Positions 1 through 64,000 of a stretch of DNA of 64,000 nt are shown in pieces (the first letter of the stretch is position 1; each line of letters starts with the position of its first letter). The position numbers and the translations under genes were made by a program. The DNA comes from a virus. Taxonomy: Duplodnaviria > Caudoviricetes. The stretch spans positions 64,001 through 128,000 of IMG/VR virus record IMGVR_UViG_3300032319_000846. One strand, written 5' to 3'. The notes under the pieces were generated by a model. It had not been told where the DNA came from, did no database searches, and saw nothing but the letters and a program-made list of their open reading frames with translations.

Positions 1-387
1 TCCTACAGCAGCAGAAGTAGTTACACTAATTCCTTTTCTTTGAATTAAATGTCCACTTTCCATATTAATAGTAGTAGTTAAAGAAAAAGAGTTATTAATA
101 ACTCCCACTTTTCCTGCTGCGGCATTAATAAATGCTTGAAATCCTGCGTTTGTATTATCAAACCAAGAAGAAAGTACATCTTCTAAATCAATTCTTTTAT
201 ACCTTGCACCCGATGCAGTTACAATAACTGTCCCTGTATTATCTGTTGATGTAGTATCTGTATTGTCGTATTCAAAAGCTCCTTCTTTTCCATTATCAGA
301 AAGCCTAACAACAGGATTGTATAAGACATCTATGGTTGTAAATGCTCTTAATTGTGTAAGTGTTCTATTTGATGTATCTATTCTCAT
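1..387 (-). CDS. Tailspike/receptor-binding protein, N-terminal part (runs off the window edge)
   Basis: Own translation from ATG at 387: MRIDTSNRTLTQLRAF...GKEGAFEYDNTDTTSTDNTGTVIVTASGARYKR. The F.YD..DTTS.DN.GTVIV...G.R[YW]KR pattern is typical of the domain preceding beta-helix tailspikes. Frame is open to position 1. Confidence 0.65.
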   Translation of the reverse strand, partial: MRIDTSNRTLTQLRAFTTIDVLYNPVVRLSDNGKEGAFEYDNTDTTSTDNTGTVIVTASGARYKRIDLEDVLSSWFDNTNAGFQAFINAAAGKVGVINNSFSLTTTINMESGHLIQRKGISVTTSAAVG

Positions 388-394
388 TTGTTTA

Positions 395-3202
395 TTAAGC
401 TATGTAATACCAAGTTGTTCCGTTTCCATGAAATTGCATTGATTCTTTAGCAGCTAATACATAAGAAGCTCCTGAAAATCCGTCAATATGACCTGATACA
501 GTAATAGTTCCTGCGCTAACATTTTTAACAGTTAGTTTAATTTCTGTTACAGAAACTGGTAATGTAGCAGTAGTAGCTCCTGTATCAAATACTACAGTAC
601 CATCTGTAGTAGCAGATAAAGTAGTGCTAACACTAACCACTCTTATTTTATTTTGTTGATATGTTTTATTCCAATTAGCAGCAGAAGTTATTCTTGTATC
701 TGCTAATGTTCCACTCCAAGTAATAACATGTGCTGAACCTCCACTAACAATAGTGACATTAGTATCATTAGTGAATGTTTGTGTAGCAGTAGTTAAAGCA
801 TTTAAAGAAGTAATCCCTCCACCTGCTGCTGTAAAGTATTCTAATGCAGTACCTGCTGCATTTACTCTTAATTGTTGTAATGAAGTACCTAAAGCACTTA
901 ATCCTGTTCCACCTCTAGTTGCAGCTAACACGCCAGTCCATCCTAATGTAAGAGAAGTTGCAGATAATAAAGCAGATGTAGGAGTTCCTCCCAAAGTTAA
1001 TGTAACATTAGTATCATCAGTTTTACTTAAAGCAGCCCCTCCTGTAATAGAAGAAGCAGCAGGTGTAATGGTTACATTAGATACAGCAGTGATTAATCCT
1101 TTAGCATTCACTGTAGGTACAGCTACTTGCGTGGCTGAACCAAAAGTTCCCACATTAGAATTTACTGTAGCAAGAGTTAATATGGTACTTCCTGTAGCAT
1201 CTCCTGTATGGGAAGCATTAGATACTTTAGCATTATTAGTTGTTGTATCTGTACGAAGTGTATCTAAATTAGTAGCTGAAGTAACTGTAATAAACCCAAG
1301 TTTTGTAAATTGTGCAGGAGATTGAAGTCCAGCATTTGTTCCATCAGCTAATAAAAGTGTTGCATCTGCTCCTGTATCTGAAGCTACAATTCCATTAATA
1401 GGAGATGCTGCATAGCTAAGATTAGTATTTCCACTTGCTCCTCCTCCTGTTACATCTACTGTTAATACACCACTTGAAGAATTAGCAGTGACAGTAGCTC
1501 CTGTAAAGTTAATAGTGTTAATTCCACCTAATGTTCCTGTATTAACTCCTTCATCTTGAAATTGAAGTTTTACTTGTTTTTCATTATCTAATTCATTTAA
1601 AGCTCCTTGAACATTACCAGACGCAATATTTCCAGCAGAAACATTTACTATATCTGATGCAGTATAAGAAAGTAATGTTTTTACTTGTGCTACTGTTAAA
1701 TCTGTTTCATTTGCCAATACTCCTGTATTATTGCCTTTAATAGTATTGGCAGGTGCTTGAGCAAGTTTAGCATTAGATATAGCGTTATTAGCAATCGCAA
1801 GAGAAATTGTCCCACTTGTTATAATTGGGGAAGAACTAATTGTAAAATCACTTCCAGAAATACCAACACTTGTTACTGAGCCTCCTGTAGCAGATAATAT
1901 TCCAGATGAAAGAGTTAACCCTGTTCCTAATGTAATAGTTTCTACATTTCCTGTTGTTACAGCACTTCTACCTAATAATGTAGCAGTGGGTATTTGTTGA
2001 AATTTAGCAAATGTGACAGCATTTGTAGAAATTGTTGTTGCCCCATCAGCTACACTTGTAACATCTCCTGAATGATTAGGATGAATATAAAGATTTGCTC
2101 CTGTAGCAATACCATCTAGTTTTGTTTTATCACTTGCTGTTAATAATCCTGCAATACTTCCTGTAGCAGCAGGTATCGTAGCATCTTCTCCTGTATCTGA
2201 ATTTATTTTTCCACTTGAAGAAGCGCTACTGTAAGAAAGATTTGTAACTCCCCCACCACTACCTCCAGTTACATCTACTGTGACAACATTCCCAACTCTT
2301 GATGCTGTAACATTTGCACCTGTAAAATTAATTGTATTTACATTTCCTGATGCACCTAAATTACTACCTTCTTCTTGAAATTGAATATTAGTCTGCTTTT
2401 CTCCATCAAGTTCGTTTAATGCTGCTTGTACAGTTGTTGCTGCAATGTTTCCAGAAGGAATATTTGATACATCAGCAGCAGTAAAATTTAATATTGATTT
2501 AACTTGAGAAGCAGTTAAATCAATTGGACTACCACTTGAAATTGCACCTTTAATTGTAGAAGCTCCCATATTAGCAAGCTTTACGTTAGTTACAACACTT
2601 GATTGTATAGTAGTAGAACCATCTGCAACAGAAACAACATCACCACTGTGATTGGGGTGGATGTACAAATTAGCACTTGTTGCTATTCCATCCAATTTAG
2701 TTTTATCAGCTGCAACAAAAAGACCTGCTAATGAAGTGGTTGCAAAAGGAATTGTAGCATCTGTTCCTGTATTTGAAAATACATCTAAAGTAGTTGATGT
2801 ACGATTTCCTATAGATAAATCAGTGTTTATTCCTGTAATACTATTTAACTTGATTTTATCAGCACTTGTAAGTAATCCTGCAATACTTGTAGTGGCAGCA
2901 GGTATTACTGCATCCACACCTGTTGAAGATGTAACTGTTCCTGTATTAGGATTTGATGTATATGCTAAATCTGTAACAGGAAGTGATATTGTATTTCCTT
3001 GAGAAATACTTAGGTTATTTCCGCTAATAGAAAGGTTTTGAGGAATACCTACCCCACCTCCACCTAAAGAAGAAACATCTGTTACTTTTAAACAACCATT
3101 TCCATTAACTCCCACTACTTTTGTAACAGAGCCTTCAGGTAAACAATTAATAATAGAGGTGAGTATTGAGTTTAGTTTTGTTTTTAAAGATATTCCATTC
3201 AT
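395..3202 (-). CDS. Long tail fibre-like protein with internal repeats (935 aa)
   Basis: G/S/T/A/N-rich, with repeated DATIPAAT.S.AGLL...DK.KLDGIA, NLYIHPNHSGDV.SVADG.TTI and VQ.ALNELD.EKQ blocks typical of phage fibre shafts. Lies next to the tailspike gene. Confidence 0.75.
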   Translation of the reverse strand: MNGISLKTKLNSILTSIINCLPEGSVTKVVGVNGNGCLKVTDVSSLGGGGVGIPQNLSISGNNLSISQGNTISLPVTDLAYTSNPNTGTVTSSTGVDAVIPAATTSIAGLLTSADKIKLNSITGINTDLSIGNRTSTTLDVFSNTGTDATIPFATTSLAGLFVAADKTKLDGIATSANLYIHPNHSGDVVSVADGSTTIQSSVVTNVKLANMGASTIKGAISSGSPIDLTASQVKSILNFTAADVSNIPSGNIAATTVQAALNELDGEKQTNIQFQEEGSNLGASGNVNTINFTGANVTASRVGNVVTVDVTGGSGGGVTNLSYSSASSSGKINSDTGEDATIPAATGSIAGLLTASDKTKLDGIATGANLYIHPNHSGDVTSVADGATTISTNAVTFAKFQQIPTATLLGRSAVTTGNVETITLGTGLTLSSGILSATGGSVTSVGISGSDFTISSSPIITSGTISLAIANNAISNAKLAQAPANTIKGNNTGVLANETDLTVAQVKTLLSYTASDIVNVSAGNIASGNVQGALNELDNEKQVKLQFQDEGVNTGTLGGINTINFTGATVTANSSSGVLTVDVTGGGASGNTNLSYAASPINGIVASDTGADATLLLADGTNAGLQSPAQFTKLGFITVTSATNLDTLRTDTTTNNAKVSNASHTGDATGSTILTLATVNSNVGTFGSATQVAVPTVNAKGLITAVSNVTITPAASSITGGAALSKTDDTNVTLTLGGTPTSALLSATSLTLGWTGVLAATRGGTGLSALGTSLQQLRVNAAGTALEYFTAAGGGITSLNALTTATQTFTNDTNVTIVSGGSAHVITWSGTLADTRITSAANWNKTYQQNKIRVVSVSTTLSATTDGTVVFDTGATTATLPVSVTEIKLTVKNVSAGTITVSGHIDGFSGASYVLAAKESMQFHGNGTTWYYIA
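1290..2980 (-). repeat. Internal tandem duplication in the fibre gene (4x TxL...TG.DA.I..A....AGL....K.KL; 2x HPNHSGDV; 2x VQ.ALNELD.EKQ..QFQ.EG)
   Basis: Repeats read directly in the translated ORF; boundaries approximate. Confidence 0.8.
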
Positions 3203-3206
3203 ATTA

Positions 3207-3569
3207 TTAAGAATTAATTACCCAATCAACAGTGGAGGTTTCTGTATTACTTGTAGAATTAATAGTAAAACCCACTCCTGCATTTTTAGTTACACTTAAA
3301 TAACCTCTCGTACCTGCAGGAGTAGTTACTGCTACTAACACTCTATCTGTGGCTGTTAATGTAGGATAAGCCACTGCTTTTGTTCCTGCTACTAATACAG
3401 CACTTCCTGAAGGAGATGTTTCTACAGCACTTGGAACTACTTTAACAAAACAATTACCTTTTACTGCCAATAAATAATCTGGAGAAGTGCTTAAATCTGC
3501 ACATTTTACTGTTTCTACTGCTGTTTGCTCAAAATGAGTTTTTTCATTTACACTTATGTGATATTTCAT
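3207..3569 (-). CDS. Small virion/fibre-associated protein (120 aa)
   Basis: Beta-rich C-terminus (GSAVLVAGT...GVGFTINSTS.TETSTVDW) resembles fibre tip modules; within the fibre operon. Confidence 0.5.
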   Translation of the reverse strand: MKYHISVNEKTHFEQTAVETVKCADLSTSPDYLLAVKGNCFVKVVPSAVETSPSGSAVLVAGTKAVAYPTLTATDRVLVAVTTPAGTRGYLSVTKNAGVGFTINSTSNTETSTVDWVINS

Positions 3570-3591
3570 ACTATTTTTGTTTTATTTTTTC

Positions 3592-4053
3592 TTAAAATAT
3601 TGAAATTATTTTTATTGTTATTGCAGCTATTAAAGTTAAAATACCCATTAACCCAATCAAAACCGCTGTAAATCTTATTATTAGTTGTTTTTTTGTTAAC
3701 ACTATATTAGGAACTTTCATTCCTATTGCTTTTTCTACATGATAAGGGTCAAGATAATGAAGTAAATTTACCAATCTTTGTCCTGTTTTTGTCATGTTTA
3801 AAAGTTGATTATTTATTCCTAACACTTCTGAAATAGTTTGATAAGGACTTCCAAATAAATTCTGATTAGTTTTAATAAGTAAATCGTTAAACAATTCTGC
3901 ACAAAATACATTTCCTCCTATATCAAGAAGAAAAGCAATGTTTAATGATTTATTATTGATTCCAAGCAAATTTTTAATCAATCCATATACAACACCAATT
4001 GGAATCAAAATAACACTAATCATTAATGCTATAACTGCTAGAAATATTCCCAT
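3592..4053 (-). CDS. Membrane protein with hydrophobic N- and C-terminal helices (153 aa)
   Basis: Hydrophobic segments at both ends and a central DIGGNV...FG...QTISEVLG...LDPYHVEKAI motif; function unknown. Confidence 0.55.
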   Translation of the reverse strand: MGIFLAVIALMISVILIPIGVVYGLIKNLLGINNKSLNIAFLLDIGGNVFCAELFNDLLIKTNQNLFGSPYQTISEVLGINNQLLNMTKTGQRLVNLLHYLDPYHVEKAIGMKVPNIVLTKKQLIIRFTAVLIGLMGILTLIAAITIKIISIF

Positions 4054-4505
4054 TATTCTACTAAAGGAATTATTACAGGTGTCATATCAACAATAATCTC
4101 AGCTATTTTATTTTCATCTATTTCCAATACAAATCCTGACAACACTCCTCTAAATTGAAAAATAGATAACATTCCGTTTACTTGTGGTAATGCTTGAGAT
4201 AAATATCCATAATCACTTAAAGCTGGCACAATCATTATAGGAACATATTGATTTTCATTCTCATATATTATTTCTCTCATTGTTTCTGCTCTACCTAATT
4301 GTTCACTAGCTTCAAGAATTTCTCTATAAACAAGTTTATATTGAGAATTAGCAACAACAACATCTCCTAATGTAGGAATTTCTGCTTTTGTTCTTCCAGA
4401 TATATTCTCAATTACTATAAAATTTGGTTGTGGATTGAGTGTTGAGTTTTCATTAGCTTTTAAAGGTATAGCTAAATACCCTGCACTATAAAGTCTTGAA
4501 TCCAT
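4053..4505 (-). CDS. Hypothetical protein (150 aa)
   Basis: Intact ORF whose stop overlaps the next start codon. Confidence 0.6.
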   Translation of the reverse strand: MDSRLYSAGYLAIPLKANENSTLNPQPNFIVIENISGRTKAEIPTLGDVVVANSQYKLVYREILEASEQLGRAETMREIIYENENQYVPIMIVPALSDYGYLSQALPQVNGMLSIFQFRGVLSGFVLEIDENKIAEIIVDMTPVIIPLVE

Positions 4506-4517
4506 TGTTTTATATTT

Positions 4518-4880
4518 TTATATAATAGAAGCTAATAAATAGTAAGTAACACCACCTAAATTAATTGCTACTTTATGTGTTGATACAACAGCTACAGAAG
4601 GAGTTATTGTTTGTCCATCAAGTCTTAAAGCTCCTGTTAATGAGCCTCCTGTAATTGGTAAATATCCTGCTAAAGCAGATGTATTAGCTTTAAGATTTAA
4701 AGCTGTTTGCAAATCAGTTTGATTTGAAAGAGTTCCTGTAATTCCGCCCCATGTTTCTCCTCCAAAAGAATTTCCTGTTATAGGAATATCTCCTGAAATA
4801 ATTTTTGCAATTTTATTTTGTAATGCAAGAATTGCTATACCAAAATCTATTTTAGGTCTTCCTGATGTACCCCAAGCCAT
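4518..4880 (-). CDS. Small fibre-like virion protein (120 aa)
   Basis: WGGITGTLSNQTDLQTALNLKA and YLPITGGSLTGAL motifs are common phage fibre segments. Confidence 0.55.
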   Translation of the reverse strand: MAWGTSGRPKIDFGIAILALQNKIAKIISGDIPITGNSFGGETWGGITGTLSNQTDLQTALNLKANTSALAGYLPITGGSLTGALRLDGQTITPSVAVVSTHKVAINLGGVTYYLLASII

Positions 4881-4937
4881 GTATGTAGAGTTTTATTAAG
4901 GGATTGAAGAATAAAAATGTTCCCTGTTTTGAAAAAT

Positions 4938-4978
4938 CAAAAGTAAGGAAACATTTTAGAATAAATAATATCTAATTA
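4938..4978 (-). promoter_or_regulatory. Candidate promoter TAATTAGA-N25-TACTTTTG upstream of the fibre operon
   Basis: Bacteroidota-type -7 box TAnnTTTG on the minus strand (4945-4938). Same upstream octamer and spacing as at 29932-29972. Confidence 0.45.
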
Positions 4979-4989
4979 AAAATTATAGC

Positions 4990-7900
4990 TTATCTTGAAT
5001 TTTTATTTAACAATTCCATGTATTGCAATTGCTCTTCAGGACTCATCATTTTAATCATTTGCCAATAGGGAGAAAGAAACACTCTATATCCTTTATGTAA
5101 CAACTTACTATCACCTTTTTCATATCCATATCCTGCTCTATCATATACATCGTTAAAAGCAAAATCCAATCCATCTTCTGTTATATCTACACCAATTAAT
5201 TGATGAAAAAATCCTGAAGTTTGGTCAATCATTCTTACAGTGGTAAATGGGTCTTTATATATCCTTGTAGCTGAATCTATTGTATAACCTCCGGGCAAAC
5301 TTCCTTGAGCAAGAGGAGCAAGTACAAAAGGAAGATACATTCCTAAATCACTCTGCATTCTAAAAGCATTGATTTCTAATGTTTGCAACACTTTCTGTTC
5401 TACACTATCATCATCTGCACCATCTGCTAAAGCTGAAAGAACATATGTTAATATCATCCATTGAATTAAAGCTCCCATTTCCCATGTAGCTCTCATCATT
5501 GCTTTTCTTTTTCTTTCATCCAATGTTTCTCCATATAAATAATCATCTACAGATTTTACATTTTTAGAAAGCAATCGAAAAGAAGCAGCATCTAATGCCG
5601 CTAAGTTTATTTTAGCCATTCCCTTTCCAAATGTTAAAAGAGATTTTTTCCATCCACTTTCTACCAATCCCTCTACAAGTGTTTTTTGTTCAGCTAACCC
5701 ACGGAATTCTTTAAAGATTTCTTTAAAGTAGGTTCTTACGTATCCTTCTTCTACATCTTTAAGTTCAAAAGAATGTTGCATTTCTGTAAATCTACTTCTA
5801 TATGAAGGGTAGAGATATTTTTTATACATCATCATCAATCTACCATACCACAATCTTTGTAATTCATTTTTGTCTTCCTTTGCATAAGCTCCATGTAAAT
5901 CTCTATTAATCTTTTGTAATCTAGCCATAAAATCTAATTCTATTTCTTTAAAATTAGAAATTTGAGCTACAATAGCAGGACTGTATCTGAATTCTTCACC
6001 AGCTTTCCATGTAGGGTCAATAGCATCCCACAAAGAGCCTCCTGTGGGAAGTTTAAATCCTCTCATCACCATTTGCATAGTGAGGATTTGATTTAAAAAT
6101 TCTATTGTGTTTTGATTAAAAAACGTTGCGTTGCTAAAGAATTTATTAGCTAAATCATCTTTATGAACAATCCCATGAGCATCCATAACTTCTCCCTGTA
6201 TAGCATTATATCTAATAGCTATTTGAGCAAGTAGTGATTTATCTTTATTTCTGAGCTTTGTTATATCAGAAAAAAATGTAGGAATGCGATTTCTGAACAC
6301 ATCTAAAAAGGATTTATTAAAATCTGATACAGTGTAATAAAGTTCCATTACAGCTTGACTTCTCATTTGTATTGTAGCAATTGAAAAGTTAGGAAGCATT
6401 GTAGAAACATTCCACAACATCACCTGTAAATTTTGAAATCCTGAAATCTTTCTCGAAAGCTTATTAGCTGAAATTTGTGTAATACCTAAATCCCACACTT
6501 TATCAGCTTCAGCTTCCATATAAAATAGTTGATTGACAACATTGTTAAGCTGTTTGTTTAATTTTTCAGCTTTTACAACCTCCTGTTGTCCTTGTTTTCC
6601 AAACAGCATTTTACCCAAATTGTTCTTAGCTCTGGTTTTTCTTCCCAATACAGCACCATTTGTAGAGATTTTAGCTTTTTCATCTCCTTCTACAATTGTT
6701 CTGAGAAGATTAATTTGAGGAAGCATTTCTCTTTGTTTTGAATATGTAGTGGCTTCATTACTATATAATAATGCTACTTCTGCTAAATTTCTATTTCTTT
6801 GTTCCACTGGAACAAAATTATTATAATTAGCTTTTATGGTGTGAATAGTTTTACTAGAAAGGTCATATTGTTTTCTTGAAACATAAATAGGAGTTTTAAC
6901 AGGTTTTCCATTAAAATCTACGTTTATTCCATTTTTCATAAGAGGATAACTATCAGGCTCAGGTTTTAAATCTATGACTTCCTTTACAAACCCTCTTATT
7001 GTTCCTTTAGGATTTTTAACAGCTTTACTCCAAAAACTCTGCTCATCTCTATAAGTAATATATGGTGTTAAAGCTGCTGCATTTCCAAATTTAGTTCTTG
7101 CATCTTTTACCATTATTTTGATAAAATCAAACATTTGTTTCTCCTGTTTTGTAAAGTTAGGAAGAGGTAGTTTATAAGCATCTGTAAATGTTTGAAACAC
7201 TCCTTTATACGTATGAAATTTGGCTACATTTTCTGTTCCTCCTTCAGGAAAATTAGCATAGGAATATTCTTCACCTACAGCATTTCTGTTTGTAATTTTT
7301 TCTACTTTCATCCATTTGTATTTTCCATCAGTAGTTTGTACAAGAATTTCTTTAGATTCAATTGTTGTATCTCCTTCTATTAAAAACTTATGATTTTTTC
7401 CAAACAATCTATCAAACTTATTTTTAATTGTATATCCTAAACTTGATGTAGTTTCTCCATACCATTTAATTTCATTAGAACTAACATTTTTCTTAAAATT
7501 TTTCCTTTCTCTTAAATTTGTAAGTTTTGTTCCTTCTTGTGAAAAATCTATATTTAACAAACCAAGAGATTTTTGTTCTTGTTCTATTTCTAATTGTGAT
7601 TTGAGTTGCCACCTTGCAGAATTAAAATCAATTTGATAAATGGCTTTTACAATGTTTCTTATTCCAGAATAGTTAAAATTAACAATTGCATCATATATTT
7701 CTGGTGTAAGCACTTTCTCTTTATTGATATATGCTGTTACCATCTTTTCTAAATTAGGAATATTAGGAACTAATGTTTTAAGTTCAGCATAAAAATCTTC
7801 TACACTAATTACACTCCCATCATCATTTCTAAGTTTTAATTTTTGCACTACATCATGCACTTGCTTATCTAATAGATGATAGAATGTTCTGCTTTCTGCA

Positions 7901-9570
7901 TTATACCTTGCTTCATCATATTCAGAATAAATAAGTTCATCAGGATTAGCTGCAAAATGTACAGGAGTTCCAAAATAGTTTGTAGTAATGTAGGTCGAAG
8001 AATCTAATTCTGTAACATCATCTATTATTTGTAAAGCATCAAAATTATCTGTTTTAAGAGTTTTAGTTTTATACTGCATCTTATCAAATGATACTTGAGC
8101 TTCTTCTTTTGATTTTTTATCAAATCCTGTAGCTTCTAAAACATCTGCCATATTATTAGCATTTTCTGTTTTAGTCATATAAAGGTCATTAAGATTTCTC
8201 TTTAAAAAAGCTGTAGTAAAAGCTAACAACTGGTCACTGCTATCTACTGCTGCTCCTAACCATCCTGCTAAAAAGCTGCTATCTTGGTCTGCATTTTGTA
8301 ACAGATTTCTAAATTGCTCTTCTGTATATTTGAACTCTTCAGTTTTAAAGCCTTTTAAATATTCAGGATAATAAATAGAAACAGCTACATCCAAGAAAAG
8401 CTCATTAAATTCTAATTGTAAACTTGTTCTTTTTTTAAGAGCTTCTTGTAATTGTGAGAAAATTGGAGGGTATTTTTTCTTTGATTTGGAAAGAGTGTTT
8501 CTTACATCATCAAATAGATTTTTAATATCTAAATCTGTTCTTTCATTAATTGCTTCATATAATTTAGCATCACTATCTAAAAATCCTTCCCATACACCAT
8601 TAGCATTTTTAACAGCAAGATTAGTAAGAATTTCTTCTTTTTGTTCTTCTGTAAGAGCATATTTAGTAAACAAATCTTCTAAACTTATTCCGAGCTTTTC
8701 TCTATCATAATTATCAAGAGCTCTTGGTTGTAAGGAAGCGTATTGAGGAAGCTTTATTAACTCTTGATTAATTGTTTCTAATTCATCAAACATGTGATAA
8801 AAACTTCTTCCTTGTTCTAACAAATTAGCAATGCTTCGTAACTCTATTTTTTTATCTTCTGAATTTGTTGGGAGATTTGCAAGTCTTTCTTTCACTCCTA
8901 AGAATTTCTTATCTTTAGTTCCCATCAATTTTTTAGATAGATGGTCAACTTTATTAACACTTCTCACAACATAAGAAGAAAATCCTAACATTTTTTTATA
9001 AAATTCAGCAGAAGATAATTGTCCTACTATTCTTTTTATATCACTCTTTCTATCCCCAATTTCATAATCATCTGAAAGGTCTTCAAATACATTTAAATAT
9101 GTAGTAAGTTTTTGCTTAATACTATCAAAAATACCAGTGAAAACTTCCTCATGCTCCTCCACTTCATCTTCCATTTCATTTGCAATGGATTGTAGAATGT
9201 TAGTGTTAAACATATTTTCATAAAAAGCTTTGTCAAGCTCCATATCTTCTGTTACACCACTACTATCATTAAGAACATTTATTCTAACTCTGTAAGCTAT
9301 AATATTGGTTTTTCCTTTGCTATCTACTTTTTCAACAGGGTACAAGAAAGCTTCATTAGATGCATCCAGTGAATAGCGTATAAAATCCTCTGCTTCTCTT
9401 TTCATAGAAGGATATACAATAAGTTTTCCTTCATTCCAATAAGAAATTTTGGAATCAATTAAAGCTTTAGCAAGAGTTTGATGTCTTGTTGTTTTAGCTG
9501 CTTTTTCATCTTGATTTAAAGCTGCTTTATCTATGTATTCAAATTTACAATCTTTCATCCTATAAGACAT
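4990..9570 (-). CDS. Giant virion ejection (cargo) protein, 1526 aa; start may be ATG at 9558
   Basis: Follows the virion RNAP gene. Helical, with a C-terminal LHGAY..EDK...QR.W.GRL.M.YKKY block and a hydrophobic helix (ALIQWMILTYVLSAL), as in large crAss-like ejection proteins. Single Cys near the N-terminus. Confidence 0.7.
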   Translation of the reverse strand: MSYRMKDCKFEYIDKAALNQDEKAAKTTRHQTLAKALIDSKISYWNEGKLIVYPSMKREAEDFIRYSLDASNEAFLYPVEKVDSKGKTNIIAYRVRINVLNDSSGVTEDMELDKAFYENMFNTNILQSIANEMEDEVEEHEEVFTGIFDSIKQKLTTYLNVFEDLSDDYEIGDRKSDIKRIVGQLSSAEFYKKMLGFSSYVVRSVNKVDHLSKKLMGTKDKKFLGVKERLANLPTNSEDKKIELRSIANLLEQGRSFYHMFDELETINQELIKLPQYASLQPRALDNYDREKLGISLEDLFTKYALTEEQKEEILTNLAVKNANGVWEGFLDSDAKLYEAINERTDLDIKNLFDDVRNTLSKSKKKYPPIFSQLQEALKKRTSLQLEFNELFLDVAVSIYYPEYLKGFKTEEFKYTEEQFRNLLQNADQDSSFLAGWLGAAVDSSDQLLAFTTAFLKRNLNDLYMTKTENANNMADVLEATGFDKKSKEEAQVSFDKMQYKTKTLKTDNFDALQIIDDVTELDSSTYITTNYFGTPVHFAANPDELIYSEYDEARYNAESRTFYHLLDKQVHDVVQKLKLRNDDGSVISVEDFYAELKTLVPNIPNLEKMVTAYINKEKVLTPEIYDAIVNFNYSGIRNIVKAIYQIDFNSARWQLKSQLEIEQEQKSLGLLNIDFSQEGTKLTNLRERKNFKKNVSSNEIKWYGETTSSLGYTIKNKFDRLFGKNHKFLIEGDTTIESKEILVQTTDGKYKWMKVEKITNRNAVGEEYSYANFPEGGTENVAKFHTYKGVFQTFTDAYKLPLPNFTKQEKQMFDFIKIMVKDARTKFGNAAALTPYITYRDEQSFWSKAVKNPKGTIRGFVKEVIDLKPEPDSYPLMKNGINVDFNGKPVKTPIYVSRKQYDLSSKTIHTIKANYNNFVPVEQRNRNLAEVALLYSNEATTYSKQREMLPQINLLRTIVEGDEKAKISTNGAVLGRKTRAKNNLGKMLFGKQGQQEVVKAEKLNKQLNNVVNQLFYMEAEADKVWDLGITQISANKLSRKISGFQNLQVMLWNVSTMLPNFSIATIQMRSQAVMELYYTVSDFNKSFLDVFRNRIPTFFSDITKLRNKDKSLLAQIAIRYNAIQGEVMDAHGIVHKDDLANKFFSNATFFNQNTIEFLNQILTMQMVMRGFKLPTGGSLWDAIDPTWKAGEEFRYSPAIVAQISNFKEIELDFMARLQKINRDLHGAYAKEDKNELQRLWYGRLMMMYKKYLYPSYRSRFTEMQHSFELKDVEEGYVRTYFKEIFKEFRGLAEQKTLVEGLVESGWKKSLLTFGKGMAKINLAALDAASFRLLSKNVKSVDDYLYGETLDERKRKAMMRATWEMGALIQWMILTYVLSALADGADDDSVEQKVLQTLEINAFRMQSDLGMYLPFVLAPLAQGSLPGGYTIDSATRIYKDPFTTVRMIDQTSGFFHQLIGVDITEDGLDFAFNDVYDRAGYGYEKGDSKLLHKGYRVFLSPYWQMIKMMSPEEQLQYMELLNKNSR

Positions 9571-12500
9571 TCTTTAGTTATATTTTCATCTCCTCCAAAA
9601 TCTTCCCAAGTGATTTCTGGTTGTACTTGTTTTTTCATCTTTAAATTAAAGTTTTCTTCAATAACTTGTGTTGTTGCAGCTACTACCTCATCATATAATG
9701 TATAATTAGTTCCTGTAAACCATCTGGAAATAATAGCTACAATTTCATCAAATAGATTTTTGTATTTTTTTCCTTCAGAAGGAGGATATTGTTTTAGATA
9801 TTTGATAAAATCAGAATTTGTAAACACTTCTGTAGCCATTTCATAAACATCTTTAATTCCATAAATGTCCTCTTTCATTGTAGCATTTACGTAATTATAA
9901 AGCTTCACAAAATCTTGAGAAATAGTAGATTCTACTCTGTTAATTTGGTCAAATGTTAAAGCATGTACAATCTCATGTAAAATTGTAGATTCTCCATTAC
10001 CTTTTGGAAAAGTAATTTTTTCTGAAATTTCTATATAAGGTGCTGTTCCTGTTAAAATTCCTGTAGAATAATATCCTCTTTCTGTGGACTTACTAAGACC
10101 AACTTTAGGAATAAGTTTTACAGGAATATCTTCACTTCTTTTAGGAAGTTTTGTTAATAAAACTTTAGATAATAAACTAAAATATGGATTGTTAGCTTGT
10201 TGTATATTTTGTAAAGCTTCTTTAATTGTAATAACATCTTTTCCTTTAAAAATTCTTTCCCTTAATGTAGGGTCAGTAGCTAAAGGTCTTGTATCATCTT
10301 TTCCAGTTTGATAGTCTAACAAATAATCATTTCTGTTATCAGAATTAAAATCATCATTATTTACTTCAACATCATCAAATGGATTATACTCAACATCCTC
10401 ATTAGAAAGAAATCCTGTAAAATCTTCTTCAGTTAGTACATAAGTGTTAACATCATTTTCCACTTCTTCATTTAATTGTGGGGTTTCTTTTACAGCTATA
10501 GTTTCTTTTGTTTCAAATTCATATTTATTAATTAAATAATCTAAAGCATTAGCATGAGAAGGTTCTCCTAATTCTTTATAATATACAATTGGTTTGTTTT
10601 TTAAAACACCTGATTTTAATACTTCTCTAATCCATTGTGCTCTTTCTTCTTGAGAATTTAATACCCAATCAATATATCTTTCAACACTTTCTTTAGTAGA
10701 ATTTGTTTTAATTAATCCATCTTTTTCCACTAATTTTTTATCACTACTAAAAGGATTTCCAAAATGTTTATTTTTTCCATCTACTCTTAAACTAAATACT
10801 CCATCAATAGATTTAGCATATTCTACACCTGCTTTTTGATAAACAGATTTAATAACAATATTTCCTGATTGTGTTTTAATAGGAAGTTGAGAATAGATTA
10901 GACTACTATTTTCCTGTTTAGAAGTTGTATATAAAGATAACTGTTCTTTAGCTTTTTTATAAGCTGCTACTAACACTTTAATAAAATTACTCTCTAATCC
11001 TTTACCTTCCCATCTTGAGTTTTTTGTTCCAACAATATGTGAAGAGTTTTCAATAAATTCAATACCTCCTCTTTTATCTATCTCTTGAATAAGTTCTGGA
11101 TATTTTAAGAATTTCTGAATTTGTAATTTAGCCATTAAATTCATATCATATTTCAAAGCTTCTTCAACAGCAAGTTGTGGAGCAGTTTTTAAACTTTGAT
11201 TAGCTTTATAAATACTTTCCACATCAAACATATTTCCTTTACTATCAGGAATCTGATATTTTGAATAAGTTGGGTTTGTAAGTGCTTTTCCTAACCAATC
11301 TGAAGATTTACTAAATATATTTATACCTTTTAAAGTAGAAACCCCTTCTTTGGGTTTTTCAAAAATAGAAAGTTGCATTTTCTTAGGGGAAGTTGTTAAA
11401 GTTTTTCTTTCTCCTAAAGATACAAAATTTACAGGAACATAACTAGCTTTTCTTAAACTTTGTTTTCTGTAATTGTGAATATTTTCCACATCTCTATAAG
11501 TGTTATATCCAAATAATCCATTAACTCCTTGTTCTAACATTCCTACACTATCTAATTTATAAAGCTTTTTATCATTTACCAAAAACAAAGGTGCAGCAAA
11601 TACTTGATTTGTATCTACAACTTTAATGTAAGGAAGAAGTGAGTTTTTAGCAAATAATCCAAAAATACTTTCTTTATCTTCTTCTTTTTTATTTTCATTT
11701 GATTTCTTTAACAATGCTGTTGCTTGTTCCAAATCTACAGTGATTCCTTCATTCCTAACACTCACTATATTATAAGAATCACCTTTGTAGTTTATAACTA
11801 TACTGTCTTCTGCTTGAGGAATATATTTCATATTATTCTTATTTAAAGCAAAAGCTGTAGTAGCATCAATAACAGCAGCATTCATCTGCTCCTCATTAAA
11901 GAATTTACGACTTAGATAGTCCTCTAATGCAGCAGAGTGCTCTTTAAAGAAGAAAGGAGAGATAGCTTTAGATAAACTACCTTTTCTAAATAACCATCCA
12001 TCTTTTACAACAAAATAAGCAAACAATTCATCTGCAAGCTTTTCATCTACTGTTACTTCTACATTATCAATTGTTTCTGTAATGTTTAAATTAAGTGTAC
12101 TTCTGAATAAGCTTTCAAATCCATCAATTAAAGAAGTTTGGTCTTTTCCACTCATCTTACTGAATGTAGGAATCTCTAACACTCTTGCAGCAGAGTTAGC
12201 TCCAAATTTAATTTTATTTAAGAATGTATTTTTCTCAAACACCTCTACACTTGCATCACCTTTGTTTTTGTCAATATATTGAAGTAATGCTCTAATTTTA
12301 TTAACTACGACTTTAGTATTATCATATACTTCATTGTAAATAGAAAGTTTAGCAGGATTAACAGTTTCAAGATAATCGTAATACAACTTAGAATATAAAT
12401 AAGACATTAACTCACTATCTACCACCTCTTTAAATCTCCTACTGTTAGAAGTTTTTAATTCATTCTTTACTCCCTGATAAAACTCTTTAGTTTCAGGTTT

Positions 12501-15500
12501 ATAATGCACAAATAAATCCTGCATCTTTGTCTCTAAAGCTGTTTCAGGATTGTTGAATAAAATGTTTGCATAATTAGTTAACTGCCCATCAAAATATTTT
12601 ATCTTAGTATGTACATCTGTATAAGGTTCAGAAGGCATTTCTTCAGGAAACAGTTTAGCATAAGAATCGAGAAGCTTTTCCCAATCATCTGTAGATTTAC
12701 CAATTCCTCTTTTAAGTTTTATAAAATCCATAATAGGATTTATTTCTTCCATTGTTTTAAGAGCATTAATAGCTGCTCCTACTACTTCTCTTCCTACTTC
12801 TGATATATTGGTTTTTAAATCAGAAATAATATTTTCTTGTGTAAACTCTTTCTTTGAAATTGGGATTACGTTACGTAATTTTTCAAGAATTTCTATATCT
12901 TTATCATATCTTCTTTTTTGTTCAGCTTCATTCTGCACTTTGTTCTCTTTAGTAGAAAGCATATTAAAATATCCTTTCAAACTTGGATGATTAACTACAG
13001 CAATAGCAACTTTCATACTATGTCCCTGTAATAATAAAGGAACCATAATATTTAATCTTGGAATAGTAAGATTGTATTTGGCATTTTGTTGGTCTTTAGC
13101 TTCATCTGTAGCAGCAGAGATAAGGGTACTTATCATATCAAATAACCTCTTACCTCCATATACATAATCCTTAACAGAAGAATTTCCAACTTCTTTTTCT
13201 CCGTATTTAATAATTGTAGGATATAAAAAGTTAACGTTCATCCTTCTCAGTGCAATTGCAAGTAGGTTAGCGTTTACAGATACAGCAATATTCTTCTTAC
13301 CTGTTGTAGTATTTTTATGAGAAAGTGATTGAGCTAACCAAGAGTGAATTGAATATACAAAGTTTTTATTAAATATATCAAGATTTTTAAAATCAGGGTC
13401 ATTAGCAAGTGTTTCTTTTAATTCGTCCTGTGTTGCAGGAGTTTTGTAAATAGCCTCCACTTTATAATACCCTTCTTCATCTTTATATTCAGATTTTTCT
13501 ATTTGTTCTCCCTCTGTATTAAAATATTTAGCTTTAAGGGTTTCATCATTTGTAAGTGCAAGTTGTCTAATTTCTAAGATTTCATTATTAATAGCTCCTA
13601 TATTTTTTGTATAACTCTCTTTATATTCCTGCTCTGTAGAAGGAAGTTGTAATTCTTTTAAAGAAAGCTCAATTAAATCCTGTTCGATTTCATCAAGTTC
13701 CTGTAGTCTTAATAATGTAGTAAGTCTGTTATCTTTTAATTTAGCAAACAGATTTCCTGTTTCAGGATTGTATTCTAAATCTTGTTCTATTTTTTCTTCA
13801 ATAGTAAATTCTAAATCTTCAATTTGTGTTTGAAGTTTTTTAATTTTTTTTGTATAACTACCTTTTTTAGTAGAAGGTTGTTCTTCTCTTTCTTCAATAA
13901 AATCATCTACTTGATTTATTAATATTTCTTTTTCTTCTTCAAGTTTTTTAACATCTAAAGAAGCATAGGTTTCTACGTATCCTTTAAAAGCAGATTCATA
14001 TTGTTTTCTTAAAGAAAGTAAAATTCTAATTTGTTCTTTTTTGTTATTATAAAATACATCCTCTTTCTTTTTTCCTTTAACAATTCTTTTTAAAGCTTTG
14101 TTTTCACTTGTTTGAAACTCCACATAATCTTCCCAAGTGTCTGTATACTTAGTTCCATCTTCTTTTAACTCAGGTTTGTTTAAGAACAATTTATCAATGT
14201 CAAAGTCACTACCTGAAAGTTGTACAATTTCTTTAGCTGTAATAATAGTGTTTCCATAATATTCAGGAAGTGCATCAACCCATTCAATATTTACAGCAGA
14301 GTGTTTATCTTGTGAAGGAATTCTCACTCCTTGCATCCATCTACTATCATTTGTAATTTTAATCTTTGGATTATATGTAGGAAGCATTGCTTCTGTAAAT
14401 GTTCCCAAGTGAGGTTTGTCTTTATTTACTACACCATTAGCATCTACATTCCATCTTGGTTTGTTATGTCTTAAATCATCTATAAAATAAGCACCTTCTC
14501 CCAAAGCTTTAAGTCGCTGCACTAATGCTGTATCTTCTGTAGCAAAATTAATTTGTTCAAAATCATCTGTTTCATCATAGATGAAATTCTTTTCATTATC
14601 ACTAAAGTCTAATATAGAAGCTTCATCTAATTGTTGTTTCCAATCCTCAGTGTTTCTTTGAACTACTTCCCAACTATATACATCTCTTGTTTCTCCATCT
14701 TTATTTGTATACTTATATGTAACAACTCTTTTTAAAGGTTTAAAACCAAAAGAAGAAACGTGAGCTAATGCATCTCCTGCTACTTTTTGTTGTAATACAC
14801 CTTTTGAAAAATGTGAAAAGAAAAGGTTGACAAATTTTTCAAGTGTGATACTCATATTAGGATTGTACACTTTATTTCCATTTGCATCAGGAGTATAGAA
14901 TGTAAGAGTTTGAACATCCGCTCCAGAAGAAGCAAGAGTGTCTTGTGCTTTAGATAAGAAGTTTTTCCATCTAAACCCCTTACTGTCGTATAACTCCTTA
15001 GTAGCTTGTAAAAAAGCAGCACTATCTCTTTGAGAAAGAAGATTTTGGTATTCCTGTAATAAATCTATTTCTACTTTAGTTTTTCCATCTTTTATAATAA
15101 CAAGCTTTCCTAATTCATTAACAACAATTTCCTGATTTTGTGAAGGGTCAAATATTCTTAATTTTCCAGCAGGGTTTTCCATTTGTAATCCATAGAAATC
15201 TGCATCTATTTTCATAATACTGTTTCTAACATCTTCTTTAATATTAGATGAGGTGTAGTCAGCATTATACATGTTAGCTGTAAGCATTTTAGAAGTAGAT
15301 TTAGGAGCATACAAATCAAATCCATGCTCATACATTGCTTTTCTTACACCATGTAAAAATTCACTTCCTTTGATTGGTTTCCAGTTCTTTTCATCTAATA
15401 ATGTAGCAATTTGTTCTGCTGTATAATCTTCCAATTTCTCAGGAAGCTCTTTTCTTGAGATTTTATTTCCTTCCCTATCTGTTAAAACACCTGTAAAAAT

Positions 15501-18500
15501 AGACGTAACATCTTTAGTAAGCATCATCGAACCTGTTTTAATATAGATGTATCCATCAAATCCAACAGGTTTATCTACATTGAAATAGATGTTATTTTTC
15601 TTTAAATAAGCTTGCTCTTTATTTGAAACTTCCACTCCATATTCAATTTTAGTAAGAATATCAGCAACAGGTTTTGTAAGTTTGTTTTGAGAATGTAGGA
15701 ATTTTCTTTTCATATCTACTGATTGCCATGTTTGAGCATCAGCAGCATCAATCTTTCCATTATCAACACCTGATAATTGTACTATTTCATTTCCTACCAC
15801 AACTCTCACTTCTGCTGTAGGAGTGTTAACTCCAAGTGCAGCATTAGTAAATCCTGTTTTCATAGATACAATAGCAGCATTTCTACCCCCAAATCTTTTA
15901 TTCATATCTACTCCATCATTCTTATACAATAGGGCATTATCCCCATGTATTAATTGATTGATGTAGATAGCGTTTAACATACTGGATAAAAAGTACTCTT
16001 TTAGTTCAGCATATTTAACATAAGGATTGTATGGTAGGAGTTCTCCTACAAGTATTCCTTGATTTCTTAACTCTGTAAGATGTGCTTGGTATAACAATTC
16101 ATATTGTGAAGCTACAGTGGTAATAGTAGAATTAGCAAATGTTAAATCAGGGTTTTCTAAAGCTCTTTTTCTTATTGTTTCAGTTTCTTTATTTTCCATA
16201 AATCCTTTAAGGGCATCAGAAAATTCTAAAGCTTTTGGACTTCCTTTTGTTACATTAAATCCTATAAATTGTCCTTCTCCATTGTATTTAGGAAGCACTC
16301 TTCCTGTATGAAATCCTTCAAAAACATCTCCAAACTTTTGTTTTACACTTGGATTAGAAGAAATAAGTGCATTAGTAATTAGTATATATTTTTCTCCTGT
16401 TTTTTCATCTGTTTTAATTATACTTTCTCCTAATGTAACAATAGCTTCTGCTATTTTAGCAGCTTGTTCTTTTATTCTGTTATACTCCTTTTTAATTTCA
16501 TCTTTAACAAGATTTTCTGTAGCAGGAGTCATTACTCCTTCTATGAACAAATCTTGTGTTTCTATTACTTCTTCAGGAATTCCGTTTTCATCTTCTATAA
16601 TCTTTGTAATTTTATTTTTAACATCTATAATCTCAACAAAATCTGCTGTTCTTTTAGCTTCTAACACACCAACCAATAAAGGTCTTACTGTAATACCATT
16701 TTCTTTTCTTTGTGTTTGTCTAAAAGCTAAATTCAATCTAAGAACATTAAAATCTTTATTTGTCATTCCTCCAAATGTATTAGCTTCTTCATTGAAATTA
16801 ATACCATCAATAGAAATGTGTTTTAATTTAGTAAGGAACTTTTTCCAATTTTTATCTGCAAACTTTTTAACATAATAATTTTCAGTAAAAAATGGTTTGT
16901 TGGATTCAAGAAATTTTCCATCTGCATACTCATGTGTAACCCCATCAACTTTATCTTCCCACCATTTCTGGTTATGCATAAAATAGTTTAAATAAGCTAA
17001 ATGCTGAGTTTTATATTGATATGTGTAGATGTTTTTATTTTCTGCGTTTTTATAAGAAGATTCTATAAGAGCTTCATCAAAATAAGCATTGATTTCAGCT
17101 AAATCTTTAGATGTTCCTGCTTCATTCCAATTGGTAATTTCATCAGCAGTTATTTGAGGAAAAGTTTTAGTAAATAAAGAAATGATAGGGTCTATATTAT
17201 ATTCTCCAATATACTCTTTAAATGTATAATACTCAGGAAAGAATTTTCTTATTGCTTCTTCTTTAGCCGCTAGCTCTTCATCTGTTTTAGATTTTGTAGA
17301 TTCTTGTCTTTGAGCTATAATATATTTTAGTGTATGATTGGATATTTGTAAATTAAAAGTACGCTTCAATCTTTCAAAAGCATTGTATTGATTAAATAAT
17401 GAAGCATAATCTTTATTACTTAATGCAGAAATATCTGTTCCTTTAGCTACAACTTTTTTCTCTTCTCTTGCAGCAGCAAATGTAGAAAGTCCATCTTTAA
17501 ATTGTCCAATTTGATTATTAACTACAGAATTACTGTTAGCTGAAAACACTTTAGATAAAAGTTTTCCATCTTTACTGTCTATTGTATTAACCCAATTATC
17601 CCTTACCCAAAAATCAAATCCTTTAAGAACACTTTGAAGAATGTATTTTCTATCTTCTCTTACACCTTCTAAATTATTAATTAAACCAATGTCTTTATAT
17701 CCACTCTCTTTAATTTGTTGATGTATCTCATCTATGCTTGCTTTAAAAGCTTCTTTAGATGCTGTTGTAGGATTTTCCAATACATCATCCATTATCTTAT
17801 TAAAGAAAGATGAAGATGCAGAATTTCCTTCAATACTAGAGAAATCTTTTAATCTCTTGAGTCTCTCTCCTTCATGTTGAGAATTAGAAAGTGCTCTTGC
17901 AAGTCCATAATACACTCTGTTTGTATCAACCACTTGAATTAAAGGAACTTGTTTTGAAACTCCTCCTAAATCTATAGCGATAAATACAGGATTATTAAAT
18001 TCATCATACACCAAATCTCCTGTAGTTCCAATATAAGCTTTTAACCATTTGCTCATACTATCTTCCATACTTTTTTCATTAGCTGATGTAGCATCACTCC
18101 AGAGTTGCATCTGAGATTCTTCATCATCTTGTTCATCTAAGTTTTCATTAAACTGGTCATTAAGGTATTTTATAACATCTTCTTTTAAGTTATTATAAGA
18201 AGGATTTGGGGTGTACACTTCTTCATAGTCATCATAGGTTTCTTTTTTCAATAAAGGAGCAAGTTTTTTCCAATTTTCTAAAGCGATATTAGGAAGACTA
18301 TCATAAATCCCTTTTAACACAATATCCATCACTTCAGATTTTTTGATAGAAATATCTTCAGATTCTTCTACACTATCTTTTAGTTTTAGATATACTTGAG
18401 AAATGTTTCTTATAATTTCTTGTGATTCTTGTGCTGACAATAACACTTTATTATCATTTTCATCTCGAAATTCAATCAATCTTGTTGTGGGAAACTTATC

Positions 18501-19250
18501 AGTATTCTCATTTACAATATTTGATTTTCTAAACTTTCCATCATTTATATCTTTGAAGAAGAGTTCAAGTTTAGTTCTGTTTCTTAGCGAACTATTGAAT
18601 AGTGAGCGTATCCAATTAAAGAATCTTACAAGTAAACTCTTAGCACTTGTTGGAAGAGCTTTAATAGGAAAATCTGCAATTTGTTGTTCTAAAGATGTAA
18701 CAGGATTATATGAATACCAATTAACAAATTTATTAGCAATAGTTTCTTCATAAGCTCTATCCATAGCTTCTCTATCACTCATTTGTGAATAAGTAGTTGG
18801 ATATTTGCTTCGTAAATCTTGTATATACTCTTTAACTGTCGCATTACCAAGCTTACTAATAAGAATTTGCTTTCCTATATTTAAAAATTCCTGCTTTCTA
18901 TCTCCTGTAATTAGAGTTTGAAATATAGCGTGGAAAGCTTCTTCAGCTATTTCCTTTTTTGTTGAATTTTCACCAAAATAAAGAACATTATTAAAAAAAG
19001 CTGCTTTAGCTTCTTTTGGTAATTCTGCTACAATGTTATTAATATTATCAATAGCAAATACACCTTGAGGTAACAAGCGATAGGTTTCCTCGTGTAGTTG
19101 AGAATCTGATAATACTGAAAACTCTGTATTCTCAAAAGCAGAAAGAGAAGGTAGCTCATCTCCATGTTTTACATATTGTTCTACAGTGAACTTTGCTCCA
19201 TATTTTTTACTCCAATCCAGAAAGTTCTGGTCAATTCTGATACATGACAT
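9555..19250 (-). CDS. Single-chain virion-packaged DNA-dependent RNA polymerase (crAss-like, phi14:2 gp66 type) with accessory domains, 3231 aa
   Basis: Catalytic loop SGSDFDIDKLF (DFDID at 14193-14207) preceded by RIPSQ; also DAQ, GLQMENP and ISAATDEAKD motifs of two-barrel RNAPs. C-terminal NADAR-like, DUF4326-like and HEIVH zincin modules. Confidence 0.9.
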   Translation of the reverse strand: MSCIRIDQNFLDWSKKYGAKFTVEQYVKHGDELPSLSAFENTEFSVLSDSQLHEETYRLLPQGVFAIDNINNIVAELPKEAKAAFFNNVLYFGENSTKKEIAEEAFHAIFQTLITGDRKQEFLNIGKQILISKLGNATVKEYIQDLRSKYPTTYSQMSDREAMDRAYEETIANKFVNWYSYNPVTSLEQQIADFPIKALPTSAKSLLVRFFNWIRSLFNSSLRNRTKLELFFKDINDGKFRKSNIVNENTDKFPTTRLIEFRDENDNKVLLSAQESQEIIRNISQVYLKLKDSVEESEDISIKKSEVMDIVLKGIYDSLPNIALENWKKLAPLLKKETYDDYEEVYTPNPSYNNLKEDVIKYLNDQFNENLDEQDDEESQMQLWSDATSANEKSMEDSMSKWLKAYIGTTGDLVYDEFNNPVFIAIDLGGVSKQVPLIQVVDTNRVYYGLARALSNSQHEGERLKRLKDFSSIEGNSASSSFFNKIMDDVLENPTTASKEAFKASIDEIHQQIKESGYKDIGLINNLEGVREDRKYILQSVLKGFDFWVRDNWVNTIDSKDGKLLSKVFSANSNSVVNNQIGQFKDGLSTFAAAREEKKVVAKGTDISALSNKDYASLFNQYNAFERLKRTFNLQISNHTLKYIIAQRQESTKSKTDEELAAKEEAIRKFFPEYYTFKEYIGEYNIDPIISLFTKTFPQITADEITNWNEAGTSKDLAEINAYFDEALIESSYKNAENKNIYTYQYKTQHLAYLNYFMHNQKWWEDKVDGVTHEYADGKFLESNKPFFTENYYVKKFADKNWKKFLTKLKHISIDGINFNEEANTFGGMTNKDFNVLRLNLAFRQTQRKENGITVRPLLVGVLEAKRTADFVEIIDVKNKITKIIEDENGIPEEVIETQDLFIEGVMTPATENLVKDEIKKEYNRIKEQAAKIAEAIVTLGESIIKTDEKTGEKYILITNALISSNPSVKQKFGDVFEGFHTGRVLPKYNGEGQFIGFNVTKGSPKALEFSDALKGFMENKETETIRKRALENPDLTFANSTITTVASQYELLYQAHLTELRNQGILVGELLPYNPYVKYAELKEYFLSSMLNAIYINQLIHGDNALLYKNDGVDMNKRFGGRNAAIVSMKTGFTNAALGVNTPTAEVRVVVGNEIVQLSGVDNGKIDAADAQTWQSVDMKRKFLHSQNKLTKPVADILTKIEYGVEVSNKEQAYLKKNNIYFNVDKPVGFDGYIYIKTGSMMLTKDVTSIFTGVLTDREGNKISRKELPEKLEDYTAEQIATLLDEKNWKPIKGSEFLHGVRKAMYEHGFDLYAPKSTSKMLTANMYNADYTSSNIKEDVRNSIMKIDADFYGLQMENPAGKLRIFDPSQNQEIVVNELGKLVIIKDGKTKVEIDLLQEYQNLLSQRDSAAFLQATKELYDSKGFRWKNFLSKAQDTLASSGADVQTLTFYTPDANGNKVYNPNMSITLEKFVNLFFSHFSKGVLQQKVAGDALAHVSSFGFKPLKRVVTYKYTNKDGETRDVYSWEVVQRNTEDWKQQLDEASILDFSDNEKNFIYDETDDFEQINFATEDTALVQRLKALGEGAYFIDDLRHNKPRWNVDANGVVNKDKPHLGTFTEAMLPTYNPKIKITNDSRWMQGVRIPSQDKHSAVNIEWVDALPEYYGNTIITAKEIVQLSGSDFDIDKLFLNKPELKEDGTKYTDTWEDYVEFQTSENKALKRIVKGKKKEDVFYNNKKEQIRILLSLRKQYESAFKGYVETYASLDVKKLEEEKEILINQVDDFIEEREEQPSTKKGSYTKKIKKLQTQIEDLEFTIEEKIEQDLEYNPETGNLFAKLKDNRLTTLLRLQELDEIEQDLIELSLKELQLPSTEQEYKESYTKNIGAINNEILEIRQLALTNDETLKAKYFNTEGEQIEKSEYKDEEGYYKVEAIYKTPATQDELKETLANDPDFKNLDIFNKNFVYSIHSWLAQSLSHKNTTTGKKNIAVSVNANLLAIALRRMNVNFLYPTIIKYGEKEVGNSSVKDYVYGGKRLFDMISTLISAATDEAKDQQNAKYNLTIPRLNIMVPLLLQGHSMKVAIAVVNHPSLKGYFNMLSTKENKVQNEAEQKRRYDKDIEILEKLRNVIPISKKEFTQENIISDLKTNISEVGREVVGAAINALKTMEEINPIMDFIKLKRGIGKSTDDWEKLLDSYAKLFPEEMPSEPYTDVHTKIKYFDGQLTNYANILFNNPETALETKMQDLFVHYKPETKEFYQGVKNELKTSNSRRFKEVVDSELMSYLYSKLYYDYLETVNPAKLSIYNEVYDNTKVVVNKIRALLQYIDKNKGDASVEVFEKNTFLNKIKFGANSAARVLEIPTFSKMSGKDQTSLIDGFESLFRSTLNLNITETIDNVEVTVDEKLADELFAYFVVKDGWLFRKGSLSKAISPFFFKEHSAALEDYLSRKFFNEEQMNAAVIDATTAFALNKNNMKYIPQAEDSIVINYKGDSYNIVSVRNEGITVDLEQATALLKKSNENKKEEDKESIFGLFAKNSLLPYIKVVDTNQVFAAPLFLVNDKKLYKLDSVGMLEQGVNGLFGYNTYRDVENIHNYRKQSLRKASYVPVNFVSLGERKTLTTSPKKMQLSIFEKPKEGVSTLKGINIFSKSSDWLGKALTNPTYSKYQIPDSKGNMFDVESIYKANQSLKTAPQLAVEEALKYDMNLMAKLQIQKFLKYPELIQEIDKRGGIEFIENSSHIVGTKNSRWEGKGLESNFIKVLVAAYKKAKEQLSLYTTSKQENSSLIYSQLPIKTQSGNIVIKSVYQKAGVEYAKSIDGVFSLRVDGKNKHFGNPFSSDKKLVEKDGLIKTNSTKESVERYIDWVLNSQEERAQWIREVLKSGVLKNKPIVYYKELGEPSHANALDYLINKYEFETKETIAVKETPQLNEEVENDVNTYVLTEEDFTGFLSNEDVEYNPFDDVEVNNDDFNSDNRNDYLLDYQTGKDDTRPLATDPTLRERIFKGKDVITIKEALQNIQQANNPYFSLLSKVLLTKLPKRSEDIPVKLIPKVGLSKSTERGYYSTGILTGTAPYIEISEKITFPKGNGESTILHEIVHALTFDQINRVESTISQDFVKLYNYVNATMKEDIYGIKDVYEMATEVFTNSDFIKYLKQYPPSEGKKYKNLFDEIVAIISRWFTGTNYTLYDEVVAATTQVIEENFNLKMKKQVQPEITWEDFGGDENITKECLIG

Positions 19251-19251
19251 A

Positions 19252-22200
19252 TTAAAAACAGCTTGCTAAAATATTATTTACTCTTTGTGTTATGTTATTA
19301 TCTTCAATTCTTGTTGTAGGTGTTCTTTGTGTAAAAGCATATTTTACATCCACGTTACCCGTGTCTATTAGTTTATTTAATGCTTTTTTACCTTTTGATG
19401 TATCTCCTAATAATAAATCATTAAGCTTTTTATCTAAAAGTTTATCGTTCATAAAAAACCCCTTTAAATTTGTAATTCCCCAATAAGGAAGAGAATTGAT
19501 ATAAATCACCCCTTGTTCATTTTTTAACAAATTAAATACTTTTTGTTCAATAGTTTCCTCTTTTGTTTTGTTAGAACTATTTCTTTTTATTCTCCACTTA
19601 CCCATAGTATTATCATCTTTAGATAAATTATCAAACAAAAGCTGTTCTTTTAAAGGTAATGTATCTGAAGGATTAGATAACTCAGCCATCTTATATTGAT
19701 TACCCTCTTTAGTAAGTATATATTCAGCTACAGGATTATCAGTATCCACAGAATATACTTGTAATATATCTCCACTTTTAATTTCTTTTGTTTCGGTAGA
19801 TTTATTTATTGTAGGAACAAAAGGAATTTCTTCTCCTGTATTTTCAGCATTAAATTCAATCTCTTCTACTACTTGAGCTACAGGAATAGTTTGAACAGTA
19901 GGTGTAGCTTTTACAATATTAGTTTTAGGAATTAATACCCATCTATCAACATTGTATTGAACAGGAAGAGTATTAGCAACTAAATAAGGTAGTGTAGCTA
20001 AGTCATCTCCTGCTGTATTTTTATCTTTTAAAGATTCTAATAATTCTACTTTTGTTTCTTTTGTAAAATACTTTAATCCTGAATTGTCTTTCTTATCTTT
20101 TTGTTTAATAGCTTGGTCTTTTAATTTTTTTAACAAATCTCCTTGAAAATCTTTTGTGTTTTTATCAATACTGATATAAATAGTTTTTTTAACATCATCT
20201 TGTTTATTAATAGGAACTAAAGAAATAGAAAATTCATATTGTGGTTTATTTAAACTTTTAGGAGCATTAAATCTTAACCCTCCATCTGCTTTGTAATCTT
20301 GAATAGAAATGTAAATTCCATCTACAGAAATCTCTTCTTTAGGATTTTTTTCATTAGCTTTTAAAAAATCAATAACAGCAGAGAGATTTGAAAAATCCTT
20401 TTGTTTTAATGGAACAGATGTAAACAGTTTTTTACCTCCATCCATTCTTGTACTAACTAATTGTCTTCCTTGATGGTTTATCACTTCATTTGTATTAGTT
20501 GATATTTCATTTATTATAGCATTTTCTGCTTCTACATCTGTTATAGGATTGTAGTTTTCATCCAACAAATATACAACACTTTGTTCTGAAAATCCATCTG
20601 TAGGATTAATTACATACACAATGTAATTCTTTCCATCTATCTCATAAGTATTATAAACATACTCTTTTCCTACATTTTGATAATCTGTTTTTCTAAACTC
20701 TGAATCTTTAGTTAAAAATCCATACACCTCATGTTCCAAGTCAAAAGCTTGAGAAAATGAAACACCTTTATTAAGTAAGTTTATTGTGGCTTTATATTTC
20801 TTTACAAAATCATCCCATTGTTTTTGTTCTGTAATTCTTCCGTTAATTCCTAAATCCTTAATCTTCTCAAAGGGTAAATCAATAATAGATTGTCCATTAT
20901 AAGTTACACCATTTTCTCCTTTAATAGAATGTAAAACAAAAGGAAAATCTGTTGGATATGTTCTACCAAGAGTATCCTGTACAAATTGCTTATTAATAAC
21001 AAATGTCCATCTTTGTACATTTCCATTTTGCTGTAATCCATTTCCTAAAGAAGCATTACTTCCTCCATCTTCTCTTATAATCTCTACATTTTCAGCTAAC
21101 ACTTGTTTCCAATTATTAGGAAATTTAAGTTTTAGTTTATTAATAAGAGAAATTTGATGTTGTTTAAATAATGTAGAAAACCATTCTCTTGCTGCTTTTC
21201 TATTCTCTCTGTTATCAAATCCAAATGTAGGAACTTCAGGAAGCTCCCAACTTTTTAAAGCCGAAATATAAGCTTCTACTAAAGCTACAGGGTCTTGTGT
21301 ACCAAATGCTTTAATAGGAGCTATTTCATATAAGAGATTTGTTACATTAGAAATTCCTTTTTCTTCTTCATTTGATTGTAATAAATTTTGAGTGTTTTCT
21401 AAAGGAGTTAAGTTTTTATTATATTTAGAATATATAAAATCAATATCTTTTTTTATAGATACAGCCATATTATACCCTATTAGAAATTGTCTTTGTAAAT
21501 CTCTTTCTGTAGTATTTTTATTTATAACATAATCTTTAATACGAGGTTTAATTGAATACTTATTTATTAAGTTATTTAATTCGTCTTGTATTGCTTTTTC
21601 AATATTAGTTTTTTCATCAATTATAGTAACAACTGCTTTTTTAATTATCTCCCACCCATCAGTTGTTTTTTGAACTATACCATCTTCCAACACAAACATC
21701 TTTGTTGGGGTATAACTTACCTTATCAAACACTACAGAAGCATCAAAAATATTTCTATTTTCTAACATTACTTTTGCAGTTTGTAAAGAAGTATTAGGAA
21801 TTAATTTAGCTGTTCCATCTGCATTTGGAACAATTTGAAAATAGAATTCTTCTCCAGCTTTTCTTTTATAGTCATCATAAAATTTTCCATTTTCATCAGT
21901 TCCTCCATAATAAAGAATACTTCCTTCATTTGATTGTGTAGGTGTTACATCTTTTTTAATTTTATTTAATAAAGGAGTGATTAACTTATCATACCTATCA
22001 TAAATTTCTTTTTTCTTTGCTTCATCATTTGGATTAGACATTGCAGCATATTCTGCTTGCTCTTCTTTTCTATATAGCTCTACTAATTCTACATTATATT
22101 TAGCAATTACTCCTTGTTGTGCTTTTATTACTCTTTCCTTAGATTCTTTTTCTCTATCAAATTTATCAGATTGATAAAATTCTAGCAATTCTTTTTCTAT

Positions 22201-25200
22201 AGGTATTCTTTCTTGTAACCATTCTTTTCTAAATAAATCCACATACTCTTTAATTTTACCTTGTTCAAATTTTTGTTGATTTTCAATCCCTTTAATAGAT
22301 TCAGCTTGTTCTATCAAATCAATAAGTTTTTTAGGTAAATATTTTTCTACTAATTTTCTACCTTGTTCTTTATTAATTATTAAAGCATTGCCTGTTTCAG
22401 GGTCAGTTGCTTGAAATTTTCCATTTTTTTGTTTAGGAAAAATATCCCATTTTTTACCTGTAAATTGAACAAGAACTTCATATTTATCTCCCTTTATTTT
22501 TATTCTATAACCACTAGATTGGTCAGGAGGATAAATATTTAATACCTTTTGTAATCCTAATTCTTCTCTTCTTCTTTCTATATCAGCTTTCTTAGCTTCT
22601 ATTCCAGATTGAGTAGTAGATGTAGATTGTTCTTTAAATAGTAGGGATTCTACTGCTTTTACTAATTCAGGATTTGAATTATTTATTTTCGCTTTTACAT
22701 ATTCTATCGCTATCTTATTTTTCTTAATGGCATTTGTTTTATCTCCTGTTAATTCTGCTAAAGCTAATTTATCTGCATTTGGCATATTCTCTAAAACAGG
22801 TTCTAAGACAGAAGAAATTACTTCTGCCCCTTTCATTAACTTCTGTTGGTCTGAAAGATTTTTATCATTAACAACTTCATCCAACGCTTTAGCCGTACTC
22901 TCTACACTTAATGCAGGGTTATCTACTACACCACTACCTACTTTGGGTGTTTCTTGTATTTTTTTATTTAATGAACCTTTTCCATAAAAAGATTTAGCGT
23001 TATAAATTACATAAAAAGGAGCTATTTTTTCATTATTTTCTCCTAAAACATGATTCAATATTTTAACACCATTAACTGTATTATTATTTTTTTGAAAGTC
23101 TGTAAATAAAACCATTGAATCTCCGGGATTTATATTTAAAGATTCATTAAAATCATCATAATTTTCAGACAATATAAATCCTTGCTTTTTAAGTAATATT
23201 GAAATTTCTTTCCCTGTTTTGTTTGAATCAATCTCAATAAAATCTTTTTCATCAATTTCCCCCTCTATAGGATTTCCATATCTGTTAATTAAAAAAGAGG
23301 TGGAATTAGAAGATACATTTAAGCCATCTCCAAATTGACTTATTTGTTTTTTTCCTCTTTGAAAATTATTAAAATCAAAATCTTTAATAGGTGTTTTGGT
23401 ATGATGATAAACAGTTACTATTTTAGATTGTGTAAAAGATTTAGCTTTATTAACAGTAATTCCATCTCTCAATAAATTTTCTACAAACCCTTCCTCTAAT
23501 TCATATACAGGAACATTTCCTAATGTAGCTTTATTCTTCTTGTTTACAATTAAATCTATTGTTGTAAATTTAGAAAGTACATTAAGATTTGAAAACAACA
23601 CTACACTGTTTTTATTTTCTTTAATTACATCTATAAGTAGATTCTTGACGTTTTCACTTTCTGCTTCTGAAAAATTAATTCCTGCATTTGTTAATACACC
23701 AATATAACCAGATGTTTCAAGTGTATTAATTTGTTTGTTATATTTTTCATTAATTTTATTTTCAACTTCTTCTTTAGAAACAACATTATCATAACTAAAA
23801 ACATTTGAACCATCAGAAGCTCTCCAAGCATAAGAGGTTTTACCTCCACTTATTCTTTTAATTCCACTTATAGATTCTAATTCTTTTTTTCTTCTCCTCT
23901 CTATTTCTTCAACAGTAAAAGATAATAAAGGATATTTCTCCTGTAAGTATTTTACAATTCTATCATCTGCTTCAATAACAGGAACATTTGGACTATACTT
24001 ACTGACAAAATCACTTTTACCACTACCTGCTTCTGCATATATAAGAATTCCTCTTTCACTACCTTCTTTTCTAAGATTTAAAATAGATGGATGTATTTGA
24101 AATTCGGGTTTTGTTTTATCTGCTTGTGGAAGCTCTACATCCCATTCATCCTGTGTACTGATTTCAACAGGTGAAACCCCTAATGCTTTATTTAATTCTG
24201 CAAGAGTTTGAAAGCTTTGTGTTGGAACAATATTTATAGGTGAAAAGAGTAATTTACTTAAATATCCTTTTCCATCAGGTTTTAATGGATAATAATTCTT
24301 ATCTGTAAACTCTCCATTTTCGTAAGAATTAGTATTTCTACCATATCCTTTTCCATCTGCAATAAAATAAACATTCACTCCTTTTATAGGCTCTACAATT
24401 TTTGTTGATGAAGGAAGAAGGGTTATTTTAGTTTTATCATAAAGGATTTTAGTAATTGGTCTTTTTACTTTTCCATCAGCTTGTAATTCCTGTATATATT
24501 CTTTTCCTTTTTCAGGAATAATTTTCCAGAACTTACCACTATACTCATAAAAATTTGCTTTTTCATTTACTTTAACAGCTTCTACTTGGTCTTTTTTTAC
24601 CTGCTTTATCTGCTCTTTAGCAATTGCTTCAGGAATATCTTTAGAATTATTTTCTGCAACAATTCCATTAAGAATATCATCATCTAAATTAGAGGATTTT
24701 ATAACATCTTTATTTTCTTCTATTTTCTTTTCAAGTTCCTTTTTATTTGTAACATCACTAAAGAATGCCTCTCTATCTTTAATAAAAGTTTCAAACCCTG
24801 ATTGTTTGTCAAGAGCTTTATAAATCAATTCTGTTTGTTTAATACTTCTATCTAACAATCCCAAATCAAATGCTCTTTGTAATTTATCAGGAATATCATC
24901 AACAGTTTCCTGTGTAAACGCTTCAAATGTAGCTCTCACAGCATCTACATATTCTTCCTCATTTTTTACATCTAAATTCTTTTTAGCATTTTCAAGAGCT
25001 TCTAATTGTGTAAGTTTCAAAGTTTCAAGATTTCTATTAAAAGCTCCAGCTTCTCCTGAAAGAGGAATAGCATTAATAGCAGCAATTTCTCCTTTTAGTG
25101 TTGTAATTTTACTATCAATAAGCGTTTTAAACTCAGAAAGAGATTCAGATGCAAGTTTAAAGAAATCTTTATATTGTCCTAATTCAGAAGCTATTTCATT

Positions 25201-27333
25201 TTTTCTTTCATTAAATCTTGAAAGATTCCATATTTTATGTCCTAATTCTTTTTTGAAATTCTCATAAAGAACATATTTAGTAGTTTCTTCCTCATTATTA
25301 GGAGATATTTTATAAGGATTAATATATCTAATTGCTATATTTTTTTGCACTTTATCTAATTCTTTTGCTTTTGAAATAGCACTATCAACAAAAGAATATA
25401 CGCTTGAAATTTCTGTGTTGTTCCCAAAAAATTCTCCTAAATCCTCTTCTTTGTATTTTTTTAAATCTTCTAAATAACTTGTTAAAACATCTATCTTTCC
25501 ATTTTCAACAAATGGAGAAATAAATTCAAATAGATTTTGTTGTTTAAGATTTTGATAATTAAATTGGTCATTTCCTTGTGCAGCAATGTTTTGAGCTTCG
25601 GATAGATTTTCTGTAGCTAATGTTGATTTTATTTTATTAACAGCACTTCCACCAATAGAATTTGCATTAACACTGTTTAAATATTCTTGAAAAGCTTTAG
25701 GGGCATCGTCCTTAATCAATGTATTAAGTTGTTCAGCTAACACTTGATTTTTAGCAAGTTCTTCCTTTGTATTACCTTTGAAATCATCTCTCAACATTTC
25801 AAAGATTTTTGTACCTCCTTGTTGAGCAACCCCTCCAATTATCCCCATTAAAAAAGATTCTGCTCCTTCTTTAGAAAACACTTTAGATAAAGCATTTTTA
25901 TTTGCTTCCCAATTAGTTAATGTAGGAGATTTATCCTTATTTAAAAAAGCTGTTTTATATGTACTATTAGTAAGTTCATCAATATAAAGCTGTCCTAATT
26001 CTTCAAATCCTTCAGAAATAGATAGAGTGGATTTAGGAAATCTTGCTAAAAATCCTACACTACCCTCTGTTGCTTTTTTGACTGCTTTACCTACTCCTTT
26101 TTCCCAGAATGGAGAAGATGTTTTAAATTCAAATCCTTTTGTATTAACACCGAATTTCCTTGTAGCTTCATCAAAAATTACAGAGTTAGGTCTTACATCA
26201 TCCCAGAAAGATTTAGCAGTTCTACCCAATGGAAATGTTTCCATTAGTTTACCCACTTGTAAATAATTAGGAACAGCAAGTACAGCAAGGTTTAATAAAT
26301 ATCTATCCTGCCCTGCTTTTTTAGAAATCTTCTCTATAAGTTTTAAATCATCACCTTCTGCTTTTCTACCATTCTTTTGTTCATACAATTTTCCCAACTC
26401 TTGTTTCATCCTCTGCTCTCCTTCAAGAGCTTCAAATGAAGCTTCTCCATGAGCACCTACATACAATCTAAAAGCATCAGGAACCTTTTCTGCAAATCTT
26501 AAAATGTTAGCTTCTGTAGATAAAGCTGGATTTATTCTGCTAAAAGTGGAAGCTGCATCTGCAATTCCTTTTACAGCATTTTCCATTTTATCAACGGCAT
26601 AAATAGAAGAAGCAATTTTTCCTCCTAATTTAGCTGTACCATTTGCTACTTTAGCAAACGCTGTACCAACTCCTAATATTTTACTAAGTCCTCCTGTTAA
26701 ATACATTTCAGCAGCTACACCCAATCCATACCCTGCTGATTTAACAGCTTCTTGAAATCCCCCATCTCCAATAAAAGGAAGAAGATTTTGTATCCAGTGA
26801 TTATTTGCCCAATCTGATTTATAATTTCTGTTTTGAGCTTCTATCTCATCTCTCCATTCAAATAGAGATTTGTTTACTCCACTATCATATCCCAAATTAA
26901 ACTCTTTACCAAACTCTGTTTCTCCTATAGTGTTGTTCATCACACTTCCTATAACATTAGGAATTGTAGCAAGTCCTGTAGTAAACATAGAAGCAGCATT
27001 TGCTCCAAACACCTTAGTGGTGTTCCAAGCTCTTTCTGTTTCTGATTGAGTGTTTCTCATCGCATCCTCATAAGAAGGATTGGTGTTTATACTCTCAAAT
27101 ACAGTTTCATTAGGATAACGAGCAAGGTCTTCCTTACTCACTTCTGAATAAGGTGTGTTAAACTCATTATTCTTTTTAAAAGGAGTATTAGCTAATTTTT
27201 GTGCGGATGTAAGTAGGTCTTCTTTTCCTCTCACTCCTCCTATTGAAGGAACAATAAGTTTTGTTTTATCTGCTTGTGGTGCAGGAAAACTAAGAGGTAT
27301 GTTAGGAAAATTTGGTATAATAGGTTCTGGCAT
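19252..27333 (-). CDS. Giant multidomain virion ejection protein (2693 aa) with P-loop and ART-like inserts
   Basis: N-terminal Gly/Ala-rich amphipathic region with an EG.EE..Q motif; Walker-A-like AEAGSGKS (~24013-24036); VYHHT...FDF...FGDGLNVS...YG (~23000-23420); IERRR...KY bracketing repeats. Confidence 0.75.
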   Translation of the reverse strand: MPEPIIPNFPNIPLSFPAPQADKTKLIVPSIGGVRGKEDLLTSAQKLANTPFKKNNEFNTPYSEVSKEDLARYPNETVFESINTNPSYEDAMRNTQSETERAWNTTKVFGANAASMFTTGLATIPNVIGSVMNNTIGETEFGKEFNLGYDSGVNKSLFEWRDEIEAQNRNYKSDWANNHWIQNLLPFIGDGGFQEAVKSAGYGLGVAAEMYLTGGLSKILGVGTAFAKVANGTAKLGGKIASSIYAVDKMENAVKGIADAASTFSRINPALSTEANILRFAEKVPDAFRLYVGAHGEASFEALEGEQRMKQELGKLYEQKNGRKAEGDDLKLIEKISKKAGQDRYLLNLAVLAVPNYLQVGKLMETFPLGRTAKSFWDDVRPNSVIFDEATRKFGVNTKGFEFKTSSPFWEKGVGKAVKKATEGSVGFLARFPKSTLSISEGFEELGQLYIDELTNSTYKTAFLNKDKSPTLTNWEANKNALSKVFSKEGAESFLMGIIGGVAQQGGTKIFEMLRDDFKGNTKEELAKNQVLAEQLNTLIKDDAPKAFQEYLNSVNANSIGGSAVNKIKSTLATENLSEAQNIAAQGNDQFNYQNLKQQNLFEFISPFVENGKIDVLTSYLEDLKKYKEEDLGEFFGNNTEISSVYSFVDSAISKAKELDKVQKNIAIRYINPYKISPNNEEETTKYVLYENFKKELGHKIWNLSRFNERKNEIASELGQYKDFFKLASESLSEFKTLIDSKITTLKGEIAAINAIPLSGEAGAFNRNLETLKLTQLEALENAKKNLDVKNEEEYVDAVRATFEAFTQETVDDIPDKLQRAFDLGLLDRSIKQTELIYKALDKQSGFETFIKDREAFFSDVTNKKELEKKIEENKDVIKSSNLDDDILNGIVAENNSKDIPEAIAKEQIKQVKKDQVEAVKVNEKANFYEYSGKFWKIIPEKGKEYIQELQADGKVKRPITKILYDKTKITLLPSSTKIVEPIKGVNVYFIADGKGYGRNTNSYENGEFTDKNYYPLKPDGKGYLSKLLFSPINIVPTQSFQTLAELNKALGVSPVEISTQDEWDVELPQADKTKPEFQIHPSILNLRKEGSERGILIYAEAGSGKSDFVSKYSPNVPVIEADDRIVKYLQEKYPLLSFTVEEIERRRKKELESISGIKRISGGKTSYAWRASDGSNVFSYDNVVSKEEVENKINEKYNKQINTLETSGYIGVLTNAGINFSEAESENVKNLLIDVIKENKNSVVLFSNLNVLSKFTTIDLIVNKKNKATLGNVPVYELEEGFVENLLRDGITVNKAKSFTQSKIVTVYHHTKTPIKDFDFNNFQRGKKQISQFGDGLNVSSNSTSFLINRYGNPIEGEIDEKDFIEIDSNKTGKEISILLKKQGFILSENYDDFNESLNINPGDSMVLFTDFQKNNNTVNGVKILNHVLGENNEKIAPFYVIYNAKSFYGKGSLNKKIQETPKVGSGVVDNPALSVESTAKALDEVVNDKNLSDQQKLMKGAEVISSVLEPVLENMPNADKLALAELTGDKTNAIKKNKIAIEYVKAKINNSNPELVKAVESLLFKEQSTSTTQSGIEAKKADIERRREELGLQKVLNIYPPDQSSGYRIKIKGDKYEVLVQFTGKKWDIFPKQKNGKFQATDPETGNALIINKEQGRKLVEKYLPKKLIDLIEQAESIKGIENQQKFEQGKIKEYVDLFRKEWLQERIPIEKELLEFYQSDKFDREKESKERVIKAQQGVIAKYNVELVELYRKEEQAEYAAMSNPNDEAKKKEIYDRYDKLITPLLNKIKKDVTPTQSNEGSILYYGGTDENGKFYDDYKRKAGEEFYFQIVPNADGTAKLIPNTSLQTAKVMLENRNIFDASVVFDKVSYTPTKMFVLEDGIVQKTTDGWEIIKKAVVTIIDEKTNIEKAIQDELNNLINKYSIKPRIKDYVINKNTTERDLQRQFLIGYNMAVSIKKDIDFIYSKYNKNLTPLENTQNLLQSNEEEKGISNVTNLLYEIAPIKAFGTQDPVALVEAYISALKSWELPEVPTFGFDNRENRKAAREWFSTLFKQHQISLINKLKLKFPNNWKQVLAENVEIIREDGGSNASLGNGLQQNGNVQRWTFVINKQFVQDTLGRTYPTDFPFVLHSIKGENGVTYNGQSIIDLPFEKIKDLGINGRITEQKQWDDFVKKYKATINLLNKGVSFSQAFDLEHEVYGFLTKDSEFRKTDYQNVGKEYVYNTYEIDGKNYIVYVINPTDGFSEQSVVYLLDENYNPITDVEAENAIINEISTNTNEVINHQGRQLVSTRMDGGKKLFTSVPLKQKDFSNLSAVIDFLKANEKNPKEEISVDGIYISIQDYKADGGLRFNAPKSLNKPQYEFSISLVPINKQDDVKKTIYISIDKNTKDFQGDLLKKLKDQAIKQKDKKDNSGLKYFTKETKVELLESLKDKNTAGDDLATLPYLVANTLPVQYNVDRWVLIPKTNIVKATPTVQTIPVAQVVEEIEFNAENTGEEIPFVPTINKSTETKEIKSGDILQVYSVDTDNPVAEYILTKEGNQYKMAELSNPSDTLPLKEQLLFDNLSKDDNTMGKWRIKRNSSNKTKEETIEQKVFNLLKNEQGVIYINSLPYWGITNLKGFFMNDKLLDKKLNDLLLGDTSKGKKALNKLIDTGNVDVKYAFTQRTPTTRIEDNNITQRVNNILASCF

Positions 27334-29873
27334 TATTTGTAAGCGTTAGAGTCAGAATTAATTGTATTTGTAAGAATATCAGCAGCCATATCCACCCATT
27401 TATCTTTAGGAATATTTTTAGCAATAAACATTTGATGAATTTCCTGCATTCGTTCTTCTATAGCTACTTCCAATTCTTCTGCTCTTTTAGATGTGTAAAT
27501 CTCTTGACCTTGTTTTAAGGGTCTTGGATTATTTCCTCTTCTAATTATTACTTGAAAACTATCTGAACTGGGATTATAACCAATTTCGTAAGGAACCACT
27601 ATCCCTTTGTATGTTGTATTTAAAGCTCCTGATGTTTTATTTCTTTTTATCATATCAGAAAATCTTGTATCAGTGTTTTTGTTTCCCATCCATAAAGCTG
27701 TTTGAGCAGGATTAAGCTGTACAACACCAACAATAGTTTCTGCATTATCTCCACTTCCTTTTTTAAATTTCACTGTAGCAAGTCCTTGAGAAGAAACAGA
27801 TAGTACATTATCTATTTCAACATCTTTTAAATCATCTGCATTTTTTTCTGCAAGTTTTCCTAATTGTTGTCCCCATAAAGGAAATGTTCCTTCTTTTCCT
27901 GTAAGTTTTACTCCTTCTTGCAAAGCTGTATCAAGAATACCATTAGTTAACGCTCCCCAAGAATAATCTCCTTTTTCAGTTTTCATTAAGTCTTTATTAG
28001 GAGTGATGTTATAAAATAACTTTTTAGAAGTTTCGTGTTTAGCAAGTCTTTTGTTTAGTTCAGCTAAAGGTGTTTTTTCATTAATTGCAACTTTTCTTTT
28101 ATTAGCTTTCCACACATCAAATTCTGCAAATCTTGGAGTACCTTTTCCTCCTGCTGAAGCTAGGTTTTTATCAAACTGCATTTTTTCTATTTCATATTGT
28201 TCTCTTGAAAAATCTTGCACTTTAGCTTTTTCTAATTCTGCTCTGCTTATTTTTCTTTCTTTTAATATAGCATCTTCTGTATCTTTATACAACTTTGATA
28301 AATCAGCAGCCATTACAAACTCCTTTTGAGCTTGATTCATTGCTTTTGCTACATCAGGATTAGCTATAAAATAAGCACCATCATCTTTTCCATCTCTTAT
28401 ATCTATCCACTTTTGTCTCACCTGATTATAGAGTCTTCTTATTTCTATTCCTTTTGCATCTTTTTTTGTATCTCTATTTATAACCCCTGTAACTTCTCCT
28501 ATTGAAGTAGAAGTTTTTACTTTAGCAGCAGCATTAAAGTACCCATTAGTCGTAAGAATATTTACTACAGTGTCTTTTATTAGTTCATCTCCTCTTTTTA
28601 AATTAGAAGCAATCTCATTATTATAGTTATCAATATAGTCTGCATCAGGGTCTGATAACACACCTGAAGAAGGTGCTGTGTAGGTTCCTCCATAAGCTTC
28701 TAACATTCCTACTCCGTTTTGAGGAAGCTTTCCTGTAGCTTTAAGTGCTTTAATATCTAATTCTCTTTGTTTAAGTTGAAAATTTAAAGTGTCTTTTTGA
28801 GCATTATAATCCATTGTAGCTTGAAATCTTGCATCAGTTCTTTCTTCTCTCTTTTTAAGAACACCATAAGGGTCAGCTGTAAGTTTTTGGTCACTCCAAG
28901 CTTGTCTTGCTGCAAAATCTAATAATCCATCTCTTTGGTTTTGTAAAGCTAATTGTTGTATATCAATTTTTCCAGTTAACAATGCTTCTTTTTCTTCTGT
29001 TAATTGTTTGAGGGCTTCTTCTCCTCTTTGTAAAAATATTTCAGATTCAGAAACATCTTTGTTCTCTGCTCTATCTAACAGCATTTTATTAACAGTGGAA
29101 GTCATTCTTTCACTGTAATTTTCAATAGCTGCGTTTTTTAAAGCTAAAGCTCTTTCTGTTATTTGTTGTGGAGTTTTAGATTTAACATCATACCAAGCAT
29201 TTACATCCATCTGCTTTTGAAATCTATTATCTGTTAAGATTTTATCATAAGCAATTTGTTGTAATTGTTCTGGTGTTACTCTTTTTCCATTTACAATATA
29301 TTTACCATCTGTTGTGGGAATACTACTTCCTTTGATTTCTTTAATGGTTTTAAGAAGTTCTGCATTCTGGTCAAAAAAATATGTAGGAGAACTATCAGTA
29401 AAATTCTTAGTTTGATTGTTTAACCAAGGCATCACTTTCTTCTCTAAATCATATTGATAATTAATAGGAGAATTGTATTGAGCAAACTTAGGGTTATTTT
29501 GAATATTGTCCCAAGACTTCATCCATTTTCTATATTGAACTGTAGAAGATACAGCATCCTTCACTTCTTTATCATTTGCTATAGAATTAACATCTGAAGC
29601 AAGAGAAGAAGCTAATTTCACATCACTTAAATCTGTATTTCCCAAAGAGTTCAAGCCTTCTACTTTAGCTTGCATTTTTCTACTAAACATTTCTACATCA
29701 TCTTTCTTTACCAAATCTGTTGTAGAAGCTAATTTATCAAGGTTGTTTTGTACAGTGAGAAATCCTCTATCATATTGTTCCTGTTTTTTAGAAACAGCAG
29801 AATATAAAGGAGAGGTGTCCATTGTAGAAATGGGTTGAAGAATAGGAATTCCTGCTGAATATTTACTTACCAT
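27333..29873 (-). CDS. Virion ejection/cargo protein (846 aa)
   Basis: First gene of the giant-protein operon; helical, Cys-free, N-terminal KKQEQYD.G block. Confidence 0.65.
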   Translation of the reverse strand: MVSKYSAGIPILQPISTMDTSPLYSAVSKKQEQYDRGFLTVQNNLDKLASTTDLVKKDDVEMFSRKMQAKVEGLNSLGNTDLSDVKLASSLASDVNSIANDKEVKDAVSSTVQYRKWMKSWDNIQNNPKFAQYNSPINYQYDLEKKVMPWLNNQTKNFTDSSPTYFFDQNAELLKTIKEIKGSSIPTTDGKYIVNGKRVTPEQLQQIAYDKILTDNRFQKQMDVNAWYDVKSKTPQQITERALALKNAAIENYSERMTSTVNKMLLDRAENKDVSESEIFLQRGEEALKQLTEEKEALLTGKIDIQQLALQNQRDGLLDFAARQAWSDQKLTADPYGVLKKREERTDARFQATMDYNAQKDTLNFQLKQRELDIKALKATGKLPQNGVGMLEAYGGTYTAPSSGVLSDPDADYIDNYNNEIASNLKRGDELIKDTVVNILTTNGYFNAAAKVKTSTSIGEVTGVINRDTKKDAKGIEIRRLYNQVRQKWIDIRDGKDDGAYFIANPDVAKAMNQAQKEFVMAADLSKLYKDTEDAILKERKISRAELEKAKVQDFSREQYEIEKMQFDKNLASAGGKGTPRFAEFDVWKANKRKVAINEKTPLAELNKRLAKHETSKKLFYNITPNKDLMKTEKGDYSWGALTNGILDTALQEGVKLTGKEGTFPLWGQQLGKLAEKNADDLKDVEIDNVLSVSSQGLATVKFKKGSGDNAETIVGVVQLNPAQTALWMGNKNTDTRFSDMIKRNKTSGALNTTYKGIVVPYEIGYNPSSDSFQVIIRRGNNPRPLKQGQEIYTSKRAEELEVAIEERMQEIHQMFIAKNIPKDKWVDMAADILTNTINSDSNAYK

Positions 29874-29931
29874 TTTATTTCTAATTATTTTTCATTAGAT
29901 GTTCTAACGTATAATTGTTAGAATTAAGAAA

Positions 29932-29972
29932 CAAAAATAGGTGTAGAATCTGTAATTTAACAGTTCTAATTA
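29932..29972 (-). promoter_or_regulatory. Candidate promoter TAATTAGA-N25-TATTTTTG upstream of the ejection-protein operon
   Basis: TAnnTTTG on the minus strand (29939-29932) with TAATTAGA at the same spacing as at 4938-4978. Confidence 0.45.
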
Positions 29973-30006
29973 GAATTTGTATTACCTTAAATATTTCTAG
30001 ATTTAT

Positions 30007-30037
30007 TTTGAATTATAAATATAAATCATTAATTTTG
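30007..30037 (+). promoter_or_regulatory. Bacteroidota primary-sigma promoter TTTG-N19-TAATTTTG
   Basis: Matches the -33 TTTG / -7 TAnnTTTG consensus with canonical spacing, 20 nt before the first ATG of the plus-strand island. Confidence 0.7.
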
Positions 30038-30057
30038 AGCATAAAACAATAAATAAC

Positions 30058-30231
30058 ATGCCACGTAAAAAATCTATTTCTGTTCCTACTATTTCTGAAA
30101 GAGTTTTAGAAGTGATAGCAAAACCAATTAATTTAGCAATTTCAAATATACCAATAATAGAAACTGATGAAAATTCTATTGAAAGAAATTCAGATGGAAC
30201 TTGGATTCAACTAAATCCTAATGCAGAATAA
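30058..30231 (+). CDS. Small hypothetical protein (57 aa, MPRKKSISVPT...), not in the ORF track
   Basis: ATG after an A-rich leader directly downstream of the promoter; stop abuts the next ATG. Confidence 0.6.
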   Translation: MPRKKSISVPTISERVLEVIAKPINLAISNIPIIETDENSIERNSDGTWIQLNPNAE

Positions 30232-30232
30232 T

Positions 30233-30493
30233 ATGTTTGATACATATAAATTAAATGGTATAGATGTTTATCAAGAGCACCTATATCAATCTGATGTTAC
30301 TGTTCTTGATAGAGCTACAGGATATACAAGAAGAATTCCTGTAAAAAGTACATTAAAAGATTTTGAAAAAATAATACAGGAAGTAGCTGAGCATTATAAA
30401 AAAGGTTATATTCTTCCAGAGAATCTCAAATTTGAAAATAAAACATTTGAAGAAATCATTAAAATTTTAAAAAATGAAAATAGAACTAATTGA
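30233..30493 (+). CDS. Hypothetical protein (start probably 30233 rather than 30221)
   Basis: ORF track; ATG 1 nt after the upstream stop. Confidence 0.6.
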   Translation: MFDTYKLNGIDVYQEHLYQSDVTVLDRATGYTRRIPVKSTLKDFEKIIQEVAEHYKKGYILPENLKFENKTFEEIIKILKNENRTN

Positions 30494-30806
30494 TTGTACT
30501 ATTAAAGGAGAAACAATTTCCTATCCTATGTATTGTATTAAAATAGATGAAGTGATACATAAAAATATTTTACTTTTTCCTGTAGAATTTCCTCAATCTA
30601 TTGAGAACTATTTAAATAGTTTTGCATTAAATCTATCTGATGATAATTTTAGTTTTACCTACTACCCTATTATAAGGTTGTTTTATAAAGAAAAATACTA
30701 TTGGATGGATTATGCACATATTCAAAATCTATCATCAGGACTTTTTCAAGAATTTGAACAATACTTTAAACCTTATCATAATGAAAATAGTAAACAACAA
30801 GATTGA
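30474..30806 (+). CDS. Hypothetical protein (110 aa)
   Basis: ORF track; overlapping operon arrangement. Confidence 0.6.
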   Translation: MKIELIDCTIKGETISYPMYCIKIDEVIHKNILLFPVEFPQSIENYLNSFALNLSDDNFSFTYYPIIRLFYKEKYYWMDYAHIQNLSSGLFQEFEQYFKPYHNENSKQQD

Positions 30807-31197
30807 AATTGATATTGATGAGTTAAATGCTGAAATGATTAATAAGCTAATTAATTTCTTTCAGATTCCTACAGATGGAATAAGCGATGGATGGCATTCA
30901 TTTGAAGAATTATACGAATTTAGAAAAATGTATAATGCTGCTTTGTTTAACACACTTGCTGTAGATGAATATGATTATTTTGTTCATAAATCATGGAAAC
31001 ATTATGATGGAGAATATTGTTTTGAAAAAGAAAAGAAATGGTTTATAGTTTCTGCTCTATTACCAACAGGACTGATTAGCAATCATTATAAAGCTAAAGA
31101 TTGGGAGCTGTTTAAAATTCGTGAAGTGGATAAAGCTTTATTTGAATTTGATGGACATACACCAAAAGATGTACTTGAAAGATTAAAATCTTTATAA
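30781..31197 (+). CDS. Conserved phage protein of the SDG.H.F.ELY...[WF]DGH type (WDGH-like)
   Basis: ISDGWHSFEELYEFR...HKSWKHYDG...WFIV...LPTGLISNHY...FDGHTPKDVLERL. Start probably 30781; the track gives 30712. Confidence 0.65.
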   Translation: MKIVNNKIEIDIDELNAEMINKLINFFQIPTDGISDGWHSFEELYEFRKMYNAALFNTLAVDEYDYFVHKSWKHYDGEYCFEKEKKWFIVSALLPTGLISNHYKAKDWELFKIREVDKALFEFDGHTPKDVLERLKSL

Positions 31198-31198
31198 T

Positions 31199-31642
31199 AT
31201 GGAATCTAAAAAATGGTTTGATAAAAATGTTTATAATTTAGTTCAGGAATATGAACGAAATAAGGAAGACAGAGTATTTTTTGATACAGATTATAATATA
31301 ATGAAAGGTAAATTAGCAAGAATGCAATATTTTGCTAATAGACAAAAGAAAAATTATAATGCTTCATCTGAGAGTTATATTCAAACAAGAAAGTTCTTGG
31401 AATCAAAAGGATTCATGAATGTTATAGATAATTACTTTTGTAAATATATTGAAAGAAAAGGTTATAAATTGAATATAACTTTTAAAGTAATAAACCCTAT
31501 TTTATCAATGAGTTGTGCTTCTGATGTACAATACTGTAATTGTCATACATCCTGTTGCGGTAAAGAATATCAAAACTTCATTATAGAAGAAGCAACATTT
31601 GATGAAGAGATAAATAAAATAATTAAACTACAGGAAGAATAA
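31199..31642 (+). CDS. Hypothetical protein with a Cys cluster (147 aa)
   Basis: ORF track; C.....YCNCHTSCC motif, possibly metal-binding. Confidence 0.6.
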   Translation: MESKKWFDKNVYNLVQEYERNKEDRVFFDTDYNIMKGKLARMQYFANRQKKNYNASSESYIQTRKFLESKGFMNVIDNYFCKYIERKGYKLNITFKVINPILSMSCASDVQYCNCHTSCCGKEYQNFIIEEATFDEEINKIIKLQEE

Positions 31643-31645
31643 TAA

Positions 31646-31670
31646 AAAAGCTCTCTAATAGAGAGCTTTT
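31646..31670. terminator. Bidirectional intrinsic terminator between convergent genes
   Basis: AAAAGCTCTCT-aat-AGAGAGCTTTT perfect inverted repeat with A/T tracts. Confidence 0.8.
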
Positions 31671-34600
31671 GTTTTTAAACCAAATTTACTAACATAGGAA
31701 TTTTTAAATTTCTGCCCTTGCTTTATTCCATATAAGATGTTTCCTTCATTATCAATCTGCAAATCATAATTAGGATTTATCATACTACTTATAGCTGCAT
31801 TCATCATATTTTGATTTCCCTCTCTTTGCTTATTCATTTTAAATTGAGCAGCTTGTAAGTCTATAAGATTGTCCACGTTATCCTTTGCAGCTAATGTTTT
31901 CATCCAATCATCTGTATATCCTGCTCTGTTAGCATCATCTATTTGTGATTGTTGAGATTTAATTCCTGCAACTGTATTATTCCAAGTAATCTTTCTCTCT
32001 AAATTTCTATTAGCAACTTGACCTTGTACTGCATTAGATTGAAATGCAGCATTACTTGCTAATTGCTGATAAGCAGCTTGTCCTACAGTTGAGTTAGAAT
32101 TTATATTTTGCATTGCTCCTCTCACCATACGATTAATATTTCCAAGATAAGGAGATACATCTTCCTGATATAATTCTGGAAGAGCTAAATCACTTCTTCT
32201 AAAATAAGGAGCCATCACTCTATTATTTCTTAATTTAGCATTAGAAAGATATTGAGAAGAATAATCTCTTGTGTCAAGTTTACCTAAATTTTTTAATTCT
32301 AAAGGAATATCTTCTTTTTGTCTATCAAGTAAATAAGGTGTATCTTCTAATACAGGAAAAGGAGAAGAGGATTTTACAATAGGAAAAATTCCAATTCCGT
32401 CTTCTGGGTTTGTGGGGTCTGTTTCAAAAAAATTTAAATCAGATAACTTATGATTAGATAAATTATTAATATTTCCTGTAATTAAAGAAGGTCTTAATTG
32501 ATTTGTTATATTTCCAAATTTCTTATCAGATGTCATTTTATCAATATTAAATCCTTTAAAACTTTTACTTAATCCATTATAATATTCAGGATAATAACTT
32601 TTTATATAGTTTTTTGCAAACTTCTGTTGTTGTTCAAAAGATTTGTCTTTAAAAGAGGAGTCAACCTCACCCCATTCGTTTACCCAATCTTCTTTTAAAG
32701 GATTCTTATTTGCAGTTTCAAAGTTTTTTACAGGAGTTCTTCCAACAGTATCCACTTTGTCTCCTACTCTTAAATTAGAATTACCAATAGCTTCTACAGG
32801 AGTATTTTCTGAATAATTAGATGTACTGTCTACAGCATTATAAGAAAGATTAAAACTGTTTGGAAATTTTGTTATAGGTTTTTGAAAATAATCAGTAGCT
32901 TTTGGTTTTTTTCCTTTTATTTGAACTTCTGGTAAAATATTTTTTAAAAATTTATTTTTTTCTTCTTGTGTTAAGTTAAAATCTACAACTTCGATAGCAT
33001 TATTTGGAACAATAACTTCTGTAAATTTGTTTATTTTATAAAACTGATTTTTATTTTTATCGTATCCATACTCATAACCATCATCTCCTATAAAATTACC
33101 ATTACTTGTTTTTTTTATTCTTACTTTTCCTTCTGCTTGCATTTTCTGAATTCCAAATTTAGCTTGTGGAATTTCTAACACATCATCTACACCATCAAAT
33201 TGATATTCCTGATTAGGTTGCATTAAATCTAAATACTCCATTGTGTTGGCATTATAAGCTTCTACAGGGTAATTAATTCCTGACATAGTGATGTTACCTG
33301 TACCTCTTGTAGGAACTACCACAGGTTGATTTGGAAATTCATACATTCCTTTTTCACTTCTTGGAATTTTGTTTTTGATTCCAAACTTTGCTGTTTGTTG
33401 TAACATAGGATTATCTATTGTAGGAGATGTAAAATCATTAGAAGATAACCCATTCCACATTTGCATAATAGAATTATCATCATAATGCTTAAATAATTTA
33501 TTCCTTTTATTCTTTTTTCTAAGTGTTTGAATATTTTCTATAGTAGGTTTATAATTAGGTTCATATCCAGATGTATATCTAAGTTCATTTAATCTTGCAT
33601 AAGACTCTTGTGGATTTGTATAATATTTATGTTCTTTTAATGGCTTTATCTTCAGTTTTCTATAATCAGTTTTTAAATCATTTCCAAATAATTCATCATA
33701 TAACCGTTTTAATATGTTGGGAGTAGTTTTAGTTCCAAAATTTCCATGCTTTCTGTCAATTGCATGTGTAAATTCATGTATAGGGTTTGTAGTATTAGCA
33801 GGATTTGATAAAAAGACACTTACATTTTTATCACTATATCCACCGGGTTCAAATCCCCACGTTTCTTCTAATTCTTGTACTGTATCTTTTACTTCTTTAG
33901 GTCTTGTCTCAGGATTAGGATAATATTCATAGTTAAATACATCAGAGGTAAGTTTAATAGGTTCTGTTACTATATCTCTTGTACCATACCAATCATTTAG
34001 CCAGTTAGCTTGTTTCAAAACTGCTTTTTTACCAGAAGATTTTGCGTTGTTAACGTTAAAAGAATTTCCTCCCATTTGCATTTTAGAAGGATGATAATTG
34101 TTCATATAATACAAAGCTTTATCATAAGGTATCACTTGTTTTAAATCTTGTATTTGTGAATCTTTTCCTGTTTCCCAAAGTTTTTTAAAATCCTCTTCTT
34201 TATAATTATTAGGTAAATACCCACTTATAGAATGAAAACGAGCAGCAAGTTCTTCTGGAGAATAAACATCAGTATTAAGTTTATTTTTATCTAATGGAGA
34301 GTAGATTGAACCATCTAATAATTCATCTTCAATTGCTTGTTCTCTTGGAGAAAAATACCCTTTACTTCTTAAATAATGAAAAGTTTCGTGTTGCTTTAAT
34401 GGTTCATCATTAATATTATTCATATAAATATCACCATCTTGTTCATAAGCAGCATATCCATTTCTTCTATCTCCTTGGAGTTCTTTTCTTTTTAGTTTAA
34501 AGGTAGGTTCTTCAACATCTTTGTTTTTTCTGTCTAATATAGAATTAGGAAGAATGTAATTTAAATTCTTATTATAATGTGCTCCCCCATATTGCATTTC

Positions 34601-34792
34601 TGTTTCCTGTTCTTGTAATTGAGCAAGAAATTCCTGTTGTTGTTCAGGAGTAGCTTGTTGAAAATCTGCAATTAATGCTTGTGGGTCAATTCCTTTTTCC
34701 TGTGCATATTGTTGTAGAAATTGCAAGATTTGTTCCTGCTCTCCACCCATTTGCATCTTTTTATATCTCATATTGCTGTTTGATTTTTTCAT
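31655..34792 (-). CDS. Modular virion cargo protein with two HExxH zincin-like modules and QxGG/AKFG linkers (1045 aa)
   Basis: HETFH...PEELAAR and HEFTH...PQESYAR; MQMGG x2, MQYGG, AKFG x2; Q/N/A-rich helical C-terminus; no Cys seen. Confidence 0.7.
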   Translation of the reverse strand: MKKSNSNMRYKKMQMGGEQEQILQFLQQYAQEKGIDPQALIADFQQATPEQQQEFLAQLQEQETEMQYGGAHYNKNLNYILPNSILDRKNKDVEEPTFKLKRKELQGDRRNGYAAYEQDGDIYMNNINDEPLKQHETFHYLRSKGYFSPREQAIEDELLDGSIYSPLDKNKLNTDVYSPEELAARFHSISGYLPNNYKEEDFKKLWETGKDSQIQDLKQVIPYDKALYYMNNYHPSKMQMGGNSFNVNNAKSSGKKAVLKQANWLNDWYGTRDIVTEPIKLTSDVFNYEYYPNPETRPKEVKDTVQELEETWGFEPGGYSDKNVSVFLSNPANTTNPIHEFTHAIDRKHGNFGTKTTPNILKRLYDELFGNDLKTDYRKLKIKPLKEHKYYTNPQESYARLNELRYTSGYEPNYKPTIENIQTLRKKNKRNKLFKHYDDNSIMQMWNGLSSNDFTSPTIDNPMLQQTAKFGIKNKIPRSEKGMYEFPNQPVVVPTRGTGNITMSGINYPVEAYNANTMEYLDLMQPNQEYQFDGVDDVLEIPQAKFGIQKMQAEGKVRIKKTSNGNFIGDDGYEYGYDKNKNQFYKINKFTEVIVPNNAIEVVDFNLTQEEKNKFLKNILPEVQIKGKKPKATDYFQKPITKFPNSFNLSYNAVDSTSNYSENTPVEAIGNSNLRVGDKVDTVGRTPVKNFETANKNPLKEDWVNEWGEVDSSFKDKSFEQQQKFAKNYIKSYYPEYYNGLSKSFKGFNIDKMTSDKKFGNITNQLRPSLITGNINNLSNHKLSDLNFFETDPTNPEDGIGIFPIVKSSSPFPVLEDTPYLLDRQKEDIPLELKNLGKLDTRDYSSQYLSNAKLRNNRVMAPYFRRSDLALPELYQEDVSPYLGNINRMVRGAMQNINSNSTVGQAAYQQLASNAAFQSNAVQGQVANRNLERKITWNNTVAGIKSQQSQIDDANRAGYTDDWMKTLAAKDNVDNLIDLQAAQFKMNKQREGNQNMMNAAISSMINPNYDLQIDNEGNILYGIKQGQKFKNSYVSKFGLKTKALY

Positions 34793-34973
34793 CTATTTTG
34801 TTTTTTATTAAAGCACAATATCCATACAATTCTTCTTCTTCACATTGTTTTAGAAATGCTTCTAAATCTTGAATTGTAGAAGGAATTTGTAAGAATTCCG
34901 TCACTTCTCTCTTATTCTTAAACAGTTTAGTAGGAGAAATCATCTGTAGGTATTTGTATTCTTCTATTAGCAT
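34761..34973 (-). CDS. Small hypothetical protein (start probably MLIEEY at 34973)
   Basis: ORF track 34761..35045; the internal ATG reduces the overlap with the upstream gene. Confidence 0.5.
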   Translation of the reverse strand: MLIEEYKYLQMISPTKLFKNKREVTEFLQIPSTIQDLEAFLKQCEEEELYGYCALIKNKIDEKIKQQYEI

Positions 34974-35181
34974 TTCTTTTTCTTGATTTAAGGTAGGAAA
35001 TAATAGTGTCTTTTTCTGCAAGTTTTCTTTTATATTTATAAACAAACTCTGAATGTGTTCTGGATATATTTACAAATTCTCTTGCCATTCTCCTATTTTC
35101 TTTTCTTAATTCTTCTATTTCTTTTTGTGTAATTGATTTAGCACAATTTGTAAGTAGTAAAAAAATTAAAAGATATTTCAT
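34927..35181 (-). CDS. Putative lipoprotein with coiled coil (84 aa)
   Basis: MKYLLIFLLLTNC signal peptide with a lipobox-like Cys. Confidence 0.55.
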   Translation of the reverse strand: MKYLLIFLLLTNCAKSITQKEIEELRKENRRMAREFVNISRTHSEFVYKYKRKLAEKDTIISYLKSRKRNANRRIQIPTDDFSY

Positions 35182-37277
35182 AAATATTTAAATAGTGGAT
35201 TACTCGTTGTACTCGTTCCTCCAAATTGTTTTCTTCTGCCCTTTAAAAATATTTCTTGATTTTTGTTTTTAATATCAGATTCATATTCTTTTCTTTTTTC
35301 TCTACTAATATATGTATAGGGAGTATTGGGTTTCCAATTTTCTTCTGCTTCTAACATAATTTGAGCATTTTCTTCTTTTGTTACTGTTTGAGAAGGATGA
35401 TATAGCTCTCTTAAAATTTTGTTTTTATTATTGTCATGATTAAGTAAAGTTTTATACTTTTCTAATCCTTCTTTTTCACTAAATACCACATCATCAAAAT
35501 AGTTATCTATTTTATAATGTGCTTGATTTTCTAACGAACCCTCTCTTGAGTACTCTCTTGCATCATATTCAGAAGCACTTGAATACGGTACTTCGTCCCA
35601 TTTACCAAACATATTAGGATTTGGAGAGTTGTACTGATAAGCATGAGCTAATTCTGGTAAAAAACTATTTTTAAATTGTCCTTTTTTTGGCAAAATTATT
35701 GTATTATCAATAGGTAGATACCCGGCTCTTCTTACGTTTTGATTTTTTAAATCGCTTTCTTCTAATTTTAATATGTTTGGAAAATTAGACATGTAGTTTA
35801 ATCCGTATAAAAAATCTTCATTTTTAATTTTAGCAGGTTTAAAAGAAAAATATTGTTGTCCAAAACTTCTTGCAAATTCATTTTCTGTACTATTTTTTAT
35901 TAATTGTTTTTTGTCCTCTGGTACAGTATGTCCTAAATTGTATAACAATCCCATATCTTCTTGTTCTCCTCCAAATTGATTTCTTATTAATTTTGGAGTT
36001 TGTTTTATTCCTTTTACATTTTCTTGATGAAGTCTTTGTAAATAATCATCATTTAATTCATAAGATTGTTGTCCTGACGTATATTGTTTTTGCTTAGGAA
36101 AAATAAAAGGTTGCTCTTCTGGTAAATTAATCTGCTCAAAACTTAAAGAATGCTCACTTTGAATTGGTTCTTCATTAATTAGCTCTATTGCAGAGGTTCT
36201 TTCTTTTTTAAATGTGTTTTTTTCTTTAAAAGCAGGTGTTTTATATAATATTTGATTTCCCTCTTCTGTGTAACGACCTATTCTAGGGTCTTTAGGATTT
36301 GTGACATAAATAGGAGGGTATTTTTTTTCATACTCTGGTTTATCATAAAACTTAGTGTTACTTCCTTCTTTTTCTTCTTTATAACCATAAGTATTTATAT
36401 AACTTTTTTTAGGTTGATACACTATTTCTTGTTTAGGCTTTGTTGGTATTGTTGCAAAATCTCTACCCTTATCTGTGAAGATGTAGAAATTATCTTTAGG
36501 TAATTCGTAATCAAGTTTTTCCTGTAATTGTATGTTTTTTTTAAAATCGCTACTATTTACAAGTTTATCTATTTGTTTTCCTCTATCAAAAATATTATAA
36601 GTAGAAGACAATTTCTTTAACAAATTGTTGTATTTTTGTTCTTGATTATAGATAAACAAACTATCCTTATACCCTTGTAATCTAGGGTCTTTAGGATTAT
36701 TTACTATAATAGGTCTTCTTCCAAATTGAGCCACATCTACATTAAAATCTACATCACTATATTGTTTCTTACTTTCTTGTATTTGAAATACCCATTCATA
36801 CAATTCTTCACTAGTTGGTAAAGCATTTTTTAAAGCTTCATTAGCTTTTTTAGAATTAAATGCAAATTTATCTTTTGTTAATATAGGACGAGAAAGTTTC
36901 TTTGCTTGCTTATTTACTTCCTCTTCAGCTTTTAAAAAGAATTTAGATGGAGAAACACTGGATTTTAAAGTTGGGTCAAACCCTTTATCTTGAAAGTGGT
37001 CATTCCCTTCCTTTTTAGAAATTCTTACAGCTTGTTCCATTTCAGAGTTATTCCTATCCCCATTCATTACTTGGGTGTAACTATCTGATAGAACAGAATG
37101 AGCATCATTTAAAACAACACCTCCTGTAGCAGCTTTCTTTGTATTACCGTCAGGTAATATTTGTATAGTATCATCATGTGAGGGTGCTTTATTAGAAATT
37201 TGCTTGAGATTTCCTTGGGGAGTTTTATAGATTTCTCCTTTTTCAGCTAATACCTGAAAATTAAATTTGTTTTGCAT
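35178..37277 (-). CDS. Modular virion cargo protein with an ELAH metallopeptidase-like module and QFGG linkers (699 aa)
   Basis: N-terminal AEKGE...PSH...GGV...VLSD domain; AQFG, NQFGG and KQFGG linkers; PELAHAYQ...GSLENQAH; no Cys seen. Confidence 0.7.
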   Translation of the reverse strand: MQNKFNFQVLAEKGEIYKTPQGNLKQISNKAPSHDDTIQILPDGNTKKAATGGVVLNDAHSVLSDSYTQVMNGDRNNSEMEQAVRISKKEGNDHFQDKGFDPTLKSSVSPSKFFLKAEEEVNKQAKKLSRPILTKDKFAFNSKKANEALKNALPTSEELYEWVFQIQESKKQYSDVDFNVDVAQFGRRPIIVNNPKDPRLQGYKDSLFIYNQEQKYNNLLKKLSSTYNIFDRGKQIDKLVNSSDFKKNIQLQEKLDYELPKDNFYIFTDKGRDFATIPTKPKQEIVYQPKKSYINTYGYKEEKEGSNTKFYDKPEYEKKYPPIYVTNPKDPRIGRYTEEGNQILYKTPAFKEKNTFKKERTSAIELINEEPIQSEHSLSFEQINLPEEQPFIFPKQKQYTSGQQSYELNDDYLQRLHQENVKGIKQTPKLIRNQFGGEQEDMGLLYNLGHTVPEDKKQLIKNSTENEFARSFGQQYFSFKPAKIKNEDFLYGLNYMSNFPNILKLEESDLKNQNVRRAGYLPIDNTIILPKKGQFKNSFLPELAHAYQYNSPNPNMFGKWDEVPYSSASEYDAREYSREGSLENQAHYKIDNYFDDVVFSEKEGLEKYKTLLNHDNNKNKILRELYHPSQTVTKEENAQIMLEAEENWKPNTPYTYISREKRKEYESDIKNKNQEIFLKGRRKQFGGTSTTSNPLFKYL

Positions 37278-37297
37278 TATACTAAATTGTAAATTTG
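37266..37297 (+). promoter_or_regulatory. Bacteroidota primary-sigma promoter TTTG-N20-TAAATTTG
   Basis: Consensus -33/-7 boxes upstream of the second plus-strand island. Confidence 0.55.
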
Positions 37298-37356
37298 TTT
37301 AAATTTAACAATAAGAGATAGAAAATAATAATAGTTAATTAAAATAAATAGTAAAT

Positions 37357-37554
37357 ATGGAAATATTTGTAACTGAAGATTTTAATTATTATTGGAAAAT
37401 AAAAGTAAAGTATTTAAATGATAATGATTTTGAAACAATTTTTAATATGAATGGAAATGATGCTAAATATGTATTACGAGGACTTTACAAAGCTCTTCAA
37501 CTATTAGATGTAAACTACACAATTAAATATATACAAGATGACGATTCAAAATAA
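37357..37554 (+). CDS. Hypothetical protein (65 aa)
   Basis: ORF track; A-rich leader. Confidence 0.6.
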   Translation: MEIFVTEDFNYYWKIKVKYLNDNDFETIFNMNGNDAKYVLRGLYKALQLLDVNYTIKYIQDDDSK

Positions 37555-37708
37555 AGTTTATAATACAATTCTTTTCCAAGAAGAAAAACCAGTATCTATT
37601 ACAGATAGGATTAAACAATTACAAATAGAGATTGAATGTATGCAAGATGAAATTTGGATATTAAAACAGTTACAAATAGCAGAACAAAATGGAAAAGAAA
37701 CTAATTGA
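37538..37708 (+). CDS. Small coiled-coil hypothetical protein (56 aa, MTIQNKVYNT...), not in the ORF track
   Basis: Fills the gap between the two flanking ORFs with short overlaps. Confidence 0.55.
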   Translation: MTIQNKVYNTILFQEEKPVSITDRIKQLQIEIECMQDEIWILKQLQIAEQNGKETN

Positions 37709-37880
37709 ATTAATGGAAAGTTTTACTCCTGTAGTAGCTTATACAGGTGTACTTGGAAATATTAAACAGGGGAGTTACATTCCTGCTGGAGAATTCTTTA
37801 CTGCTTTAAATAAGCTAAAATCTGATTTAAAGAAACAAGAGAAAGCTTATGATTTTGTTCATCAAGAATTAGAAGTGTAA
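37689..37880 (+). CDS. Hypothetical protein (63 aa)
   Basis: ORF track. Confidence 0.6.
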   Translation: MEKKLIELMESFTPVVAYTGVLGNIKQGSYIPAGEFFTALNKLKSDLKKQEKAYDFVHQELEV

Positions 37881-37897
37881 AAATAATTTAGAAAAAA

Positions 37898-37929
37898 CTT
37901 GACATTACTAATTCTTTATTGTACATTTG
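37898..37929 (+). promoter_or_regulatory. Bacteroidota-type promoter CTTG(ACA)-N20-TACATTTG
   Basis: -7 box TACATTTG at 37922-37929 and TTG at the -33 position. Confidence 0.7.
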
Positions 37930-37933
37930 TATC

Positions 37934-38058
37934 TCCAGTTTCCTACATCCCCAGTCGAAACAATAGCATGTTAGTGAAACTGGAACCCTTTTAAAATTTA
38001 GTGTATTCATATTTTGTGTTTGATTTTTCCCTCTTATCTTCTGGATAAGAGGGTTTTT
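37934..38058 (+). ncRNA. Candidate small non-coding RNA (~125 nt)
   Basis: Own promoter, a 5' stem (TCCAGTTTC 37934-37942 / GAAACTGGA 37976-37984), a U-rich single-stranded region and an intrinsic terminator; no credible plus-strand ORF. Confidence 0.55.
38029..38058 (+). terminator. Intrinsic terminator
   Basis: CCCTCTTATC-ttctg-GATAAGAGGG followed by TTTTT. Confidence 0.85.
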
Positions 38059-38068
38059 ATTATAAAAG

Positions 38069-38095
38069 AAAAGCTCCTTATTTAGGGAGCTTTTT
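38069..38095 (-). terminator. Intrinsic (possibly bidirectional) terminator ending the minus-strand operon
   Basis: AAAAGCTCC...GGAGCTTTT inverted repeat immediately after the stop of 38099..38383. Confidence 0.8.
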
Positions 38096-38098
38096 AAT

Positions 38099-38383
38099 TT
38101 AAACCAACACCAATCTTTTAATATGTTTTAAATCATCTATTTTATCTAATTTTCCATCATAAACAGAATACCAAACAGGGTCTTTACTGTATTTGTGTTC
38201 CTTCACAATATTTAAATCATTAGAAGGCCAATAGTATGTAGCTGTATATTGCCAATTCTTATCTTCTTTAGATGGGTGTTCAAACACATATTCCTTCTCT
38301 CCATCTTTTTCATCAAAGTATAGATATGAAAATCCATAATTTGTGAAAAAATTAATAGTTATATCTTCTGATTCTTCTAACAT
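38099..38383 (-). CDS. Hypothetical protein (94 aa)
   Basis: ORF track; followed by a terminator. Confidence 0.6.
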   Translation of the reverse strand: MLEESEDITINFFTNYGFSYLYFDEKDGEKEYVFEHPSKEDKNWQYTATYYWPSNDLNIVKEHKYSKDPVWYSVYDGKLDKIDDLKHIKRLVLV

Positions 38384-38487
38384 TTTCCTTTAGATTTTTT
38401 CATTCCTGCTCCACCATATTTCATTGGTTTGGTAGGAATAGGTTTTGGTTCAAACTTTGCTGGAATTTTTATTGTGGGGGTTTTCAT
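38377..38487 (-). CDS. 36-aa basic peptide MKTPTIKIPAKFEPKPIPTKPMKYGGAGMKKSKGKC, not in the ORF track
   Basis: ATG 1 nt after the endonuclease stop; its stop overlaps the next start; carries an MKYGG motif. Confidence 0.6.
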   Translation of the reverse strand: MKTPTIKIPAKFEPKPIPTKPMKYGGAGMKKSKGKC

Positions 38488-38488
38488 A

Positions 38489-39343
38489 TTATTTTTTATT
38501 TTTTATTAAATGTTGTAAATATTCATCAAACTTTTCTCTTTTTCTAGTCATAAAAAATTCTTCATGTTCTTCATATATTTTATTAAGAATAGGTACAATT
38601 CTTTTACCACAGACTCTAAAAACTCCAAAATTTTCAATTTTTTTGGATTTATTTATTTTGATGTTTTCTACATTAATTATAGAAGAACAAAAATCTTTAA
38701 AACTTTGACAAACATCAATTGTACCACAGACTTCTACACTAGAATAAGAATATTTTTCATTTTTAGGGTCAACTTTATAATTAATACTGCCATCTCCATC
38801 TATTACCCCTCTCCAAAAATGAGAATTGAATTTTAAATCTGGGTGTATTTTTAATGTTTTAGATTTTGCAGGGTACAACCCCCAACTTAACAAATCCTTA
38901 TATATTGTACTATTGCAAAAATTAAAATCATACATTACATTATTATAAGAATTATAACTTGTTTTTATTTTTATACCATTTAATATAAACATAGATAATT
39001 TTTCAAGTATTTCAAAATCATTAACTAATACTAATTTTACTTCGTTTTTATTTTTAACCAAACACCCATCAGAGTAAAGTAAACCTAAAGTATATGCTGA
39101 TTTTGTGTTTAGTGTTTTAAAAATGTTTTCGTTATAATCATATTTAATTTTAGAAAGTGTCATGTTACATCCACAACTAATATTAGGTTTATTTAATATA
39201 TTGTAAACTCTTGTAGACCCAACCTTACCACAATCACAAATATAATTAACATGTATATAAGATTTCTTTTCCTTCTTTTCTAAAGAAAGTATTGTTAATT
39301 TTCCAACTTTACTATTGATTAAATAATTATACTTATCAATCAT
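38489..39343 (-). mobile_element. Free-standing double-motif LAGLIDADG homing endonuclease (284 aa)
   Basis: AYTLGLLYSDG and HFWRGVIDGDG motifs; N-terminal KLTI...CDCG...SCGC domain. Confidence 0.85.
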
Positions 39344-39723
39344 TTTAGAAACTTTAGTTTGTATATTGTTGTATCTACTAATGTAATTAATGATTGCACT
39401 TCATTATCTATGTTTGCATAATTTGTAGGAAGAGAAGTTCTATAGGCTTCTAATACCCTTTTTAAATCTTCCAAAAAAGGAATAGGGGTATTATTTTCAA
39501 TAAAAGGTTCAGATTTATATCCTTTTAATATTCCTTCTTTTCCTTGCAGAGCTTCTGCTATACTATCTGCAAAATCTAATACTCCATTATAGAATTCATC
39601 CAAAGCTTTGTGAGCAGCGTAAGAATTAGTTTGTAAATGAAATATATGAACTTGTGTTCTTGTATGAAACAGTTTAGAAATAAGTTCTACACTTGTCAAC
39701 TGTTTACTTGGTTTTAGTTGCAT
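39340..39723 (-). CDS. Ferritin/Dps-like four-helix protein (DUF5856-type), 127 aa
   Basis: HIFHLQTNSYAAHKALDEFY.....DSIAEALQG and IDNEV.....YKLKFL signature. Confidence 0.75.
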   Translation of the reverse strand: MQLKPSKQLTSVELISKLFHTRTQVHIFHLQTNSYAAHKALDEFYNGVLDFADSIAEALQGKEGILKGYKSEPFIENNTPIPFLEDLKRVLEAYRTSLPTNYANIDNEVQSLITLVDTTIYKLKFLK

Positions 39724-39982
39724 TTCCTAAAAAGTTTTTTGTAAGAGCCATTAACATATCCTGTAGTTGATTTCTATACATATCATCTACAATAATAGGA
39801 TTGTATTGAATTCCTTCCTGAAAAGGAATAGCTACACCAGCAGCAAGAAGGTCTTTTAACACTCCCATTTTAGCAAGAAGCTTTTCTTCTTTTTTGGTGA
39901 ACATATCATATTCCAAATCTTCAGCAATAAAATCAAATTCTATTTCCGCAGTAGGTTCTTTTAAATTAATATTTTCTTGCAT
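39704..39982 (-). CDS. Hypothetical protein (92 aa)
   Basis: ORF track; coupled to its neighbours. Confidence 0.6.
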   Translation of the reverse strand: MQENINLKEPTAEIEFDFIAEDLEYDMFTKKEEKLLAKMGVLKDLLAAGVAIPFQEGIQYNPIIVDDMYRNQLQDMLMALTKNFLGNATKTK

Positions 39983-39983
39983 T

Positions 39984-41510
39984 TTATGTAAAAATTGGAA
40001 CGTTGTTTACAGTTTGATTAATTGGAAAGTATCTGCTTTGATTCATATATTCAGACATTTTCCTGTATTTCTTTGTGGTTTCAATATCAGAGAGATAATC
40101 ATTGGTAGTATCTAAAAACCCACTTACTCCCTGAGCTACTCTACTACCTTTATTTTTCATCCAACTGGAAACATTGTTGTAAATATCGGGAATTTTTTCT
40201 ACAAATCCAAAATCATATAGTTGATTATTTTCATCATTATTTGGAATAGAAACAGGGGGTTCATAATTCGTATAATTTTGAAATTGTAAATCCTCTCCTA
40301 ATAAACTTCCTTGATTTCGTTTTAATTCACCTTTTTCATTATAATATTGAGGATTATATGATTGTCCTCCTCCAAACTGTTTTTTTGCATAAGGTCTTAA
40401 AGCTTCATTATTAGCTTTAGCTCCTCCTTCAGAAATCCATTTATAAGTTTTTCTTAACTCAGGTTCTACAATTTTGTGAGTTCCATATTCATAACTATAT
40501 CCATCATTATAAATATCACTAAAAGGTCTTATAATATCAGAGAATATTCCTGCTCCACTATAATTTACATTTCCATCTACTGTATGTGCTATTTCAGGAA
40601 AAAATCCTGAATTGGGTTTTACATTAATAGTATTAGTAAGTAAATCATAATTAGCTCTTCCTTTTCCCATAAAGGGTTTTTCTAATTTACTAACAAGACT
40701 TTCACTTTCTTCTCCTAAAAATCCAATATTAGGATGTCCTGCTAAATCATACATTGTATTTTTAGCACTTATTTTATTTTTAATCTCTTCCTGATGTGTT
40801 GGAGTAAGATATTTATAATCTTCAAAATTATTAATTTCCCATCCCGGAGTAGTTGCTTTTAGTAAATCCTTTTGGATTGTTGTACTTTTAGAAGGTTCTA
40901 TAAAAGGTATTTTCTGTTCTTTGTTTACATAAGTAGAACCTCCATATTGTTTTATATAATCAGAAATACTAGAATTATATTCTTCAGGTTTATCTTTCAA
41001 TTTACCTGATAAATAATCTAACGCTCCTTGTTCTCCTCTAAAGTGATAAAGTTTTGCAAGTTGTTCATTAGACATATTTGTTCCTGTTTTTCTTTTGATT
41101 CTATCAACAGCAGGAAGCATTTTGTTTGGAACATAATAATCATTATAGAAAGCATCCTGAGCTTGAGGATTGTTTAAAAACTCCTGTTTAGAAGAAACAC
41201 CTGTAACATTTTTTATTTCTTTTCCCCAAGTATCCCAAAGAAATTGATATTTACCAGCAGCAGAAGAATTAGGATTTGTAGCTTTATAATTACCTCCTGA
41301 TTCTTTTCTTACAATATCATCTGTGAAAGAATTTCCTCCTTGATATGTAGGTGCAGAAATATAGGAAGAATCTTCTATTTCTTCTTCTTCATCTGAATTA
41401 AAACCAAAATCTTCCTCTGGTTCTTCCATAGCTATATCAAGAGAATCATCCCATCCATCATCCTCCCAATCTGCATCTTCTTCATTTTCTAATTCATCCC
41501 AAAAACTCAT
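39984..41510 (-). CDS. Modular cargo protein with a lysozyme-like/lytic transglycosylase domain and an EIAH module (508 aa)
   Basis: Acidic N-terminus; IVRKESGGNYKATNPNSSAAGKYQFLWDTW...NPQAQD (catalytic Glu-Ser of the lysozyme-like fold); YQGG, KQYGG and KQFGG linkers. Confidence 0.75.
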   Translation of the reverse strand: MSFWDELENEEDADWEDDGWDDSLDIAMEEPEEDFGFNSDEEEEIEDSSYISAPTYQGGNSFTDDIVRKESGGNYKATNPNSSAAGKYQFLWDTWGKEIKNVTGVSSKQEFLNNPQAQDAFYNDYYVPNKMLPAVDRIKRKTGTNMSNEQLAKLYHFRGEQGALDYLSGKLKDKPEEYNSSISDYIKQYGGSTYVNKEQKIPFIEPSKSTTIQKDLLKATTPGWEINNFEDYKYLTPTHQEEIKNKISAKNTMYDLAGHPNIGFLGEESESLVSKLEKPFMGKGRANYDLLTNTINVKPNSGFFPEIAHTVDGNVNYSGAGIFSDIIRPFSDIYNDGYSYEYGTHKIVEPELRKTYKWISEGGAKANNEALRPYAKKQFGGGQSYNPQYYNEKGELKRNQGSLLGEDLQFQNYTNYEPPVSIPNNDENNQLYDFGFVEKIPDIYNNVSSWMKNKGSRVAQGVSGFLDTTNDYLSDIETTKKYRKMSEYMNQSRYFPINQTVNNVPIFT

Positions 41511-44500
41511 GTTGTTTCTATTTTTAATCCTTTAAATATAATCTTTTTATTTGAAACTTCATCATTAATAAGTCTCACTTCTAATTCCTGTCCTTCAATA
41601 TATTTGTTACTTATTTTATTATCTAATGTGTTTACAGCAGCTAAATTTACGAATTTCTCTACATTATTACAGGAACTAATCCAAATTGGTAGATTATTCT
41701 CATCATTCTTAGCTTTATTAAGTATATCATTAAACTGATAACCATTCTTATATTTATTAACAAGAATCTCTGTTCCTTTTAAAGTGGGTTTGGGGTATTC
41801 TAAGAATTGATGTAATAGAGTTTTATCGTTGGGTTTTAGAAATAACAACCCTGTAGTTTGGTAACGATTACTTACTACAGCTTTATTAAACCCTTTATCT
41901 TTTACATAAGTTTTATCAAACTCTCTATGAAACCTCACTACATCAAGATAATATTCCACAGCAATTACCTTTTTATTTTGAATAGAAGGAGAAGCTCTTA
42001 CATCTACAATAAATGGATGCAGTTTTCCATAATACACCTGATAAGATTTGTTGGTAAGATTGTGAGTCCACACACTTGAAGCTCCCATTCCATTTCCATT
42101 TAATCCACTCATCCACCAGTTTTGATTTGCTATATAGAAGTTTGGTGTAAAAGAGTGCATACTTACCCAACTTTGTGTATAGAAATTATAACTTGTAGTC
42201 CATGATTTATTGCAGAAATATTCTTTATCTTGTAAATACACTTCTACATTTTCTACATAAAATTTACCACTTGAATATCTTATTAAAGAGTTTAGAGGTT
42301 GGTAATCTAGTTTAGTAAGAAACAATCTGTTAAACCTACTATCGTAATGCAATAATATTCCAATTCCTAGATAGGAGTTATCTGTAGGAACACCTTCTAT
42401 ATATTTACTAATTGTAAATGGTAGATTTTGTTTAAACCAATTTTTCCTTCCTTTATTAGAGATTTCACTTGGAGATGTACCATTCATATTGAATTGAAAC
42501 ACCTGTCCTCTTTTAGCATCTACTGAAACATGTCCAAATGGTGTAGAAACAAAAGCTTCATGTTGTGTTCCCAAATATCCTAAATCTGTTATTGCATAAT
42601 CCATTGGTCTTGATTTAAATAAATCTCCATTAGATATTGCAATAGTGTTTACATCTGTATTTATAGTTTGATAAGCACTAAATAATTTACTGCCATTTTC
42701 AAATCTTACAAGTATTTTTTCATTTTCAATTGCATTAATTGCAATTAATTTTCCATTTTTTAATCCAAAATCAAAATAATCTAAAGCTTTAAAATTTAAG
42801 TAACTATCTTTTAAATCATTATCTTCTATTTCTGCTCCTTGTTGAGAAAATATAACTCTGTTAGGTCTTTCTATTTTACAATCTTCATAAGGAGAAAAGT
42901 TAATGTCGTTAATACCAATTAGCTGCTCCTTATTCTGCTTTGAGTAATCTCTATTATAACTATAATAATTATTCTCTTTTGAAGATACATATTTTTCCTG
43001 TAACCATGTATTTAGATTAGATTGAGCAGGATAGAATGCTTTTTGTAAATCATCTTCTTGATGTCTTAAATCTAAATTAACAGAAGATTCACATAAGAAA
43101 TAAGGAATACCATAAGAATATAAATACATTTTCCCATCTACAGGGGATAGATTAAACCATGTAGAATTACTTCCGGGAAGTAAATTACCAAAACTATCTC
43201 CAAAACAATCTAATAAATATCTTGGAGGTCTTATAAAATTATAAGGAGAAAGTAAGCTACCCCTAAAGAATCCTCCAATATCTGCTAAGTATGCTGCTAA
43301 TTGTACATTAGGTTGTAACCATTTTTTATAAGTAAATAAAGGAATACCAATTGCAGGAATTAATAACAATAAAGGATTGGGTTCATCTCTTGGAACATTT
43401 ACAACATTGTTAATTATATTATCAGGAACTTCTCCAGTATATAAAGCATTTATCACCATCTTCATCAATGGATTATCATCAACATTTGTAAAGTTTACCA
43501 AACTATCATCGTTCCATCTTGTATTAAAAAAGAATGTAGGATGTGCTATGTTTGGATAATCTTCATAAAATATTTCTGTACCATCAGCTAATTTAAAAGC
43601 TGTACGAGAGAAGAAAGAATGTTTTCTCTTCAAGCTCATTCTTCCAATAAATGTATCTCCTCCAAATGTAATGATATTGCTATTTAGTGACGCAATCTCA
43701 TCAGATGTAGGAAACCATTGAATTGAGAATACATTACCATATTGATTTAGAATATTTCTTTTTATAGCTCCATAATAAGAGCTTACAGTAGAAACTACTT
43801 CTTCATTAGCTTGGAGACTACATCCTTTAGAGGAAGTTCTTACAGTGAAACGAGAGGTGTCCTGAACAGATGTAATAGAAACATCTTGTTTTAATTCTAA
43901 ATAAACACTTGATTCTCTATCTTGATTATTAAAGAATGTCGTTGTATTTGTTGAGGAAATAGTTTGTTTAGAAGGAGTTAAATACCCTGATGTAAGAATC
44001 TCTCTTTGTTTATTTCCGTTATTAGGAACCACTTTAGAATTACTGTATTTACCTACAGCCTGATATTGCCAAGCATAGTTCTTCCCTTTAGCGAGAAGTG
44101 TAAATAATTGAAGAATTTTTTCACATTGAGAAAGAATTACATTTGCTCTCCAAAAATCTTCCAAGTCGTTATTTTTAGAAATAGCTCCTCCAACAAGTCC
44201 TCCTAATATTCCTCCTAATCCACTTCCTATAGATGTACCAATTCCCGGAGCAATAGCAGTTCCTATAGCACCCCCCACTATACCACCTATTCCCTGTCCC
44301 ATATTAGAAGCTTGACCACTTCCATCATCAAACTCTACAGCTTCTCCTAAGATTGTACCTAAGATGATAGCAAGGTTGTAATGAGCTTGAGATAAAAGTT
44401 TATACTCTGCTTGGTCTTCACATTGATTAAAAAATCCTTTAGCTGTTCCGTATTCTTCTGATTCTAATTTAAGAATGTTTCCTAATGAAGGAGAGTTAAA

Positions 44501-46489
44501 AGATGTTTCAGGAGAATGAAATGTGTATTTTCTATTAGGAGTGTATTTTTGAAATACATTATCAGGATTAAATAGTAAATCAAATACTGTTTGAGCATCA
44601 GCTTTTCTTTTCATTAAGAAGTTATCTCTTCTTAAATCATTAAAGGGGTAGTTGGGATAAGTGTATGTTTCTTTTTCATCTTGAAAATCAAATGTATTAT
44701 AAAGAAGTCCTTTTGCTTCCACACTTTCATTTCCAAATCGGTTTCCTCTTACAATTCTCCACCCTATAATAGAATTACGTGTTTCTTCATCTATCAATCC
44801 TTCTGTTAAAGCTTCATCTAATATGCTGTTTATATTAACATCAAGCTTTACACCTAAAGGAAAAATAAAATTCTTTTCATCAAACCCTACAGAAACATCT
44901 GTGTTTCCATTGTGAAAATTAGTGATTAATGCATCAGGAAATTTATGATGTCTAATTGGTTTACCACAAAGTTCTCCCCATATTTCAGGATTGTTTGGAT
45001 ATAAATCAGTAGATTCCCAATAAGCAAATTCACCTTCTTCATAAATAGAGGGATTACACTCGTCATAAATTAAAGGGTGGGTGATGGTTTTTGAAGCTGT
45101 GTTATATACTTGCCATCTTTTCTTTTGAGTAATGTTGCAATTTTCTCCATCTTCTACTATATCCTGTATATTAGGGGTATTTATTACATATGCATTATCA
45201 AATGAAGTAGAAGTTCTTGCAGGAATAACTCCTGTAGGTGTATACTCTCCTCTATCAAAAATCAACTGTATTCCAAAAGGGTACACTTCATCTCTCAAAT
45301 AAGCTCTATATTTTTGAGCTATTTCAGGAATAGCAAAATCTCCTTCTTTTAAAGCAACACTCACCCATTTTAGTTTTCCAGATAATTTATTAGCAATTCT
45401 TTGTATATTTATTTTAGTAAATTCAGTGAGATTTGATTTGAATAAAATGTTGTTTGCTATAGCAATGTCTTCACTAAATTTGTAATAAGGATATTGAGCA
45501 AATACATCGGATTCTGTTAAAATAATAGTTTTTTCATTACCTGTGTAGATGTATTCTTTTACACTTGTAGGAAGTGTTGCTGCTAATTTATATGTAGTAA
45601 ATCCACTAATAGTTTCAGCTATCACTAAATTTAAATATTGATATTTAGCATTTGCTTTTTCTATTTTAATTTTGAGGGCTTTTGTTGTAAGATAATCTGT
45701 AGCAACAGTTGTTATCTTTGTCTTAATAGAAAAAGGGTTGGAAGCAGATAGGTAGTTGCTAAGAGCTATTCCTTTACTTGTAGAATAAGCAAACAACACT
45801 TGATATACACCAGCTTTTAAATTTCCTCCATTAACAGCGTTTATTTTGCTTGTAGGAACACTTAGAGTTGGATACCAATTAGTTTTACTTACATCTAATT
45901 CATTAATGTAGAGAGGATTTAAACACTCATCTAGTCCTTGCTGTATTTTAAAATTATCGTTTAGACTTAATTTGTCATTTGTAATATCAAAATATAAATA
46001 TCTATCAGGATTTAACTTATCATTAAAATACAAATTGAGAGTACAATCAGTTCTCTTGTATTCAATTTTAACAGGATGGGTAATTTTCCACTCAAAAACT
46101 CCTTCTGTAAGAATAACAGTGTTACTTATTGGGACTAAAGGTTTTTGTTCTAATGGGATGTCTTCCACATATACATCTGCAAAACTATGATTTTGAGAAT
46201 AATCTGTATAAGAAATCGGGAGAATTTCTCTTATTCTATTTACATTTCCTTCTATTGTAAATAAAAGAATTTTATTTAATTCAACAATAAGTTTTTTACC
46301 AATAACATTCTCTTTCTCATTTAATACAACAGTGAGAATATTACTTCCATCATTTCCTATGAAAAAGTTTTCTCCTGTAAAATCTTCTATATTAGCATTT
46401 AAACAAAAAGAATAAGTGTTTGATTCCTTATTCATTTCGTGCATATCAGTATTTAATCCTTTGATTGGTATAGAGAATTCTGGTGTCAT
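41507..46489 (-). CDS. Tail stabilization / muzzle protein (P22 gp10-like), 1660 aa
   Basis: KGLNTD N-terminus, YLRDEVYPFGI, IRHHKFPD, FGGDTFI and W.S.HSFTP motifs, and position after the tail tubular gene, as in crAss-like phages. Confidence 0.8.
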   Translation of the reverse strand: MTPEFSIPIKGLNTDMHEMNKESNTYSFCLNANIEDFTGENFFIGNDGSNILTVVLNEKENVIGKKLIVELNKILLFTIEGNVNRIREILPISYTDYSQNHSFADVYVEDIPLEQKPLVPISNTVILTEGVFEWKITHPVKIEYKRTDCTLNLYFNDKLNPDRYLYFDITNDKLSLNDNFKIQQGLDECLNPLYINELDVSKTNWYPTLSVPTSKINAVNGGNLKAGVYQVLFAYSTSKGIALSNYLSASNPFSIKTKITTVATDYLTTKALKIKIEKANAKYQYLNLVIAETISGFTTYKLAATLPTSVKEYIYTGNEKTIILTESDVFAQYPYYKFSEDIAIANNILFKSNLTEFTKINIQRIANKLSGKLKWVSVALKEGDFAIPEIAQKYRAYLRDEVYPFGIQLIFDRGEYTPTGVIPARTSTSFDNAYVINTPNIQDIVEDGENCNITQKKRWQVYNTASKTITHPLIYDECNPSIYEEGEFAYWESTDLYPNNPEIWGELCGKPIRHHKFPDALITNFHNGNTDVSVGFDEKNFIFPLGVKLDVNINSILDEALTEGLIDEETRNSIIGWRIVRGNRFGNESVEAKGLLYNTFDFQDEKETYTYPNYPFNDLRRDNFLMKRKADAQTVFDLLFNPDNVFQKYTPNRKYTFHSPETSFNSPSLGNILKLESEEYGTAKGFFNQCEDQAEYKLLSQAHYNLAIILGTILGEAVEFDDGSGQASNMGQGIGGIVGGAIGTAIAPGIGTSIGSGLGGILGGLVGGAISKNNDLEDFWRANVILSQCEKILQLFTLLAKGKNYAWQYQAVGKYSNSKVVPNNGNKQREILTSGYLTPSKQTISSTNTTTFFNNQDRESSVYLELKQDVSITSVQDTSRFTVRTSSKGCSLQANEEVVSTVSSYYGAIKRNILNQYGNVFSIQWFPTSDEIASLNSNIITFGGDTFIGRMSLKRKHSFFSRTAFKLADGTEIFYEDYPNIAHPTFFFNTRWNDDSLVNFTNVDDNPLMKMVINALYTGEVPDNIINNVVNVPRDEPNPLLLLIPAIGIPLFTYKKWLQPNVQLAAYLADIGGFFRGSLLSPYNFIRPPRYLLDCFGDSFGNLLPGSNSTWFNLSPVDGKMYLYSYGIPYFLCESSVNLDLRHQEDDLQKAFYPAQSNLNTWLQEKYVSSKENNYYSYNRDYSKQNKEQLIGINDINFSPYEDCKIERPNRVIFSQQGAEIEDNDLKDSYLNFKALDYFDFGLKNGKLIAINAIENEKILVRFENGSKLFSAYQTINTDVNTIAISNGDLFKSRPMDYAITDLGYLGTQHEAFVSTPFGHVSVDAKRGQVFQFNMNGTSPSEISNKGRKNWFKQNLPFTISKYIEGVPTDNSYLGIGILLHYDSRFNRLFLTKLDYQPLNSLIRYSSGKFYVENVEVYLQDKEYFCNKSWTTSYNFYTQSWVSMHSFTPNFYIANQNWWMSGLNGNGMGASSVWTHNLTNKSYQVYYGKLHPFIVDVRASPSIQNKKVIAVEYYLDVVRFHREFDKTYVKDKGFNKAVVSNRYQTTGLLFLKPNDKTLLHQFLEYPKPTLKGTEILVNKYKNGYQFNDILNKAKNDENNLPIWISSCNNVEKFVNLAAVNTLDNKISNKYIEGQELEVRLINDEVSNKKIIFKGLKIETT

Positions 46490-47397
46490 TGTATCTTATT
46501 ATATCTTCTTTGTACAGGATAAAACCATCCTATACCATGAACAGGTCTTGATTCAGGTAGGAGAAATTTACTGTATTTTCTATGTGTTTTATAAGCCATT
46601 TTTATCATAGAAGCATAAGTAGGGAGATTTACATAATCAGAAGCTTCTCTAAATCTTTTTAAATAATTTCCTTCAGCATCTCTATAAATTCTTTCTACAT
46701 CTCCTACATTGTTATACCACATTTTTTGCATCACTCTGTAGATGATGTAAGTTTCCACAGCATCCTCTACGTGAGGAATTATAGGAACCATAGGAAGACC
46801 ATCTTCATCTTTTTCTAAAGCATAATATTGTAACAAAATATTTCCTTCTTTAAAATTACAATATATTTCATCATTTTTTAAAGAAAAGTGATTTTCGTGT
46901 TTAGAATATAAATTTGGACAATCTTTTGAAAGGAGTTCTTTATTTACATTTCTTGCACTCATCAATTGTACATCACACCAATCATCTTCATAATTTAAAG
47001 TGTTATCTTGAAAATAAACATTTCTCCTCACTATATTTTCTTCTGTAGGAGTAATAACTGTTTTACAATCTACTACACCTTTATGATAAGTAATGTCATG
47101 CTGATAGAAGCTGTAACTTGATTGCAATTCTTTTCTTCCTTCTGTATTAGAAGTTGAGTTACACCTACTGCATCTCCATAAACTCCAGAGCATATAAAAA
47201 TCATCAGGAACAATTGCTTTGTTGTTTCTTACTTCAAGGATAATTTCTTTTTCTGTAAAAGAAGGAATATTTAATCTTACTAATACGTTTTTAGTCCAAT
47301 CATAATAATCTCCTTCATCCAAGAGTCCTGCATTACCATAAGAAAAAAGCAAAGAGTTTACCTTTGCATACACTTTATCGCTTGATGTAAAATTCAT
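46486..47397 (-). CDS. Tail tubular / ring protein (303 aa)
   Basis: NFKEG.I.L.YY....DEDGLPMVP...A...YI motif; synteny. Confidence 0.7.
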   Translation of the reverse strand: MNFTSSDKVYAKVNSLLFSYGNAGLLDEGDYYDWTKNVLVRLNIPSFTEKEIILEVRNNKAIVPDDFYMLWSLWRCSRCNSTSNTEGRKELQSSYSFYQHDITYHKGVVDCKTVITPTEENIVRRNVYFQDNTLNYEDDWCDVQLMSARNVNKELLSKDCPNLYSKHENHFSLKNDEIYCNFKEGNILLQYYALEKDEDGLPMVPIIPHVEDAVETYIIYRVMQKMWYNNVGDVERIYRDAEGNYLKRFREASDYVNLPTYASMIKMAYKTHRKYSKFLLPESRPVHGIGWFYPVQRRYNKIQ

Positions 47398-47834
47398 TAT
47401 TCAATTGTATAATAATCGTGATATTTCTTTGTTTCCAGAAAATTAGCTTCTCCTTCCATAATCTTATTATAAAGAGGCTTTTTTAGTGTATCTCTGTTTG
47501 CTTTGAATTTATGTAAATAAGGATATTTGAGAAAACTTCTTTCTTTATGCTTTATTCCATATACCCATCCATAAGAATGTAAGTTGAAAACTTTTACAGC
47601 TTGTTTATTAGGATTAGTTGCTGAATACACTTGACATACTCTAGGTAGAGATTTTAATATAATTAACTTTCCTAAATTAAAAGGAAGGGTAAATCCAGAT
47701 TCATTTTCTAAAATTTCTTCAGCAATTAATTTGTTGCATTTAATTAATATTTCTTTAAATGCTTTATAATCTAACTTATTTGCTAACCCACTTCTTTTAT
47801 AAAAATCTTTATTTATAGACCTATATATTTTCAT
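47397..47834 (-). CDS. IHF/HU-like protein conserved in the crAss-like tail module (145 aa)
   Basis: I.EEIL.....FTLPFNLGKL.I and N.HS.G motifs; located between two ring genes. Confidence 0.6.
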   Translation of the reverse strand: MKIYRSINKDFYKRSGLANKLDYKAFKEILIKCNKLIAEEILENESGFTLPFNLGKLIILKSLPRVCQVYSATNPNKQAVKVFNLHSYGWVYGIKHKERSFLKYPYLHKFKANRDTLKKPLYNKIMEGEANFLETKKYHDYYTIE

Positions 47835-48499
47835 TGTTTGCTATTACTATTTAAATTACTGTTTTCATCTTTAGGAATTTTTCTTTCCACAAATAAATCT
47901 TCGGTGGAAAGTTTTAATATGTCAGCAGTAAGATAATCAGGAACATTCCACATTCCATCTAAGTAAGTTTTGCATGTCGAACTTCTTTTTACTGGAGTTG
48001 TATAATTTTTAAAATATCCTTTCACTTTTACAGCTTCAATATCTTCATTTGCAATTACTAAATACCCATCTTCTATCCAAAAATATTTATTAGCTCTTTT
48101 TACAAACTCTCGGTTTAAACTTTGAGAATATACATAACTTGTAGTCGGATGAAATTGTGTGGATTCATCAACACTAGTCACTTGTATTAAGGGAAGGGAA
48201 AAATTAGAGATGAAAAAATCAGGAAGTTTATTAACACTCTTTTTTAATATTCTGCATTTAGGAACAACAATTCCTAAGCAATTACAACTACTATCAATTT
48301 CTTCTAATTCAATACAATCAGGAAGTACAATCATTGTAGAGTTTGAAAACAGTTTTCTACTCTCACTATCTCTTCTTATAAGAAGTGCAGCGAAATTCAA
48401 TAACGTTGTAAGAATTGTGTGATTACTTATTCTATCGTCTAATCTATTCCCACCAAGTTTATTTCTTACCTGACTGATTATATGTCTATTTGAGAGCAT
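47831..48499 (-). CDS. Ring (head-tail adaptor) protein (222 aa)
   Basis: DDRIS, C.ILKKS..KLP, Y.WI.DGYL and IPKD..N motifs; synteny. Confidence 0.6.
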   Translation of the reverse strand: MLSNRHIISQVRNKLGGNRLDDRISNHTILTTLLNFAALLIRRDSESRKLFSNSTMIVLPDCIELEEIDSSCNCLGIVVPKCRILKKSVNKLPDFFISNFSLPLIQVTSVDESTQFHPTTSYVYSQSLNREFVKRANKYFWIEDGYLVIANEDIEAVKVKGYFKNYTTPVKRSSTCKTYLDGMWNVPDYLTADILKLSTEDLFVERKIPKDENSNLNSNSKQ

Positions 48500-48947
48500 T
48501 TATAACAATATAAATTAAAAGAGGAACACTAACACCGCTTATTATTCCCAACACTTTTGTTATTTTATTTTTAACTATAATCTTTTTATTCTTTTTTTTT
48601 ATATCATCTTCTAATTGTAAAGCTCTTGCGTTACTTTTATTGTAAGCTTCTTGTAGTATTTCATTAGAAGTATTAGATATAGAAAGAAGATTAGCTATAA
48701 CATTAGAAGAAGCTTTTAAATTTTCTATTCTTTGAAATTGTATTTTTGCTACACTATCCATTTGTAGAATAAGACTATCCTGTTTACTTATAAGTAAATC
48801 AGCTTCAGCTAATAAACTATCTTTTTTTGCTTTATCTTTTAAAAGTAGTTTGATTAAAACTGTTTTATCCACCTTTTGAGTATACCCTAATAAGGGAATC
48901 CAAAGAAGCAGTAGAAGTAGAAGTTTTATATTTAGTTTTTTTAGCAT
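48486..48947 (-). CDS. Spanin-like secreted coiled-coil protein with a C-terminal hydrophobic helix (153 aa)
   Basis: Signal peptide, coiled coil and C-terminal TM segment; overlaps the upstream gene; downstream of the endolysin. Confidence 0.45.
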   Translation of the reverse strand: MLKKLNIKLLLLLLLWIPLLGYTQKVDKTVLIKLLLKDKAKKDSLLAEADLLISKQDSLILQMDSVAKIQFQRIENLKASSNVIANLLSISNTSNEILQEAYNKSNARALQLEDDIKKKNKKIIVKNKITKVLGIISGVSVPLLIYIVINALK

Positions 48948-49239
48948 CGTATTTAACTTTTTGTACTGTTACCGATTGTTTAATTTCAACAACTTTAGGG
49001 GCATTAACAGCTTCAAGTTTTTCTAATTCTTCTTGTTCTTTTTGTAGATTAGTTCTTTTTTCATTTAAAAACTCTTGATATACTTTTAACCCTTCTAAAG
49101 CTTGTTTTACTTTTAAACTATCCATTTCTGTTTGTGTCGATGTAGAAATATTCACTTTATCTTTAAATAAAGAAAAAACTAATATAATACCCAATACAAC
49201 TAATCCTATTTCTTTCCAATACTTTTTTAATTTTTCCAT
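48865..49239 (-). CDS. Inner-membrane spanin-like protein (124 aa)
   Basis: N-terminal TM segment plus coiled coil, immediately after the endolysin. Confidence 0.5.
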   Translation of the reverse strand: MEKLKKYWKEIGLVVLGIILVFSLFKDKVNISTSTQTEMDSLKVKQALEGLKVYQEFLNEKRTNLQKEQEELEKLEAVNAPKVVEIKQSVTVQKVKYDAKKTKYKTSTSTASLDSLIRVYSKGG

Positions 49240-49240
49240 T

Positions 49241-49774
49241 TTATGAATAACCTTTAGATTTAAACCATTGCAAACATCTTACATATCTTGTTTGTGTGTC
49301 AATAAGTCCATTATATCCTCCATTTATGATTCTTGTTATTTCTTTAATATTTCCTTTATCTGCTAATTTATTTAAATCTTTCAAATTCCAATACCATCCA
49401 CATGATTTAGCAGCCCATTCTATTTCTTTTAATAGTTCAGGTTTACTTACAAAATCTTTATTATATGCTTTTGATAAAATTGAATAATTATTTTTACCAG
49501 TTATCATAATCCATCCTTTTCCTTTATATTTAACTCCATCTCCTTTAGATGTATTACCTAAATCTTTTCTTCCTTCATAAGCTTGTCCAGAAGCAGATTC
49601 TTCTAATGTATTAAAAGATGCGCATTCATGTCCAATTCTTGCTAAAAAAGCACTCACTCTTAATGGATTATCTATATTATAAAAAGCAAATAACCAATTA
49701 AGCCATTTTACAACTTCTTCATTTTTTGGAAATCCTTTAACTAATTGTACATACTCTGCTAATATAAATTGCAT
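49241..49774 (-). CDS. Endolysin, glycoside hydrolase family 19
   Basis: AFLA.IGHE...LEE...YEGR.DLGN...GDG.KYKG.G.I.ITGK.NY...W.W...LN.LAD...ITRIINGG.NGL. Confidence 0.92.
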   Translation of the reverse strand: MQFILAEYVQLVKGFPKNEEVVKWLNWLFAFYNIDNPLRVSAFLARIGHECASFNTLEESASGQAYEGRKDLGNTSKGDGVKYKGKGWIMITGKNNYSILSKAYNKDFVSKPELLKEIEWAAKSCGWYWNLKDLNKLADKGNIKEITRIINGGYNGLIDTQTRYVRCLQWFKSKGYS

Positions 49775-50062
49775 ATTTATTATATTTTTAAATTAAAATA
49801 CAAATATTATATTTTATTTATAATATGTTGTTGTTTTATCTCTTTTTTATCATTAAAAAATGTTTTGTAAAACAATAAAATAGCAATTAATATAAGAATG
49901 GAAAACTCTTTATTAAAATATTTTTCAAAAATTTTTAAAAACTTATAGCTTCGTTCCAATATACACTTGCTTGATTGTTAGGAAGGCCAGAACATGCAAC
50001 ACCCCATGTATAAACATTTCCTCTAACAGCATCCCCACAAATAGTAACAACAGAAGCGCAAT

Positions 50063-51499
50063 TTATACACCACCATTAAATTGACAAGAGCAACTATTAG
50101 TAACATAATAATACCCCTCATTACAAGAAGGAATATTAAATGCTGGTGCATTAACTGTCCAAATTTTACTTGGATATAAACTATATCTTAGGAGAATAGT
50201 ATTACTACTATACCCATCATAAATTTTGTTAAAGGAAGAAGTAGTTATTGTCCATGTACTTCCATTATCATTTGAATATTGATAATCACCAGAAGGACAT
50301 CCAGAAGTTATATTATTACTAATCTCCATTGTAACTCTTTTTCTTTCTGTACTTCCACTTACACAAACAACATTTACACTATCATATGTAAGATTAAAAC
50401 ATAATTCACAAAGATTAGTATTATTATCTAAATTAACTGATGTTTGACACGTTGAATCAGAATTAGCTATAATAATAGTTTGACCTTTTATAGCACTTGT
50501 GGTTACATTACCTGTTGTATTACTCCAAGTAGTTCCGTTGTCAGTACTATATTTATAATTTCCTGTCCCACCACTAATTAAAAAGTTTACAGTGTATGTA
50601 GAAGAAGAATTATTATTACATGAATATGTAATTGAACCTGTTGTAAGACTACAAGTATTACAATTTCTTTGACTAACTCCTGCTAATTTAGGTATAGGTG
50701 TACAATTATTAACTGTATATTCTGCAAAGAAGTATCTATTAATATTATTACTGTTTACAACAAACATGTTAGATAATTGCCAATTATTTACAGTAGAAAC
50801 ATCATTAATTATACTCCATCCGTATCTTATAAAAGCTGGAGTATTTCCTGAAGTTTTAGAAATAGTTACAGTATATGTAGATTCACAATTTCCTATAGCA
50901 CTTTCTAATATTTCAAATTGTAAATTACAAACTGGGTTTGTATCGGCATCTATTATTTCTTGTATCACACCATTAACTATTCTAACACCTTTTATTCCAC
51001 AATTAGGAGGTGCTATAGCTCCAGAAGTACAATAATTAGCTGAATCTAAATAAGCTAAATACCATCCATTATGAGAAGAAGGAGAGCAATCATTAAAATT
51101 ACAAGGTAAATGATATACTATTCCTCCGAGATTAAAATTATTTATAGCGTAAGTAGTACCTGATGCTCCATTATATCCAGAACATAAATATTGATATATC
51201 TCACTTTCAGAAAAAGAATTACTTATTCCTCCCTGTTTTCCTTTTATATTATAGAACACATTATTTGTTCTATTACATGTAGAACAATTTAATGTACTAT
51301 TTCCAGATGTATAAGAAGTACATCCGTCTTTTTCTACAACAGCATAATAACTCTCACCATTTGTATGTGCAAATATTCTTGTATAATTTGAAGTATTTGT
51401 AGTGTCTGTAAAAACAGGGGAATTGCTCCCTACTTGATAAACTTTTATCGTATAGGGAGCAGCTCCTCCTGTTATACCATTTATACTAATATTTCCCAT
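50063..51499 (-). CDS. Cys-rich surface fibre/decoration protein with SprB-like repeats (478 aa), possibly frameshift-truncated
   Basis: GG.APYT, SGGTGNYKYSTDNG.TW and YQYSNDNG.TW repeats; many Cys; plausible continuation in another frame to 49935. Confidence 0.6.
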   Translation of the reverse strand: MGNISINGITGGAAPYTIKVYQVGSNSPVFTDTTNTSNYTRIFAHTNGESYYAVVEKDGCTSYTSGNSTLNCSTCNRTNNVFYNIKGKQGGISNSFSESEIYQYLCSGYNGASGTTYAINNFNLGGIVYHLPCNFNDCSPSSHNGWYLAYLDSANYCTSGAIAPPNCGIKGVRIVNGVIQEIIDADTNPVCNLQFEILESAIGNCESTYTVTISKTSGNTPAFIRYGWSIINDVSTVNNWQLSNMFVVNSNNINRYFFAEYTVNNCTPIPKLAGVSQRNCNTCSLTTGSITYSCNNNSSSTYTVNFLISGGTGNYKYSTDNGTTWSNTTGNVTTSAIKGQTIIIANSDSTCQTSVNLDNNTNLCELCFNLTYDSVNVVCVSGSTERKRVTMEISNNITSGCPSGDYQYSNDNGSTWTITTSSFNKIYDGYSSNTILLRYSLYPSKIWTVNAPAFNIPSCNEGYYYVTNSCSCQFNGGV

Positions 51500-51505
51500 A
51501 AATTA

Positions 51506-52042
51506 TTAACAATTTACTCCTGTTACTGCCAATACTAACGTACAAGATACATTTTGTACGTTAACAGTACATGCAATAGGGGAACTTCTTCCACATTCAT
51601 CTGTAATTGTAGCTGTTACTGTATAATTACCAGCAGTAGGAAAATTAAATGTAGGGTCTAAACTACTTTGTCCATTTACTAATGTAGCTCCATTGCTAAC
51701 ACTCCAATTAACGGCAATGGTACCAATAAATCCAGAAAGATTAAATGCTCTTTGACCAACATTAATTGCTGTAGTTGGACAATTTAAGCTACCTCCTGTA
51801 GAAGCACAACAGTGTGTAAAGTTACTTGTCTGAGTACCACAACCAGATTTACTAACTTGTAAAATCATAGCATGTGATACACCTTTTGTTAAACCAGCAT
51901 CAATATAGGGTTCTGCGTTAGCTCCCACTACTAGAGCTCGACAAGCTGTACATCTGTCTGTTGATTCTCCTGATTTTCTTACAGAAACATCAAAAGGAGG
52001 AGCACCAGTTGTTGTTGTTAAATTATAACTTACACTTGGCAT
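51506..52042 (-). CDS. Cys-rich Ig/PKD-like virion protein (178 aa)
   Basis: P.FNFP.AGNYTVTATITD.CG (PKD-like); paralogous to 52064..52606. Confidence 0.6.
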   Translation of the reverse strand: MPSVSYNLTTTTGAPPFDVSVRKSGESTDRCTACRALVVGANAEPYIDAGLTKGVSHAMILQVSKSGCGTQTSNFTHCCASTGGSLNCPTTAINVGQRAFNLSGFIGTIAVNWSVSNGATLVNGQSSLDPTFNFPTAGNYTVTATITDECGRSSPIACTVNVQNVSCTLVLAVTGVNC

Positions 52043-52063
52043 TTTATTTATTAAAGTTTAAAA

Positions 52064-52606
52064 TTAACATGTTATTGTGACAGTTCCTACTGATAATGTG
52101 CAAGTTGCTGCTTGAGGAGATATAGGAACACAAATGTTTCTTGTTCCACAAGAATTTATATTATAACATATTGAAAAAGGTTGAGTACCTACATTTACAC
52201 TAACATCATTATTAGTAGAAGATACTATAGAAGCATTACCTCCAACAATACTCCAGCCATTATTTTGACCTACAATAACATAATTACCCTCAATTCCAGA
52301 TATAGTAAACGTTTGTTGGGTATTTTGAACAGGTGTTACTCCTCCTAATATACTTCCTCCTGTTGCAGGACAACAAATTGTTTGAATACTACTATCACTA
52401 CAAGCTCCTTCAGAAATTACTAAATTCATTGTGTATGTAACACCTTTAGTTAAATCTGACCCATTAAAATTAGAAACATGATTTCCGTTTCCTTTTCCTG
52501 AACAGTTTGTTTGACATCTATTATTTGAACTATCTCCTCCAGTTATGGAGACACTTGCTCCTCCTTGAGAAGTACTTCCTGATATTGTATAACTTATTTG
52601 TGGCAT
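52064..52606 (-). CDS. Cys-rich Ig-like virion protein (180 aa), paralog of its neighbour
   Basis: Shares MP..SY, RC..C, LTKGV...M.L..S...C, CC..TGGS and C-terminal CTL.......C. Confidence 0.6.
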   Translation of the reverse strand: MPQISYTISGSTSQGGASVSITGGDSSNNRCQTNCSGKGNGNHVSNFNGSDLTKGVTYTMNLVISEGACSDSSIQTICCPATGGSILGGVTPVQNTQQTFTISGIEGNYVIVGQNNGWSIVGGNASIVSSTNNDVSVNVGTQPFSICYNINSCGTRNICVPISPQAATCTLSVGTVTITC

Positions 52607-52607
52607 T

Positions 52608-52760
52608 TTAACAATTTATATTTGAATTATTTAAATCTAATTGACAACAATTAGAAACTATATTAACAAGCATACAACTTGATGAACACAATTGTGTTGT
52701 ATACTACTTTATATGATATACTCTTATTGCTAAATTACTGAAACAAATTATTTAAATTGA
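52608..52760 (-). pseudogene. Decayed C-terminal fragment of the Cys-rich family
   Basis: Frame reads SNLAIRVYHIK*YTTQLCSSSCMLVNIVSNCCQLDLNNSNINC*, with the same CC.L.......C* ending as neighbours but internal stops. Confidence 0.4.
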
Positions 52761-52841
52761 TTAAAGCTCAAACATTCATAATTTGTATTATATAAAAAAG
52801 CAGATATTCTTAATGGTGAATTGATTTTGTGAGTTTTATTA

Positions 52842-53141
52842 TTATTCCAATTTAATTAAATTATTTACTTTAGGAGGCACTTTAAAAACACTATCTATTT
52901 TATCATAATCTTTCTTATCTAAAAGAAAATAACGATTGTCTTTTTTAAAAAGAATTGTTTTATTACAAATATCCGAATTTTTTAGTTTAAATTTCCTTTC
53001 TAACTCAGAAATGTAGGAATATATAGTATTGCTTTCTTTAATATCAAAGTAAGTTTTTAAAATTAACAGCAGTACAACAAAAACAATTAAAATTTTATGG
53101 TAGTTTATACGTGATTTTATCAAGAGTTTTTCCATAATCAT
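52842..53141 (-). CDS. Small membrane-anchored protein (~97-99 aa)
   Basis: Single hydrophobic helix; overlaps the upstream holin-like gene. Confidence 0.5.
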   Translation of the reverse strand: MIMEKLLIKSRINYHKILIVFVVLLLILKTYFDIKESNTIYSYISELERKFKLKNSDICNKTILFKKDNRYFLLDKKDYDKIDSVFKVPPKVNNLIKLE

Positions 53142-53451
53142 TCATTGTACGATTGATTTCCTGTAAATTTATTTTAATCTCTGATAAAAAAGCTGTTTGT
53201 AATGTGAAAAGCTTTTCATTTAATTCTTTTACTTCATCATCTTTTTCTTTCTGAAGTGTTCTTACTATATCCTTAGTAGTTTTTAATTCTCTATATAAAA
53301 AATAACAGATTATACCAAGCAGTGCATTTATGGTTACTTTTTCCCAAGCTGTATTTAATATACCTACTTCATCTGCGTTAACAAATGAAGCTTGTCCCCA
53401 CAATACATAGCTTAATGATAGAAACAAAATTAAAAATAAGTATTTCAGCAT
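53095..53451 (-). CDS. Holin-like membrane protein (118 aa)
   Basis: Signal/TM helix, second TM (INALLGIICYFLY), then a charged coiled coil. Confidence 0.45.
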   Translation of the reverse strand: MLKYLFLILFLSLSYVLWGQASFVNADEVGILNTAWEKVTINALLGIICYFLYRELKTTKDIVRTLQKEKDDEVKELNEKLFTLQTAFLSEIKINLQEINRTMNDYGKTLDKITYKLP

Positions 53452-53535
53452 TTTAAACAGGTTGAAATATAATAGTATCGGTTGATTTTGTATATATGAT
53501 AATTCCTATTTTAATAAAATTGACAGGAGCATATC

Positions 53536-53736
53536 TTAATGTATATTGACTACTTGAACTTGGGTAAAAACAATTTTTGAAGCTCCACAAGTTTCTGTTC
53601 TTGTAAAATTCACTCTATTTAATGTACTTACAGAGCTATCTAAAACACTGTAAATACAATTTGATGTGCATAATTCTCTGGGATTTATTTCAACTGAAAA
53701 TGGAGCCTGTCTTAAATTCACTGTATATGTACTTAT
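53536..53736 (-). pseudogene. Degenerate N-terminal fragment of the Cys-rich family (ATA in place of ATG)
   Basis: (I)STYTVNLRQAPFSVEINPRELCTSNC resembles the N-termini of 51506..52042 and 52064..52606; stops prematurely. Confidence 0.35.
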
Positions 53737-53739
53737 AAT

Positions 53740-55287
53740 TTAACAAGTTGTATTGAGAGTATTAATTGTAACATTACAGCAATCTGGTTTTGAAATTGAG
53801 ACTTGTCTTTGTACATAGTTGTTACATGTATTATCTCTATAAAGTCTTATAGTGTACACTTGAGAACTTGTAAGTGGAGGAGGAAGAGTGATTGTTGCGC
53901 TGTTTGCAGTAATTGAAGGACTATTTCCCGAATTACAATTGTTAACACATGTAAAATCTGGGCCCAAACAATATATATAACTTACAAATCCTGTAAGATT
54001 TGTCATTACTACTTTAGCAAATGTTTCATTTTCAGTTGTTTGTGGATTATCAGCACATACAGCTTGTGTAACAGAAATTTGAACATCCTGACATGAAGGA
54101 GAATTAAGAGTTTGCAGAACATTTAAATAACACAGTGGGGCATAGAATATTCTAATGTAATAAGTGTTGGCAGCTAAAGACGATAAGTTATAGGATGAAG
54201 CATTTAATGGAGTAGCAGATTGCCAATCTAATGTCTCAAATCCTGAGGTGTTATAAGCAATTCTATTTCCATTAAGAATTCCATTTATGTAAATACTTCC
54301 GTTTGATTGAGCAATATTTGCTATACAAGTAGGATGATTTAATTCAATGCTACAATAAGAAGGTATTACAGTTGTAACCGATGTACAAGTTCCTTTGGTA
54401 TTTGCATTTGCTTGACCTTCTATATTAAATCCAGCAGTATCATTAGCAGCAGCTAAATCAGCAGCAGCTTGATTTACTCTAGAAGTATATGTTTTGTTAA
54501 ATGCAACATCGCTTCCACTAGAAGGTTCTCCACATTGGTTGTTTGCACAATTATTTCTTTTAAACATTCCAGTTCTTGTTGCTGTATATATTATAGTGTT
54601 GGATGTAATTACAAGTGAATTACTATTAGCACTTATGTCACAAGCTGTATTACATTTTGCAAAATACGTACCTGCACCTACATTAAGTGATGGTCCAATT
54701 CCTGCATATGTTGAATTTCTATACCAATAAACAGTTCCGTTACAATTTGTAGATGTAAGACTTGCAGATTCATTTGGTTGTAAAGATGTATTAGATGCAC
54801 TAATAACTGGAACAGTTGGTTCAGGAGTACAATTTTCACAAGATTGAGGACATTCATTTGTAGAAGCATATAAAGAAATTGTTTCATTTAATAAATTCTC
54901 AAGCAGTTTGTTATTATCAACTCCTAATAATAATTTAAAATCATCAGTGATTTCTAATGTAAGAGGTTCATCTACTATTACCTTATCTTCCAAGTATCCT
55001 GTTTGTCCATCTTCTGCATTCACTTTAACTTTTTCATCAAAGATAGCCCCATCAAATGTAATAAGTGCTAGTTTTGCATCTAGCACTTCAAAGATTTTTT
55101 CTACACTAACATTTCCATCTAAACCTATAAAGGCTTTAATATTGGAAAGTTGAGGTTCGTTGAATTTATAAATTACACAAGCAGCATCAAGTTTTTCTTC
55201 ACAATTATCTTCTACACAATTGTTCATCTGTGAACATGTACATACATCTTCACACTCTTCACATATATTACATGTTTTATTACACAT
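53740..55287 (-). CDS. Cys-rich fibre/decoration protein (515 aa) with a DUF5977-like segment
   Basis: F.RNNC......GS.V......YTS..Q..AD..A.......GQA.AN..GTC; EKVKV...D...GYLEDK. Confidence 0.6.
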   Translation of the reverse strand: MCNKTCNICEECEDVCTCSQMNNCVEDNCEEKLDAACVIYKFNEPQLSNIKAFIGLDGNVSVEKIFEVLDAKLALITFDGAIFDEKVKVNAEDGQTGYLEDKVIVDEPLTLEITDDFKLLLGVDNNKLLENLLNETISLYASTNECPQSCENCTPEPTVPVISASNTSLQPNESASLTSTNCNGTVYWYRNSTYAGIGPSLNVGAGTYFAKCNTACDISANSNSLVITSNTIIYTATRTGMFKRNNCANNQCGEPSSGSDVAFNKTYTSRVNQAAADLAAANDTAGFNIEGQANANTKGTCTSVTTVIPSYCSIELNHPTCIANIAQSNGSIYINGILNGNRIAYNTSGFETLDWQSATPLNASSYNLSSLAANTYYIRIFYAPLCYLNVLQTLNSPSCQDVQISVTQAVCADNPQTTENETFAKVVMTNLTGFVSYIYCLGPDFTCVNNCNSGNSPSITANSATITLPPPLTSSQVYTIRLYRDNTCNNYVQRQVSISKPDCCNVTINTLNTTC

Positions 55288-55293
55288 TGATTA

Positions 55294-56469
55294 TTAATTT
55301 ACGGAAAATCCTCTAAACTCTATTTTTAAAGTACTTGTAGCAAACGTTGTTAGTTGTTTTACATCTGTTGGAAGAAGTATCCCACCAGTATTTATTAGTA
55401 TTGTTTTAGTACTATTATTTATATCAATATATTGAAAATTTACAGGGGCTCCTGTATTTTGTATATAAAAAGTAAGCGGAATATTACTTGATTTTACTAA
55501 ATCGTTAAATGTAGCGCGATAAGTAGAAGTGAGTGTTATCTCACTTAATATTGCTGCTGTAGAAGCTGGAGCTACATATAATCCATTTGTATTTTTTAAT
55601 TGATTATTTGCAGTTGAGCTTATTTTTACATCTCCTGTTAATGTAGGAGTTCTATTTACATTTGTAGTAAAAGTAAAATCAATTGTATTACTGTCTACAA
55701 CTGTAAGAGGTGTTTGAGCTACATTTGCTACATTACCTATATCTACACTACTGTCTCCAATTGAAAGGATGCTTCCTGCTAACTTTAGAATAGGAGCAGG
55801 AAGATTAACATAGCTACCCCCAGTAATACTTAATACACCTGCATTTGATAGAGATAGTTTTGGAGGAATAGGTTCGTTTACAGTAGGAACAGCTACATAT
55901 AATCCATCAAGTTTTGCCTCTAATTTGTTTCCAAGTACTTCACTTATTTTAACAGAAGCTCCTATTGTAGGCCCTACTGATGTAAGTAATACAGTTTTGC
56001 TTGATAAAACTACTAAAGGGGGATTTATCTGTGGTGATGAAATCTTTGCAATTTTATCTGAGAGTTTTTGCAACACTACTTTTAATGTAGAGGTAGTGGT
56101 AAATCCTGCAAAAGAAGTGTCGTTAATTCCCGGAATTTCTAAAACACCAACCCTTGTTTTAAGAGAAACAATATCTGCACTATTTGTAGTGTTAGTTGTT
56201 ACAGTGTTAGTTGTTTTAATAGAAAGGTTTGCTAATTCTACAGAAGTTGATTCTGCAAAATTCTTCATTGTAGAAATTGTATATTTTCCCTTCATATAAG
56301 GCATCTTATATTTGTTAAAATCAAAGGGATATTCACTTCCTATAATACTATCAATTTTTTCTAAAAGAGTATTCAAATAAGTTCCATTTCCTAAATTAAG
56401 GAAAGGAAGATTTGGAGTTTCTTTAGAATAATAAAACAGGTCTTGGGTTGAATTACAACTTTCACACAT
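55294..56469 (-). CDS. Fibre-like virion protein (391 aa)
   Basis: Two VKIS...N.L....GLYV repeats and LSL.N..LSI.GG..V.LP segments. Confidence 0.6.
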   Translation of the reverse strand: MCESCNSTQDLFYYSKETPNLPFLNLGNGTYLNTLLEKIDSIIGSEYPFDFNKYKMPYMKGKYTISTMKNFAESTSVELANLSIKTTNTVTTNTTNSADIVSLKTRVGVLEIPGINDTSFAGFTTTSTLKVVLQKLSDKIAKISSPQINPPLVVLSSKTVLLTSVGPTIGASVKISEVLGNKLEAKLDGLYVAVPTVNEPIPPKLSLSNAGVLSITGGSYVNLPAPILKLAGSILSIGDSSVDIGNVANVAQTPLTVVDSNTIDFTFTTNVNRTPTLTGDVKISSTANNQLKNTNGLYVAPASTAAILSEITLTSTYRATFNDLVKSSNIPLTFYIQNTGAPVNFQYIDINNSTKTILINTGGILLPTDVKQLTTFATSTLKIEFRGFSVN

Positions 56470-56896
56470 TTGGTAAATATATTTTATTCGATGTATTATT
56501 CAATTTATTATTAATGTTGCATAATTCTTGAAAAATCAATACAAAAGCTTCATCATATCCTACAATAGTTTTATTTGCAGATGGAGAAATACATGTACCA
56601 TCTAAATTGATTGTACGTACATCTACAATTGGATTACTTACACTTTGTTTCAACTTGCCTACTTCATCAATTAAAGCTTGTATGTATTGAATAAATGTAG
56701 TAAAATCTCCTTGCATCCATTTTTTATCAATATCTCCATTGACAAGTGTAGATAGTGCTGTAATGTTATCATCTAGTTTTTTTATGATTTCTTCTACACT
56801 TTTTTTATCTTGTAAAGTGTTGTAAAAACTCAATTTACTTCCCTGCCATTTTAAACAAGTGGTAGAAAGGTATTCATTACATGTATCAGCAGCCAT
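56462..56896 (-). CDS. Virion fibre-associated protein (144 aa)
   Basis: C.E.L.T.C..W.G start and EEIIKKLD motif shared with neighbours. Confidence 0.55.
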   Translation of the reverse strand: MAADTCNEYLSTTCLKWQGSKLSFYNTLQDKKSVEEIIKKLDDNITALSTLVNGDIDKKWMQGDFTTFIQYIQALIDEVGKLKQSVSNPIVDVRTINLDGTCISPSANKTIVGYDEAFVLIFQELCNINNKLNNTSNKIYLPNV

Positions 56897-57020
56897 ATCT
56901 ATTCTTTAGTAATAACAATTTAATTTTGTATATATTTCTTTTGCTTTTTATTGCAAGTTTTTTTTCTGCATAAAGTTTACTTGCTTCTTTTATGATTTCA
57001 TTATTATGTACAAGTAACAT
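56886..57020 (-). CDS. Small basic protein (44 aa, MLLVHNNEIIKEASK...RYGC), not in the ORF track
   Basis: Fills the gap with short overlaps on both sides. Confidence 0.4.
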   Translation of the reverse strand: MLLVHNNEIIKEASKLYAEKKLAIKSKRNIYKIKLLLLKNRYGC

Positions 57021-57288
57021 TAGTTATTCTGTTTTTTAAAAATGTTAAATCATATAAACAATAATTTCCTGTATTTATCATACTTTGTACAGCACCTAAA
57101 GCAGCATGAGTTTCATATTGGGTGACGTTTATAAACAAATTGTTTGCTAAAAAACACTCAAGTTTTATTTTTAATTGAGCAAGTTCTACAAGAGTGATAA
57201 TACATCCTTCTGTTGTTTCAGGTGGTGTATAATTTGGCTGTGATTGTTGAGCTAATTGTTGTGCTTTTTGTTGACAAGGTACACACAT
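57004..57288 (-). CDS. Small Cys-containing structural protein (94 aa)
   Basis: ORF track; operon context. Confidence 0.55.
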   Translation of the reverse strand: MCVPCQQKAQQLAQQSQPNYTPPETTEGCIITLVELAQLKIKLECFLANNLFINVTQYETHAALGAVQSMINTGNYCLYDLTFLKNRITNVTCT

Positions 57289-57290
57289 AT

Positions 57291-57776
57291 TTATTCACAC
57301 GTTAATTTAGAAAGTTTATTTTGAGCTTCTTTAAAGAATGTTACAGCTTGAGTTAATTTATTATTAATTGCCGCTGCTTTAGAAGCCTGTAAATATAACT
57401 CTATTTCCCATGCATTATCAATAGATAAGTGTTGATTTTCTCCTATTTTTTCTAAGTAGGATAAAAACTCCTTTTTAAATTTTACATCTCTTACATAATA
57501 ATGTGTAATGCTGTATTTATCTGAAGGAGAGATTGTATATTTAATTTCGTACACCCCATCAGGAAATTCAGCAGCTTCATATTTAAGTTGTTTAGTAGAA
57601 ATGTTGTTAACTTTAGAAGGAGTGATAAACAAAGAACACCATTCTGTAAATCCCGGAAATCTTACATAAAGAGTTGGAAGTTGAGGTGGTTGCATATAAG
57701 AAGATTCATCATTAATCACAATTAAAGATGAATTATCAGAATCAAGAACTGAGAATTGAAGATTGTGTCTTGCCAT
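57291..57776 (-). CDS. Putative tail hub/fibre-attachment protein (161 aa)
   Basis: I.DES.Y and FPDGVYEIKYTI.P motifs; follows the auxiliary capsid gene as hub genes do in crAss-like phages. Confidence 0.5.
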   Translation of the reverse strand: MARHNLQFSVLDSDNSSLIVINDESSYMQPPQLPTLYVRFPGFTEWCSLFITPSKVNNISTKQLKYEAAEFPDGVYEIKYTISPSDKYSITHYYVRDVKFKKEFLSYLEKIGENQHLSIDNAWEIELYLQASKAAAINNKLTQAVTFFKEAQNKLSKLTCE

Positions 57777-57791
57777 TATTGTTTTTAAAAC

Positions 57792-57821
57792 AAAAAAGCA
57801 GCAGCATTAGCCACTGCTTTT
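57792..57821 (-). terminator. Intrinsic terminator after the capsid operon
   Basis: Minus strand GCAGTGGC-taat-GCTGCTGC-TTTTTT. Confidence 0.75.
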
Positions 57822-57843
57822 ATTATATCAAACTAACCTTAAA

Positions 57844-59841
57844 TTACAAAATAACAGGAGAAAGCTCAGGACTACCAACAGATGCAATATATGCATTCAT
57901 TGCAGTTTCAAATGCTTTTCCTTTTCCTTCTTCTACAAAAAAACTATACATAATTTGATAGTTATTTGAAGAATTACTTGAGATAAACTCACCTGTGGTT
58001 CCATGATTTACCACTAGCTGATACTCATCATAGTATTTGTGAGCTTTAGCAATTGCAACCATACCAAAGATTTCTCTGTTGTTAGGGTCAAAATCCCAAT
58101 CTCTCATTTCATAATGCTTAAACCATTTTTCTTTTTCTCTCACCATATTACCTGTACCTGCTTCAAATGTAATAGATTGAATTTTCTTTACATTAAAATC
58201 GGTAGATACATCACACAAACTGGTGGTGTAATCATGTGAGTGTACAGTGATAAGTAATTTTACTGCTTCTTGGTCTGAAGGGTCATAAGGAAAATATCCA
58301 TAAGATAATTCATTTGTATCTCTTCTCCAAGAATTAGATTCAAATCTAATACCAACAGCAGCACATTCAGGAGTTACAGGAGTAGGCTCTGAACAATCAG
58401 GAACAGCTACAGGTTCTTTATATTCTTCCCACACAGTATGTCTTTCATAAGGGTCAGGAGCTTTTACATCAAATATTCCTGTTTCTCCACAATCAAGAGT
58501 TGTACAATCTGAATAAGTGGTGGTAGTGAATGTAGTTGCACATGCAGCAGCACCATTTGTTGCAACTGCAACTGTTAAATAAGGATAAGCAAGTTGCAAA
58601 GCAGCAAGTTTATCAGTGTAAGTTCCTAAACAATTTGCATCAGCTAAAGTAATTTTCCATTGCTTACTACCTTTTACTGCTGTTTGAGCAACTGCCCAAG
58701 CATAAGTGGTTGCAGAAGTTTGAGTACAAATTGATTGTGCTACACCAGTAAAGGTGATGATAGGATTACCTGCTGTTACATCTGCAACTACAGTGGCTAA
58801 TGCTGTAGAAGTTGCTGTATAAATAACATAAGTGTCTTTTTCAGGTTGTGCAGAATTTTTAGTTCTTGAAGTTTCCCCTGTTACAGAAGGAACGATCACA
58901 CCTGCATTTACTACAATTTGATAAACATTTGCTTTTGCTGTTTTTGTAAATCCAGAAGGACAAGCATCAGCACAATTAGTAACTACAACATCAGCTAAAC
59001 TAATTGCAGAAGGAGCACCTTGAGCAACTGTTCTCCACATAGAATAAGTAGAACTCATTCCCGCTTTCACTGTTCTTTCTACTTTATATCCTCCATATTG
59101 AGCTTGAATTCTACCAAGTGCAGCACCGTCTCCTTCATCACAAGGAACTACTACTTCATATCTATTACAAGCTACAGAAGGAGCAGAAATTGCAGGATTG
59201 GTAATTTTTACTTTATATGCTTTAGCAAAATCTTTAAAATATTTTTTGTAGTATTGGTCTTTATTGTATTTCTCTAAGAAATTGTTTGCTAAATACTCAG
59301 CAGAAACATTTGCATCAGTACAACTTTCAGGAATACATCCTTTATCAAGAATATATTCTCTCATAATTCTTTGTTGACCAAAAGCTTTAGCAATAGGAGT
59401 TCCAAAGAAATGTACTCTTACAATCACTTGATTCCAACTGAGAGCAGCTTTTAAAGATAGAGATGCATCAACACCATCATATCCCATAGTCCAAATTTCT
59501 CCTCTTGTCCCACCTTCAGGAAGTCTTTTAGCTTTTACACCTTTCCATGATTTAATATTCTTACCATAAATCACTTGTGTAGACCAATTTGATAAATCTG
59601 CAAAAGTTCCTTTTTGTTCTTGAGCTTCAAATTTTGCATTACCATATCCAATTTTGATAAACGGGTGAATGGCAAAATTTGCTGTAGCTACTGATTTAGT
59701 ATCTCCACCTGTTGCTTTGACAGGAAAAATACCTACTTGCTGTTCTGCAAGGTCTTTAGATGATAATCCAGCACCAGCTACATTACCTGTGTTTGTTACT
59801 ACACCTCTCCAATGAGGTTGAAGATGATTTCCTAATGACAT
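57844..59841 (-). CDS. Structural protein, probably auxiliary capsid protein (665 aa)
   Basis: Position three genes after the MCP, followed by a terminator; GYDGVD and GTGN...E.E motifs; Cys-rich insertions. Confidence 0.55.
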   Translation of the reverse strand: MSLGNHLQPHWRGVVTNTGNVAGAGLSSKDLAEQQVGIFPVKATGGDTKSVATANFAIHPFIKIGYGNAKFEAQEQKGTFADLSNWSTQVIYGKNIKSWKGVKAKRLPEGGTRGEIWTMGYDGVDASLSLKAALSWNQVIVRVHFFGTPIAKAFGQQRIMREYILDKGCIPESCTDANVSAEYLANNFLEKYNKDQYYKKYFKDFAKAYKVKITNPAISAPSVACNRYEVVVPCDEGDGAALGRIQAQYGGYKVERTVKAGMSSTYSMWRTVAQGAPSAISLADVVVTNCADACPSGFTKTAKANVYQIVVNAGVIVPSVTGETSRTKNSAQPEKDTYVIYTATSTALATVVADVTAGNPIITFTGVAQSICTQTSATTYAWAVAQTAVKGSKQWKITLADANCLGTYTDKLAALQLAYPYLTVAVATNGAAACATTFTTTTYSDCTTLDCGETGIFDVKAPDPYERHTVWEEYKEPVAVPDCSEPTPVTPECAAVGIRFESNSWRRDTNELSYGYFPYDPSDQEAVKLLITVHSHDYTTSLCDVSTDFNVKKIQSITFEAGTGNMVREKEKWFKHYEMRDWDFDPNNREIFGMVAIAKAHKYYDEYQLVVNHGTTGEFISSNSSNNYQIMYSFFVEEGKGKAFETAMNAYIASVGSPELSPVIL

Positions 59842-59898
59842 TTTTGTTTTGTTTGTAGTTGAAAAAAATTGTGTTAATTGTTTTTAAAAACATAAGAA

Positions 59899-60570
59899 TT
59901 ATTTATTCTCTGTTTCTCGGTCTTTACTCACTTGAATTCCAATTTGATTCTTAAATTCTCTTTGAACCTCAGTGATACACATATCAAGTATTTGATTTAA
60001 ATAAATATCTGATATTGGAGAATCAATGTTTTTACTTTTTTCTCCCTTTAAATTTTCATATCCTTCTATATCTATTTTAGGAGGAACTTTAAAGTAGGAC
60101 AAATATGTAGTGGAAACAGTAAAATCTTTTGCATAAACTATAAGAAAGTTATTTGATATATTACATAAACCTTCTTCATAATCTAAAGATGGGTAGCTAT
60201 CTGCTATATATCCTCTTACATCTCTTGGTTTTACAAAGTAATTTGTCAGATAAAGACTACAATCAGTTTGTACTAAAGAATGACTATCTATCCATGTAAA
60301 ATAATCTAAAGGAATCTTGTACTTATATTGAACAACACTATCTTTTTCTATTGTTTCATAAAAATCTAATTTTTCATCATTATTAATAAACTCTTGTAAA
60401 TTAAGAATGTCTTCATCTTTCATCCAACTATCAATTGTTATATATAACCATCGTTCTGAGCAACGGTTGAATAATAACACAAAATTACCTTCTGAAATTT
60501 TTACGTCCTTAAAATTTGCATTTTCATTTAAAAGCAGATGAAACTGATAGTAAAGTTCTTTACTTGTCAT
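59899..60570 (-). CDS. Ring/head-tail adaptor protein (223 aa)
   Basis: MT..EL...F.L.LN...F..LFN, IPLDYF and L.Y.K.P..IDI.GY motifs; synteny. Confidence 0.6.
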   Translation of the reverse strand: MTSKELYYQFHLLLNENANFKDVKISEGNFVLLFNRCSERWLYITIDSWMKDEDILNLQEFINNDEKLDFYETIEKDSVVQYKYKIPLDYFTWIDSHSLVQTDCSLYLTNYFVKPRDVRGYIADSYPSLDYEEGLCNISNNFLIVYAKDFTVSTTYLSYFKVPPKIDIEGYENLKGEKSKNIDSPISDIYLNQILDMCITEVQREFKNQIGIQVSKDRETENK

Positions 60571-61442
60571 TTTTTAATTTTCTTATAAGAAGAAATAAGT
60601 GTAGCAAGAGTTTCTACATTTGCAGGTTTTTTAAGTTCTTGTACAATTTCTTCTCTATTTTTACCTAATACATTATTATTAAATGTATAATACCCATTAT
60701 CAGCATCGTATTTAATAAGTTTCCCAATAGATTGAACTACATAGTAATCTGCTTGTAAATCTTCTGCTTTAGTAGAAATAACCTTTTTAAAAGCTTCCAT
60801 TCTATCTAATGCTTTTAATTCTTCTTTGTAAGAAACTAAAAGTTTATAAAGTGTAGCTTCTGTAAATGCTTCACGTACAGCAATTCCTACTTTATTTGCA
60901 ATAAGAAGCATCTTTTCTTTTTGATGTCTCATTCGGTAGATTTCACTTCCAATTTCCTCTTTTAATTCCATCACCCTCATTGTTCTGGTTTCTTCTTCTT
61001 CATCATTGGAAAAATAGAACACTGTGTTTTTATACTTAGGGTCTTCTTTGATAGATTCTTTTTTAGGTGCTACAAAACCATTAGCTAAAAGAAATTTAAT
61101 CTGTACTGCATGTTTAGGATTGGAAGGGTCAAAAATCACTTCATTTGTTTTAGGAGAAGAAATAGTAGCTCTTAGCTCACCCATTCCCCATACATCTGAA
61201 CGGGAAGATAGGTCAAGTCCTAAAACACCACCATATTCTTTTTCCTCTTCTTTAGTAAGTCCTGTAATAAATTTACCTGTAGCATCTTTATAAGGATTAG
61301 CTGTACGTAAACAATTAGGAAACACAGTGAATTCTCCAATTCCAATTTCTCTACCTACAGTGGAAGGGTCATAATTGGTTGCAAATAAATCTTTTGTGAA
61401 ACTGTTGGCTATTTGTTTCACTACATATAAGTTTTGTGACAT
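60567..61442 (-). CDS. Conserved protein downstream of the MCP (291 aa)
   Basis: TGLT.EEE...G..LG.DL....W and FDPSNP motifs; synteny with the crAss-like capsid operon. Confidence 0.6.
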   Translation of the reverse strand: MSQNLYVVKQIANSFTKDLFATNYDPSTVGREIGIGEFTVFPNCLRTANPYKDATGKFITGLTKEEEKEYGGVLGLDLSSRSDVWGMGELRATISSPKTNEVIFDPSNPKHAVQIKFLLANGFVAPKKESIKEDPKYKNTVFYFSNDEEEETRTMRVMELKEEIGSEIYRMRHQKEKMLLIANKVGIAVREAFTEATLYKLLVSYKEELKALDRMEAFKKVISTKAEDLQADYYVVQSIGKLIKYDADNGYYTFNNNVLGKNREEIVQELKKPANVETLATLISSYKKIKK

Positions 61443-61477
61443 TTTTAATTTAAGGTTAGTATGATTATTTTAATATA

Positions 61478-63202
61478 TTAAATATTCTTCAATGAATATC
61501 CAGCAGGTACATATTCCAACATAATCATTTTGGAAGTGTCTTTTACAAAAATCTCTCCGCAAGTAAGCATACTCATACTAAATCCTTTTCTATTTTCAAC
61601 AGCAATTTGTTGTTTTGGATTCATACCAAAGAAGCTATACAATGTAGGATTATATCCTCTACCCGGAGTGATGGAAGTAGTGTCCTGATAACCTTTAGGT
61701 TTAATCATTACAACATTTGCACCATTGTGATAAGTATCAGTATATCCGGGGTCAAGTTCAGGAGCACCTTGCGCTCTATTAGAAAAAGTAGGAGATGTAA
61801 CATCTTCAATAAAAATCATATAAGAAGAGTTAGCATAAGCACCTGTGTAAGCAAGTTGCTCGTAATCTTCATCAATTAAATCTAAAGAAGCATCATGTTC
61901 TACTTCAACTAATCCTAATTCAGGAAAATGTCCAGAAATAAATCTTGGTTGTTTAAAAGAAAGATTTTGTGAATCTGGCCCTGTAATCATATCTTTCAAG
62001 AATGGGTTTTGACCATCATTCACAATTAGGAATTTGTTATTTCCTTGGAAATAATCATTAAACCATTTGTGCATTTCTGCCATACCACCACTACCTGCTC
62101 TCATTTTAATTTTTCTATCATGCATTGGCATATCATATCTACCTGCAAATACATATCCAATAATCCATTTAATAAGATTAGGAAGTTCTTTAAAATCAGA
62201 ATATGTTTGATAATTACCAAAGTTTTTAATCCACCAATACAAACCTGCTGGAACTCTGTATTTTTTACCACCTGCGTCAGTTTTCACATAAGGTTTTTGC
62301 CACATTAAAGCATATTCCTTCATCATAGCAAGTTCTTCTACCATTTTTCTAATAACCGTAGGAACCCATGTAGAAGCAAGAGGTTTACCAGTAGCTTTAT
62401 CTACAGAAACAAAATTAGTAATTGCTTCTTGAGCTTGTACAGTGTATTCAGATAGACCAAATTTATTACCTTGCTTTGATGTTTCCACTTTAAAACTATC
62501 ACCCCAAGAAGTAACAGAATGAGAAATACCAATTTCAGATTGTCCTGTAAGATAACGCATTCTTGCAATACCTGTTCTGTTATATTCAGATACAGAGCTA
62601 TCATTAATGTCAAACTCACCAGAATAATTTGCAAGTTTAATAAATGTAGTACCGGGAGTAAGAGCATCGTAACTTACATACTCTTCAGGGTCATTAGTAG
62701 CAAGTTTTACAGCATACTTATAACCATCACCATAAGGTTCAATAATTTCACCTACAAAATCCCTTTTAGCAGCAATTTGTAATTGTACACCTTGTCTTTT
62801 TGAATTGGTGATAACATCTTCGTAAGTAAATTCATTTCTATCTAATACAATAAAGAAATAAGAATTGTTAATACCCAATTTATCACTTCCATCATTAAGG
62901 ATTTCTCTCAATTGAGGATACCCAATATGGTAGGGAAGGTCATAATCAAGAATAGCTCCGAAAGAGGGAACCTCCATTACATTTTTACTAAGCTCTGTTA
63001 GATTGATAAGAGGAGTAGACACTCTTCTAATCATATTCCAAGGTTTCAAAATCCCTAAGTACAATTTATTGATGTCATTACCAAAAGATTGTAAAATAGA
63101 GTTTGCTTCTGTATGTTTTCCTGAAATATAAGGAGAAACAGAAGTTTTAATTAATTGTGAATTGTTAAATCCATTTTGAGGACTACCTCTTTTTACTGCC
63201 AT
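61478..63202 (-). CDS. Major capsid protein, crAss-like (574 aa)
   Basis: Size, position, KLGINNSYF.I.LDR..F, E..LMW.K and G.V.V.H...LD motifs. Confidence 0.75.
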   Translation of the reverse strand: MAVKRGSPQNGFNNSQLIKTSVSPYISGKHTEANSILQSFGNDINKLYLGILKPWNMIRRVSTPLINLTELSKNVMEVPSFGAILDYDLPYHIGYPQLREILNDGSDKLGINNSYFFIVLDRNEFTYEDVITNSKRQGVQLQIAAKRDFVGEIIEPYGDGYKYAVKLATNDPEEYVSYDALTPGTTFIKLANYSGEFDINDSSVSEYNRTGIARMRYLTGQSEIGISHSVTSWGDSFKVETSKQGNKFGLSEYTVQAQEAITNFVSVDKATGKPLASTWVPTVIRKMVEELAMMKEYALMWQKPYVKTDAGGKKYRVPAGLYWWIKNFGNYQTYSDFKELPNLIKWIIGYVFAGRYDMPMHDRKIKMRAGSGGMAEMHKWFNDYFQGNNKFLIVNDGQNPFLKDMITGPDSQNLSFKQPRFISGHFPELGLVEVEHDASLDLIDEDYEQLAYTGAYANSSYMIFIEDVTSPTFSNRAQGAPELDPGYTDTYHNGANVVMIKPKGYQDTTSITPGRGYNPTLYSFFGMNPKQQIAVENRKGFSMSMLTCGEIFVKDTSKMIMLEYVPAGYSLKNI

Positions 63203-63210
63203 GTTATTGA

Positions 63211-63999
63211 TTAATTAAAATTGAATTTTAAAACTTTCTCTTTTTTAGAAGATGTTTGAACAGGAGCTTCTCCTCCTTTTTTACTTTTATTATTACTTAA
63301 AATTTTATCAAAGGTTCTATTACTTTCTTTACTTATTGCTTCTGCAATCTTTTTATGAATATATTTTTCACTATCCTTTAAAAATTCAGTGAGTTCAAAT
63401 AATTTTTCAGGGGCTTTTTGAAAATCTAAAATATATTTATCTAATTGTGTAATTTTCTCACCATTTGGAAGTTTATAAGCATCTTGATAAACAAACGCAA
63501 GAGTAGATTGAATTTCTTCTCTTTTCAATCCTTTTTGAGTAAGAAATCCTCCAAGAGCATTAATTTTTTGTTTTTGAATATTTTCTCTTTGTGCCGCTAA
63601 CATTAACTCTTTTTCAATTTCTTTATCTTGTTTTTCTGCAAAAACCTTTTGATATTCTTTTTGAGCTTCTTCCGCTTCAGAGAAAAGCTCGTCATTAGCT
63701 TCCCATCTTTCAATGCTTTTTTTAATCTTTTCTTTACTCCACTTTACTACTTCTGTGTAGTATTTTTCAATAATTTGTTTTTGACTGGATTCTTCTTTAA
63801 TATCTAAATCAACAATTTCTTTTTGCTGATTAAATAAAGCAATTAACCCTTCAATGTTTCCTTCTTTTTCCAACACTTCAAATACTTTTGCAGTTTGTGC
63901 ATTTGTATTTTTTACTGTTTCCCACTTTTCACCAATATAAAAATCAGTGAACTGTTCAAAAAAATCTACAACATCTTCTTCAGTTTTTAAAGATTCTTT
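63211..63999 (-). CDS. Putative capsid scaffolding protein, C-terminal part (start lies beyond the window)
   Basis: Frame is open to the window edge; highly charged helical protein directly upstream of the MCP. Confidence 0.55.
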   Translation of the reverse strand, partial: KESLKTEEDVVDFFEQFTDFYIGEKWETVKNTNAQTAKVFEVLEKEGNIEGLIALFNQQKEIVDLDIKEESSQKQIIEKYYTEVVKWSKEKIKKSIERWEANDELFSEAEEAQKEYQKVFAEKQDKEIEKELMLAAQRENIQKQKINALGGFLTQKGLKREEIQSTLAFVYQDAYKLPNGEKITQLDKYILDFQKAPEKLFELTEFLKDSEKYIHKKIAEAISKESNRTFDKILSNNKSKKGGEAPVQTSSKKEKVLKFNFN

Positions 64000-64000
64000 A

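What the first reader, a model, noticed from the sequence alone, without database searches (positions are those of the whole stretch)
4990..27333. Only four cysteines in ~7450 aa of ejection proteins, all at facing termini: a possible disulfide-linked head-to-tail ejection chain
Seen by manual scan: the 2693-aa protein has one Cys, at its penultimate residue (LASCF*). The 3231-aa RNAP has two, at residue 3 (MSC) and fourth from the end (KECLIG*). The 1526-aa protein has one near its start (MKDCK). The pattern follows gene order exactly: C-term Cys to N-term Cys, twice, with no Cys at the two outer ends. The 846-, 1045-, 699- and 508-aa cargo proteins appear Cys-free, while external virion proteins at 50-59.8 kb are Cys-rich. 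Established: N4 virion RNAP, which is injected into the cell, lacks Cys. Inference: the terminal Cys pairs covalently concatenate three gene products into one ~850 kDa thread that is ejected in order and released on reduction in the cytoplasm. A shared metal clamp is an alternative.
Basis: partly seen in the sequence, partly recalled or inferred. Interest (0 to 1): 0.9.

Follow-up and report, generated by a model that had tools for sequence, protein, structure and literature searches.

The report
Terminal cysteine pairs chain phage cargo
Three giant proteins that this crAss-like phage probably packs in its head and injects (its RNA polymerase in the middle) contain no cysteine except one at each end that faces the next protein; relatives keep this rule wherever these genes are split, fused or moved, which points to an undescribed end-to-end, probably disulfide, tether that makes them one ~850 kDa thread.

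Summary
The three minus-strand genes (2693, 3231 and 1522 aa) hold four cysteines in 7446 residues, where about 105 are expected from the rest of this genome. They lie at A −2, B 3, B −4 and C 4.

The rule generalises:
- All 25 junctions in 12 crAss-like genomes, in chains of 2, 3 or 4 genes, carry a Cys within 9 residues of both facing ends.
- No outer end carries one (0/11 N-termini, 0/10 C-termini).
- 93 of 94 polymerase homologues keep the C-terminal Cys. The exception is a B+C fusion.
- A+B fusions lose the N-terminal Cys. An A+B+C fusion of 4562 aa has no Cys at all.
- The break points sit on different sides of conserved domains in different lineages, and the Cys follow the ends.
- In crAss001 the A gene is on the opposite strand, which excludes a DNA or translation signal.

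So the facing ends are selected as pairs. The most likely chemistry is a disulfide that links the proteins head to tail, but it is untested. I found no description in the papers I read.

This scan has already reported the same rule in at least eight other crAss-like genomes.

The parts
19252..27333 (-). Protein A, 2693 aa (304 kDa). It is the first link and a homologue of crAss001 gp47. Its only Cys is residue 2692, and its N-terminus has no Cys.
   Evidence: BLAST to crAss001 gp47 gives E 2e-10 over residues 31-664. Homologues have a single Cys at -1 to -6.
19258..19260 (-). TGT codon of A Cys2692, the penultimate residue.
9555..19250 (-). Protein B, 3231 aa (370 kDa). It is the middle link, a crAss-type two-barrel virion RNA polymerase. 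Its only Cys are residues 3 and 3228.
   Evidence: tblastn hits the crAss001 and IAS virus polymerase genes. A profile of the core hits PDB 6VR4 at E 2.6e-37. Of 94 homologues, 93 keep the C-terminal Cys.
19242..19244 (-). TGT codon of B Cys3.
   Evidence: C3 is invariant in the 19-sequence alignment A4.
18930..18944 (-). EEAFH motif (B residues 103-107) of an N-terminal domain. In crAss001 the same domain reads HEAFH and lies at the C-terminal end of gp47.
   Evidence: hhalign gives probability 96.3%, E 2e-9. Motif map.
14193..14207 (-). Catalytic DFDID motif of the polymerase (B residues 1682-1686).
   Evidence: D301, D303 and D305 are invariant in alignment A6.
9963..9977 (-). HEIVH zincin-type motif in the C-terminal domain of B (residues 3092-3096). 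In other lineages this domain lies inside protein C.
   Evidence: BLAST of B 2900-3231 hits L008 protein C residues 617-808 at E 5e-17. HExxH is also found in L010 C and phi14:2 g065.
9567..9569 (-). TGT codon of B Cys3228, fourth residue from the end.
   Evidence: It is the only invariant column in alignment A2.
4990..9558 (-). Protein C, 1522 aa (176 kDa). It is the last link and a homologue of crAss001 gp49. Its only Cys is residue 4, and its C-terminus has no Cys.
   Evidence: BLAST to gp49 gives E 2e-13. Of 129 full-length representatives, 111 have Cys at residues 2-7 and none has a C-terminal Cys.
9547..9549 (-). TGT codon of C Cys4.
   Evidence: C4 is invariant in alignment A1.
27333..29873 (-). 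846-aa Cys-free protein directly upstream of A. It is a probable cargo protein and is not part of the Cys chain.
   Evidence: Its counterparts in L001, L002 and L006 (and the proteins at that position in L003, L007 and L010) also have 0 Cys, and L009's has one, 42 residues from its end.
31655..41510 (-). Further Cys-free large proteins: 1045 aa (31655-34792), 699 aa (35178-37277) and 508 aa (39984-41510, with a weak transglycosylase match). A Cys-rich 284-aa ORF lies between them.
41507..46489 (-). Crassvirus muzzle protein, 1660 aa. It marks the phage as crAss-like.
   Evidence: Pfam PF25731, E 2.6e-24.
50063..55287 (-). Cys-rich probable external virion proteins (478, 178, 180 and 515 aa; 4.6-5.8% Cys). 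They contrast with the cargo block.
   Evidence: Weak tail-fibre PHROG match and DUF5977.

Best explanation
**What the genes are.** They form the RNA-polymerase cargo block of a crAss-like phage. A is gp47-like, B is the gp50/gp66-like two-barrel polymerase, and C is gp49/gp65-like.

**Why they lack cysteine.** Like other ejected phage proteins, they are purged of Cys. The likely reason is that they must be stored in the capsid and threaded, partly unfolded, through the tail and the host envelope without stray cross-links.

**What the four remaining cysteines do.** One Cys is kept within a few residues of each end that faces the next protein. The C-terminal Cys of protein n pairs with the N-terminal Cys of protein n+1, most likely as an intermolecular disulfide formed in the virion. 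The separate polypeptides then behave as one N-to-C pseudo-polyprotein of about 850 kDa here.

**Why the position matters.** Because the link sits at the extreme ends, only stubs of 0-8 residues travel side by side, so the chain stays thin enough for a narrow channel.

**How the link ends.** In the reducing host cytoplasm the link would open and free the polymerase and its partners.

**Status of each step.** Shown: the Cys pattern, its conservation, and its coupling to junctions. Inferred: the disulfide chemistry, when it forms, the order of ejection, and release by reduction.
For: 1. **Depletion and placement in this window.** Four Cys are seen where about 105 are expected, all at inner ends.
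2. **Junction rule.** In 12 genomes, 25 of 25 junctions have a Cys within 9 residues of both facing ends. This holds in 2-gene (L003, L004, L007), 3-gene (window, L006, L010, crAss001, phi14:2) and 4-gene chains (L001, L002, L008, L009), where the middle proteins carry a Cys at both ends. Outer ends have none: 0/11 N-termini and 0/10 C-termini.
3. **B homologues.** Of 94 B-type proteins at 23-100% identity, 93 have a Cys in the last 7 residues. Internal Cys frequency is 0.014%.
4. **C homologues.** Of 129 full-length C-type representatives, 111 have a Cys at residues 2-7 and none has one at the C-terminus.
5. **Fusions remove the pair.**
   - A+B fusions lack the N-terminal Cys. None of the 42 proteins with an N-terminal Cys carries the A domain, while 33 of the 52 without it do.
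   - The B+C fusion in L007 lacks the C-terminal Cys.
   - The A+B+C fusion P0231 (4562 aa) and six A+C-type fusions have no Cys at all.
6. **Break points differ between lineages and the Cys follow the ends.**
   - The (H/E)EAFH domain is at the N-terminus of B here but at the C-terminus of gp47 in crAss001.
   - The HEIVH domain is at the C-terminus of B here but inside C elsewhere.
7. **Not a nucleic-acid signal.**
   - crAss001 gp47 is on the opposite strand from gp50-gp49, about 11.6 kb from the gp50 start.
   - L008 has a homing-endonuclease gene between two links.
   - Spacing between the two Cys codons is 10-42 nt.
   - Both TGT and TGC are used.
8. **Disulfides are feasible in such virions.** Cryo-EM of crAss001 shows them in the tail and in gp57 dimers at the portal-containing capsid vertex (PMC10172136).
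Against: - There is no chemical evidence for a bond between these residues.
- Many hosts of crAss-like phages are strict anaerobes, and assembly takes place in a reducing cytoplasm.
- This genome encodes no detectable Erv-type sulfhydryl oxidase, thioredoxin or glutaredoxin. Oxidation would have to be spontaneous and occur after assembly or lysis.
- Apart from the Cys, the C-terminal tails are poorly conserved, so there is no obvious docking interface.
- The counts are not phylogenetically independent. The argument rests on the several independent fusion, split and rearrangement events.
- In IAS virus the internal depletion is relaxed (10 and 7 Cys in the two annotated proteins) although the end Cys remain.
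Confidence: 0.6

Rival explanations
1. The facing Cys pairs are joined by a metal ion or another non-disulfide thiol link. One version is a 'cysteine switch', in which the thiolates ligate the zinc of the HExxH-type domains that lie near the junctions.
For: - It explains the pairing rule as well as a disulfide does.
- HExxH or EExxH motif domains lie 85-140 residues from both junctions in this window.
- It would work in an anoxic setting.
Against: - One Cys per end gives only two thiolates, and no other conserved ligand lies beside them. Only the Cys is invariant at the ends.
- The junctions that flank the middle proteins of L001, L002 and L009 have Cys pairs, yet no HExxH motif occurs in any protein of those chains.
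- In this clade the first His of the N-terminal motif of B is replaced by Glu.
Confidence: 0.15
2. The terminal Cys do not bind each other. Each one binds a third partner (a portal, inner-capsid or tail protein), forms homodimers, or acts only after ejection. The ends are simply the only place where a Cys is tolerated.
For: crAss001 gp57, at the portal-containing capsid vertex, forms disulfides. The location of gp47, gp49 and gp50 in the capsid is unresolved.
Against: - Outer ends never carry a Cys (0/11 and 0/10).
- Full fusions have none at all.
- A C-terminal Cys is always matched by an N-terminal Cys on the next link (25/25).

A third-party or homotypic role would not couple the two ends, and it would not vanish on fusion.
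Confidence: 0.1
3. The Cys codons are a by-product of a nucleic-acid or translation signal at gene junctions. Examples are overlapping start codons, translational coupling, or a ribosome hop from one TGT to the next (16 and 20 nt here) that fuses the proteins.
For: In this window B Cys3228 (GAA TGT) overlaps an out-of-frame ATG. Both junctions have TGT...TGT within 20 nt.
Against: - In crAss001 and IAS virus the A gene is on the opposite strand from B, and the pair is still kept.
- L008 has 637 nt and a GIY-YIG gene between two links.
- Spacing varies from 10 to 42 nt, and TGC replaces TGT 9 times in 42.
- The distance from the start Met is conserved (Cys at residue 3 in 27 of 42 B proteins and 62 of 111 C proteins), which argues for a real N-terminus.
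Confidence: 0.02
4. Chance or neutral survival of a few Cys in proteins that are Cys-poor for compositional reasons.
For: None beyond the small number of Cys.
Against: - TGT is compatible with the 29% G+C genome, and other proteins of this genome have 1.4% Cys.
- Placement P is about 3e-11.
- The Cys are conserved down to 23% identity.
Confidence: 0.01

Closest known systems
RNA-polymerase cargo block of Crassvirales: Cellulophaga phage phi14:2 g067-g066-g065 (g066 is the crystallised virion polymerase, PDB 6VR4) and crAss001 gp47-gp50-gp49
   Same: - Same three homologous giant proteins.
- Same DFDxD polymerase in the middle.
- Virion-packaged in those phages (MS notes in the phi14:2 record; PMC10172136).
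- Both model phages obey the same terminal-Cys rule: g067 -1, g066 3 and -2, g065 3; gp47 -3, gp50 5 and -9, gp49 5.
   Different: - The proteins here are larger (2693, 3231 and 1522 aa) and very divergent. No Pfam or PHROG hit was found for A, B or C.
- Domain boundaries are shifted across both junctions.
- The papers I read on these blocks do not mention the terminal Cys or any inter-protein link.
Cysteine suppression in the ejection operon of Schitoviridae (N4 gp50-gp52; DEV gp71-gp73)
   Same: Giant virion polymerases and co-ejected proteins are almost free of Cys. Passage through the periplasm is offered as the reason (PMC11445570).
   Different: In those phages the proteins have essentially no Cys at all, including at the ends, and the polymerase is a single polypeptide. 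Here single Cys are positively kept at facing ends. The polymerase families are unrelated in fold class (T7-like versus two-barrel) according to PMC13434306.
Fused 'polyprotein' forms of the crAss polymerase block
   Same: The same modules occur as one polypeptide in some phages (preprint 10.1101/2020.03.07.982082; found here as P0037, P0048, P0055 and P0231).
   Different: The preprint supposes that the polyprotein is cleaved into components. The Cys rule suggests the opposite logic: split forms are re-joined. Fused forms carry no Cys at the former junction.
Structural disulfides in the crAss001 virion (tail hub and ring proteins, gp57 dimer)
   Same: They show that inter-subunit disulfides do form in crassvirus particles, including at the portal-containing capsid vertex.
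   Different: Those bonds hold fixed structural proteins together. The bonds proposed here would join mobile cargo proteins end to end and would have to be reversible.

Membership tests
crAss-type two-barrel virion RNA polymerase (phi14:2 gp66 / PDB 6VR4 family) | Catalytic DFDxD motif in a conserved core | tested here: met
   DFDID at B residues 1682-1686. The three Asp are invariant in 19 homologues.
crAss-type two-barrel virion RNA polymerase (phi14:2 gp66 / PDB 6VR4 family) | Sequence homology to the solved enzyme and to annotated crAss polymerases | tested here: met
   The profile of the B core hits 6VR4 chain A at E 2.6e-37. tblastn hits the crAss001 and IAS virus polymerase genes at E 2e-6 to 8e-6. 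A single-sequence phmmer search against the PDB found nothing.
crAss-type two-barrel virion RNA polymerase (phi14:2 gp66 / PDB 6VR4 family) | Flanked by gp47-like and gp49-like genes in a crAss-like virion module | tested here: met
   A matches gp47 and C matches gp49. A muzzle protein (PF25731) lies upstream.
crAss-type two-barrel virion RNA polymerase (phi14:2 gp66 / PDB 6VR4 family) | Packaged in the virion and ejected | not testable with these tools
   Inferred from phi14:2 and crAss001 proteomics.
Cys-suppressed ejection proteins (as in Schitoviridae) | Cys frequency far below the phage proteome | tested here: met
   0.05% here against 1.4% in the rest of the genome. Internal frequency in homologues is 0.014% and 0.007%.
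Cys-suppressed ejection proteins (as in Schitoviridae) | Complete absence of conserved Cys | tested here: not met
   The terminal Cys are the most conserved residues at the ends.
Head-to-tail disulfide-linked protein chain (proposed) | Matched Cys on both facing ends of every junction and none on the outer ends | tested here: met
   25/25 junctions. Outer ends 0/11 and 0/10.
Head-to-tail disulfide-linked protein chain (proposed) | The pair is lost when the junction is replaced by a peptide bond and gained when a protein is split | tested here: met
   A+B, B+C, A+B+C and A+C fusions. Middle proteins carry a Cys at both ends.
Head-to-tail disulfide-linked protein chain (proposed) | A covalent S-S bond between the two residues in virions | not testable with these tools
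   It needs non-reducing gels or disulfide-mapping mass spectrometry.
Programmed translational bypass (T4 gene 60 type) | Take-off and landing codons lie close together on one mRNA | tested here: not met
   In crAss001 and IAS virus the A gene is on the opposite strand from B. L008 has a 637-nt insertion.
Zincin 'cysteine switch' | An HExxH metal site next to every Cys pair | tested here: not met
   No HExxH motif occurs in any chain protein of L001, L002 or L009, although all their junctions have Cys pairs.

The most novel reading that the evidence does not exclude
crAss-like phages, the most abundant viruses of the human gut, assemble their injected polymerase machinery as a train of separate giant proteins. 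Single reducible disulfides at the extreme termini couple the links. Such a coupling is interchangeable in evolution with a peptide bond. It is thin enough to pass the tail channel and is opened by the reducing host cytoplasm. Payload modules can be added to the train either as in-frame inserts or as new links with a Cys at both ends.
Probability: 0.5. Interest if true: 0.85.

Novelty: new variant of a known kind. Interest (0 to 1): 0.8.

Why it matters
How podovirus-like phages store, order and deliver megadalton amounts of protein through a narrow tail is an open question. The crAss001 and N4 structural papers both say that the arrangement of the polymerase-associated cargo is unresolved.

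A redox-switchable end-to-end tether would explain several things:
- the 1:1:1 stoichiometry and the order of delivery;
- why split and fused gene forms are interchangeable;
- why these proteins are purged of every other cysteine.

It would also add a positive design rule to the known Cys suppression in ejected proteins, and give an annotation marker: the terminal Cys identify the links of the chain and the true gene starts.

It can be tested at once in the two cultured model phages. It may also be testable on the existing reduced versus non-reduced virion mass-spectrometry runs of crAss001, if the raw data are available.

Tried and rejected
- **Complex prediction.** The window-only job (last 200 aa of A with first 240 aa of B) gave score 0.00 and 'no answer'. 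I use it neither for nor against binding.
- **The search for related loci.** The search in viral contigs with B residues 1-700 found no pattern match.
- **Family searches.** Pfam and PHROGs found no family for A, B or C.
- **Single-sequence PDB search.** It found nothing; a profile was needed.
- **Phage-encoded thiol oxidase or reductase.** Searches of the own genome with PF04777, PF00085 and PF00462 found none.
- Accession NC_024711, tried for the prototype crAssphage, is not in the phage collection. P0059 was too long for the look-up of encoding contigs. The only supplement held for PMC10172136 is the reporting summary.
- **Ribosome hop or start-codon overlap.** I considered and rejected this (see the rival explanations).
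- **Zincin cysteine switch.** I rejected it as a general explanation, because Cys pairs occur in chains without any HExxH motif.
- **Middle proteins.** A weak ART-PolyVal hit for the 316-aa middle protein of L009 (E 0.0011, below the cut-off) is only a hint that middle links are payload modules.
Full report
**1. The observation**

The window is a 64-kb part of a 138,178-bp single-contig virus record with 29% G+C. On the minus strand lie three consecutive giant ORFs:
- A, 19252-27333, 2693 aa;
- B, 9555-19250, 3231 aa;
- C, 4990-9570.

The second ATG overlaps the stop of B (ATGA), and all close homologues start there (MKDC, MRNC). C is therefore 1522 aa with Cys 4. The codon coordinates were verified.

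The 846-, 1045-, 699- and 508-aa ORFs upstream have no Cys. ORFs at 50-55 kb have 4.6-5.8% Cys. Outside the cargo block this genome's proteins have 1.4% Cys, so about 105 Cys are expected in A+B+C against 4 seen (P about 2e-39). One Cys in each of the four 8-residue inner-end windows has P about 3e-11 under uniform placement.

**2. What the genes are**

Pfam and PHROGs recognise none of A, B or C. Other evidence identifies them:
- B carries DFDID at 1682 and matches the polymerase genes of crAss001 and IAS virus by tblastn.
- A profile of the B core from 19 homologues hits PDB 6VR4, the phi14:2 virion RNA polymerase, at E 2.6e-37.
- A is homologous to crAss001 gp47 and C to gp49.
- The 1660-aa ORF upstream is a crassvirus muzzle protein (PF25731).

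This is therefore the RNA-polymerase cargo block of a divergent crAss-like phage. In crAss001, gp47, gp49 and gp50 are virion cargo assigned to the capsid interior and are expected to be ejected partly unfolded (PMC10172136).

**3. Conservation**

- **B homologues.** The search returned 94 B-type proteins (the query and 93 homologues) at 23-100% identity. Of these, 93 have a Cys in the last 7 residues and 42 have a Cys at residues 3-9. Internal Cys number 52 in 376,184 residues, or 0.014%.
- **A homologues.** They have one Cys, at -1 to -6 from the C-terminus. One is at -19, and two have none; one of those two is a fusion.
- **C homologues.** In a library of 1.8 billion representatives, 129 full-length C-type proteins were examined. 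Of these, 111 have a Cys at residues 2-7 (mode 3), none has a C-terminal Cys, and internal Cys are 17 in 236,029 residues.
- **Alignments of the ends.** The Cys is the only invariant residue at the A and B C-termini, and one of two or three invariant residues at the B and C N-termini.

**4. Gene context**

| Genome | Chain; Cys positions in brackets (N = residue from the start, C- = from the end) |
|---|---|
| L001 | 2087 [C-6] > 3196 [N3, C-1] > 929 [N4, C-3] > 1703 [N3] |
| L002 | 1726 [C-2] > 2583 [N8, C-5] > 477 [N6, C-4] > 1474 [N3] |
| L009 | 1636 [C-5] > 2945 [N3, C-5] > 316 [N5, C-2] > 964+ [N3] |
| L008 | 878+ [C-4] > 4351 [N4, C-4] > 1115 [N3, C-1] > (GIY-YIG gene) > 2157 [N3] |
| L006 | 2271 [C-2] > 3543 [N3, C-3] > 1519 [N4] |
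| L010 | 1613 [C-3] > 2658 [N3, C-1] > 1840 [N3] |
| L003 | 4695 [C-3] > 1926 [N3] |
| L004 | 4415 [C-2] > 2123 [N3] |
| L007 | 1616 [C-2] > 4366 [N3, no C-terminal Cys] |
| phi14:2 | g067 [C-1] > g066 [N3, C-2] > g065 [N3] |
| crAss001 | gp47 [C-3], gp50 [N5, C-9], gp49 [N5] |

'+' marks a protein cut by the contig end. Sources.

With the window this makes 25 junctions in 12 genomes, and all 25 have a Cys on both facing ends. Outer ends have none: 0/11 N-termini and 0/10 C-termini.

IAS virus keeps the end Cys although its internal depletion is relaxed. Its annotated gp055|gp056 boundary lies next to ambiguous bases and probably splits one gene.

**5. Natural experiments**

- **Fusions.** The L003 and L004 giants are A+B fusions: their N-terminal parts match A and the rest matches B. 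With a profile of the A N-terminal domain, none of the 42 B-type proteins that have an N-terminal Cys carries the A domain, while at least 33 of the 52 that lack it do (Fisher P 3e-12, not corrected for relatedness). The L007 4366-aa protein, the only B-type protein without a C-terminal Cys, is a B+C fusion. P0231 (4562 aa) holds the A domain, HEAFH, DYDID and the C domain in one chain and has no Cys. Six A+C-type fusions of 3282-3959 aa also have none. The number of terminal Cys therefore equals twice the number of junctions, for chains of 1 to 4 proteins.
- **Shifted break points.** B residues 88-240 here (EEAFH...FFKDINDGKF) are homologous to crAss001 gp47 residues 2142-2295 (HEAFH...). The A|B break lies before this domain in one lineage and after it in the other (motif map). 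The HEIVH domain at the C-terminus of B here lies inside protein C in L008, and HExxH motifs likewise lie inside protein C in L010 and phi14:2. The Cys follow the ends, not the domains.
- **Rearrangement.** In crAss001 and IAS virus the A gene is on the opposite strand from B and C. In L008 a homing-endonuclease gene separates two links.

**6. Signals at the nucleic-acid level**

Here the two Cys codons of a junction are 16 and 20 nt apart, and B Cys3228 overlaps an out-of-frame ATG. I therefore considered start-codon overlap, translational coupling and a TGT-to-TGT ribosome hop. The rearranged genomes exclude these. So do the spacing (10-42 nt, and 649 nt in L008), the use of both TGT (33) and TGC (9), and the conserved distance of the Cys from the initiator Met.

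**7. Mechanism**

The data show selection for a Cys on each of two facing termini, and only there. The simplest reading is a direct link between them.

A disulfide is the most likely chemistry:
- Each end offers one thiol and no other conserved ligand.
- Disulfides are seen by cryo-EM in crAss001 particles, including gp57 dimers at the portal-containing capsid vertex.
- The extreme terminal position leaves side-by-side stubs of only 0-8 residues, which suits passage through a channel that the cargo must cross partly unfolded.
- Purging every other Cys prevents wrong pairings. Cys suppression is already known for the N4-like ejection operon, with a periplasm rationale.

Release by reduction in the cytoplasm is inferred. 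So is the idea that fused forms stay joined until delivery, in contrast with the published guess that polyproteins are cleaved.

Against the disulfide reading:
- There is no chemical evidence.
- Assembly occurs in a reducing cytoplasm, and hosts are often anaerobes.
- No oxidase or thioredoxin-fold gene was found in this genome.

A metal bridge cannot be excluded. A zincin cysteine switch is unlikely as a general answer, because chains without any HExxH motif keep the pairs.

**8. Literature and earlier notes**

Full-text searches and reading of four papers found no mention of these cysteines or of a link between the cargo proteins. The papers were the crAss001 atlas, the phi14:2 polymerase preprint, the DEV paper and the 2026 N4 paper.

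This scan has already reported the same rule on at least eight other crAss-like genomes. I re-derived it independently on this window. What I derived here is the shift of both break points relative to conserved domains, the complete A+B+C and A+C fusions without any Cys, and the codon-level analysis.

**9. Verdict**

Pairing of facing termini is strongly supported (about 0.85). A reducible head-to-tail disulfide chain is the best mechanism (about 0.6). It is directly testable in two cultured phages.

Noticed in passing
window 9963-9977 and 18930-18944 (B residues 3092-3096 and 103-107): B carries two HExxH-type motif domains. The one near its C-terminus reads HEIVH. The one near its N-terminus reads EEAFH in this clade, with the first His replaced by Glu, but HEAFH in crAss001 gp47 and in the A+B fusions. 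Both lie next to junctions, and both sit on the other side of the junction in other lineages.
   Followed up: partly
window 38489-39343 (-): A 284-aa ORF with 10 Cys and weak LAGLIDADG matches (E 0.003-0.009, below the cut-off) lies between Cys-free cargo genes. It is probably a free-standing homing endonuclease inserted in the cargo block.
   Followed up: partly
window 30200-31650 (+): An islet of small plus-strand ORFs lies inside the long minus-strand virion operon. One ORF of 161 aa has a strong WDGH domain match (PF25311, E 4e-31).
   Followed up: partly
window 51506-52042, 52064-52606 and 53740-55287 (-): Two proteins of 178 and 180 aa (probable paralogues) have 10 Cys each at nearly the same positions, and both end in Cys. 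A 515-aa DUF5977 protein has 30 Cys, nine of them in its first 37 residues, and Cys as its last residue. These are possibly metal-binding or disulfide-rich fibre parts.
   Followed up: no
L008 15702-19049, L009 18841-19791, L001 19595-22384, L002 17756-19189; L006 10001-11200: The extra middle links of 4-gene chains are related to one another. In part (L008 and L009) they also match a stretch of about 200 aa (residues 72-272) near the N-terminus of the B protein of this window's close relative L006 (E about 1e-18). That stretch is probably an insert: the EEAFH motif lies at residue 284 there instead of 103. The same module can thus be a separate link with a Cys at both ends or an in-frame part of B. 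L009's link has a weak ART-PolyVal hit (E 0.0011).
   Followed up: partly
window 19252-27333 (protein A): Homologues of A share the N-terminal ~900 residues and the last ~30 residues. The middle differs greatly in length and content (1941-2693 aa among relatives with more than 75% identity in the shared parts). It looks like a variable payload region.
   Followed up: no
L013 (IAS virus NC_049978) 58522-67504 in the record: The annotated 'molybdenum carrier' gene (837 aa) overlaps the polymerase gene by 11 nt next to ambiguous bases. It carries the N-terminal Cys expected for protein B. The two are probably one gene split by sequence errors.
   Followed up: partly

Follow-up and report, generated by a model that had tools for sequence, protein, structure and literature searches.

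What is the tetrapeptide Q-[M/F/Y]-G-G doing in three multi-domain proteins encoded directly behind the muzzle gene (tail-tip gatekeeper) of an uncultured phage? The genes lie in a window of 64,000 nucleotides (the whole stretch of DNA that was analysed), which belongs to a 138-kb phage genome that is 93% complete, with a proteome of 181 ORFs and 44,000 aa. Its virion block is of the Crassvirales type: muzzle, crass-type capsid (Crass_capsid, E 7.5e-9), ring order and, downstream of the three genes, giant RNA-polymerase-like proteins (ORFs of 2693 and 3231 aa). Portal and terminase have PHROG matches in the genome, and the CrAss_Ring_1/2 models match the syntenic genes of relatives. The gene sitting between portal and capsid is scaffold-like in appearance. 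The muzzle gene fixes the cargo-gene position of the genes downstream of it and, because that position matches crAss001 gp45/gp46, the three genes (Table 1) by analogy probably encode virion cargo (ejection) proteins that would be injected into the host.

Table 1. Features of the muzzle-cargo region and the distant HExxH site, in window positions; residue numbers are those of each protein, and the cargo genes are so named by analogy of position.
Feature	Position	Strand	Basis or layout
Muzzle gene	41507..46489	-	Pfam crAss_MUZ E 2.6e-24; phrog_37948 E 6.6e-153
Cargo gene 3 (508 aa)	39984..41510	-	Translation; acidic N-terminus 1-55; YQGG 56-59; lytic-transglycosylase-like domain 60-187; QYGG 188-191; ExxH Z3 192-377; QFGG 378-381; C-terminal domain 382-508
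Variant YQGG	41334-41345	-	Translation, cargo gene 3
KQYGG	40938-40952	-	Translation, cargo gene 3
Cassette Z3 (ExxH type)	40380..40937	-	Between motif copies 40938-40949 and 40368-40379
KQFGG	40368-40382	-	Translation
Cargo gene 2 (699 aa)	35178..37277	-	Translation; conserved N-domain 1-183; AQFG 183-186; middle region 187-433; QFGG 434-437; ExxH Z4 438-683; QFGG 684-687; 12-aa tail ending KYL
Variant AQFG	36720-36731	-	Translation, cargo gene 2
NQFGG	35967-35981	-	Translation, cargo gene 2
KQFGG	35217-35231	-	Translation
Cargo gene 1 (1045 aa)	31655..34792	-	Translation; 13-aa basic leader; QMGG 14-17; Gln-rich segment; QYGG 67-70; HExxH Z1 71-238; QMGG 239-242; HExxH Z2 243-467; AKFG 468-471; small beta domain 472-543; AKFG 544-547; large C-terminal domain; SKFG 1035-1038; 7-aa basic tail
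MQMGG	34742-34756	-	Translation, cargo gene 1
MQYGG	34583-34597	-	Translation, cargo gene 1
Cassette Z1 (HETFH)	34079..34582	-	Bracketed by QYGG and QMGG
MQMGG	34067-34081	-	Translation, cargo gene 1
Cassette Z2, gluzincin-like metallopeptidase module	33392..34066	-	Alignment A2, AF2 model
Variant AKFG	33380-33391	-	Translation, cargo gene 1
Variant AKFG	33152-33163	-	Translation, cargo gene 1
Variant SKFG	close to C-terminus of 1045-aa protein	-	Translation
HExxH site, C-terminal region of 3231-aa giant virion protein	9963..9977	-	Genome-wide HExxH scan, translation

Translation confirmed all of the motif copies listed in the preliminary description, as well as the downstream residues said there to recur (GGEQE and GGNSF, twice each). 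The AKFG variants are degenerate copies, with QYGG at the homologous column in most relatives (alignment A4). Seven copies of Q[MFY]GG occur in the three cargo proteins (2252 aa) against 0.06 expected from their own composition, and not one of 20,000 shuffles of these proteins exceeded two; the whole proteome holds 9 against 0.64 expected, with only 2 in the ~41,700 aa outside the three genes. The observation therefore holds, and more strongly than was first stated. A literature search with the motif strings returned unrelated matches only (e.g. curli CsgA), none of them in a phage context.

In each protein a conserved chassis carries inserted enzyme cassettes; in all there are two of HExxH zincin type (Z1, Z2) and two of ExxH type (Z3, Z4). 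The motif brackets each zincin-like module and the transglycosylase-like (lysozyme-like) domain on both sides, as had been claimed. It is a linker element: in the AF2 model that includes Z2, pLDDT falls below 50 just before QMGG 239 of the cargo gene 1 product and in the stretches with AKFG 468 and AKFG 544, while the flanking domains are confidently modelled. A junction motif, [K/R/M]-Q-[Y/F/M]-G-G or, in remoter relatives, QxGG, stands at every junction.

The transglycosylase is part of the chassis. Residues 60-187 of the 508-aa protein match phrog_4067 (transglycosylase, E 1.4e-6) and, below the cut-off of 27, Pfam Transglycosylas (19.8 bits, E 0.0012), and the motifs E-S-G-G-N-Y and A-G-K-Y-Q-F are conserved in ~97 homologues. 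(Alignment A1, a MAFFT alignment of the whole protein with domain segments, was left out because the segments were misplaced.) Z3 (~190 aa) is a clean insertion: residues ~192-377 are exactly absent in the closest relatives (~88-89% identity), the BLAST alignments breaking at 194/368 with L006 and at 187-384 with P0036, and the Q, G, S and T of its opening joint are invariant in family alignment A3. Z4 matches the Z3 family (hhalign E 1.3e-5). Both lack the first His of HExxH (P/A-E-x-x-H), their conserved features being ExxH and then a later E-x-x-A-H; the AF2 model of Z3 (mean pLDDT 55) is too poor for a judgement of fold or a fold search.

Z1 and Z2 together are precisely missing in the relatives L006, L011 and L018. 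Homologues of Z1 carry the motif at both ends in nine of nine cases and sit in five different upstream contexts; hhalign detected no kinship of Z1 to the Z2 family, the one match being at the joint where the two overlap. Across the 28 sequences of the Z2 family (alignment A2), the HExxH and a downstream Glu, the gluzincin signature, are invariant, and the motif stands at a fixed place ~25 aa past the last helix. The core of the Z2 model has a pLDDT of ~90, and its best VIA-align structures are all zincins (PPEP-2, Z 6.9, with an rmsd of 4.2 over 152 aligned residues; thermolysin, 5.9; lethal factor, 5.8), the top matches reaching a Z of only 5-7. Foldseek against the PDB gave lethal factor at E 0.075 and nothing at E <= 0.001, and matches in sequence searches of PDB and Pfam were below significance.

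Identical module types (transglycosylase, HExxH zincin cassettes, ExxH cassettes, the conserved N-domain of cargo gene 2 and the small beta domain) occur in other genes and orders among uncultured relatives, and the break is always at the motif. Among the 12 internal segment ends in BLAST comparisons with relatives, 9 fell within 10 aa of a motif, an outcome reached in 0 of 100,000 random trials. One module starting AHYNKN turns up behind five unlike upstream contexts, with Q[FY]GG as the exact point of each join, and the N-domain, present in ~96 proteins, is QxGG-flanked in the A5 consensus. The family profiles of Z2 and Z3 agree in the motif alone, which is the sole element common to otherwise unrelated module families. 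The earlier proposal of a plug-in architecture is therefore well supported by modules that differ in gene and order with breakpoints at the motif. A cassette brings a motif copy with it, so that an insertion at one joint leaves a joint at both its ends, and this accounts for the free shuffling.

The generalised motif QxGG is found 381 times in 214 related proteins, although these are not independent events because many copies are inherited. Given GG, Gln at P4 is 6.1-fold over expectation; P6 is K/I, P5 is M/K/R without Asp, Glu or Pro, P3 is Y/F/T, and acidic residues are excluded at both P5 and P6. The constraint lies on the upstream (P) side and is weak on the P' side, where Pro is depleted to 0.3x at P1' and rises to 2x at P2'. 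Copies fall within the first 30 aa of 54 proteins and the last 25 aa of 43, the terminal ones 7-20 residues after the N-terminus or 9-20 before the C-terminus, often behind a short basic leader or ahead of a short tail, the latter frequently L-x-K-Y-L; leaders and tails look alike. Cultured phages gave no match to the 9.9-kb region in a nucleotide search or, in tblastn, to the large C-terminal domain encoded by cargo gene 1, and an IMG/VR pattern scan with the 508-aa protein found no relatives. The cultured Leptolyngbya phage Lbo-JY46 (PP438436), for which our literature search found no paper, has QxGG in the equivalently placed genes after its muzzle gene.

Could the joint be no more than a site of DNA exchange, a coding stretch serving as microhomology for cassettes and giving a functionless peptide? 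The coincidence of cassette breakpoints with the motif, and an AT-rich codon bias that makes coding stretches similar, fit this. But the motif codons vary as background (CAA/CAG 15:4; GGA, GGT and GGG mixed), so the constraint acts on the protein; the middle codon switches between ATG, TTT and TAT, and the motif is retained in cassette-free chassis genes and across proteins less than 50% identical. We consider this explanation very improbable.

The reading of the motif as a processing or loading signal is plausible from the pattern of conservation, fitting its weighting to the P side, the scarcity of Pro at P1' and the placing of copies after leaders and ahead of tails. Within it our leading, though tentative, proposal, which we put a little short of an even chance, is a putative endoprotease site cut after Gly-Gly. 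Such a cut would separate the modules from one another and would trim the short basic leader or the short, often L-x-K-Y-L, tail, which may be a handle holding the cargo in the particle. As candidates for making the cut we see virion-packaged zincins (the cassettes, or the HExxH domain that ends the 3231-aa protein), a phage protease not recognised as such, and enzymes of the host. Transglutaminase Q-tagging and ribosome skipping were considered and set aside, as were N-O acyl-shift autoproteolysis at Gly-Ser (Ser is at P1' in Z3 joints only) and export by way of a Sec or double-glycine leader (a hydrophobic core is lacking here and the spacing is different).

Against cleavage it might be held that the motif stays whole, either as a docking site or as a hinge. 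A docking or loading motif, with QxGG and the L-x-K-Y-L-like handle bound by a repeated site of the particle (portal, ring proteins or scaffold) to load and position intact cargo, draws on crAss001, whose cargo proteins C1 (gp45) and C2 (gp46) likewise lie directly after the muzzle gene and before giant RNA-polymerase-like proteins; gp45 is resolved as pieces 214-245 (tail barrel) and 425-552 (portal) (Bayfield et al. 2023, PMC10172136). Four A[FY]GG copies in gp45 mark the edges of its resolved segments, both of which begin at or just after a copy, and the residues of AFGG 425-428 are ordered within a segment modelled as continuous, which, if the analogy holds, means that the bond after GG is uncut there; PMC10172136 reports no proteolysis. 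The likeness of leaders and tails and the empty protease searches (below) also suit docking. However, homology of our cargo proteins to gp45/gp46 is undetectable by sequence or profile (hhalign found no significant relation of gp45 to the N-domain, A5, or to the small beta domain, A4, and the N-domain matched nothing among PDB sequences), and crAss001 has neither zincin nor transglycosylase cassettes at that position. A copy at every junction, even between adjacent cassettes, exceeds what loading needs, and constraint on the P side only with avoidance of Pro at P1' is typical of cleavage sites; on balance we think docking rather unlikely. Alternatively the GG joints could be flexible hinges that let the cargo unfold and thread through portal and tail module by module without specific recognition, consistent with the low-confidence AF2 linkers and with the ejection with partial unfolding proposed for crAss001 (PMC10172136). 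A hinge leaves unexplained the near-invariant P4 Gln, the preference for an aromatic residue at P3, the ban on acidic ones at P5/P6 and the near-terminal copies, and is decidedly unlikely.

The cleavage reading calls for an enzyme. The 93%-complete genome was searched with profiles, which distant protease homologues may escape. Nothing in it matched PF02902 (C48, clan CE), PF03412 (C39), PF14464 (Prok-JAB) or MPTase-PolyVal (PF18818) at E <= 1, and the prohead proteases S77, S78 and S49 gave no match either; a Pfam search of the small ORFs that separate the cargo genes brought up nothing resembling a protease. That these searches found none of the known Gly-Gly and prohead proteases counts against cleavage, and the analogy to adenovirus and African swine fever virus made in the preliminary description lacks support from an enzyme; the Ulp1/C39/maturation protease that it wanted sought elsewhere in the genome did not turn up. 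Its remark that no candidate protease is evident was too pessimistic, nevertheless, as the window has three HExxH zincin-like sites, two of them within the cargo genes. The third, in a domain ending the 3231-aa protein, is a candidate trans-acting protease; crAss001 gp47 likewise has a C-terminal HExxH, and N4-like virion RNA polymerases are described as bearing such a domain (PMC5512222). A 139-aa protein with HExxH is also encoded beside the terminase gene.

Might each HExxH module instead cut its own C-terminal joint, a sub-case of cleavage in which the enzyme is named? The fixed distance of the motif from the last helix in 28 Z2-family modules, their invariant HExxH and Glu, the zincin-like fold of Z2 and the precedent of metallopeptidases in polyvalent proteins (PMC5512222) are in keeping with this. 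But the cassette-free relatives retain 3-6 motifs, L018 and L012 among them having no zincin cassette in their cargo genes, which weakens self-processing and means that cassettes are not required and cassette zincins are not the sole candidates. Moreover Z3 and Z4 lack the first His, and the C-terminal joint is disordered, not docked, in the AF2 model, so that we regard self-cutting as improbable. When the Z2 core was modelled in complex with a segment of 46 aa bearing QFGG, the score was 0.00, which is not evidence either way.

The closest precedents, which the preliminary description did not name, are internal-protein processing of the T4/phiKZ type and polyvalent phage proteins with metallopeptidase hubs. 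T4 gp21 (L/I-x-E) and phiKZ gp175 (S/A/G-x-E) recognise short consensus sites and cut packaged internal proteins there. As in those phages, a short motif is repeated here in presumably head-stored proteins, giving many potential fragments per precursor, and short N-terminal targeting leaders end at the motif, where in T4/phiKZ they are removed; in contrast, the motif differs, searches brought up no protease of assemblin-like, S77, S78 or S49 type, and the gene between portal and capsid is scaffold-like. The Gly-Gly cysteine proteases comprise SUMO/Ulp1 (Q-T/I-G-G), adenovirus protease, ASFV pS273R and the C39 double-glycine leader peptidases. The xxGG site, P-side specificity and short leaders or tails beyond GG are shared with these, and the Gln at P4 with SUMO, whereas Peptidase_C48 and Peptidase_C39 were not detected and the hydrophobic spacing of bacteriocin leaders is different. 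SPN3US is reported to be a further case of prohead-protease processing of packaged proteins (PMC5694885). Polyvalent proteins of phages and conjugative elements have zincin-like MPTase hubs with predicted self-processing (Iyer, Burroughs, Anand, de Souza, Aravind 2017, PMC5512222). They, like our presumed cargo proteins, are packaged and multi-domain, combine metallopeptidase with lysozyme/transglycosylase and other effectors, show extensive domain shuffling and are predicted to release domains by proteolysis; a feature-based atlas search ranked the polyvalent-protein families LPD1 and LPD23 4-5 (score 0.87), as leads only. However, our cargo proteins are small (0.5-1 kaa), have no MPTase-PolyVal match and carry a conserved four-residue motif at every joint, while the text of PMC5512222 never uses 'linker' and a cleavage motif is defined in none of 12 passages from it.

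Taking cleavage further, QxGG with its L-x-K-Y-L-type handle could be a portable 'pack and release' signal, the handle docking a module inside the particle and a virion zincin cutting after GG during maturation or after ejection so that enzymes are freed in the host; we regard this fuller scheme as unlikely. If true, it would serve a large uncultured crAss-like clade and at least one cultured cyanophage, as a natural plug-in grammar of effector delivery in which any enzyme placed between two joints would be deliverable. Crass-like phages are very abundant. The simple, conserved junction signal accounts for the swapping of host-attack enzymes from gene to gene, sets the module boundaries for expressing single enzymes and predicts exact neo-termini for mass spectrometry, which would be a direct experimental handle. 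If the motif is cleaved, it would be the first defined processing site in polyvalent-type phage effectors and would point to the protease; if it is not, it would remain a strong candidate for the contact by which cargo is held in place inside the particle.

The source virus record (138 kb, 29% G+C, rated 93% complete), of which the window is a section, has a virion gene layout of the Crassvirales type, transcribed in the order terminase, portal, scaffold-like acidic protein, crass-type capsid protein, ring-like proteins and a muzzle protein of 1660 aa; next come three mid-sized genes, followed by one of 846 aa and by giants of 2693, 3231 and 1526 aa. Because the crAss001 genes directly past the muzzle gene encode C1 and C2, cargo proteins that are kept in the capsid and tail and are ejected (PMC10172136), the position of the three mid-sized genes suggests that they too encode cargo proteins. 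The LAGLIDADG endonuclease gene among them is missing from the same spot in three relatives (contigs L006, L011 and L018); the DUF5856 gene is kept just past the first cargo gene, either adjoining it or separated from it by one small ORF, in all relatives examined; and the opposite-strand genes that break up the cargo operon have a similar yet variable counterpart at the same place in relatives. The insert in the large terminase gene points to an intein or to insertion of a homing endonuclease.

Features of the cargo region and of other loci discussed (L001, locus holding the terminase gene; L009, crAss001)
Feature	Location	Content
508-aa protein	window 39984-41510 (-)	acidic N-terminus - YQGG - transglycosylase-like domain - QYGG - Z3 - QFGG - C-terminal domain
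DUF5856 protein	window 39340-39723 (-)	PHROGs name: starvation-inducible regulator
LAGLIDADG endonuclease gene	window 38489-39343 (-)	phrog_4645, E 2e-30
699-aa protein	window 35178-37277 (-)	widely conserved N-domain - AQFG - middle region - QFGG - Z4 - QFGG - 12-aa tail
Middle region of 699-aa protein (residues 187-433)	window 35979-36719 (-)	N-P-K-D-P-R-containing stretch twice, at about 195 and 326
1045-aa protein	window 31655-34792 (-)	13-aa basic leader - QMGG - Gln-rich segment - QYGG - Z1 (HETFH) - QMGG - Z2 (HEFTH) - AKFG - small beta domain - AKFG - large C-terminal domain - SKFG - 7-aa basic tail
Small opposite-strand genes	window 30221-31642 (+)	one a WDGH-domain protein (E 4e-31)
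C-terminal 332 aa of 3231-aa protein	window 9555-10553 (-)	HExxH at residue 3092; downstream E-x-x-T-E helix
Large terminase gene	L001:4258-7389 (-)	1043 aa; LAGLIDADG/Hom_end insert at about residues 348-406
139-aa HExxH protein	L001:7680-8099 (-)	outside the window but close to it; upstream of the terminase gene; phrog_1365 (PHROGs: unknown function)
crAss001 gp45	L009:6988-9516 (MH675552)	A[FY]GG four times, at 207, 330, 425 and 560

The preliminary description located a recurring Q[MFY]GG motif in these proteins, and every position proved correct on translation. Seven copies occur in the 2252 aa of the three proteins, versus 0.06 expected from their own composition, and 20,000 shuffles never gave more than two. 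The whole-genome proteome (44,000 aa) holds nine, versus 0.64 expected; 7 of the 11 copies of the generalised form, QxGG, lie within these three proteins, and motif punctuation is absent from the giant proteins. Among 92 proteins collected via the N-domain, [MFYW]GG occurs 115 times versus 26 expected, with Gln preceding it in 88 cases, and across all 214 collected relatives there are 381 copies of QxGG, Gln being 6.1-fold over-represented at P4 given Gly-Gly. The motif observation is thereby upheld, and its range now takes in a wide uncultured clade as well as a cultured cyanophage, Lbo-JY46, which has QxGG in genes at the cargo position.

The motif separates modules of different kinds. In the Z2 family, 28 aligned modules share an invariant HExxH and an invariant downstream Glu; the AF2 core of Z2 is confident, and the best structural matches of the model are all zincins, with modest Z-scores (PPEP-2 6.9, thermolysin 5.9, lethal factor 5.8). 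Similar motifs alone point to kinship between Z1 and Z2. Z3 and Z4 are mutually related (hhalign E 1.3e-5) and, because they have ExxH in place of HExxH, are only candidate zincins. Resembling the repeated stretch in the middle region of the 699-aa protein, Y-V-x-S-K-x-D-x-R stretches stand after QxGG in distant relatives.

A module architecture with the motif as its joint is solid. The idea of a plug-in system, put forward earlier, is well supported by the relatives, all of them uncultured metagenomic contigs: the same modules relocate between genes, breaks fall at the motif, and each insertion recreates a joint on either side, since a cassette brings its own motif copy. The 508-aa protein's nearest homologues (about 300 aa, with about 88-89% identity) lack exactly the stretch from QYGG 188 to QFGG 378. 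On contig L006 the gene homologous to the 699-aa one carries the Z3-type cassette instead, and the homologue of the 1045-aa gene is without Z1 and Z2; an 819-aa JGI protein carries the N-domain, Z1, Z2 and Z3 in series, with the motif at every joint and an 11-aa tail. A module starting AHYNKN follows five different upstream sequences, joined exactly at Q[FY]GG. Nine of 12 internal BLAST segment ends fall within 10 residues of a motif, which none of 100,000 random placements achieved. Contig L018 is a bare chassis, with cargo genes of 303, 194 and 719 aa and no cassette, that retains six motifs where other phages carry cassettes.

The pattern around the motif is asymmetric: Lys or Ile is preferred at P6 and Met, Lys or Arg at P5, where Asp, Glu and Pro are nearly missing; P4 is Gln, P3 is Tyr, Phe or Thr, and P2-P1 is Gly-Gly. 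Preference on the P' side is slight, apart from that for Pro, which is scarce at P1' (0.3x) and over-represented at P2' (2x). In the 214 relatives, the motif lies inside the first 30 residues of 54 proteins, after a basic leader that is often S-K-L-x-K-Y-L, and inside the last 25 residues of 43, before a tail often ending L-x-K-Y-L; by their sequences, leader and tail look like one short handle set before or after the joint. In the AF2 model, pLDDT is below 50 just before QMGG 239 and across the stretches with AKFG 468 and AKFG 544, the flanking domains being confident, and the joint is the sole element shared by the Z2 and Z3 family profiles. The AKFG forms, formerly listed as variants, do belong with the motif, as degenerate copies: the column of AKFG 468 is mostly QYGG in relatives, and they retain a half-site, A-[QK]-aromatic-G with an invariant Gly, past the small beta domain. 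Synonymous usage in the motif codons matches background and the central residue switches among ATG, TTT and TAT, so constraint acts on the peptide and not the DNA; a purely DNA-level recombination joint, contradicted by this synonymous variation and by conservation of the motif among distant proteins, is hardly credible.

The best explanation, which we hold tentatively and at somewhat less than an even chance, is that the motif is a putative protease site, cut after Gly-Gly. We infer this, with good motive, because a conserved, P-side-weighted linear motif in linkers has the look of a protease-recognition site, and because it stands at every module boundary, after leaders and before tails. Such a cut would free the modules and would also trim the leader and tail handles. 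That the motif is a mere flexible hinge is improbable, as this leaves the Gln, the aromatic residue and the terminal copies unexplained. An uncleaved docking or loading signal is somewhat less improbable, though still unlikely; crAss001 bears on it. The segments of gp45 resolved by cryo-EM (214-245 and 425-552) each start at or just past an A[FY]GG copy, and A-[VM]-G-G is present at three places in p-crAssphage gp47; the C1 proteins of crassviruses may generally be punctuated by hydrophobic-Gly-Gly. Residues 425-428 of gp45 lie within one continuous model and their bond is therefore intact, which favours docking if A[FY]GG and QxGG are equivalent; our comparison of the two gave no demonstrable relation.

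As to an enzyme for the favoured cleavage, searches across the 93%-complete record detected no protease of the clan-CE, C39, JAB or prohead families, and what lies between the portal and capsid genes resembles a scaffold gene. HExxH occurs at four sites in the genome: Z1, Z2, the C-terminal region of the 3231-aa giant and the 139-aa protein adjoining the terminase gene. The giant's region resembles the metallopeptidase domain that ends N4-like virion RNA polymerases, for which a role in processing packaged proteins has been put forward (PMC5512222); crAss001 gp47 has a C-terminal HExxH as well. The 139-aa protein, one of a family of small viral proteins, whose sole Pfam hints (DUF5700, M78-like) are both sub-threshold, could be a small zincin of the head-assembly block. 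The constant distance from Z2 to the motif that follows it is in keeping with self-processing by the cassette zincins, but this is not the whole story, since cassette-free phages retain the motif.

Prohead proteases of the T4 and phiKZ type recognise short consensus sites, at which they cut packaged internal proteins, and this processing is closest in mechanism, although no prohead protease was found in this genome. SUMO/Ulp1-type sites are Q-x-G-G and those of adenovirus and ASFV are GG-X; these are closest in the site itself, but the Gly-Gly cysteine protease of those systems was likewise not found here. The nearest in concept are polyvalent proteins, which phages and conjugative elements encode and which have metallopeptidase hubs and predicted autoprocessing (PMC5512222), although the Pfam polyvalent metallopeptidase model has no match here. 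The literature searched describes no crass-like phage in which cassettes are exchanged at a defined junction motif, and the motif yields exact and cheap experimental predictions.
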